DNA from: Bugula neritina
Lineage: Eukaryota; Animalia; Bryozoa
DNA: 64,000 nt
Direction: 5' to 3'
NCBI GenBank assembly: GCA_964035545.1
Contig: OZ037765.1
Location: forward strand, 2,666,001 to 2,730,000
A program made the position numbers and the translations under genes. Below, in pieces: positions 1 to 64,000 of this stretch. Within the stretch, counting starts at the first letter, position 1. Each line of letters starts with the position of its first letter. The notes under the pieces were generated by a model that was not told the DNA's origin, searched no databases, and worked only from the letters and a program-made list of their open reading frames with translations.

Positions 1-1076
1 ATATGTATTGAATGTGAAATACTTTTATGAATTATGAAAATACCAATGTTTAGGGTTATCTTCCCACATCATACTGCACTGTATAAGGACAACTTGTTTA
101 GTTTAATACAGTTATTTATTATCTTGAGCTAGTTAAATGTTTAATACTGCGGTTAATTTCTAACTCGTTTAGCAAAAAGTATTTTTCAAAATGGCTCTAA
201 AATTCATTAAAAACCATCCTCTAAAAATATAGTGATTCATATGCTATTTTTGTCACCTAAAAATCATTAAAGGCATTATGCAATTCTGAAGACATGGAAT
301 TGTATATTGACATCAAATTTGTACAATTATTGGCATTATTATATTATAAGTTAGTGAACACTAAACTCTATCCAAACTATCTAAATGCTTTATTATGTGA
401 TAAGTGAAACATCACATCTTCGATGGTAGAATATCTCCTGGGTGGTAACACCGTTACACACACTTGGCAACAAATTCTACACAGCTTACAAATTTACCGC
501 AAAGTTTGAGAAGATACAGATCAATCAGTATTCAGTATAGCAGCAGTTTAGAATACACGAGGAAGACAATTCCTAATCACATGGAGTTGACATACAATAC
601 CAGCATATATGCATTACTTGCTTCAACATAACACATGACCTAAATGTTTAGAATCTTACAAGTTTCAACTATCACTTAAAATATTGCACTATATTATTAA
701 GGCTACCATCAAAGCTTTCTAGTTTATAAAATGAGAACAGTTGATTTAGATGGTATACTGTAAGAGCAAGTAGTCTACAGTCCAGATCTCTAAAAAACTC
801 CCTGTGGGTTGGTTAAACATAATAATAATACTCTTATATTTTTAAGCAAATTGAAGTTTAACAAACGCAAGTTAACTAGTTAATAGTTATACATAACATT
901 GTTAACATTAACAAACAAAAAAAAGAAAATAAATGAAGAGATTGAAAAACACAAAATTTTGAAATGTAAATTCCTCAACAATTAAACCCTGTCAGGGGGG
1001 GCTAGCATTCAAGACCTAGTGCATGCTAGTACAAATATACAGACAAACAGACAGACAAACAGACATTTAGACTCAC

Positions 1077-1365
1077 CTCCATGGATTTGCTGAGGTCATA
1101 GTGAAAGACTAAGCTGTGAGTCAGAGCTAACCTCTGTGGTTTCATTGGATGACCAGGTCCTAACAGATAATAAAATTCAACTAAATTGTAATTTGGTACT
1201 AAACAGTGCAGTAATTTCTATTCTACAGCTTAGCTTAACTTTAGTCACAAAAACATTTTTAATGTATTTTCTACTAAAAATACATTAAAAAGTTAATTTG
1301 ATTGACTCACCATAATGGAAGTTGCCGACATCAGAGTCATAGAAATAAGCTACTTTTCTGGCCAT
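1077..1365 (-). CDS. HDAC3: Histone deacetylase 3, first two coding exons (1365-1311, 1159-1077); the gene continues past the window start
   Basis: Spliced translation [19 protein letters not shown]|[27 protein letters not shown] matches the HDAC3 N-terminus ([36 protein letters not shown]). GT-AG junctions keep frame. Not in the ORF track. Confidence 0.92.
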
Positions 1366-1899
1366 TTACTATTCTTTATGTTGACTTCTTCCAGAGCTGA
1401 TGACCGATTCACTACCAGGAAATAACGTTGCTAACACTGTAACACAAAAAACACAAATGGTAACCTGGATTTACTTGAGAATAACTGAGTTACTAGCCGA
1501 GTCTTAGTATTTAATTAAGTGTTTCAGATTATCTGAAGGGGAAGCTATTACATTCAATTGTCTCAGTGTGATACGCTAAATATAATTGACAGTTGCAAGG
1601 AATATTACAATAATTCAAATAATGCACTACAGATAACTTTTCAACACTTGGTGGTTTGGCAATCTACAATTTTTCTCTGATTAGTAGAACAAGTGAAAAA
1701 TTTAATAATATAAAACTAAGAGTAATAAAATACTGATTAAACCCTAATCAGTTCATGGAGGTTATATCTAGTCATTCCCAACCCACTGGAAGTACTCAAA
1801 GAGATAACGATGATTCAGAAAAATTTTTAATGGAGTGCCCAAACTTGTAGGTAATTAGAAAAATTAATATTTGGTTACACAGTTGGTGCCACAACCAGA

Positions 1900-3130
1900 A
1901 TCTTTGGTCAATTTCAACTGGTCTGAGTGCTTACTGAGTTAGAATAATAATGTGGTGGTCACTGTTAATTTATGATTTGATACAAATTAATCTCATTACT
2001 AGTGGTGATGATAACTTCACACAACTAGGTAATTTCTTTCTAGCCACCACTTTTTTCAAGCTGAGAAAACTGAAAACCCTAACTCAAAAACTTAATTGCA
2101 TTTGCAGTTGATGAACAAGCTTAAACTACTGGTACTAATACTACCAGTGGATCTGACATGCCATAGGCATATGCAAAATAATTATAGGTATTGGAATTTG
2201 CCATGCCAGATTTAGTGGTACTAGCAGCTTAGTTTCAATAACATTATCACTAAGATTAACTGAAACTCAAACTAATCTACTAAATTTAGAACTAATAATA
2301 GTAATGGGTCATAGTCATACTCATAGCAATGCTACCAGTACCAGTAGACGTAGTTGAGAACTAGAAGTAGGACTATTGTAACTACAGAATGCTATCAAAA
2401 AAAGCCAATAACTTAAACTAATTACTTATAAAGTTAAATTAAAGTAATTAAATGTAACAGCAATGGCCAATACGGATACCAATACTAATAGTAATAGTAA
2501 TACTCATACTGATTGACTGCTGATGCACTAACTCTAAGTGATAAGTCTAACACAAACAGTAGCACTAACAGTTATAGTGTGAGTGATGCTGATGTCATAC
2601 TCGTAGTGATACTCATACTGATAGTGACTACGCTAATCTTACTCGTACACCTGTATTTATATAAGCTTATACTCAACTTATAGTTAGATTCAGTATTCTG
2701 TTGTCGTTGAACTTAAAGTTAATGATTTTGATTTAGTTTTACTTTTTAGTTTTTATCAAATAATTATTTTTTTTTACTAAAAATAAATTACTAAATTAGC
2801 ATTAAAACTAGATTTAGTATAAGTAAATTGTTTACAACTGAAATATAAAAGTAAAACTTGAACAATCATTTAATTTCATGTTGAAATTGTAAAACTAAAA
2901 GCTTTACAATTTCAATTTGAAACTGAAAGTAAAACTTAAACACTAACTCTTAGAGTTACTGTTAGCAACCACTTCAATGCAGTATTTATATCTTAATTTA
3001 TGGTTTGAGTGTTGTAGCATTTTATTCTTAAACTGTTACAAGTCAGCTTTAGTAGCATATTAATATATTTTATTGAAGAAGCTTCAACGCGAATGAGCAT
3101 TATAATTATATAGATTTAGCAAGAAACTTG
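1900..3130. repeat. 6-bp-phased cryptic low-complexity tract in HDAC3 intron 1
   Basis: Examples: atacta atagta atagta atactc atactg (about 2482-2511) and aatttc aatttg aaactg aaagta aaactt (about 2908-2937). No perfect tandem unit. Boundaries approximate. Confidence 0.7.
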
Positions 3131-3159
3131 GTTTTGAAGGGGTGAACTTCGATTTTTAC

Positions 3160-3204
3160 CTCCTCATCGAAGCACACGAGTTCTCCATTATTCGGGTCGG
3201 AAAA
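3160..3204 (-). other. Probable upstream 5'UTR exon of HDAC3, spliced to the acceptor at 1437
   Basis: GC-richer island ending in GAG|GTAAAA. The exon holding the HDAC3 ATG starts at an acceptor (gttacag|TGTTAG, 1436), so an upstream exon or trans-splice is needed. Confidence 0.5.
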
Positions 3205-3639
3205 CTGTATTAGAAAAACTATTGAGTAATAGACAGAAAAATATAGAGAAAACAACTTCTATTTAAAAGAAACCCTTCCAACATAAAACTGAAAATTCAT
3301 TATACAGTTACAGGCACTACATGCTTGCTATTGAGCATAGCCAAGTCTTATTTATTAGCTGTAGGTAAAAGTTATCATTGATTCAGTCATTATTTCGAAG
3401 CAACTTAAAAACTAATGCTTATACTAGGGGGTTGCTAATTATTAAAGAAATTTTAAATACAATCTCTCATGATAAATATATGTATTCGAATTCAAGAAAA
3501 AATTTTCAAGTGAAAAGTGTTAAAATATTATACAATAATGTATAACTCTTTAATAAATGTACAGCTCAATTTACAGAAAGCTAAGAAGTGCATAAAAAAC
3601 AAAATAATTCAAGTAGTAAATTCAGTGTAGAACTTGTGC

Positions 3640-6600
3640 TTAATCACTATCATCCAGTTTGGGTATTTTTGTCTTTTTCCTGCCTTTACTTGAGGATGTT
3701 TCTGTACCACTACTGCTGCTGCTAAAATATTCAATAAAACACTTGTGATACATGACAACTGTTTATACAGGGCCCTATTATTAGCAACTCAACAAACAGA
3801 TATCTACTATCTACTAACCCATCATCTGTAAGCATTGATGCCTGCACTGAACCGTTGATACGAGATCTGGCCGTATTGGCTGCAGATCTCTTGAGTCTGG
3901 AGGTAGCAAGAGAAGTTGTATCCAACACAGTGCTGTCTATTTCCTCAGCGACAGCATCAACATCGCCTGCAGTCTCTTTTGCTGCTGCTTCAACTTCCAC
4001 ATTGTCATCTGCAATACAGGAAACATATTTGTGTGTGTGCGTGAGTGTGTGTGTGCATGTGTGTGAAAATAATATACCCATGTAAGACTGTGTACGAGTA
4101 CATAATAGCTAATAGCTTGATTGCATAAAAGGCAAAGAAAGTCATTTTTTGCTATAATCTGTATTTGCTGGACCAGAAAGAATTACATGTTTGACCAAAA
4201 TGTGTGAAGTCATGATCAATTTTGTGTTGCAGTATATGATACACCTTTGGAAGTGTGTGAGAAAGCTCTATAACAACAGTTAAACTTTAGTCTAGATACT
4301 AATTAGCTTGAATATTTGAAATTAGGACAAAGTTTGTGGCTTCTAGTAGTTACTGGTGGATAAGATGGAGCAATATATAAACTCTAAGTATAAATAAGCC
4401 AAAACATACCATACTTAGACATACATACACTACACACACACTGAATATATTGTACTATGTTTGCATATTACACGAATGAACTCACCTGCAGTACTATCAA
4501 TAGAGACATGTTTTGACTTCAGTTCATCGACCTTCACCTTGAACTTGTCAATACTCTTCAGAGATACCTTGTCTTTTACGACCTGAAAAAACATAGTTTA
4601 GTTAATGGCCAGTAAGTTCATGCTAGCGGAATAGTCTATTAATTAGTTGTCTGTCATCCATAAATGTGTCTACACAATATATTTTCTACAACCAACTAAC
4701 TACCAGCTCAACTATGAATCATTAGAAACGTCTGCTGAGGTAAATAGTATCTGATGAGAAGTTGTCCTATCTACATTTACCTGGTATTACTTAGTTTACC
4801 TTATTCTACTGGCACTTATGTTACCTAATTCTTAGAGTGGCGGAATCTTGCTTGAGCATGACATAACCTTGGATCAAAAAATAAAAATCTCGACAGGAAA
4901 TATGGTCTAGAATTTACCCAGTAAATGCCGTGGGTTTGAATCCCAGTGGTGCCAGTAATAATATCCCAAAAAGCAGCCGATCATAACTGCTCCTGTATAA
5001 AGACATACACTGTTCACTTAACAAAATTGATCACCATCAGTTCCCACAGATGGAGATGTTAACCATACTTGAGTTCACAGTCTAAGCTATTGGGAGGGTG
5101 AAGGGGCGTACCTGAGTGAGTTGTATAGAAAGGTTGCTAAGATCTCTGGCTAATAGCTCGTTATCCTGACTCAGCTGTAGCATTGTGAGAGCCTTAGCAA
5201 GTACGACAACTCCATACATGTTATCTCTCTCGATAATCTCATTACATATCTTCACAGCAAGAGAGTCATGTGACGTCATGCCAGACAGCGCGCTCTGGTC
5301 AGCAACTTTCTTGACCTGCGTGGGATCCGTTAGCTGCACGAGTAGCTCCACGACGTTTGATTCGTCGATGTCAGACAAGGGACTAGTGGCTGGTGCGTCA
5401 AATATCACCTGCAGTGTTGGTATGAAGGCTTCTTCCACTTGCACCTGGTTGTCCCTACAAGAAAGGTGAAGTGACAGTTTGTGTTTATAAGGTGAAGGAC
5501 AAAAATTCCTCCTGGATAAATCAGAATTCGGTTTTCAAGATAATATTGTGACAGAAGCTAGAAACGCCAGAAACACTCACTTTTTTGTTAGACAAATAAA
5601 AATAAAATAAATATAAGAAAATCTAAGTAATCGAAAATATTCTGAATCACTGATCTATTAGATCAAACAATGAAGAAAGTCCCTTTTCATATACTATATA
5701 CAAAGAGCAGACAACTGACAATAGTCAGAGAATACCATTCACAATCTCTCAGTAGTTACCTGCTGCTGAACGCGTATACAGGGAAGAAAACTCCAAGACA
5801 GTGTCTCAGTCTGACATCCTCCTCGGTGACCGGGTTGTACCAGAGAATGATGAGTCGGGAGAGCAGCTTACTCGAGACGATTCTGGTGGTGAGCAGTAGT
5901 TTGGACAGCCCTTCCGCACACAGAGTGCGGATAGTAGAGCTGTCGTCCTCCAGGAAGTTGACGAGCATCTGAATCAGGTCGTTGGCAGATCTATGGATAT
6001 CCAAAACTTCAGCAAAATATATAACATCTGATAGATAACCTCACAGAAACTCAGTGAAACTGCTTAAGAGACCGGGTGTGGCATAGACTTAATCAAAAAA
6101 TGAAATGAAAAACAACCTTGTGAAACTCTTGGTATAATTTACTCTGGGCAAAGCAAAATACAAAGAATAGGAGCAATAAGCTAGCTATCCCAGTATACAT
6201 GGCATGGGCAGAGGTTCAATTTTAGTGCTGAAATCATACCATGGCACTCAACAGTTGATTGTTATAAGCTTGGCTTCTTACAAAAAGAGGCCATAGAAAA
6301 TTGGGTGCAAACCCTTGAAAATTGTCAATTACTACTTGCAATAAATAAAAGGCATTGAAAAACCCAAATGGTCTGATTTTACTACGAGATCAGCACTATA
6401 AATATAATACAATACAATAGTGCAATGTAGAGCGGGATGCAGTAAAAGTAATTCCGCTATTTTCAACTCTTATATAAAAATGCAACACCCAAAACACACA
6501 CAGGGCGAGACACCTGTTGTATAGAACTAACCTGTAGACCTGAGACTCAGTGCTGTCTGTTGACGTATCCCCCTCCTTAGTGAAGACATCATTGTCTGGA

Positions 6601-9600
6601 GGAGGATCCACATCCTCTTTATCTCTTCCCTCTTCTACTTCATCAGAGTTCGGAACGGAGTTGTCTAACTTTTCTGAAGAAAACCAACAGTCAACAGACT
6701 ATAAACTTTATTATGCCTAGTGAGTAGCGGCCCACAAGAGGGGCTTAAGTTTTGAAAAATCAGTTTAACTAACTAGTTTAACTAAAACATTACTTCATGC
6801 ATACAACACTGTTTAGCATACGGTACTGTCTAGCACACAACACTGTATAGCACACAATACTGTTTAGCACACAACAATGTCTAGCAGACGGCACACAGAC
6901 CTGGTTCATCTGATGCGCTGCCAGACTTGGAGTCTTTCTCCTGGAAACATTCTAGCCCGTGAACCATTATGATGTCAAACAGAGATTCAATGGCTGACAC
7001 TTTGATGGCCTCGTCATCCAGTTGACAAATCTGTGAAAATACACAACTAAGAGAATTCCGTGTAAGCTAACAGTTGGTAAACAAGAGGACACAACTCTCA
7101 CAGCGTAAAATAGCGGGCAAAGATTGAAGATCTATACCCTAACCACATCTCAAACAAAAAAACAGACTAGATAGAAAAATGAAAAAGTAAATGAAATTAT
7201 GCTAAGTTCTACTTTTCTAACTGAAAAATTACTGATTGAAACATCAATTTAAAGCCAAATTTCAATCGATAATATACGATATACAAACAGAGAACTCTGT
7301 ATACCCTCCAACAAAGAAGATATAACTACTCAAAGCCACTCGGATTCATTGCACTAAAATAAGAGATGTGAGGTGATGCATAATATCCTAGCTGCTGGAC
7401 AATGAGAAGTAACTTCTCAGCTAATAAAAGTTAATATATTATAAACAAGAGAATAAAAAATTAATCAACATGACACAAATTGATATAAATGAGGAAATTT
7501 TTAAGTAACTTCAATAATTCCAATTTAATAAATTTTGGCAGAACCGAATTAATAAACAATCTTTGCTAATTTACAATACCTGTAAGAAAATTGGTAGGAA
7601 CTTCCTTGCCACCTCCTGGTCACAAAGTGCACAGAGACCGAGAGCTTTGATAGCCTGTTTTCTGATGGCTGGACAGCTGTGTGGTATGGAGGCTATGACA
7701 AGCTCCTCCATATATGATCTTATAGTGTCAGTCATAGTGGACATGTCCCCACTCGTCATCAACTCCACAAATATAGTGAGGCACTTCAGGGTAGTGGCTG
7801 CATCAGTTCGAGTCTGTGAGATATCCATAGAGAACAATATGTGAGTATCCGGCACTACTCTAGTCAGTTATTATACTCAGTGAGTACTACTGTAGTCACA
7901 GTTATACTCACAGAACACAATTGTAGTCACAATTATACTCACTGAGTACTACTCAAGTCACAGTTATACTCAGTGAGTACTACTATAGTCACAGTTATTA
8001 TACTAACTGAGTACTACTGTAGTCATAGTTATACTCAGTGAGTACGACTATGGACACAGTTATTATACTCAGTGTAGTCACAGTTATTATACTCAATGTA
8101 GTCTCAGTTATTATACTCAGTGTAGTCACAGTATACTCACCTCAGCAGGCACAGTCACTGGTTTAGGAGTCATCTCCTCTGTTAGCGCCTTCTTACTCTC
8201 CTCCAGTATCTCTATTTTCTCCTTGACCTGAGCCGCTGTGGCGAAGTCCTGCTGGGCCACCGCCTCCGCCATCAGCTCAGACAACTCGTTGAGATTCATT
8301 CTGACTTTGGCCAACTGAAGATAAGTAAAACGTGTTTATATGATATACTCAGACTATACATGTGTATATACTCAGACTATATACGTCTTTCATATGTATA
8401 TACTCAGACTATACATGTGTCTCATATGTATATACTCAGACTGTACATGTATTACAGACTACAACTCATAGCATGTTATAACAGAGACTAAATAGTTTTT
8501 TTCTAGAAAGAAAAAACAATAAGTTAAACCTATTCTGATTAGGTTTGCTAATAAAATTGCTGCAAACCATATATAAATATCTAAAATGATATATTTATGC
8601 TGAAAAATAACAATAGGACAGTAAAACGTCATTTAATCAAAGGATTGGTATGCTATAAAAATTGAATATATAAAATGATATATATACCATGTATGAAAAA
8701 AACAAAACTGAAAAAATGTTTTATTTTTCTGTTCTGCCTTGTTACACACAGCATACGGATGTGCTGTAGTGCATAATCAACTAGGTAATGAGATTACCTT
8801 CGAATATAAAAGACGACATTTTAATGAAAATTTAACTTGAGCAATCTACAAGACACCAAATTATACAGTCACTTAGGAATGACAACTCCCATTTGAGGGC
8901 AAATACAAACAGGAAATAAATTGGTCACCTTGTATTTGAGTTGATGAAGCGTGTCGGGGTCTACAGATACCTCCTCTGTTACATTGGGCATTTGAATATC
9001 GGAGATGATGGTAGCCACCTCAGCCACCCTCTCCTGAGGCACCCAGAGTACTTGCTCCAGGCAATGCATAAGATGTGGAGCCAGCGATAGACTGAGGTTG
9101 TCATTGCTAAGCAAATTCTTACACAGCGTCAACACGCTGTTCCTAAAATAGTAGCATAGCTTTCTATAGAACACAGGCTAAGTGAATTAACATTACAGTC
9201 AAATGAAACAGTTTCCAGAAAAATTTTATTTCTCAGAATATTTTAATGTTTATTGTTGCAAATCAGCATTCTGTAAGGAGTATAAAATAAAATATACATA
9301 CGAACTACACTACTATAAGTTTAGGATTGAACCTAAACTTTCCTTTCATTGGACACTATTGCAGCTTTATTACGCACAGTCAAAGCTTGCTAAACACCAG
9401 TAACCCACCTGCTAACTAGGAGTAACTCACCTACTAACTGACAGTAACTCACCTAACTAACAGTAACTCACCTACTAACTGACAGTAACTCACCTACTAA
9501 CTGACAGTAAGTCACCTGCTAACTGACAGTAACTCATCTGCTAACTGACAGTAACTCATCTGCTAACTGACAGTAACTCACCTACTAACTGACAGTAACT

Positions 9601-12600
9601 CACCTACTAACTGACAGTAACTCACCTACTAACTGACAGTAACTCACCTAACTGACAGTAACTCACCTACTGACTGACAGTAACTCACCTACTAACTGAC
9701 AGTAACTCACCTACTAACTAACAGTAACTCACCTACTAACTGACAGTAACTAACCTACTAACTGACAGTAACTCACCTACTGACTGACAGTAACTCACCT
9801 ACTAACTGACGGTAACTCACCTACTAACTGACAGTAACTCACCTACTAACTGACAGTAACTCACCTACTGACTGACAGTAACTAACCTACTAACTGACAG
9901 TAACTCACCTACTAACTGACAGTAACTCACCTACTAACTGGGTCAGAGATGTCAAGGTACTGTATGCACTGAATGAGCTGCTGCATAATATACTCGGTAG
10001 TTGCCTTCTCTTCGTACTTAGACTCATCACTAGAGAGCGTAGCGGCTAGCCTGTGAACCAAGAATATATATGTTATATAGGATACTAGAATATATATGTT
10101 ATATAGAATACTAGAATATATATGTTATATAGAATACAAGAATATATATGTTATATAGGACACTAGAATATATATGTTATATAGAATATTAGAATATATA
10201 TGTTATATAGAATAATAGAATATATGTTATATTGAATACAAAAAGATATATGTTATATTGAATACTAGCATATATATGTTATATAGGATACTAGAATATA
10301 TATGTTATATAGAATAATAGAATATATGTTATATTGAATACAAAAAGATATATGTTATATTGAATACTAGCATATATATGTTATATAGGATACTAGAATA
10401 TATATGTTATATAGAATATTAGAATATATATGTTATATAGAATAATAGAATATATGTTATATTGAATACTAGAATATATATGTTATATAGGATACAAAAA
10501 TATATATGTTATATAGGATACTAGAATATATATGTTATATAGGATAGAGGAATATATATGTTATATAGAATACAAGAATATATATGTTATATAGAATACT
10601 AGAATATATATGTTATATAGAATACAAGAATATATATGTTATATAGGATAGAGGAATATATATGTTATATAGAATACTAGAATATATAATAAGTTATAGT
10701 ATATACACAACAGTATATGAAAGTCTGCTTACTTAATACAATATTTGCACAGTATATAACATGAGTGACTTACATTAAACAGTTTTTAATTCAATGGAAA
10801 AGTAAGTAATACTGAGCTGGTTTAGTTTTCACCTTCCAATATGTATGTAAAACATTACATATAATAGCTATGCAGTGACAAAATACAGCGGAATATCACA
10901 AGCAGGGATAACCTACGATGTAATGTAGCTCATAAACAACTTTGCATCGGGGGTTATCTTCTCCAAGTTCTCGAATGAGGATTCCCCGAGTTTGCTAACA
11001 TGTGCCAGCAGCACGCGGTAGTAGAATGCACCTTCACAGGTTAGCTTCTCTTTTATTATCAGATGTCTGCAAGACAGAGAGAGTTGGCGTAGTTTTACTC
11101 ATTGGCAGAGTGACAGAGTGACAGAGTGACAGTGTAACAGAGTAGCAGAGTAACAGTGTAACAGAGTGACAGAGTAACGGAATGACAGAGTAACAGTGAC
11201 TGGGAGAAGATAGTTGAGCAATAGAGTTAGTTATTAGGTGAACTACCAGGTGAACTATCAGGTGAACTATTAGGTGAACTATCAGGTGAACTATTAGGTG
11301 CAAATCAGGTGAACTATTAGGTGCAAATCAGGTAAACTAGCTGAAGGACAGATAAAATTGGTGTTCAAAGCAGGAAGTGTTAGTAAAACTAGGGACATAA
11401 GAATACACTCCGTGAAAAACTGATGTAAAAACACGCTCAATGAAAACTAATAAAAATAAGAGAAAAAGTTAGCTACAAGTTTCATTCATGTTTTTTCACA
11501 ATGATTCCTAACATTCAATTCCAGCCCTTGAAACAGAGAAACTCTTATTAGGGTAAGTAAAACGTTACGTACTTTTCATCGAGTAAGTCGAATCCGTCCA
11601 GTATTTCCTCGACAGAAACCTTAGATATGATGTGATTCACTGACCTCTCACAGATCTCCCCACTGCTCATAGTGTCCAATCCTCCTAAGAGGTCGAGCAC
11701 ATTGGCTTGATAGTGAGTCAGCCATGCCTGGAGCAGCTTGTCAGCGCAGACTTTCTGCACGTTCGCTGTCAAGTGAAGAGTATAGCATAAAAAGAATACA
11801 TACTGCACATGCTATAATATGAAAGGGCAAATGTCACAATTTATAAAGCTGATGTCATAATATAGAGTAGATGCTGCAGTTTATATAGTATATGCTGTAA
11901 TATATAGAGTCTACGTTGTAACACAAAGAGTGTATGCTGTAATATAGAATGCAGCTAGAAGCTATGTATGCCATAGAACTTGCTATGCTGTGCATTTCAC
12001 ACTACAATATCGTACATAACAATATGGTAGATAACATTCTAATACATCTCTCCACTCTTTAGATATGAATTCTACTAAAAAAATTGTATACGTGTAAAAC
12101 TTTCATTAAAATGTTTTGGATCATCTAACAAACAAATATGAAGTAAAATATAATCAACATTTTTTTAGTTCTAGTTTCCTAGTACTAAAATATATAAAAT
12201 GGTAACAAGCCTGGGGAAATTCTAGAACATATTCATAAGACTACCTGATCTATCGGCAAGGCCGTTCTCCAGAAGTGTGAGTCTTTGAGAGATTGAGAGA
12301 GCTTTCACCGAGACCTTCTCCGCTAGCACAGTATACGCCGTTTTACGTATGACCTCATTCACGTCTCTCGTCCTCTCTATCATTCCGAGGAGCGTGCGTT
12401 TGGTCGGGGCAATGCACTTGAGACACTCCACTCGTACTTGCCAGTTGGGGTCCGAGCTCATGAGGAAGAGGAAGGCTGCAAGGAGAGATCATGTTCTAAA
12501 CTAGGAAATGAAAGACATAATAAAACTATACAATATAATAAGCTGAAGCGCCTTATAATATAATATCATGCATTACAACGCATTATAATAGAATGTAGTG

Positions 12601-14745
12601 ATAATTAACGCTGCATAACATCATTTTAAACAGCATATCAGTAAAAACATATGAACAGATAATGTGGGTATCTTCACAGAATTACCAAATATTATATCAG
12701 GAATCAACTTGTTTGCACTCAAAACGTACTTGAGTAACTCTGGTCTTTCAAAACAAGAATCTAAATATACATTACGTAACTCAATTTTTGACGAAAAACT
12801 TCCTTAAATGCTAATGTTGAAATACCTTTGATGATAGGGCAGTGTTTGTCAGAGGGGTCTTGTAGTCGACAGAGGGCGGTTATAGCGTGCACCCTCACAC
12901 TGGGAATCTTGTCACTCAGTCTAGCGTGCATACACCTGATGATGTCATCACACAAGTCGTTGTCCAACTCCCCGTTCCCGATGTAGTCGACAGTAAGAGC
13001 AATAATCTGACACACTCTATACCGGATAGCTTTGTGATTAGCTTCATGCGACTGTTAGGTGAAAGAAAAAGACAATTCTAAAAACCCTCGTCTGCAATCC
13101 GACACACACAACTGTATGCAATATTAAAAACATGAAAACAAAACTTGATAAAGATGTGCTACAATTAAGAAAACTAAACTTGTTCTAACAATATCACACG
13201 TACTTTTACACCGCTTTTCCACATTGAAAGCTATTTTATTGTGCAACTTAATGTTCTGTATATTAGTGAATATATGATAACTATGATATATTATGCACCC
13301 GTAGTGAGGTCATGACCTTTACAGCACAAACTCACTTAGCAGCATGGAGTATCAGTATCTAGTTAACTGATCTGATCCGATAGAAAATATATTGAGTAGG
13401 TTTTTATTTTTCAAGAAGCCCTATTCAAAGAATATTGAATTTACTTTACAAAAAAAATGTGCCGTCATTTTCATCGGTCACAGTAGTCTTACCTTGAGCA
13501 AGAAATCCATGGTATCCTTGAACAGGCCAAACATTTGTTTGTCATTTCCAGCTTTAGCGATAGTCTTGGCAATAAATCGCACCAGCCTCTCAACTGTGGG
13601 CTCTGGCTTATTCTCCACCAAAACATACTTCATGAAATGAATGAAATCCTCATTTAAATCTCCCTTACCATCCTAAAATGAATTTCTAAAGGAAATGAAA
13701 TACTGAACAACAATGAATAGGGAGCAAAGCTGTATCTTACAATCATGTTGTGCAAACTGCATTTACACTTGACATTTATTATTCTAAATTTCTTTAACTT
13801 TTTTAATCTTTTGGTATGAGTCACCTTTACTCGTAAATTAAACTATTTAGATACTAGTAGAAAAAGGAAAATCTGCTTTATTTAGATGTAATCAACTCAA
13901 AGCAAATAATGTTGCCTATGTTGATACAATACTTATTAGCGCCTTGAATTTATAACTACATAATGGTGGGTTGAATTAGTTGTAAGTACAGTTGTAATTA
14001 AGCACAAGAAAATAAGTAGATAATGAGTTTGTTTCAACTTGAGCTTTATTTTTAGGTTCACGTTAATGTTATACTAATACTTATTGACTCATTAGTGATT
14101 ATCTCTTTCACTTTTATCAACTTTAAGGATATATTTCAGTTTGAACTACACTGAAAGTTAGTGTTACTCAGAGTGAATGTGAAACTGAGAGTCAGTTTGT
14201 GTTACACTTTGACTTACTGTTAATGCTACTCTTAGTGTTACACTTGAAATTAAGCTTAATCTTACAGTTACACTTACTGTTAATTCTTTAGACTTTAAAG
14301 TTTAAGTTTAACTTGATTCTTAATCCTTAACTTTCAATTATTGTAATTAGTCACTACTCACTAGACCTAGTTACTGTTGGTATTAACTATTATACTTTCA
14401 CCTTGACTTACTCAGCGTTGCTGTTAGACTTACTCTTAGTCTTAGACAGTAACTTAGAGTTACAGTTACTGTTAGTCACTTACTCTTAGTTATACTTATA
14501 GTAGTACTAGTAGTACAACTACATACTCATAAGTCAAAGTGGCATTACTGATTACTCATTAGTCATTAGCGACTGCGATAGTCATACTCATACAGTCATA
14601 CTCATACTGAGTGATACTCATACTCATAGTGATAGTGAGATAGTCAGATACTTACATTGTTGTGTAGGTCAAAAAGACTTCCCATAAGCTTTTCATGAAG
14701 ATGAGTGCTAAACTGAGCTTCAGCAAAAATTTCTTTTACTCCCAT
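3640..14745 (-). CDS. NCAPG: Condensin complex subunit 3 (CAP-G), 17 coding exons, about 1008 aa
   Basis: Exons 14745-14656, 13672-13493, 13051-12826, 12475-12245, 11765-11573, 11066-10917, 10050-9931, 9142-8929, 8314-8141, 7813-7580, 7030-6901, 6673-6532, 5990-5760, 5454-5112, 4582-4486, 4008-3819, 3721-3640 join in frame through GT-AG introns. CAP-G motifs SHEANHKAIRYRVCQ, ARLSDKIPSVRVHAITALCRLQDP, ERTRDVNEVIRKTAY, AEGLSKLLL and LSRLIILWYNP..LRHCLGVFFP. Confidence 0.95.
6800..6895. repeat. About 20-bp minisatellite next to an NCAPG donor
   Basis: Four to five degenerate copies of cacacaacactgtttagca. Confidence 0.7.
7852..8138. repeat. About 30-bp degenerate minisatellite filling most of NCAPG intron 9
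   Basis: Repeated tatactcagtgagtactactgtagtcacagt units run up to the donor at 8140. Confidence 0.85.
8340..8460. repeat. Short minisatellite upstream of an NCAPG acceptor
   Basis: About four tatactcagactatacatgtg units. Confidence 0.75.
9400..9940 (-). repeat. 22-bp minisatellite (about 24 copies) whose unit is the NCAPG exon 7 / intron 7 junction
   Basis: Minus-strand unit CAGTTAGTAG|GTGAGTTACTGT; the first copy overlaps the true exon end. Confidence 0.95.
10060..10690. repeat. About 26-bp AT-rich minisatellite abutting the NCAPG exon 7 acceptor
   Basis: Repeated tagaatatatatgttatatagrata units. Confidence 0.95.
11105..11335. repeat. 8-bp (cagagtga/cagagtaa) and 12-bp (aggtgaactatc) tandem repeats in NCAPG intron 5
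   Basis: Read directly; they explain the spurious ORF 11034-11303. Confidence 0.85.
13960..14652. repeat. 6-bp-phased cryptic tract in NCAPG intron 1
   Basis: tgttag acttac tcttag tcttag ... acttag agttac agttac tgttag and gatact catact catagt gatagt, running up to the first donor at 14655. Confidence 0.8.
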
Positions 14746-15169
14746 CGTGGTATTGAATGTGATGCATCAACTTCACATCGACATTACGAATCTCGTACTT
14801 ATTAACATTGAATTATTATTGTTTTCGAGTCCGTACACCAGAGTGTCATTGATTTGAATAACCTTCGGAATACCGCGGTTAAATCTCAAGATCTGAGCCT
14901 ATACATTGAAAAGTTAGTGGTTTGATGAGTAAACAGCAACGAACCGAAACTATCATGATGTTTGACTTTTTGGGCTATGATTTAGGCATTGAAGCAATTA
15001 GAAAGCTAGTTTCCGTCACTCCGGAGCTATTAAATATGTCCCCTTTCTTACAAACACTCTAATTTCAATTTGTGTCGACTTTTATTTTATTCTTTGCCAA
15101 TACATCACCGTATTTGGTTGATGTTAACGTTCAAGTTTTATATTTAAAGAAAAAGAAGAACATTCTAAG
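14746..15169. promoter_or_regulatory. Bidirectional promoter region between NCAPG and CACTIN
   Basis: Only 424 bp separate the divergent ATGs at 14745 (-) and 15170 (+). CpG content is locally higher. Confidence 0.75.
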
Positions 15170-18100
15170 ATGGGCAAACATAAGGATAGGCGTCACTCTC
15201 GTTCACTGTGAGGCTTAGAGTTAGGCGAAATATAATTTTAAACTAGAAGATTTCTCTTTCAGTTTCACTTTTAGTTTTACTTGTTCGGCTTGTTGTGCTT
15301 TTGCAATTGGAAATACTTATAACTATAAGTACTAATTATAAGTAATAGAAACAGTAATACAATTTTGATATTAAATTCAATCCAAATTGATGCTCATAAG
15401 TAATAAATATAATTATGTGATAATTTGATGGGATAAATAATTAATTAAATATAATCATTGTGATAATGATATTGATTATTATCTTGATCTTCATCTTGTT
15501 AAATGTTAATCAGTATAAGTATTACTTAAAGTTAAGCTACTTGTTAAGGCTTGTCAACAATAAAGTGTAGCACGAACAGTAACACTAACTGCAAGTGTTA
15601 CAGTCTGTACTGGTACATTACACTTTGACTTACTCATACTGTTGGTGTTAGACTTGGTCTTTCAAACTCAAAATTAGTGTCACTGTTCAGGTTTCGAAAA
15701 TTTTTTTGTAATAACTTAGTTATTAATTAAAAGTAGAGCTAGTACTAGTAGTAATACTATTAAATTTATTTAATAATTGATACTTATACAAGTTATACTT
15801 ATATATTTGTGATTATACAAGCAAATCTAAAGATATTCGTGCAAGACATAATCAATGTTAATGTAAATTCACTTTTTTAAGATTTAGCCACTTAAAAGCA
15901 TTAGTGATAATTATTTTCCACTTTTCCTATTACTATTAGTATTAGTGTTATATCTCACGATAAATATCCTAACATTGTCATTTTCATTTTGACTGCAAGA
16001 AGTACAAAACAAATTAAGGTTGATATAGACATTAAAACATAATCACTATTAAACAGTAATACAAACACTGGTATTTACATGCTTGAGTTCAACTTCATGA
16101 TCTTACACCCAGTCTCATAAACTAACTCTCAGCACTTACTCTCTAGGAATCTTTAGATTATTTGTTATATTTATGTCTATATCAGAAAAATTTATTTTGG
16201 AGTTACATTAACTTGATAAATTGTTTTCATTTTATTATATTTATCTTTTATGTTTCCACCAAGTCTTCTGTATTTTAATAATTTTAAATTATTAGTAAAT
16301 TTTTATTCCAGAATAGTAATAGTAGGCCTGAAATAATTAATATTTGTACATATTGTACGTATTTGTATTGATAACTCCATTTGTATTTTAAAGTATTATT
16401 GACTTGCAATAAAAATAATATGTTGAAACTTGACAGTGACTGTCGAGTTGTAATTGCCAGAGTTTATGTGACTGAAACTGAAGAAAATAGGAAAATCATC
16501 ACTATCAAACAAACACTCAATATTGTTACCAGGGAGCTTACCTCAAGTTATTAATATTGCTCAGTTAATTTGCTATGCTATAAATCATTCTACAGACTTG
16601 CATCATATGGCCACACACGCACAAACACGCCTAATTTTTTTTTAGATAATTTTTAATAAGTTTTCTATGTAATTTCTTGCACTACAAATCACCACTTTCG
16701 TCAAACTTACTTTTTTAATGTTACTCATTGTCAACACTGTTAAGGTTTCTCCACTGAGCATGATGTGTTTATCGTCTAGGAACAGTTGTTTTCAATTCTG
16801 TGCTATTTTTAGATCAAGGGAAAGATCTCGATCTCCTAACAAATCACGGGACGACTTCAACAAGCATCGGTATGTTTGTGAAGTTTCTATTTTAAAAATG
16901 TAAGATACCAGAAACAATATTTTACTTCTAAATACATTGTTTTTTTTTTGTAATCGTTGCTCAATATTACATCACATTATCTGATTTTACTGTTAGGTAT
17001 GTCAGATAAGCAAGTATTAAGATATCAGATTTATGAAATTCTTTCTTGGAGTTGTCTTCTCACTACACTAGAATTGATCACTTTGAATGTTATTACTCCA
17101 TAAAATCTAATTTTGCTATAGGATTTCATTCATTAAAAATAAAACTATTGAAATTGGAAGATGATTCATTACTCACTAAAGCGTGAAAATGTTTTTGTGT
17201 GTTGATTAAACAACCAAAAAAGAATATTTGACGTTGTAATAATAATTTTTAGAAATATCAAAACTTTATATAATAAAAATATGTTATACTCTTATTGCTG
17301 ACAATTATATTATAATATTATGTATTAGTTTATGATATAGTATGTTCCCTATTGTATAAAATACTGAAATTCTGTAATAAGATGTTTTTAAGCATGTAAA
17401 GGGAAGATAACTGCAGAAGATGTGCTTTTTATCTCCTGCTGGGTTCAAAAATGTAGAATTTTATTTAGCTTGAGCTTATAATATTTATTTTACATTGTTT
17501 TGTTTACTGAGTAGACAATTTCTTATATTAAACAAAATTTCAAGAAATACTGTAATTCAAAAATTATATCCTTGCTCCACATCTATATAATCTATATATG
17601 TGACCAGTCGCGACAAAACCGGGGATGTGGCGGCGTTTATAAAGTGTAGTAAATGAAGGTTTAATTTGGAAATACTTAAATTTGATATTAATTTCCAGTT
17701 TTTAGGTTTTGAACTTTTCTAATACAAAAAAATCCAAGGATTTCAAAAATCATACTTTTGTAAGCATTTGATGATTCCTTCAGCTCTAAAATTGCACTTA
17801 AAGTTGGTAACTAAGGCGTTCAATTTTTTAAATGATGAAAAAATTGGGAAGTTATCAAACAAAGAAAGAAGACAATTTTAGTCATTTTCATAGCGTGAGA
17901 TCTTGCAAATTTATTTTTTATCAAATGAATTTAGCTTGCACCTCTTTCTTCGCATTGTCAGAAGCATCGTATTTAAAATCTAAGGCTAGTTTTAGTTTTT
18001 CATCGTGTTCCATCCAAAGTTAGCTTTTAAGTTACTGAGCTGTTTTGCCCTTTGGTGATAAATGCTAAACTTAATCTTTATCTTTAGCGTTCAAGCTTGA

Positions 18101-21100
18101 AAATCACAACAATACAGGTAATTATACTCAAAACCATCATTTACGCTACTAACTTAGAATTGTTGCCAGGATTATTTGTAGTTATCAATTTATTAATATT
18201 CATACTGATACTATCACTATGACTAGGACTAGGAGTATGTCGATTCTATACTATTACTAGTAACTATTTAAATGACTCACAGTTTGAGGTACGGTTACTC
18301 ATAATGATAATCATAATGAATATCATTCATAATTTACTGATACTGGTATTTGGCAGTAAAACCAAATGTAGCTCATTAATATTAATACTAATAGTAATAG
18401 TATAAGATTAAGTAATGATTAATAATTAAATTCACTATTTGAGTCTGACTCTGAGTTTCGCCTTACTTATAGTTGCTTGACTTACTTGAAGATGCAATCA
18501 CGTTAGACCACTAGATTAGTGTAAGCACTTGATACTCATACTGATAATATTATATTTGTTGATTTATTCTATAGTTGATATTTAAATTTACATTCACATT
18601 GGAGTTACTCTTAGTAACTTTTAGTTTTAGCCTCTGTCTTAGATTTTGTCAATACAGTTACTGATTACTATTAGTATTATTATTAACATTAGGCCTACTA
18701 GTCAAACTACCATTTCCTTTTGTGATTTTTAAATTAGCTCAAAGTTTGATTTAAAATATAATGATAAAATCTTTATCACATTATGCACGCTCACAGTTGC
18801 TGTCAAAACTCAATTGATAATCCTATTTATATTGATAAAAGCATCACCTCTAACCAAATTGAAATGGTAAATGTGATTAAATGTAAATGAGTATAATGAT
18901 GAAATATTAATGCGAGTTCATGGTGATTCTATAGTTGACTGACTTAGTTCTTCAGTAAGTTACTTTTAGTCTTATTTAGTGAGTAGTAACACTAACTGAA
19001 TGCATAAATACTCTAAACTTTTTTATTTGATTATAAAGGATGAGCAAACATTTATTCATATTTTAAAGTAATTTATTGAATTCAAATTGATTTTTATAGT
19101 AAATGTCTTAAATATATTCAGTTGCACTTAGCTAGCTTTTTTACTCGATTAAATGCCTGAGTGGTTAATAGTTATCGAAAGACATTGCTTCAAAATTGCC
19201 AATTGCAGATATGCTAGATATTCAAGTGCATAATGTGTAATTTTACTGATAATACTATGTTAATATAGAATAATCCGATATTCTGTACATTTTAGAAAGT
19301 GGACTTATGAGAGCATTAGAGTGAAGACTTATACCTACACAACTCTATTACCTATCAATCTAACACTTCTAATGTAGAATTTTGGCTTGCAAAGTTATGG
19401 CTTCTGCTTATTTCATTCATAAAAAAGGTTTGCAGTCTTTTAATGATGTGCTTGAAAATTTTCAACAATTTTTTAATTTAAATTGTTCTGTTTAATTCAA
19501 TAAATTTAAATGTTGATAAAATGCAGGATGACAATTAACTGCTGCCACAATAATACCACAAGAGTGTTTAACCAACTAAATTTTTATAATATAAAGTTCT
19601 GCGTATAATTTCTAATCAAGCTACCGTTTTCTTTTGTTATTTAAAGAAGTCAACATTGTACTTGCAGCTCTGGAATAGACAATAGATGAGTAGATTGGCA
19701 GGATGGATGTCAAGTAGCAGCATCTATAATTGCTAGAAAATCAGCTGATGATAGTGATGAAGCTTTTGCCACATACATGATGTTATGTGTCCATACTCCG
19801 TAAACTCATATTATGGAGACCAAGGACGTAGAAAGATGAAAAGTGCCTTTTTTGCAAAAACCGTAGAAGCTACCTAATTTTCTTTTCTTGATTAGAGTTA
19901 ATTCAAGCATAATGGTTGTATTCAGGCTGGATTTTTTACTGCATTTAATTAGTTTTTTAAAATAATGTATTTGATTTTTTAAATGTGAATATTAATGCCT
20001 AATAAAACTCAAAAGTTCTAATAGCTGATTTTATGTTTATATTTTCAACACCTCAGCCAAATCAATTGCTAAATTTAGTTGCCGTTAGAGATTATAAAGA
20101 TATTTATGAATGAATCTCGAATGATCTCATAATAGTCAAATAATTTTCTCATAAGTGTTCTACTCATTAAGCAATAACTATGGAACAGCACAGCTCAATA
20201 GCTGCAGTTTGACATATTACACAATATATTAGAGGAGAGGAAGATATTCAACGTATAACAGGAAGCAGCTGCCATTTTGTTTTATATGACTTCCTGCTGA
20301 CTTGGATGCCTAATTTAAATATCTCAACACACAAACTTGCTGAAACATCCTCTTCTTTGCTGGAATTGTTAAACTTTTCAATCATTAAACAAAGTAAAAA
20401 GCAAATTGACAAATAAGTTAGACAAAAGGTTTGGCGACCATATTTGACCTAATTTTATGTTGAGGCAGCATGAAATTTAGTTTAACAGAAAGCCCAAACT
20501 TTCACAATTATTTTGATACCAAATTTGTCACTATTCCTATTATACAAAGACCCGTTGCTAAGGCTTGTAAATTGTAAACAAATAATTCTCAAATTATTCT
20601 AGAGTTGCCAACTTTAAATGCGATTTTCTCGAAACAGTAATTTAGAAATTCTAAAAACGTTAAAGTTTTTAAATACTAATATCTCGAGTTCTATTTATGC
20701 TAGAGACTTCAAATAAAGTGCAAAATGTTCGAAAAAGTCTGCTCTATCACTCCACAGTAATAACTAGGTTTTCAACATTTTATATACATCCCTTGTTTTG
20801 TGGTGCCAGGTCACATATAATAGTAATGATGGCCGTGAGAAGCACAGCATAAATGCTAATCACTCATGTTCCAAAGTCATTGGGCATAGTGGCAACTAAC
20901 AAGACTAAAGCCACCCTTTTTTATTTTGATAAAGAATTTAATACTGTCACGTTTATTTTTTTGCTGTGGAGTGATGGTTGTCAATCTTGGTGAGATTTGA
21001 ATTTGTTACAGCTGCCAGATCATGATGTTTTTCATAACCAAAAGCCACATATTGTGTTACAATACTTGAACTCATGGCCTTCTGATATTTTTACTGGTTT

Positions 21101-24100
21101 CTGGCTAAGCATGTTCAAGGCTGCAGAAATTGCTTGCTGTTAATTTGTTTCATTTCCTAACGTCCTAAGATGTTGATAAATGTTTACAAAATAACATATA
21201 CGGTTACCAACCAATTGGAAGTAAACTGTTTCCCTATATTATTACTTTGTAACATTGTAGTTCCTCTGAGAAGAAAAAGTCCAAACACATGACTAAACAC
21301 AGGTTAGCTGGCTTACACATTCTACTGTGTAGTTGTTACAACACTGTAGCTCATGTCTGTATTTTAGGGTTGTAACTTGGCTGGAAATATTATTTGATGA
21401 CTTCCCTGCTCATTTATATAACAGAGCGAAAAAAATAGCTGTAAAAGTCATTGGCTTATCTTGGATGTGTGTATAATAAACATGGAATGCATCTGAAATC
21501 TATTAAAAATCTATAACCTGCATGTCAAGTTGTCTTTCTAATTTATACAAACGTTGCAAGCATAGTTATGTAGTATTATGTCAATAAGCTTTATTCAGTG
21601 TAGAACCTGTTACTAGATTGAGTCATTGAGAGTGACTAACAGTACGTACATAAAGCACTAGCCTATTATCTGAAAGTTATTTTCTGTTACAGCTTGTATA
21701 TCAACAATGCTATAATACACCAGTGTGTAGAGATTTTGTATTGATAATTTGTTGAAATAATGAACTGCCTTGTAAAATAAATCGGATTTCAGTTGAAGTT
21801 TCATCTGCAGCTTAGTAGTACAGTAAAATATATACTGGTATCCAGAGTGGTCAAATCTAAGTGAACTGCATGTTTATTGGTGTGTTTGTAGATACTCAGA
21901 TTCTGACTCATCAAATGATGGTTCTAGAGAGAAGAGACACAAGTGAGTAGATTACCCTTCAATATGATTCAGTTAAACAAGTATGCCAGTATGGCTTCCC
22001 CATCAGCCAATGTGAGGGATAAATGATAAGCTTTATTGCTAAAATGGTTTTACCATTCAAGAATCATCTCAACTTGGTTTTAATATTTTGTTTAATAATC
22101 TGAAATGTCCTACACATAATTGAAGTATATGGTTGTTTTATGTTATAGCAGTGAAAATAGGGTGATTTATTGAATGATGAAATAAGTATTATGCAAACTT
22201 CAAGATGCAGTGGACGAGTGACAAACACCATAATACTATGTTTGAACATGAACAGCTTCCTATACCACTACAGCTATATAACAGATACACTTTAAGCAGA
22301 TATACTATACTATACAATACTAATTGAAGCTTCAAAGTTTGATAAGTTTTAAAAATTAAGCTTGCTGCTTATGAAATATAAATCTAAATATCGGAACAAA
22401 AATAAGTCCAAACTTAAAATGCAAGCTTTGCTCTTGAGATTGACAACAATGTTAAAAGTGAATTTAAAAGATTAAAATTGAGCACAACATCACCATAGAA
22501 ACTAATATTATATATAAATTACTCGGTGAATGAAAAAAGATTGTAGTTTAGCAGAAAATCCACATAGGTTGCATATAGTTTATATTAATAAACTCTTACA
22601 TAGTTTAAAAGTTTGGTGATTTCCGTTCTGGGAATGAAACAGGATGAGCTGCAACCCCCTTAAGGAAGTACGTGATTGAGAGCTCGGGCAAAGCCATTAG
22701 TCTACAGTTGATGTCACTTTTAGCTGAATTTCTCAGCACATATCCAAGAGTATTGCTGCCGTAGGGTCTAAAGTATATTTGATTTTGAGCCAAATGATTG
22801 AAAGATGAAGAATTGGCTATGGCGAGGGTTTCCACACATTGGTCTAGGTAGTTTCCTTGGAGTTTGTGCAATGCACTAAGTTCTGACTGGAGCTCGTCTT
22901 TAGTAAACGTTTCGTCAAGCTCATTTAAAAACTTCTGTTTGAAGTGTTTATATATTCGGATATCAGCACCATTTAATCTTGCAATAAAGTTATTGATTTT
23001 TCGAGGATGATTTGCTTTTCTTGTTGAGTGACCATTTTGAGCATTCTGCTTAAAATATACAATGTCTGCCAACTCCCAGTTAAATTTCTTGCGTAGTAAT
23101 ATGAGAGATTCATCAAAATATTCGGTTATAATTACAATATTCATAACTCTGTCAAGTTGTTGAATGAGATTGTCAACATTTGCTGTATCCATCTTTTCCA
23201 TAGATAGTCCAAGGTCAAATGCCTGTAGATTACTTACAGGGAGCCCGCTGCTGCACCTACCAGTTGCCTGGATGCTGTCTATATAGGGGCTGTACATAAT
23301 GTTCTCAATGCTTGTGTTGAAACAACGTATGCTGTGCATGTTGTAATATGCAAATGCTGATTTGAACAATGACACTGGGTCTCGCAGTATAGTAATAAAC
23401 TTAGCTTCTGGTTTCATAATGATTTTCATTTCAGCCTCATGGAACTTGGAATGGTGAACCAAGAAGTCATATTTAGTTATACCTTTCTGTTTAGTCACAA
23501 ACTCCTCAGCATCAAATGGTAACGGCCAAAAGAATGAAGCCTTGAAAGCTGGTAGTGCTATTGTGAGATTTCGAAGTATTGCATATCTAAGCAGTATGTT
23601 TTGTATTGTGCTACTGCCAGTCTTGTGAGTTTTTAGGAGTAGAACCGACCGGACAGACTCGTTTCCTTCCTTAGTATATTTGGATCTTGCCTTTGCAAGA
23701 TCTTTGAAGTTTAGTATTGCATTAACTTGTTTGAGAGAAAGATTTCTATCCTTATTTCTATACTTTTTAAAGATATCTCTCCTGCTGCCAAATTGCAAAC
23801 TGTTCAATACATGTGATGGTTTGAATGCAGCGACTGATGCTCCTGAAGTCTGTCGCAGTTCATTATACTTATACAGGAGGAATACTCCATCTGCTAGTAA
23901 CATACACAATAGTATCTTTATACACAGTTTAAGTTTATTTTTACTCATCTTTTTCTTTCCGCTCAGTTCAGTTGTATATACCTTGGTCACAAACTACCAC
24001 CCTAAAAACAAAAACACACGCTACTTTAACTTATAATTTTACTTGTGTGAAATTTAAGTCATGACATATCTCTACCTGCTAGTAATTTATTGTATGAAAA

Positions 24101-27100
24101 TTGGGGTATCAACACCAACCGATACTTCTACAAATTTACCATCATTTTGAGCAAGCTATATCACAATGATATACCTACTAAGTAATCCCATACTTGGATC
24201 CATCAGATTGCACTTAGTACATTCAATAATTAAAGACAATTAACCTAATTAAAGATTTCCAATTCATGCTGAGCTCCTACATTATTTGATAAGTTTAGCA
24301 GTTCAAGTTTACACTGTTGTACTATGCTCTGCCAGCATGTTTATCATGTAGTGGCTACTATATAGAAAACATTAGCCTAGACTCTGTCACTAGTGTATAC
24401 GGTTATAATGATGTGATATGACCTGTGGTATTCCTACTCTAATAACAAGCCAAGCCTAATTATTTAAGGTATGTGTAACTGAATTTTGGTTAGAGCTGAT
24501 GGCATTAACCTCTTACAAATCATTTCCAATTTAAATGACCTAAACCATATAATTATGCTTTTTAAAGTTAATAACCAGTAATGACAAGTTGACAAACTAG
24601 AAGCTTTAGCTTGCCAGAAGCTCAATAACTGCTGATGAACTCGGTATGAAAACTTAGCTCCAAACTCAGCCATAACATTGTGAAATTCAAAATGTACACT
24701 CAACTTACTACTTGGTCCTATAGTTATAGCGATAGTAATCAACGTATTTTATTATACAAACTATACTGATATAGTTAGTAATACAATAGTAATTTACAAA
24801 TTATACTTATATTTTATACTATCACTATTGGTACTACATTTAATTCTACTATGACTAGTTGTGTTTTTATATTACTATTAGACTATCACCATTAAACTGT
24901 TGTGTAATATTAATATCATTATTAATACTATAGTCAACAATTTTAAAAGTATCACTTTTAGTATTACTGCTTTATCAAGTGTTAATATTCATACTCATAC
25001 TGTAAGTATTAGTAGTAATCTTATAGTATTACTATCAGTTATACTTGTGTCATACTACTTAGAGTTAGTCTAATCCCTAGTGATAATAATAATAACTTTA
25101 ATGAGCATGATAATTATAATATTATTTAATAATTATTATTAAACTTGATACTTGGTTTAAAAATGATACATCATCAGTGGTAATCATTATGATAATCATA
25201 ATAGTTTGATGTAAAAGAATAGCAAAACCAACATAACAAACTGAGAATAAGTCTAACACTAAGTCTAACTTCTAGTACTACATTTAGTTCTAGTTTCTAC
25301 TAATCATACAACAGTAATCAGTAATCATGTAATAACTAAGAGTACGTCTAATGAGTAATTTCACTGAAACTGATTCTGAAAGTAAAACTGAATTTAGTTC
25401 AACTTACTAAATTTAATATTAATAATATTGATTATATTCAATACCTTTCAATTTCTTTGACTAATTGCTTAGTAATAGACTAATACTAGTAATAGTAATA
25501 TTAATAGTAATAGTGATAATAATACTAACAGTGATTCACTATTAGTATTACTAATAGTGATTCACTATTAGTATTACTAATAGTAATAGTAATACTATTA
25601 GATTTAGTATTAATACTAATACTAATAGTAATAGTAATAGCATTACTAATACTATTAGTATTACTACTACTATTAGTATTATTAATACTAATAGTTAGAC
25701 TAATAGTAATAGTAAAAACTTACATTTATAGTAGATGTAATCAGTGACAGTAACACTAACAGTAACCGTAATTCAAATTGTAAACCACTCAATCGTAGAC
25801 GATAAACGTAAATTTAATCATAAATGATCATAATGACTATCACTATGAGTGTGAGTATCAGTATGTAGATATCTATAATGATTTTTAAAAAATGAGCAAA
25901 ATAGAATAAAAAATACATGTCATTGTCTGGATAAAGGAAAAATGTATGGTCATAACTCATCAGTAAAACAGTAAATGATTACAGTTACTGACAGTAACTG
26001 AGTTAGTGTTACTTGAAGTTGATGAGTAAAAGTAATGCTACGTCCAAGACCAACGGCAATTTGAATTTCAATTGTTGAACCAAACGTTAGCATTTCAAGA
26101 TAACATCATGTAGATTAAAAGTATTCATGTGTCATCAAGTGAATTTCGAAAATGTATACCTGACGTTCTGCTAACAGACAATACGCGTTGAGATGATGCA
26201 TATTGTTATCGTGTTTATTAACTAAACCGTAAACAGGCTCACGTAGTTTTAGTGTAGCCTGTGTGAGCTGCAGCGTTCATTAAAATAATAAACCTACACG
26301 ATACGGTCCAATCACAGCGCCTAATAGGCTCGGTGTGGGAGGCGTGGCCTATACTACTATCACGTCATGGTCGTTAAAATGAATTGAATGCTCCATTTCA
26401 GGGGTTATAGTGAATATTTTTATAGCAACCGTTGCACTTTTCCTTTATGTTTGATCTAACAAACGAAATTCGGATCTATCAATTTTTGTTTCTTACGCAG
26501 ATAAACCTATTAGAAGTAGCAGCAATTAATACTATTATTTAATATTTAATCATGAACTCGCAACTACTTTCAACAAACTCCACATTAATAATTCCCTCTT
26601 TCTCAGCATTGCCTCTACTCAGTTTTCTGCTGCATGGCAGGCAACATTACCGCTGACACTAAGATGTCAAAACACCTTCCTTTAATTTTACAACAAATTC
26701 TATTGACCTACACCTGTAGGAGCTTCTGTGGTGGCTTAGTTTTAACAACCACAAACATATGGCAGCGGCCAAGAACAGAAAAGATTGATCTTGCACAAAC
26801 CCCAATCTCTAGTGAATATTTTAATAATTGCTGCTCGATTTTATTTCTTGTTTGAATTATATTATTTATTATAAGCAGAAATCAGGACTTGAGTTGCAAA
26901 TACAAGTCCCTTGTTATGCAGTCTTATTGATTATACTAGTCTTAGGACCTGTTTGCTTTTGCTGTAGTATTTATGCATTTTCTACTTTCTTATGCTAATC
27001 AATGTCCATCTCAGCTTACTCAAAATTCATCCCACATTGTCCCAATAAAATATCATGCTAAACACAATGGCCATGCAATTATATATATATAGTTTTGTGT

Positions 27101-30100
27101 GCAACCTTTCTTTGTTGAGTTTTATTATTGAAAGTTGCTTTGCTTTGTGTTTGCTTAACAAAGCTGGCCTTAGGCAGCATAATGTGTTTCCACTCTTACT
27201 ACGTACAACTGAAGGAATAAACACATTCTTAACTCAAAAACGAATTGCACATTAGACTAGCTAAAGACATACTATACATCACAGTATATCAAAGTCAGGG
27301 TGTAATGTAGTGTACTATCATATAATGGACATCCTAATGTATGTTGACCCAAGTTTTGCTATGCAAGTACTATAAGTAACTACAAATGTGTGTACTCATC
27401 AATTCCTAGTGGTTTTATTTCAATTAAGGGACTAGTAAAGTTCTTGGCACATCTAATACACGACTGAGGTGCTGACATATCTAATACACAACTGAAAAGT
27501 TGACACGTTTAATCACTAACTGGGTTAGCTGACCAACTCCATATACTGTATTCTGTAACTCACAAGTGCATGCTGAGCTTTTAGGAGTTGTCTACCTGAA
27601 CATAAGCAATAGAAGCCTGGCCTCACTGTATTGTAGTTAAACTGATAGCATGAAGTTGCCCCCCCCCCAACTATGTATGCGGCTCATGTGGCCAAGGTAG
27701 GGTCCTAGGCACAAGATAGTATGGTTGGATATGTAATCAATCATCCTCTTTCTTGCAACATTTGCTTGAATCAGTTTAGCTCGTGTTCCTTGAAATCCAG
27801 ATGTAGAATACCAAGTCCTCATATCATGTGATTAGTGATATCACCTGTTCCTTATATTATATATGTACTAGTATATCTACTCAATACTCTAGTCAGCCCT
27901 ATGTGCTACTAGTTCAGCTCTATCAGGGGAGATAACAACAGTATTTTGTGTTTATTGGGTTAGTTTTACTCAACCTGTCTTTCATAAAGTTTATTATCAT
28001 CATTTGAGATCAGTGTTAGACATATTTATTCAATCCACACAATATAATTTGATTGGTTTTATTTGAATTAAAAGGGAGACAACTCTCATATCTTTCAACA
28101 GGAAAATACTTTTAGAAACTTGATACAAATTTCCTCGATTCTCGACAAGTGTTGCTTGCTTGTTATATCAATGTAGCTATTTACTTTGTTCAATCACAAA
28201 TTGCAAACAGTCATATAATAATTATTTTAAAAACTTGGAATGGTAAACATCAGTCTGCCTACTTCCACAGAACCAGTTTTAATTTCAGAAAAGAAGTTTT
28301 TTTAAGAAATTTTTTTGTGAAAAAGCAAAATTTTCTAGCATTAATTGTATTAGATTTATTTTTTATAGCTCATCTATTAAAGCAAATGTATGCAAGTTTT
28401 AGTACATTGAACAGTAGATGGTAATCTTCAACAACAAATAATCAACAGGGAGTTGTTTTCTATTTTGTAAACTGGATAATATTCCATCTTGTTATGTTTG
28501 AAGGAAAGGGAAGAGCAGGAAGAGACAGCGACAGTCACGTTCTCCTTCGGCAGACTACGATGAGAGGCGGACTATGGACGTGGAGATAATGAAGGAAGAG
28601 CACAGGTGTGTGTGTTTACTATACTTACACTTATATACAGGTGTGTGTTTACTATACTTACACTTATATACAGGTGTGTGTTTACTATACTTACACTTAT
28701 ATTATATACAGGTGTGTGTCTAATATACTTACACTTATATTATATACAGGTGTGTGTTTACTATACTTACACTTATATTATATACAGGTGTGTGTTTACT
28801 ATACTTACACTTATATTATATACAGGTGTGTGTTTACTATACTTACACTTATATTATATACAGGTGTGTGTTTACTATACTTACACTTATATACAGGTGT
28901 GTGTCTACTATACTTACACTTATATTATATACAGGTGTGTGTTTACTATACTTACACTTATATTATATACAGGTGTGTGTCTAATATACTTACACTTATA
29001 TTATATACAGGTGTGTGTTTACTATACTTACACTTATATTATATACAGGTGTGTGTTTACTATACTTACACTTATATACAGGTGTGTGTCTACTATACTT
29101 ACACTTATATTATATACAGGTGTGTGTTTACTATACTTACACTTATATTATATACAGGTGTGTGTCTAATATACTTACACCTATACTATACACAGGTGTG
29201 AAGTATGCTCAATAGTATACTGTAGTTCTGTCAACGTTGTAGGAGGCAAAAGGAAATGATGAAAGCATACGAAACTCCTGAGGAGAAACGAGCTCGCCGA
29301 TTGGCCAAAAAGGAGTTGAAAGAACGGAAGCGTAAATCTGAGATGGGTTGGGATAAAGAAACTTTAGTGAGTTTTTTAGTTCAGCGGAATTATAATTATT
29401 GAAACTGAAGCTATCAACATTAAATTGAATTTGTTTTGGAGTATTTGAAGTAGGAATATTTCTACATGAGTTCATTTGTGACAGTGTAGATGGTAAATAT
29501 GGTGTAGGTGTACACACTACACACACTTACAAGGTGCTCTGCCGTGTAATATATTCTATCGAAACAGCATGTTTTATAGTAAAACATATACATATTTCAT
29601 GTACGCTGAGTAAAACATTGCTTTCAGCAATACACCAATGAGGACAACCCGTTTGGAGATCACAACCTTACTGCAACGTTTGTATGGAAAGCTAAACTGA
29701 AGAGAGAGGGTAAATCCTTAGAGGATGCCGAAAAACACAGCAAAGCTACAATGGGGGAAAGCAGGGTGAGTTTTTCCTGGGATATACAGTGTAAAGCAGC
29801 AGAGTTTTAGTCTTTATTTTGATATTCTGACAAAATTTAAAACTTTTTGATGAGTGTTTCAGCATGAAAAGAATTGTTCACTTTTTTTGACATCACCTAA
29901 GAATTTCAACTCGACATGACTTAACTGCTCAATTTGTATTTTAGTTTTATACGTTGAGTTGTAATAAGTATCCACCACTATGCCACCAACCTTTGTTTAT
30001 TGCGTGAGTTAGTGTATCCTTTCTTATATGTCAGAATTAGGTTTTAAATCAGACTCTAGAGGTAAAGTATTGTATAAGTATTTTGTTTTAATTAAGATTG

Positions 30101-33100
30101 CCACTCCAATCATTGCCAGTCATATTAATACGCCATAACCACATGGTTGTGGGTTGGTACAGCAGTGTGTGGGGACAACTCCTTATACCCTCAGATCCTC
30201 TGGCTGGTACACCAAAGTCATTTCTCAGACTAGAAAATGTGTTCAAATTTTCTTCTTTATTTTAATTTTATAGAATTTAGGCCATAGTGCCAACATGGTT
30301 TGTGGGAAGTTCGTAGCCCACCTGAGTCTTAAGCATTGGGCTTTTACAGAATTTCCAACTATTAACAAGTTTGAAAGTTGTTTTCTCTAGATATTATTCA
30401 TATAAATATATATTCTAGAGAGAGCTGGAGAAGGTGAAGAGGAGACAGCATGAGCGGGAGATGGAGAGGGAAGCGAGAGAGAAAGAGAGAGAAATGGAAC
30501 AGAGAGAAAAGGAATCTGACTATTATTCTGCTTGGGAAAAACAAGAAGATACGGTGAGATACTTTTTATAGTAAAACTGTACTGTAATGTGTTGACAGGG
30601 AAGGATATAGAGAGGGTGTTTGATAAGGTATATGTGTATATGCTGGTGTCTGCCGAGGGGATACGGCAGGGATATATCAGTGCGTTTGTTAATGTATTAG
30701 AGAGGGTAAAGTATAGGGGTATATGTATATCTGATAGACTATTCTAGGGGTACATAGTGTAGATATATATGTATGTATATTAGTGTAATATAGGAGGGTA
30801 CAGTGAGGGTATATCTGTATATATATGTTAGTGTGTCTTTGTATGTGACTCCTGGTTTAGTTATTCTCTCGTTCTCTCTTGCCAGTTCCATCTGGACCAA
30901 GCAAAGGAGAGATCTCGCATCCGTATTGAGGATGGTAGAGCTAAGCCCATTGATCTCTTAGCCAAGTACATCAATGCAGAGGATGATGACATGTCTGTAG
31001 AAATGCATGAACCCTACACATATCTAGAGGTCAATAAACAACATCCACTCACACTACCGGAATGATAAAATATATATAAATCCATTTGTATAACTATATT
31101 GTTCCAATAGAGTTTCTTCATTGTTGTTTTGTTACAGACGATATTTTTTTAAATATTCAGTAAGCGTGAATAATTGTTTGCATTGTGTTTTATTCTTAAT
31201 ATCAAAACATTTAATGACTTGATAATTATAATTGCCTGTTATTTTTGCTAGTTGCCAGTTAATTAATAGTTCCTTTTGCTTGTTGCATATGTAAAATGAA
31301 AATTATGCTCTACATTTTAAAATTTTTAACCAATTACTTATACATATATAGTTGTTTAGAAAGCAATTAGTGTTTAGAACTCATTTGTAATATCTTTGAT
31401 CTCTTCTTTGCTTCCAGGGTCTCTCTGTGATAGACTTAGAAGATTTGTTAGAAGATATCAAGGTGTACTTAGAACTTGAGAAAGGGAAGAACCAGGACTA
31501 CTGGAGAGATATCACCACGGTTACGGAAGATCAGTTGTCACAGGCCAGACGTCTGCATCCCGGGTCGTCTGCTTATGGTTCGTATATTCCATAATGTTTT
31601 TATGACTGTGAAAAAATAACTCCTTGAATTTATTTAAATTTATTAAAGAGTTTTCTCCTCATTTGTGATGTATTATAGCCTGGTTTGCCTCCTTTTTACT
31701 TTGGTGTTTGCCTATTGCTGCTCTACAGAAGTGAGAGACAGAAGGGAAGGAATTCACACTGCTGTTAGCTCAGACGTTGAATCCATATTCAAAGGAAAGA
31801 CTCTGAAACAGCTCTCCTTACTGGAGGACCAGGTGAAGAAGAAATTGAAAGGTACAATTCGTTAATCATTACGCATAAGAATATTTTCCAAAACAATAAA
31901 TAAATTCGCAAATAATTTCAATATATCTTATAATATATTACTAGTAACTGTTCTGTGATCTTCTAAAATTGCTTATTTGTTTATTTGATTATGTTATTAG
32001 TTTCGTAATTCATAATGGGATTGCAAATGGTTTGAAAATGTAATTGAAGCTGCATTTTACAAAGATATAATCTTTATTTTTTCTAAACTTTTTTTATATA
32101 TATTGTTTTTAAGTTGTGTATAGCAGTAATTTACTTTGGTTTTTAAAGCTGATCTGCTCTGAATTGGTCAAACTTGTATAGTATGTTGGTATATGTACCA
32201 CCAGGTGGAGAGGGAGATGTTGAGGTTACATTTACCTCTACAGTGTGTTTGTATATCTACTACCAGGTGGAGAAGGAGATGTCGGCTACTGGGAGTCACT
32301 GTTGCAGCAGCTGAAGGCTCACATGGCATTCACCAGACTAAAAGAGCAGCACCAGTTTATTCTGAAGAAACGACTCGCCAAGCTGAGACAGGAGGTACAG
32401 ATCTTCTCTTTATTTCAGTAAATTCATTCTTTGAATGTCTTTCATTGTATAATTTTTGCCTCTTAAATACAGGCATTGAATATTCTTAGCTAAAAGACAT
32501 TTATTTTTTAAATATGAATTCACTTATAATATTTCAGAGCTAAAAGCATTTTTCTTTAATTTCATCTTTTTGAGCTGTTCAAACAACTGTTTCCTCATTA
32601 AAAAATTCTTTACTGATATTAGGCTATTTGTTGTGTCAACCAAAATCTCAGAAAAAGTTTCCTAATATATTCTTAAGTGTAGATCTTATAATTTCTATTG
32701 TGGCTTTTGCTGCATGTATTATGCATATTGGACTATAGTATTGTATAAGGGGTTACATTCACATGCATATCCTCTCCAGCTTGCTCTGGGGAAAGCCCTG
32801 CTCTACACAGGTTTATCTAAACGAGAGTACATTCCACTGTCCTAGTATTAACTACATTGTTTTACTAATTCTCTCAGCAAGCCTTAGAGTCCGTAGACTC
32901 TCCAAAGATTAAGGTTGAGGAGTCTCAGGAATTTAAGGAACCGCCCGCTCCGAGTGGTCCCTCTACTAGTCAACTGGCAGATAGTAAACCCTCAACTTCA
33001 GCAGAGTTGGCCGGGTAAGCGAGTTGTCATACCATCAGGTTTACAGGTTTTCCTAGTGCTTAGGGAAGTTGCCTTCTTTACTAGTAGTCTGTAGTATAGG

Positions 33101-35910
33101 TTTTGTTCTTCCCCAATTTGGGTATACAGTATACATAGTGAGTAGTATACAGTATACATAGTGAGTAGTATACAGTATATATAGTGAGTAGTATACAGTA
33201 TACATAGTGAGTAGTATACAGTATATATAGTAAGTAGTATACAGTATACATAGTGAGTAGTATATAGTATACATAGTGAGTAGTATACAGTATACATAGT
33301 GAGTAGTATACAGTATATATAGTAAGTAGTATACAGTATACATAGTGAGTAGTATATAGTATACATAGTGAGTAGTATACAGTATACATAGTGAGTAGAT
33401 ATACAGTATACATAGTGAGTAGTATACAGTATACATAGTGAGTAGTATACAGTATACATAGTGAGTAGTATATAGTATACATAGTAAGTAGTATACAGTA
33501 TACATAGTGAGTAGTATACAGTATACATAGTGAGTATATATACAGTATACATAGTGAATAGTATACAGTATACATAGTAAGTAGTATACAGTATATATAG
33601 TGAGTATATATAGTATACATAGTAAGTATAATATATACTGTATCACATACTCAGTGAGAAGGAAGAACCTTCACCCGAAGAGCCGGAAGATGGAGAAGCT
33701 GAAGACGTGGAAGATGAATATGACGAGGGAAGATGTTCACCTAAGCTCCTCACTCTTTCAGAGGTAGAGGAGGGGCTGTTGATTTATAACCCTGAAGAGG
33801 ACATGAAGCGTCTGGAGATGCAAAGGCTATCTCTACGGAATACAGGGAAGGTTCAGGTAGGCTAGCAACTAGTGACTGTCTAATGCCCTGTTCACGCTAC
33901 AGCTACAAGTGCACTACTGTTACTCCTATTACATTATGGTTATATGATTTTAGGCCTCAGTGTTTGACATGTCTAAATGCTTTAGTTGCTAATTTATTTC
34001 ATTAGCTGTTGCTGAGTGTTGATTGGATGAGTTTTTCCCTCTCGTTTCGCTTGCTACTAGCCATGATTATTTTTAACAGCTAACTTTTCTGTGTAGTGTG
34101 AGCAAGTCTTTACTCTACAATATTTTCCATTTTTCAGCAGAATCACTTTGTTTTCTTTTTTTTATAATTTTGGTATGTTTAATAGATCCATTAATTATAG
34201 TTTGTTGTGCTTTGAAAAGTTTCTACAATATTTCTATGTACCACACTCTACTGTATAGTACAGAACCAGCTCCTAGTACAGCATTGAATAGTTTATCTCA
34301 CTAAATACAGACTAAGAACTGAGACTAACAATACTCTGCTCTTGGGAGCTGTACACTTTCTTCAAGCTTAGCCTGGTTTCTACGTGTTGCAGACTGATGG
34401 GGACGGGGCGCTGGTGCAGAGAGCGAAGGAAGGGATGGCAGGAGACGAAGTTAGGTTCTCCGTCGAGTACAACTTGGAGCAGCAAAGTTTTGTGTGGAGT
34501 GACAAGTACAGACCGAGGAAGCCTAGGTTCTTCAACAGAGTTCACACTGTGAGTGACATTCTCCCCCGCCTCCTACCTCATCACTATGTGGTCCACAGTT
34601 TTGTGTAACTTTTGTGAAGTTTTCTCACTGAATTTCCCAATTGTTTCAGGGCTTTGAGTGGAATAAATACAACCAGACTCACTACGACATGGATAATCCT
34701 CCTCCGAAAATAGTCCAGGGGTACAAATTCAATGTGAGTGGTTTTCTCCCCTTCATTAATATTTTCATTCATAATATTCTAGCTAAGAATACATTTATAC
34801 TTTTTCTAAAAAATGTTCTATCTGTAGTATTCCTGTAATATAATGTATTGTAGTAACTGCAGATGGTAAAGTTATGAAAATTATATCCCACAGTATAAGT
34901 TGTTTTTATTAAGGCTCTAAAACCTTTCCTTGGTGCTCAACGGAAATTTAAATAGAAGCTTCCAAATTCTATAACATTATTTGTGGTTGAATTCCTGATT
35001 TAGCATAACTTGTAAGTTTTGAAATTTGGCCAATAACTACATGCGTTGAATTCTTGGTGTTTAAATAGTAATAGAGCAACGAAGTTGTTACTGAAACCCC
35101 TTCTAGATTTATTTGAGTTGAATAGATGTGTTTGTTAATTATATAACTGACTTGCAATGTTTTACAGATATTCTATCCGGATCTGATAGATAAAGCCAAC
35201 ACTCCGCAGTATTCAGTCATACCAATAGAAGATGACAAGGATTTCTCTGTCCTCAAGTTTGCAGCTGGTCCCCCCTATGAGGTACTTCTGTTACTCTATA
35301 CCAACTGTTCTGTTTCTCTGTTCTTTTAACATTATATAAGGGTAAAGGGTTGCTATGTGGTGGGTAAGGGGTTCACTATATGGTGGGTAAGGGGTTACTG
35401 TATGGTAGGTAAGGGGTTACTATATGGTAGGTAAGGGGTTACTATATGGTGGGTAAGGGTTACTATATGGTAGGTAAGGGGTTTGCTTCACAAGAGTAGT
35501 GGACTCAACTCCATAAGAGTTTTAATCTGATATATAGCAGAAGTTTTCTCAAGTCCTCATCACCAAGTTTTAAATTCTTCTCTGAATTTATATTTAATTT
35601 TTTTAGTATTGTATTAATACATAATAAAAGGTAAACATAAAATACATTGATGGTGGCTTTAAACTAAATCAAATTGAATATTTCGCATGCCACAGTTATG
35701 AGGCCTCAAGCCTTCTTTTGTAATATCTTACCATCTGTAGACGATGTAAATATATACTGTTTATACATAATCAACTTATTTCAGGACATTGCCTTCAAGA
35801 TAGTGAACAGAGAATGGGAGTACTCCTATAAACATGGCTTCAAATGTCAGTTCCAAAATGATATCTTCCAACTGTGGTTTCACTTTAGGAGATACAGATA
35901 CAGGAGATGA
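15170..35910 (+). CDS. CACTIN: Cactin (spliceosome C-complex factor), 16 coding exons, about 655 aa
   Basis: Exons 15170-15207, 16813-16869, 28504-28605, 29243-29366, 29628-29765, 30419-30553, 30886-31029, 31418-31577, 31729-31851, 32267-32394, 32878-33014, 33655-33856, 34393-34548, 34650-34733, 35168-35281, 35785-35910 join in frame. Motifs ETPEEKRARRLAKK, YTNEDNPFGD, GRAKPIDLLAKY, WSDKYRPRKPRFFNRVHTGFEWNKYNQTHYD and FQLWFHFRRYRYRR*. The two short RS-rich 5' exons are less certain. Confidence 0.93.
15250..16150. repeat. 6-bp-phased cryptic tract in CACTIN intron 1
   Basis: acagta acacta actgca agtgtt acagtc and ttactc atactg ttggtg ttagac ttggtc (about 15576-15660). Boundaries approximate. 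Confidence 0.75.
17599..20815. mobile_element. 3.2 kb DNA transposon with imperfect TIRs of about 30 bp; no intact transposase; superfamily unassigned
   Basis: Left end TGTGACCAGTCGCGACAAAACCGGGGATGT; right end reverse-complement TGTGACCTGGCACCACAAAACAAGGGATGT. TATA flanks both sides (possible 4-bp TSD). Confidence 0.75.
17980..19000. repeat. 6-bp-phased tract inside the TIR element
   Basis: catact gatact atcact atgact aggact; agtctg actctg agttt; ttactc ttagta. Confidence 0.7.
22605..23948 (-). CDS. Galactose-3-O-sulfotransferase-like (GAL3ST family) type II membrane protein, about 447 aa, single coding exon, nested antisense in CACTIN intron 2
   Basis: N-terminal hydrophobic anchor; 5'-PSB motif LKTHKTGSSTIQNILLRY; 3'-PB motif FITILRDPVSLFKSAFAYY; ITEYFDESLILL. 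First ATG at 23948. Acceptor at 24002 and probable 5'UTR donor at 26159. Confidence 0.9.
   Translation of the reverse strand: MSKNKLKLCIKILLCMLLADGVFLLYKYNELRQTSGASVAAFKPSHVLNSLQFGSRRDIFKKYRNKDRNLSLKQVNAILNFKDLAKARSKYTKEGNESVRSVLLLKTHKTGSSTIQNILLRYAILRNLTIALPAFKASFFWPLPFDAEEFVTKQKGITKYDFLVHHSKFHEAEMKIIMKPEAKFITILRDPVSLFKSAFAYYNMHSIRCFNTSIENIMYSPYIDSIQATGRCSSGLPVSNLQAFDLGLSMEKMDTANVDNLIQQLDRVMNIVIITEYFDESLILLRKKFNWELADIVYFKQNAQNGHSTRKANHPRKINNFIARLNGADIRIYKHFKQKFLNELDETFTKDELQSELSALHKLQGNYLDQCVETLAIANSSSFNHLAQNQIYFRPYGSNTLGYVLRNSAKSDINCRLMALPELSITYFLKGVAAHPVSFPERKSPNF
24480..26100. repeat. 6-bp-phased tract in the 5'UTR intron of the sulfotransferase gene
   Basis: tagtaa tagtaa tactat; acagta acacta acagta accgta; atgact atcact atgagt gtgagt atcagt. 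It ends about 60 bp from the putative first donor. Confidence 0.8.
26305..26370 (-). promoter_or_regulatory. Putative promoter of the nested sulfotransferase gene
   Basis: CCAAT (26308), GC-box-like GGGAGGCGTGGC (26337) and CRE/ATF-like CACGTCA (26361) cluster in a CpG-enriched patch upstream of the donor at 26159. Confidence 0.5.
28602..29200 (+). repeat. 33/38-bp minisatellite (about 16 units) starting at the CACTIN exon 3 donor
   Basis: Unit CAG|GTGTGTGTTTACTATACTTACACTTATA(TTATA)TA. It fills nearly all of intron 3. Confidence 0.95.
33120..33645. repeat. 23-bp minisatellite upstream of the CACTIN exon 12 acceptor
   Basis: agtatacatagtgagtagtatac units, with GTGAGT/GTAAGT variants. Confidence 0.95.
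35338..35482. repeat. About 22-bp minisatellite in the last CACTIN intron
   Basis: About six tatggtrggtaaggggttacta units. Confidence 0.85.
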
Positions 35911-36842
35911 GCAGTTTCACTTTGCCTTCCTTCATAGTTGTCTTTATGATTCGAAACAGAACACAATTTTTTAATACTGTTTCTTAGTACAGCAATAATA
36001 TGTTTGAACTTTTGTGAGTGTACGGAAAATTATTTTTATAGAATTATTTGTCTGTTTGTCTCACATAATCTAAACAAACATCATTTAAATTTTTTTTTGC
36101 AGACATTTTGGTTTTAATTAGTGACAAGGAAGAATTATTGTTGCACATTATTTTGTCAGTTCACCTTTAAGTCATAACAAACTTGCATTCTTAATATTCT
36201 TAAAGTATTTACCAAGTTTGGATCATCTGCACAAATTGGTATCGTCTTGAGAATATATGAGTTTGTATTTACTTGTACACAATACCTTCTTGTAAATAAT
36301 GCTTGGAATACTGTACTTTATTTCCCTTGTATCATGTTATATTTACTGCTATTACCTTACAATGAGAACATAGGTTAACATAGAGCAGGTCAACTATACT
36401 GTATAAAGTTTATTAATAAAACTGTTTTATTTGGTCATTTGCAAAGAGATGTTGATTACTTCCCTATTCATTTATTATAAGTGTTTGCTATACAATAAGT
36501 GAAGTCCGTCTAACGTACTGTTCAAAAAGTCATTATCCCTTAGCACTAATAGTTTACTCCAAAAACAAATTTTGTATTTTTTGTCAGAAAATCAAATCTG
36601 TTATGTAATTTGGTTAGTCAAGAAAGTAACCACTGATGGCAATAAGACAGAATATCAGTAACTCATGTAATTATTGCATAATAATTAGATAGTCAATAAA
36701 CTCTTCCACTTATAATGAAGCACTAGTTTATTCATGGTTTAAATGGAGCTGAAAACTGAATTATTTAGGATGCTAGCAACATAATTTGATTCAAAGTATC
36801 ACAGGAGCAATTATATCAGATGTCATTCCATAACATCTCTAA

Positions 36843-37172
36843 AGGCCTGGCCACACGGTCGTGAGAGAAAATTTGAGGGAATTCAAACGAAATCGTCTTC
36901 ATTGGGTGTACACAACGAAGACGATGGACGACAATCACAATCAATAATAAGCACCATTTGATTGGTCAATAGAATTTTAGCAACAGTGATTATTTCATAT
37001 CTATCACGTTTCTCTGTTTGGCAATTTTCTGTTTGCATCTCGTGCAAGACTCATTCACTGACTATTTATTATGTGTTTTGTCCTACGGTGTGTGGCTAGT
37101 CATAACGATAGGATAACTCACGAAAATCGTCACACAATTTTGTGTGATTCTCACGAGGGTAAGGCCAGGCCT
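36843..37172. mobile_element. MITE, PIF/Harbinger (Tourist)-like
   Basis: TIR AGGCCTGGCC..TCGTGAGA at both ends, with TAA flanking both sides. Confidence 0.75.
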
Positions 37173-37647
37173 TAACACTGGGTCTAGCAGCGAAGGACCC
37201 AAACCCATGGCTAAATGCACAGTCCAATTCAGTGTTCTTTTCAACATAAGTTGTATTTATTCCGTGTTTATAAATTATTCATTCACTTTTATTTGCCCTG
37301 TAAATCAGCTCTCCAACATAGCACTAAAAGTATAACTTCTCAATATATCAACTCTAACGGAGTTCATTCACGAGACACGGTTTTGTATCCTACAAATATC
37401 AGCACATTCTATATAAACATTTTGTTGAGGCTTATAAGAGAAAAATGGTTTTGCTGTTGGCAGTTATTTTATGTTGCTTTTTATTAGTTTATTTTTATTG
37501 CTACTTGAAACTTAAAAATGTTTCAATAAAATATTTTTGATATAAAAATATATAAACTTGTTATTTACGAGAAAATCAGCAACATAGTTGAAAAGGCTGT
37601 TAGTATTAAGTATTTCAGTATTAAGCATTAGATTAAGAAAACTTCAG

Positions 37648-40986
<3,339 letters not shown>

Positions 40987-42964
40987 TGTTTGGTGTAGAA
41001 AACAGCTTTTTCGTATAATTTTACCAGAATATTTGAGTTTTTGAATTTAGTTTCCGTCACGTTCTAGAACCAATGTGCATTCTTTAACTTCTCTAAGCCA
41101 CTGTGATAAAGTGATATATTTCAAGTGATGCTAACAACTAAGGAAGCTTTTCAAATATCTATAATCATGTTAAGTGATCTTTATTGCTAAATTGTACATT
41201 TATAGCTTGTTTTATTTTTCTCCAACAACAACTGAATCAAGTAGATGGTCAAAATTAGATAATATATTGAACACACCAGCAATACAAACCCTTTATTCAG
41301 CTAATATATTACTGAATGAGTAAGTATAAAAAAGGAAAATGTAACATGATATAGCTAAATTGCTTTCTGAGTGCAATTACACAGAACTAAGACTTGCATG
41401 GTTGAAAAATTACCTCTCAACTTCCTTCTACATTTTAAAAAGTTTTAATATGTATAATTTGTGTACATTTATCAGCTAACCAGAGAAATAAAGTTAATTT
41501 TAAGTAAACTATTTGCTTCCCCACTATTGCTGTTGGCTTCTTTGTGTATTGTGGATGCAAAATAACATTTAAAAAAAGTAGCACATGCAGCCACACCTGT
41601 AATTAACCTCAGATGTATTATATTCTTTATTAAATCACTGCAGTTTACTTGTTATTGCATATCTATAACATGCCTTTAAAAGCTTTTACATCATTGTTCT
41701 GTACCTTGAAAACCTTTTTAACATCTTTATATAGAAGCTTTGTTCTCCACTAGGATTTGAATTCAAGACCTCTGGTTTGCAAGCTTGCTAACCGTTACAA
41801 TACAAGAGCTACTGGGTGATCTCAACACTGCACACCACAGGTGCAACTTTCCAGTTTCACACTTTCAGAGACGGCTAGACCCTGACCGGTAAAGAAACTG
41901 AAGCTCCACCAATAAGTCTGACCTTGAAAAGAGTCTCAGGGTGACCCATAGGCACTGTTTGTCATTCTCAGAGTTATATAAATGTAGTGTGTTGGCATTT
42001 CTAATAACTACATATTTCTGCATGGTAACCGCTCTGTTACAAGAAACACACTCAGAGGTATGACAACTCCAAAATGTGTTTAGTATTAATGCAAGATATT
42101 GGCATTGTTGACTGCGCTCATACAGGTGACGCTGTCTCAAATCACTTAAAGGTTTAGATAATGCAGCTTTGTTTAGCAATAACTTTAGCTAGTTGGATGA
42201 GGTCAGTTTGGAGCACATATTCAGGACTTGCATGTTCATGAATTTCGTACACAGTACCCCCAACATTCCCCCTTCCACCCCCCTTACTTTGATCACAAGT
42301 AATACATAAGGTCTATACTAAATAGTAATATATTGAATTGGTCTATATACATTAAACATACATCAACAAATTTAAAAGCTGATATAGTACTGTTTGCTCT
42401 ACTCAGAGTAATATTCTTGTGAATTTACGCATTCACAAATTATTGGGTATTTAAAGTTAAAGCAACACTGCCAAGTTAAAGTAGAATACAAAGCGTTCAT
42501 TTAAGTCAAAAGATACACAAGTAAAACTTTACACAAATAATAAAAGCACACTACATAATTGCAGACAGTTTAACACAACCTATCTAAATCAAAGTACATC
42601 GGTAGCGTAGTAATGTACCCACTGTTAGGCCGAGTATATTAGAGACGCTACGCATTAAGATAACAGAATATTAGCAGGAGAGTTGTCCTTTCCATATAAA
42701 ATGGTAACACAATTCCTTACAGTCATATGTATATGGGGACACAATCCTTTACAATATAAAAAATGGAAGCATTAATATTGTAGCAAATTCAAGCGTTGAA
42801 AAATAAGAATACATAACTACTATTCTATTTCTAATTTAGAACACAAGCTTTTCTCAAATTCTCCATTACTGCACCTACCTCATAGATGTTTGTTAAACAC
42901 TCATTTGCTAAATTTAAAACCATCAGTGTCAACCCACACTTTAGACCACATGGCATAAACCCAA

Positions 42965-43989
42965 TTTCACTTTAAGAGATACAGATACAGGAAATGAGCA
43001 GTTTCACTTTGCCTTCCTTCATAGTTATCTTTGTGATTCGAATTGGAACAAAATTTTTTATTACTCTTTCTTACTATACAGCAATTTAATATGTTTGAAC
43101 TTTTGTGATTGTACGCAGAATTATTTTTATAGAGTTATCTGTCTGTCTGTCTGTCTGTCTGTCTCACATAATCTAAACAAACACCATTTAAACTATTTAT
43201 CAAAGACATTTTGGTTTTAATTAGTGACAAGGAAGAATTATTGTTGCACATTGTTATGTCAGTCCACCTTTAAGTCATAACAAACTTGCATTCTTAATAT
43301 TCCTAAAGTATTTGCCATGTTTGGATCATCTGCACAAACTAGTATACCTTCTTGAGAATATATAAGTTTGTGTTTGCCTGTACACAATACCTTCTTGTAA
43401 ATAATCCTTGGAATACTGTACTTTATTTCACTTGTATCATGTTATATTTACTGCTATTACCTTACAATGATAACATAGGTTAACATAGAGCAGACCAACT
43501 GTACTGTATAAAATTTAATAATAAAACTCTTTTATTTGGTCATTTGCAAAGAGATGTTGATTACTTCCCTATTCATTTATTATAAGTGTTTGCTATACAA
43601 TAAGTGAAGTCCGTCTAACGTACTGTTCAAAAAGTCAATATCCTTTATCACTAATTATCCATTATCCATTATCCATTGTCTTTAGCACTAATAATATTTT
43701 ATTCTATAAAAATAATTTTGCATTTTTGTCAGAAAATCAAATCTGTAATGTAATTTGGCTAGTCAAGAAAGTAACCACTGATGGCAATAAGACAGAATAT
43801 CAGTAACTCATGTAATTATTGCATAATAATTAGATAGTTAATAAACTCTTCCACTTATAATGAAGCACTAGTTTATTCATGGTTTAAATGGAGCTGAAAA
43901 ATGAATTATTTATGATGCTATAGCAACATAATTTGAGTCAAAGTATCACAGGAGCAATTATATCAGATGTCGTTCCATAAAATCTCTAA
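42965..43989 (+). pseudogene. Duplicated fragment of the CACTIN last codons, 3'UTR and downstream DNA
   Basis: tttcactttaagagatacagatacaggaaatgagcagtttcactttgcc matches 35878 onward and stays colinear for about 1 kb. Confidence 0.9.
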
Positions 43990-44336
43990 AGGCCTGGCCA
44001 CACACGAAATCGTCTATTTGATATGAAAACTAAATCATACGAGGGAATTCAAACGAAATCGTCTTCGGTGGGTGTACACAAGAAAACGATGGACGAAAAT
44101 CGCAATCAATGATAAGCACCATTTGATTGGTCAATAGAATTTTAGCAACAGTGATTATTTCATTTCTATCACGTTTTCTGTTTGGCGGTTTTCTGTTGTT
44201 TGTATCTCGGGCAAGACTCATTCACTGACTATTATGTGTTTCGTCCGACGAGTGTGTGGCTGGTTATAATGAGAGCATAACTCCCGAAAATCGTCACACA
44301 ATTTTGTGTGATTCTCACGAGAGTAAGGCCAGGCCT
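43990..44336. mobile_element. Paralogous copy of the Harbinger-like MITE, carried in the duplication
   Basis: Same AGGCCTGGCC TIRs and interior as 36843-37172, at the homologous position. Confidence 0.75.
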
Positions 44337-44806
44337 TACCACTGGGTCTAGCAGCGAAGGACCCAAACCCATGGCCAAATGCACAGTCCAATTCAGTGTT
44401 CTTTTCAACATAAGTTGTACGTCTTCGGTGTCTATAAATTATTCATTCACTTTTATTTGCCCTGTAAATCAGTTCTCCAACATAGCAAGAGTAAAAAGAT
44501 TGAAAGTATAACTTCTCAATACATCAATTCACACAGAGTGCATTCACGAGACACGGTTTTGTATCCTACGAATATCTGCACATTTTATATAAAATTTTTG
44601 TTGAGGCTTATAAGGGAAAAATGGTTTTGCTGTTGGCTATTATTTTATGTTGTTTTTTACTAGTTTATTTTTATTACTACTTGAAACTTAAAAATGTTTC
44701 AATAAAATATTTTTGTCATAAACTTATTATTTACGAGAAAATCGTCAACATAGTTGAAACGTTTGCTAGTGTTCTAGTATTAAGCATTGGAGTCAAAAAA
44801 CTTCAG

Positions 44807-57548
<12,742 letters not shown>

Positions 57549-58316
57549 TGTTTGGTGTAAAAAACAGCGTTTCTGTATTTTACCAGAATATTCGAATTTT
57601 TGAATTTGGATTTCGTCAGGTTCTAGAACCAATGTGTATTCTTTAGCTTCTCTAAGCCACTGTGATAAAGTGATATACTTCAAGTGATGCTAACAACTAA
57701 GGAATCCTTTCAAATATCCATCATGTTAAGTGATCTTTATTGCTAAATTGTACATTTATAGCTTGTTTTATTTTTCTCCAACAACAACTGACTCAAGTAG
57801 ATGGTCAAAATTAGATAATATATTGAACACACCATGCAGTCATATACAAACCTTTTATTCAGCTAATATATTACTGAATGAATAAGTATAAGAAAGGAAA
57901 ATGTAACATGATATAGCTAAATTCCTTTCTGAGTGCAACTATACAGAATAAATACTTGCATGCTTGAAAAATTACCTCTCATGCAACTTCCTTCTACATT
58001 TTAAAAAGTTTTAATATGTATATTTTTTGCACATTTATCAGCTAACGTGAACAATGGAGTTAATTTTAAGTAAGCAATTTGCCTTCTCACGTTAATGCTT
58101 TTGACTTCGTTGTGTATTGTGAATGCAAAAAACATTTACAAAAAGTAGCACAGCCACACCTATAATTAACCTCAGATACTACATTCCTTATTAAGTCACT
58201 GCAGTTTACTTGTTATTGCATATCTATAACATGTCTGTAAAAGCTTTTACATCATTGTTCTCTACTTTGAAAACTTTTACACATCTTTTTATAGAAGCTT
58301 TGTTCTTCACTATAAG

Positions 58317-58376
58317 GATTTGAATTGGAGACCTCTGGCTTGCAAGCTCGCTAACTGCTACACTACAGGAGCTACT
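58317..58376 (-). mobile_element. Possible degenerate tRNA-derived SINE head (paralogue at about 41754-41812)
   Basis: gtagctcctgtagtgtagcagttagcgagcttgcaagccagaggtctccaattcaaatcc has weak A-box and B-box resemblance. Confidence 0.3.
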
Positions 58377-60426
58377 GGGTATTCTCAACACTACACACCA
58401 CAGGTGCAACTTTCCAGTTTCACAGTTCCAGAGACGGCTAGATTCTGGCCGGTAAAAATCCAACTTCTACCAACTCTGAGCTTGAAAAGAATATCAGAAT
58501 GACTCATAAGCACTGTTTGTCAGTCTCAGAGTTGTATGAATATGTAGTGTGTTGGCCTCTCCAATAACAACATATTTCTATATGTGGTGACAGCTCTGTT
58601 GGGTAGTTTGTGGATTGAATTTGACTGAATCAGTAACATTTCTTTTTAGCAGAACTCAATGTATTTTATATTTTCAGGAAGTTCATACGACAAATAGAGT
58701 CACACAAAAACTGCAGTTTTGAATATAAATACAAAAAGTATTATATTGGTTTTACAAGTAACACACTAATAGGTACAACAACTCCAAAATGTGTTAACTA
58801 TTAATGCAAAAGTATTGGCATTGTTGACTGCACAAACACACGTGACGCTGTCTCAAATCACTTAAAAGTTTAAATGGTGCAGCTTTGTTTAGCAATAGCC
58901 TTAGCTGAAATCAGTTTGGAGCACAGATTCATGATTTGCATGTTCATGAATTCTGTACACAGTACCCCTAACATTCCCCCTTCCACCCCTCTTACTTTGA
59001 TCACAAGTAATACAATGAGGTCTATATACTAAATAGTGGTATATTGAATTCATCTATATACATTAAATATATGTCAACAAATTCAAAAGCTGATATAGTA
59101 CTGTTTGCTCTACTCCGAGTAATATAAAAAATGGAAGCATCAATATTGTAGCAAACTCAACCTTTGAAAAATCAGAATATACATAGCTACTACTCTATTT
59201 CTAATCTAGAACACAGGCTTTTCTCAACTTCTTCATTACTGCACCTACCTCAGAAATGTTTGTTAAACACTCAATTGCTAAATTTAAAACCAACATGGTC
59301 AACCCACACTCTAGACCCCATGGCATAAACCCAATACGGAAAAATCAGAATACATAAAATACAGAGCACTGTTAAGGACTCTACAACTATAACTCTAAAG
59401 CTTTGAGGTAGACCGTTTTATTTAATAGGTGTGCAATGTCAAGCTGGAGTGCTGTGTTCAACTGTAGAATAACTAGCACATGTTCAACTCTGGTCAGAAG
59501 ACAACTTCAAATAACATTAATTATTTTATATTCACAGTTGTCCCACCAATACAAGCTAAAATTCTCAACCTATAAATTTTTCCATGGAAGTAATGTAGTC
59601 AAAAAGAGGAGCTTCATCAATTAAATATAAAAGTGTTGATTACAAAACACCCTTGAAAAGTTATTAAGGCGTTAAACTGCCTTTAAAACGTTTAATTTTA
59701 AGTGAAATGCAAAGAAATTATATTTTATCATTCTAGCTAAAAGGAAGTATAGGATTGCAGAGTTAAAAGTGCAAAAGTTCAAAAAATTATAGAGCTAGGT
59801 TTTTGAATATGGTGTGCTTTCTACCAATAATCAGAAGCTTTCATTGTAATAGTTTTAGGATAGCTAAAGACTGTACTTTTATGATGCTATAGCAACATAA
59901 TTTGAGAATTTTTAAAGCAGCACAAATAGCAATTATAATCGTATATGTCCTTATTACCAGGTATAACGTCTAGGGACTCGAACCTATGACCAAATGCATA
60001 GTCTGATCCAGATTTTCAACATAAGTTAAATTTATTGTGTGGTTTTAAATTATTCATTCACTTTTTGCACTGAAAATCAGCTCTTCAACAAACAGAGGGA
60101 AAATATCAAACATATAGCCTAAACTCTTATATAACCTCAATTGTCACAGAATGCATTCACAAGACACTGCTTTATACCTTACGAATATCAGCAAATTTCA
60201 AACATTTTACTGTCGATGAAAGGGGCTAAAGGTTCTTGGCATTTAGCAAGCATTTTAGATTGATTTTTACTAGTTCATGTTTATTGCTACATAGTACTCA
60301 TAAGAGTTTACAAATTTTTCAATGTATTAAAAATTTAAAACAAAAATTTTGGAACGAAAATTGTCACTCGTGTAAAAATTTATAAATTAGGCTTTCCAAT
60401 ACTAGCTTAATTCAAAAAACTTTCAG

Positions 60427-60638
60427 CTATTTAGTGCAGACGACACAAGTCAGCTGCTTATCTGCTTCATAAGGTGGACAGTGTACTGTGCTGCCAGTTC
60501 CAGAGCAGTCAGCTTTTACAAAGCAAAGCCGAGATCCTTCAGCATTTCCTTCCGTTACTCTGATGTATTCAGGCTCAGCATCCACACACTCGTAGGTGGT
60601 GGGGTGGGGGTGTTTGTAAAAATTCGCCATCAAATAAC
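60427..60638 (-). CDS. Last exon of a third short-chain collagen C4-like gene (copy C); upstream exons lie beyond the LINE or window end
   Basis: ag|GT TAT TTG ATG...HPTTYECVDAEPEYIR...CPPYEADKQLTCVVCTK*. The flanking intron is similar to copy A. Confidence 0.8.
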
Positions 60639-60761
60639 CTAAAGAAACAATTGACTACTTTAAACATAAAATGATTCAAAAGAATTAACTAATTAGTCTT
60701 GTAGTACTATACAAAGAAAAGTTTGAAAGTGTGTCAATAACTTATATATATAGTTGTATCA

Positions 60762-63700
60762 TCTCTTTCTCTCTTTCTCTCTTTCTCTCTCTCTCTTGCA
60801 GTCAGTCGATACGACTATGACTGTTTTATGGATTCGGCTTAAATTTGGTTGCAGCTCTCCACGCAGCTCTGTTGTCAGCCGTCTGCTGCCAAGAACCCAA
60901 GTTTATTGCTTTCCATTTCATATTCCTCTTAGCAACATCTTTAAGTCTGAGTCTAGGTCGCCCTGTGTTTTGTTTACCCTCTTTCAGCTGAGAGTAGAGC
61001 AATTGTCTTGGTAGCCGGCTATGTTCTATCCTGTGCACTTGGCCTAGCCATCTCAGGTTCTTTTCTTTAAGGATGTCAGCCATGCTTGGAAAATTGTCAC
61101 GTCTTAATATTTTTTCATTCGCAATTTTATCATACCATTTTACAGCCATTATGTCTCTCAGTTGCCTGATCATGAAAGCGCTTAGCTTCTTCACCTGCGT
61201 CCTGTATATTGTCCATGTTTCTGCTCCATACAGCAGGCTTGAAAGCACCACCGCTCTGTAATTTTTACACTTTACCCTGATGGATACATGTCTGTTGTTC
61301 CAGAGTCTCTGCTGCAGCTTTCCGTAAGCCGCACTTGCTTTGCCTAGTCTGCTCCGTAGCTCTTTATCTATTTTTGCCGTACAGGAAACAGTGCTTCCTA
61401 GATAAGTAAAGTCTGAGGCAAGTACAACTGGTTCTTGATCTATCATGACAACTTCAGGTTCAGGTGGAGGGCGAATGAGTTTGATTGGCTGGTACATGTA
61501 TTATGTATTTTTAATGTTGATTTTTAAGCTAAACTGAGCCGCTGCTTTTGCAAAGTTGTTCACTAGCACTTGCATATCTGCAGCGCAATGTGCCACCAAA
61601 GCACTGTCATCAGCAAACAACATCTTTCTGACTAGGTGTTTGGTAGTACGGGTCTTAGACTTGAACTGAGCCACATCAAAGAGATCAGCCCCATGTCGAG
61701 TTTGAATATAAATTCCTTCATTTGCATTTTTAAATGCCACTTTAAGCATAGCGGTCAAGTATAATGAAAATAGTGTGGGAGCAAGAACACACCCCTGCTT
61801 GACACCATTGGTTACTGCAAACTCATTTGAAGCAACTCTACCTTGCACTACCTTGGCTTGCATGCCTGCATGAAGAGCTTTTATCAGGTTGGTGACTTTC
61901 TCAGTTAAGCCAAACTTCTTCAGTACTCTCCAGTAGAGCTCATTTCTTGATACTGTATCAAAGGCTTTTGTAAAATCTATAAATACAGCATACAGCTCCA
62001 TGTTCTGTTCAGCACATTTTTCTTGAATTTGGCAAAAGCTAAATATCATATCAATGGTGCTCCTGCTGTTTCGAAAGCCACACTGTGTTTCTGAAAATAT
62101 TCCTGGAGTTATATTTACATTGATTCTGTTGAGGATGATACGGGCCATAATCTTTCTAGCTATAGACAAAAGCGAGATTCCTCTATAATTTCTAAAGTCC
62201 TTCCTATTACCCTTTTTAAAAATGGGCGCAATGTTTGCATCTTTCCAGTTTTGTGGCATATTCTCGTTACTCCATATATAAGCAATCGAATCATATAGTT
62301 TGTCTTTAAGCCTGATTCCACTGTACTTCCACACCTCAGCTGGAATGCCACATTCTCCAAGAGCTTTATTCTCCTTGGTTGCATCTATAGCATCCAGAAG
62401 CTTATCAAAACTTGGCATATCATCTAGACTTAAATTGGGTGGCATATTTATGAGAATATTGAGAGCTTCCTGATCCACTTCCCACGGTACATTCAGCAAC
62501 AGGTCAAAATGTTGGGCGAACCTTTTTAAGGTATCATTCTTTGCTGTAAGTACTGTTTCACCACTTTGGTCCAGCAATTGGGCGGTTCCCCTGTTCTGTG
62601 GCCCATAAAATTTTCTAAGGCCATCGTCGAATGCTTTCATGTTGTTTTTATCAGCTGCCTGTTGGAGTGATTCTGCTTTTTCTTCCCACCATTGAGACTT
62701 TTTTCCTCGAGTGTATTTTTGCAACTTGCTGCGTGCTTGCGCTAATCGGTCAGTGCTACTTCTTGTTCTCCTGTGTAGTGCTTTTGAGTTAGCCTTATTT
62801 CGTTCATTTGGTAATGCATTCAGCTTTGCATCATTGTCATCAAACCAACCCTGATGCTTTCTTTCTGCTCTACCTAAGACTTTGGAAGCTGTGTTGAAGG
62901 CTGAGATCTTTAACCTTTCCCATCTCTCTTCTAAGGTTACACCTTCATCATCTCTATAGTCCATTGCCTTATCCATCTGTTTCTGAAACTCCTGTAGCAT
63001 ATCCTCATTTTGTAGTTTCCCCACATTTAGTTTGCATGCTGAATTGCCTCTTGTCTTGTTCTTTGCTTTCCTTAATGCAAAAGCTAGCTTGGACCTGATC
63101 ATGATATGGTCAGTTGAGCAATCAGCACCTCTCATTGCCCTAGTATCTAGCACATTATTCTGGTCTTTCCGTCTTGTAATCACATAATCCAGGAGGTGCC
63201 AATGCTGAGAACATAGGTGCATTCAAGTGACTTTATAATGCTGCCTGTGTGTGCCAGGATAGGCTTATTGAGTTGGCTAGCAACAAGCATCGAGCAATAC
63301 TTTCTTAATCTTTGAATTTTATTTACTCTTTGTCTTGTACAAAAATACATACATAAGTAAACTTCAAATAACATCAACAAAAACATAAAACTTCAAACTT
63401 ATAATTCTACTTACAAACATCAGCTCTTTATAGCGCCTTCCTGACAAGTGAACTGCTAATACTTCTAATACATTAAAAATAACATAACCAAAAAGCTAAC
63501 AAAATAGCTGAACAAGCTGCAAAAAGCTAACATATATTGTTTATTCAAATTTTGGCAAAGAGCCAGGATTTTCTCCCTGGCACACTGTGCTTGAATACTG
63601 TGTTCGTGATAACAAACTGGTATTCAGAACAGAATGTCAGTAGCAGCTCTCCATTTGTGTTACATTTTCCAACTCCTTGATTACCAATAACGCCTGGCCA

Positions 63701-64000
63701 ATTTTTTTGAGCTTCACACTCTACTCTTGCATTACAGTCATTGGCTATAATCAGTTTGTCTGAGATGGATATATTTTTTACTGTTTCTCTCAGTTTATTG
63801 CAAAAATCCTCTTTCTTTTCTTCCGAATTTGTCATTGTTGGAGTGTAAGCACTTACTATTGTCACATAATGATTCTTTTTCAGTGGCAGTCTCATGGTTA
63901 TAATTCTATCACTTATTGCTGTTGGTTCTTGTTCTAGATAAGGCATAATTGTATTCCTAATAGCAAACCCCACCCCTAATTCTCTTCTTTCTTTCTCACC
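60762..64000 (-). mobile_element. RTE-clade LINE (APE endonuclease plus RT), decayed; 5' end outside the window
   Basis: GVGFAI...DRIITMRLPL...SAYTPT endonuclease; NYRGISLLS, FIDFTKAFD, GVKQGCVLAPTLF and LFADD RT; RLPRQLLYS...GRPRLR C-terminus without a CCHC finger; (AG)n 3' tail. In-frame stops at 63223 and 61501. Confidence 0.92.
63249..63585. mobile_element. 337-bp MITE nested in the LINE endonuclease
   Basis: 10-bp TIR GTGTGCCAGG and TGT on both sides. Removing it restores FKHRQHYKVT*MHLCSQHWHLLDY. Confidence 0.8.

What the first reader, a model, noticed from the sequence alone, without database searches (positions are those of the whole stretch)
1900..26100. Candidate new promoter-proximal DNA signal: 6-bp-phased tracts after the first splice donor of four unrelated genes
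Seen: four tracts of 0.7-1.6 kb (about 1900-3130 HDAC3, 13960-14652 NCAPG, 15250-16150 CACTIN, 24480-26100 sulfotransferase) each begin within about 60 bp of the gene's first donor and fade with distance. They do not align to each other and are not tandem repeats. They share a hexamer phase, roughly W-S-W-S-W-W, using TTAGAC, TTACTC, TTAGTC, ATACTC, ATAGTG, ACAGTA and ACACTA. The pattern is its own reverse complement, so it is strand-independent. I did not see it in later introns (apart from a transposon-borne copy) or in the collagen genes. Established: other animals have TSS-linked compositional landmarks, such as vertebrate CpG islands and the 10-bp PATCs of C. elegans germline-gene introns. 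I know of no 6-bp equivalent. Inference: this could be a lineage-specific mark of active or germline promoters (a protein-binding lattice, nucleosome or methylation control, or anti-silencing licence), or a TSS-linked mutational footprint. The first-exon calls for HDAC3 and the sulfotransferase are themselves inferred.
Basis: partly seen in the sequence, partly recalled or inferred. Interest (0 to 1): 0.9.

Follow-up and report, generated by a model that had tools for sequence, protein, structure and literature searches.

The report
Six-base lattice DNA behind bryozoan promoters
In this bryozoan genome the first kilobase of intron behind four gene starts is filled with fast-changing six-base units (A, C-or-G, T, A, A-or-T, T). 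The C or G behaves like a coin flip. The feature is real and tied to gene starts, it is missing at the same genes in another bryozoan, I found no paper describing it, and its function is untested.

Summary
Four tracts (2088-2996, 13998-14654, 15208-16120, 24774-26101) match themselves at a 6-base shift in 0.45-0.49 of positions, against 0.28 in the background. They share one self-complementary profile, A-S-T-A-W-T.

- **Tie to gene starts.** An RNA contig places two tracts directly after the first donors of NCAPG and CACTIN. The other two end at CpG-rich patches upstream of the HDAC3 and sulfotransferase start codons. In 20 other loci of this genome, tracts lie upstream of the first coding exon in 17 and downstream in 3, and they abut CpG-rich patches.
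- **Not a transposon or satellite family.** The tracts do not align to one another beyond low-complexity matches.
- **Odd evolution.** Neighbouring units resemble each other, but their C/G is uncorrelated. C<->G swaps make up 43% of neighbour differences, against 7% in ordinary minisatellites of the same window.
- **Fast change.** A tract inside a 3.2-kb transposon has diverged about 4.7 times faster than its flanks in the same copies.
- **Lineage-specific.** The syntenic promoters of Watersipora subatra have no tract. A third species has short patches.
The "collagen genes" are a GC-rich LTR retroelement.

Best reading (0.45): a promoter-anchored mutational footprint made by unit duplication plus C:G flipping. 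A selected chromatin signal is not excluded. This scan found the same class in other windows of this genome.

The parts
1309..1365 (-). HDAC3 first coding exon (start codon at 1365). The rest of the gene lies left of the window.
   Evidence: The six-frame read shows the conserved HDAC N-terminus. Hist_deacetyl exon hits lie at C1:2662144-2664865 on the minus strand.
2088..2996 (.). Lattice tract T1, upstream of the HDAC3 start codon, in an inferred 5'UTR intron.
   Evidence: Lag-6 match 0.484 against 0.279; 34 AST-6-AST pairs per kb against 1.7 in background.
3001..3200 (-). CpG-rich patch, the putative HDAC3 promoter and non-coding first exon. A candidate donor lies near 3160.
   Evidence: CpG observed/expected 1.17 in a genome that runs at about 0.3-0.5; sequence read. 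Not verified by RNA.
13672..14654 (-). NCAPG intron 1. Lattice tract T2 fills 13998-14654, starting at the donor GTAAGT (14654-14649) and fading towards the acceptor.
   Evidence: RNA contig X1 record 2 joins 13671|14655; sequence; lag-6 match 0.493.
14655..15207 (.). Non-periodic, CpG-rich bidirectional promoter core. It holds NCAPG exon 1 (start codon 14745, minus strand) and CACTIN exon 1 (start codon 15171, plus strand).
   Evidence: One RNA contig covers 14655-15207. CpG observed/expected 1.0-1.1 and lag-6 excess about 0. Start codons read.
15208..16120 (+). Lattice tract T3 at the start of CACTIN intron 1 (donor GTGAGG at 15208).
   Evidence: lag-6 match 0.451.
17596..20818 (+). Non-autonomous DNA transposon with terminal inverted repeats, at least 40 copies scored. 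It carries lattice tract T5 (18122-18760) internally.
   Evidence: Copies at 87-100% identity span the tract; inverted repeats. The tract part is 76-91% identical where the flanks are 95-98%.
22608..23948 (-). Galactose-3-O-sulfotransferase ORF in a single coding exon, nested in a CACTIN intron.
   Evidence: PF06990 homologues; the best named one is from Watersipora subatra at 47% identity. The same nesting is seen in Watersipora. CACTIN exons run out to 33856.
24774..26101 (.). Lattice tract T4, the strongest one, upstream of the sulfotransferase start codon in an inferred 5'UTR intron.
   Evidence: Lag-6 match 0.487. TRF sees a period of 6 or 18 only at 25470-25715. Local inverted repeats, z -3.2 and -5.7.
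26001..26600 (-). CpG-rich patch with CCAAT-like and CRE-like words, the putative sulfotransferase promoter and first exon. A candidate donor lies near 26162.
   Evidence: CpG observed/expected 1.16-1.25; sequence. Not verified by RNA.

Best explanation
The tracts are a lineage-specific class of hypervariable, cryptically simple DNA: a lattice of A-S-T-A-W-T hexamers. The lattice builds up in the first 0.7-1.3 kb of transcribed non-coding DNA directly behind CpG-rich promoters.

I read it mainly as a mutational footprint of the promoter-proximal state in cells that contribute to the germ line. In that sense it resembles a CpG island, which is a footprint of staying unmethylated.

**Proposed steps**
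1. Local, slippage-like duplication of one or a few 6-base units lays down and extends the lattice from the promoter side. The first exon and the core promoter stay constrained, so the tract starts at the first donor.
2. A second process swaps the C:G pair (C<->G) far faster than any other base changes. The strong/weak pattern and the A..T frame are kept while the C/G identity is randomised.
3. High turnover erases any alignable homology between loci and between species.

**What is shown:** anchoring at gene starts, the shared lattice, the local similarity of units, the excess of C<->G differences, and the fast divergence.

**What is inferred:** that the cause is mutational rather than selective, that it acts in germ-line or stem cells, and what its enzymology is. 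A secondary role, such as easily unwound or nucleosome-shaping DNA behind the promoter, is possible but not needed to explain the data.
For: **Anchoring at gene starts**
- An RNA contig places T2 and T3 right after the first donors.
- All four tracts end at CpG-rich patches.
- For the two promoters with no gene on the other side, HDAC3 and the sulfotransferase, only the transcribed side carries a tract.
- In 20 Ras/Arf-family loci, tracts lie within 6 kb upstream of the first coding exon in 17 and within 4 kb downstream in 3.
- Tracts abut CpG patches: median distance 99 bp against 875 bp for random placement, p = 4e-4.
- The tract nearest upstream of the start codon shows the T>A skew typical of transcribed sense strands in 18 of 20 cases, p = 0.0007.

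**Local duplication**
- Unit identity is 0.53 between neighbours and falls to 0.43 by five units.
- Units from different tracts are 0.39 identical, which equals the profile expectation of 0.40.

**A change specific to C<->G**
- The A/T choice at position 4 is inherited between neighbours (9% differ). The C/G choice at the S position is not (60% differ in the same pairs).
- Overall the C/G series cannot be told from coin flips.
- C<->G makes up 159 of 367 single differences between neighbours (43%). In the ordinary minisatellites of this window's later introns it makes up 8 of 114 (7%), p = 3e-12.
- A<->T changes are commoner than C<->G in those control arrays. Slow neutral drift would therefore have randomised position 4 before the S position, so drift cannot explain the contrast.

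**Intrinsic instability**
- In 20 copies of the transposon, the tract part is 17.8% diverged and changes length, while its flanks are 3.4% and 4.1% diverged.

**Not needed for promoter function in general**
- The syntenic CACTIN/NCAPG promoter and the nested sulfotransferase of Watersipora have no tract.
Against: - All tracts share one profile. Slippage alone would amplify whatever seed happens to be present, so either the process is strongly sequence-selective or selection is shaping the result.
- Differences that keep the strong/weak pattern are also what purifying selection on an A-S-T lattice would leave behind.
- There is no strand asymmetry in ACT against AGT or in G against C relative to transcription. 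A purely transcription-coupled lesion process might be expected to leave one.
- No known enzymology gives C<->G without A<->T or transitions. The swaps also occur outside AID-type WRC contexts (position 3).
- The transposon divergence appears to lie between subfamilies, because groups of copies share the same length and score. It may therefore have arisen in active source copies rather than in inert insertions.
- The genome-wide test rests on 20 loci from one gene superfamily. True transcription starts there are unknown.
Confidence: 0.45

Rival explanations
1. A selected signal at the level of double-stranded DNA. In this reading the lattice is a 6-base counterpart of the PATCs of C. elegans. 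It would be an extended element behind the promoter that acts in either orientation. It could shape chromatin or DNA mechanics (a TpA step every 3 bases, few A-tracts, easy unwinding), or it could bind an array of a lineage-specific protein that reads the pseudo-palindrome W-T-A-S-T-A-W without regard to the direction of the central pair. Selection would keep the strong/weak pattern and leave C against G neutral.
For: - One profile is shared by all tracts in the genome sample.
- Of the three binary encodings, strong/weak has the largest lag-6 correlation: 0.33, against 0.28 and 0.22.
- The composition is strand-symmetric whatever the direction of the gene.
- The tracts start sharply at the first donor.
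- TpA steps are 1.6 times enriched, and A-tracts are depleted even though AT content is higher.
- A mobile element carries such a tract. This parallels the link between PATCs and transposon minisatellites (bioRxiv 10.64898/2026.08.08.743475).
- A third species keeps short lattice patches at the same promoter, with no sequence homology.
Against: - The tract is absent at the orthologous Watersipora promoters.
- It diverges 4.7 times faster than neutral-looking flanks inside the transposon.
- Selection alone does not explain why the A/T at position 4 is inherited between neighbours while the C/G is not.
- Tract length and purity vary widely between genes.
- There are no functional data of any kind.
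Confidence: 0.3
2. Scars of DNA transposons. In this reading, cut-and-paste elements repeatedly insert into and excise from open chromatin next to promoters. Each cycle leaves a short target-site duplication whose junction base is replaced by its complement, as happens when hairpin-forming transposases resolve the break. The scars accumulate into a short-period lattice.
For: - Recurrent pairs of hexamers are identical except for C against G, and successive pairs differ from one another. Examples lie at 14488-14523 and 15262-15285.
- Among otherwise identical neighbours, 96 differ in C/G and 58 do not, p = 0.003.
- From general knowledge, not tested here: complement-type changes are the classic footprint of hAT-like excision, and many DNA transposons prefer the 5' ends of genes.
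Against: - No transposon remnants flank the host tracts.
- Only one of the two junction-adjacent bases flips: T/A changes at position 2 number 11, against 98 C/G changes at position 1.
- A 6-base duplication is unusual for known superfamilies.
- The idea does not explain the A..T frame shared by all units.
Confidence: 0.06
3. The tracts are decayed copies of one dispersed transposon or satellite family, or they are chance composition or an assembly artefact.
For: - T5 is indeed internal to a transposon with at least 40 copies.
- Short contigs from many other places lie on the tracts at 90% likeness or more.
Against: - Inter-tract hits are only low-complexity matches in several registers.
- The transposon matches the host tracts only over 27-52 bases of lattice.
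- Shuffled controls give 0.9 kb of called tract against 30.5 kb in real DNA.
- DNA contigs of another run cover 12801-17622 with no differences, and an RNA-labelled run carries the same region at about 95% identity.
Confidence: 0.02

Closest known systems
PATCs (periodic An/Tn clusters) of C. elegans (PMC4947018; bioRxiv 10.64898/2026.08.08.743475)
   Same: Both are extended, non-alignable, periodic, AT-rich non-coding DNA in the introns of many unrelated genes. Both are defined by phase rather than by sequence. Both have a link to a transposon-borne repeat and to transcription-linked mutation.
   Different: - The period here is 6 (3), not 10; there is no lag-10 excess.
- The lattice is built on A-S-T triplets and TpA steps, with A-tracts depleted.
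- It is anchored to the first donor behind CpG-rich promoters rather than spread through introns.
- The host tracts show no transposon homology.
- No anti-silencing function has been tested.
Promoter-associated short tandem repeats (e.g. human, PMC3566118; birds, PMC4725869)
   Same: Both are simple-sequence DNA concentrated at gene starts, change quickly, and presumably arise by slippage.
   Different: - The known cases are short, fairly pure arrays of varied motifs.
- Here the tracts run 0.7-1.3 kb with only 53% identity between neighbouring units, and TRF misses most of it.
- One lattice is shared by all genes.
- The tracts sit downstream of the start, in the first intron.
Cryptic simplicity and minisatellites with interspersed variant repeats (general knowledge)
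   Same: Both are scrambled arrays of related short units. Variant units are interspersed irregularly along the array. Both are hypervariable.
   Different: - The variants here are almost only C against G at one position, in coin-flip order.
- The ordinary minisatellites of this same window differ mostly by transitions.
CpG islands as footprints of the germ-line promoter state (general knowledge)
   Same: Both are compositional landmarks tied to transcription starts that can arise without selection on the sequence itself. In this genome the two lie next to each other.
   Different: The tract is CpG-poor, AT-rich and periodic. It lies only on the transcribed flank (two of two promoters with no gene on the other side).
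Somatic hypermutation window and immunoglobulin switch regions (general knowledge; a resemblance only)
   Same: Both involve a zone of altered mutation that starts just downstream of a promoter and fades over 1-2 kb. Switch regions are intronic, promoter-proximal arrays of short repeats. C<->G transversions arise there through uracil excision and REV1.
   Different: - No deaminase was looked for or shown.
- Swaps also occur outside WRC contexts.
- The motif is enriched, not depleted.
- The feature affects most genes rather than a few loci.

Membership tests
PATC (periodic An/Tn clusters) | About 10-bp periodicity of A/T tracts | tested here: not met
   The lag-10 match is at background level (0.27-0.32) while lag 6 is 0.44-0.48. 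A4/T4 runs are depleted, 17 against 27 per kb.
PATC (periodic An/Tn clusters) | Protects germ-line genes from silencing | not testable with these tools
   No expression or chromatin data were available.
Microsatellite / minisatellite tandem repeat | Head-to-tail copies similar enough to be called as an array | tested here: not met
   TRF calls only 25470-25715 (period 6 or 18, 71-72% matches) and a 46-base piece of T2. Mean identity between neighbouring units is 0.53.
Microsatellite / minisatellite tandem repeat | Neighbouring units are more alike than distant ones (local duplication) | tested here: met
   Identity is 0.53 at one unit, 0.47 at two and 0.43 at five. Between tracts it is 0.39.
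Microsatellite / minisatellite tandem repeat | Variant units differ by the genome's ordinary substitution spectrum | tested here: not met
   In the lattice, C<->G is 43% and transitions 22% of differences. In control minisatellites of the same window, C<->G is 7% and transitions 61%.
Dispersed transposon or satellite family | Copies align to each other or to a consensus beyond simple sequence | tested here: not met
   The host tracts T1-T4 and the tracts of 20 other loci share only low-complexity hits. The feature is met only for T5, which is part of a TIR element.
TSS-linked compositional landmark (the CpG-island kind) | Anchored at transcription starts of many unrelated genes | tested here: met
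   RNA contig for two genes; CpG patches for the other two; 17 of 20 other loci, next to CpG patches. A whole-genome profile against mapped starts was not possible.
TSS-linked compositional landmark (the CpG-island kind) | Conserved presence at orthologous promoters in related species | tested here: inconclusive
   Absent at the syntenic Watersipora promoters. Short patches flank the putative CACTIN promoter in an unnamed third species.

The most novel reading that the evidence does not exclude
A dedicated, promoter-anchored process of DNA change operates on the first kilobase of transcribed DNA in germ-line or stem cells of this bryozoan lineage. It duplicates 6-base units and flips single C:G pairs to G:C at a rate far above every other substitution. 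That would be a mutational mechanism with no described counterpart. Its product, the lattice, may in turn have been taken up as a chromatin or DNA-mechanics signal and by a transposon.
Probability: 0.25. Interest if true: 0.9.

Novelty: new variant of a known kind. Interest (0 to 1): 0.75.

Why it matters
If this holds genome-wide, the raw DNA of this animal marks most gene starts with a readable signature. That would help annotate bryozoan genomes.

It would also add a third kind of start-linked landmark to CpG islands and PATCs. Because the landmark is present in one bryozoan and absent in another at the same genes, its origin can be dated and its cause sought by comparison.

The C<->G coin flip on an otherwise inherited repeat is the more surprising part. 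It points either to a base-pair-flipping mutational process tied to promoters or to a constraint that reads only strong against weak base pairs. Either would be new, and either could be tested with population long-read data and simple reporter constructs.

Tried and rejected
**Ideas tested and rejected**
- *Hairpin or cruciform potential as a general property.* Six of eight 150-base tract pieces fold no better than shuffles (z from -1.4 to +1.1). Only the purest part of T4 does (z -3.2 and -5.7), and the controls reach -3.1.
- *Hairpin-templated correction.* The C/G series shows no excess of palindromic patterns.
- *Strict alternation, or runs, of C/G.* Neither is present overall. Only the subset of otherwise identical neighbours leans towards flips, 96 against 58.
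- *Micro-inversion of whole units.* C/G flips are not accompanied by the A/T flip at position 4 that inversion predicts: 91 flips alone against 6 with the partner flip.
- *An RNA-level signal (U1 or 5' splice-site decoys, branch-point or STAR-protein sites).* There is no sense-strand bias of ACT against AGT. Splice-site-like words number 40 on the sense strand and 33 on the antisense strand.
- *Avoidance of poly(A) signals, TATA boxes or long AT runs.* None is depleted.
- *AID-type hotspot targeting.* The TACT/AGTA context fits, but swaps also occur at position 3, outside such contexts.
- *Origin from the TIR transposon.* The host tracts share no flanking homology with it.

**Attempts that gave nothing**
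I therefore had no random control regions and could not align the transposon copies.
- Looking up a transposon ORF in public assemblies found nothing.
- Contigs of further sulfotransferase and ARL5 homologues were too short or came without DNA.
- The N-terminal NCAPG and CACTIN exons gave no tblastn hits in the other species.
- Five literature searches found no description of this feature.

**How protein searches were run.** All protein searches used single uninterrupted ORFs or exons, by reference.
Full report
**1. What the window is**

The window is G000:C1:2666001-2730000 of a 216-Mb animal assembly. Earlier follow-ups of this scan call the species Bugula neritina. I did not verify the species. 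What I did establish:
- The best named homologue of the window's sulfotransferase is from the bryozoan Watersipora subatra.
- The local gene order is the same there: the sulfotransferase is nested in CACTIN, and CACTIN is divergent from NCAPG.
- An RNA-labelled run filed as a symbiont metagenome carries the locus at about 95% identity.

The small contigs of the assembly also hold intronless Ras genes full of in-frame TAA/TAG. These look like a ciliate contaminant. I used only the large contigs.

**2.

- In each of the four tracts, 0.44-0.49 of bases equal the base six positions on. At lags 5 and 7, and in 15-22 kb of other non-coding DNA, the figure is 0.25-0.29. Lags 12 and 18 are also raised.
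- A sliding caller, with its threshold set on locally shuffled sequence, finds 30.5 kb of tract in 264 kb examined and 0.9 kb in shuffles.
- Refined limits are 2088-2996, 13998-14654, 15208-16120 and 24774-26101, plus 18122-18760.
- ACT and AGT are 2-3 times enriched and recur at a spacing of six 3-4.7 times more often than independence predicts.
- A six-state phase-tracking HMM converges on A(0.70) C/G(0.31/0.29) T(0.74) A(0.47) A/T(0.47/0.32) T(0.55). That is 1.43 bits, against 0.07 bits when the same training is run on first-order Markov simulations.
- In effect the lattice is (A-N-T)n joined by TpA steps, with the middle base alternately strong and weak. It is its own reverse complement.
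- Of the three binary codings, strong/weak carries the largest lag-6 correlation: 0.33, against 0.28 for purine/pyrimidine and 0.22 for keto/amino.
- TRF sees almost none of the tracts.

**3. Gene models and position**

*NCAPG and CACTIN.* I laid reads on 6,000 letters.
- One 880-base contig of the RNA-labelled run covers 13493-13671, skips to 14655 and runs on to 15207.
- NCAPG is on the minus strand (start codon 14745). Its first intron is therefore 13672-14654, with donor GTAAGT at 14654-14649. The lattice starts at that donor and fades before the acceptor.
- CACTIN is on the plus strand (start codon 15171). Its exon 1 ends at 15207, the donor GTGAGG follows, and the lattice starts within about ten bases.
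- The 553 bases between the two tracts are non-periodic and CpG-rich.

*HDAC3.*
- It is on the minus strand and its first coding exon is 1309-1365.
- The tract lies 0.7-1.6 kb upstream of that start codon and ends at a CpG-rich patch at 3001-3200.

*Sulfotransferase.*
- The ORF 22608-23948 (minus strand) is nested in a CACTIN intron.
- Its tract lies 0.8-2.1 kb upstream and ends at a CpG-rich patch, 26001-26600, which holds CCAAT-like and CRE-like words.

*For HDAC3 and the sulfotransferase*, a non-coding first exon is plausible but not shown. The lattice begins about 100-185 bases after the best candidate donors. At both promoters the far side, which is not transcribed by that gene, has no tract.

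**4. A sample beyond the window**

- I located first coding exons of 20 Ras/Arf-family genes on the large contigs through the N-terminal end of the Pfam Ras model. I then fetched 6 kb upstream and 4 kb downstream of each.
- Tracts lie upstream in 17 of 20 loci and downstream in 3.
- With the stricter AST-pair statistic the counts are 13 loci against 4.
- The tracts abut CpG-rich patches: median distance 99 bp, against 875 bp for random placement, p = 4e-4.
- The tract nearest the start codon has T>A on the gene's sense strand in 18 of 20 cases, p = 0.0007. That is the usual mark of a transcribed strand.
- ACT against AGT, and G against C, show no consistent bias relative to the direction of the gene.
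- The association with gene 5' ends is therefore not peculiar to this window. It rests, however, on one gene superfamily and on proxies for the true starts.

**5. Not a transposon or satellite family**

- Tracts of different loci give many BLAST hits, but all are multi-register matches of lattice to lattice at 70-82% identity.
- Shuffling the units removes them, because it destroys local runs of one dialect.
- T5 is different. It lies inside a 3.2-kb element with terminal inverted repeats, 17596-20818, which has at least 40 scored copies. One copy is 100% identical.
- That element shares only 27-52 bases of lattice with the host tracts.

**6. How the units relate to each other**

- Cut in phase, 2,845 units from 21 large tracts are 0.53 identical to their neighbour, 0.47 at two units and 0.43 at five. 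Across tracts they are 0.39 identical, which is what the profile alone predicts (0.40). Unphased DNA of this composition would give 0.30.
- There are thus two layers: a lattice common to all tracts, and local dialects that imply duplication of one or a few units.

*The C/G position behaves differently.*
- Among neighbours that agree at positions 0, 2, 3 and 5, the A/T at position 4 differs in 9% of pairs. The C/G at position 1 differs in 60%.
- Over all chains the C/G series cannot be told from coin flips. Flips are 0.488 against 0.490 expected, with no excess of runs, alternation or palindromes.
- Among neighbours identical at the five other positions, flips outnumber identities 96 to 58, p = 0.003.
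- Pairs of hexamers that differ only in C/G follow one another with different remainders, for example at 14488-14523 and 15262-15285.
- C<->G is 43% of all single differences between neighbours, and transitions are 22%. In the ordinary minisatellites of NCAPG's and CACTIN's later introns, C<->G is 7% and transitions 61%, p = 3e-12.

*Why this matters.* In those control arrays A<->T changes are commoner than C<->G. Slow neutral drift would therefore have randomised position 4 before position 1. The contrast needs either a fast change specific to C:G pairs or a flip coupled to duplication. This partly agrees with an earlier follow-up of this scan (s1-456792). I find a coin flip overall, and an excess of flips only among otherwise identical neighbours.

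**7. Rate of change**

- I searched the three parts of the transposon separately and compared the same 20 copies.
  - Left flank: 96-97% identical.
  - Right flank: 95-98% identical.
  - Tract part: 76-91% identical, with lengths of 570-659 against 639.
- Mean divergence is 17.8% in the tract part, against 3.4% and 4.1% in the flanks. That is about 4.7-fold.
- Groups of copies share the same tract length and score. Much of this divergence therefore lies between subfamilies and may have arisen in source copies.
- Either way the lattice part changes several times faster than the DNA around it.

**8. Other species**

- *Watersipora subatra* (annotated chromosome, locus L022). The CACTIN/NCAPG divergent promoter at 16865-17300 and the nested sulfotransferase are syntenic. 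The flanking kilobases show a lag-6 match of 0.28-0.29 and 0-3 AST pairs per kb, which is background.
- *An unnamed species* (ENA contig, locus L023) has the same nesting.
  - Two short patches flank a 600-base CpG-rich core that is probably the CACTIN promoter.
  - One patch is 591 bases (lag-6 match 0.40) and the other 141 bases (0.585).
  - They carry 20-71 AST pairs per kb, against 2 elsewhere on the contig.
- The lattice is thus lineage-specific in strength. Presence is kept at one promoter without any sequence homology.

**9. Ideas that failed**

- Single-strand folding is not generally better than in shuffles.
- Poly(A) signals, TATA words and long AT runs are not depleted.
- Splice-site-like words show no sense bias.
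- Flips are not inversions.
- An AID-like context does not account for flips at position 3.

**10. Reading**

- I favour a promoter-anchored mutational footprint (0.45): unit-wise duplication plus C:G flipping in the transcribed kilobase behind CpG-rich promoters, with high turnover.
- A selected, orientation-blind chromatin or DNA-mechanics signal of the PATC kind remains a serious rival (0.30). Its main supports are the single shared profile and the dominance of the strong/weak coding.
- The two are not exclusive.
- Papers searched gave PATCs and promoter microsatellites as the nearest known things. None described a 6-base lattice, bryozoan promoters or C<->G interspersion.

**11.

- The GC-rich 50-57 kb block is a Ty3/gypsy-type LTR retroelement, not collagen genes. 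I only describe it.
- The (TA)n arrays at 37954-38112 and 44993-45249, and the 38-base minisatellite at 28608-29200, also give lag-6 signal but belong to other classes.

**12. Handling**

Noticed in passing
window 49961-57235 (minus strand): A block of about 60% GC in a 36% GC genome. It is a Ty3/gypsy-type LTR retroelement with aspartyl protease, reverse transcriptase, RNase H and integrase ORFs, and CpG-rich ends near 49400-49900 and 57000-57200. I described it only.
   Followed up: partly
window 60826-63222 (minus strand): A second retroelement: a 573-aa ORF with a reverse-transcriptase domain (RVT_1).
   Followed up: no
window 28608-29200: A 38-base minisatellite (16 copies, 92% matches) that starts at a CACTIN exon's donor. 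Each unit repeats the exon-intron junction (..ACAG|GTGTGT..), so the intron begins with a row of decoy donors. A first-stage note (s1-478914) reports the same design in an HDAC3 intron just left of the window.
   Followed up: no
window 6799-12036 (NCAPG later introns): An unusual density of ordinary minisatellites, with periods of 8, 12, 17, 22, 24, 26, 31 and 32, up to 25 copies and 88-92% matches. Many units are rich in ACT/AGT words. They served as my control for the substitution spectrum.
   Followed up: partly
window 17596-20818; also G000:C3:29497086-29500308: A 3.2-kb non-autonomous TIR transposon. A second copy on another chromosome is 100% identical over the full length, which suggests very recent transposition.
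   Followed up: partly
window 37954-38112 and 44993-45249: Two long (TA)n arrays, each followed by the same sequence of about 60 bases (AATAGTCAATTTCT..AAAGCTACAATTG..). This looks like another repeat family that carries a dinucleotide array.
   Followed up: no
G000 small contigs (e.g. C101, C110, C66, C213, C95): Intronless Ras and E2 genes with many in-frame TAA/TAG but few TGA. This fits a ciliate-type genetic code and so a contaminating ciliate in the assembly.
   Followed up: no
L023 11850-11935: A tRNA-like sequence lies directly beside the lattice patch of the third species' putative CACTIN promoter.
   Followed up: no
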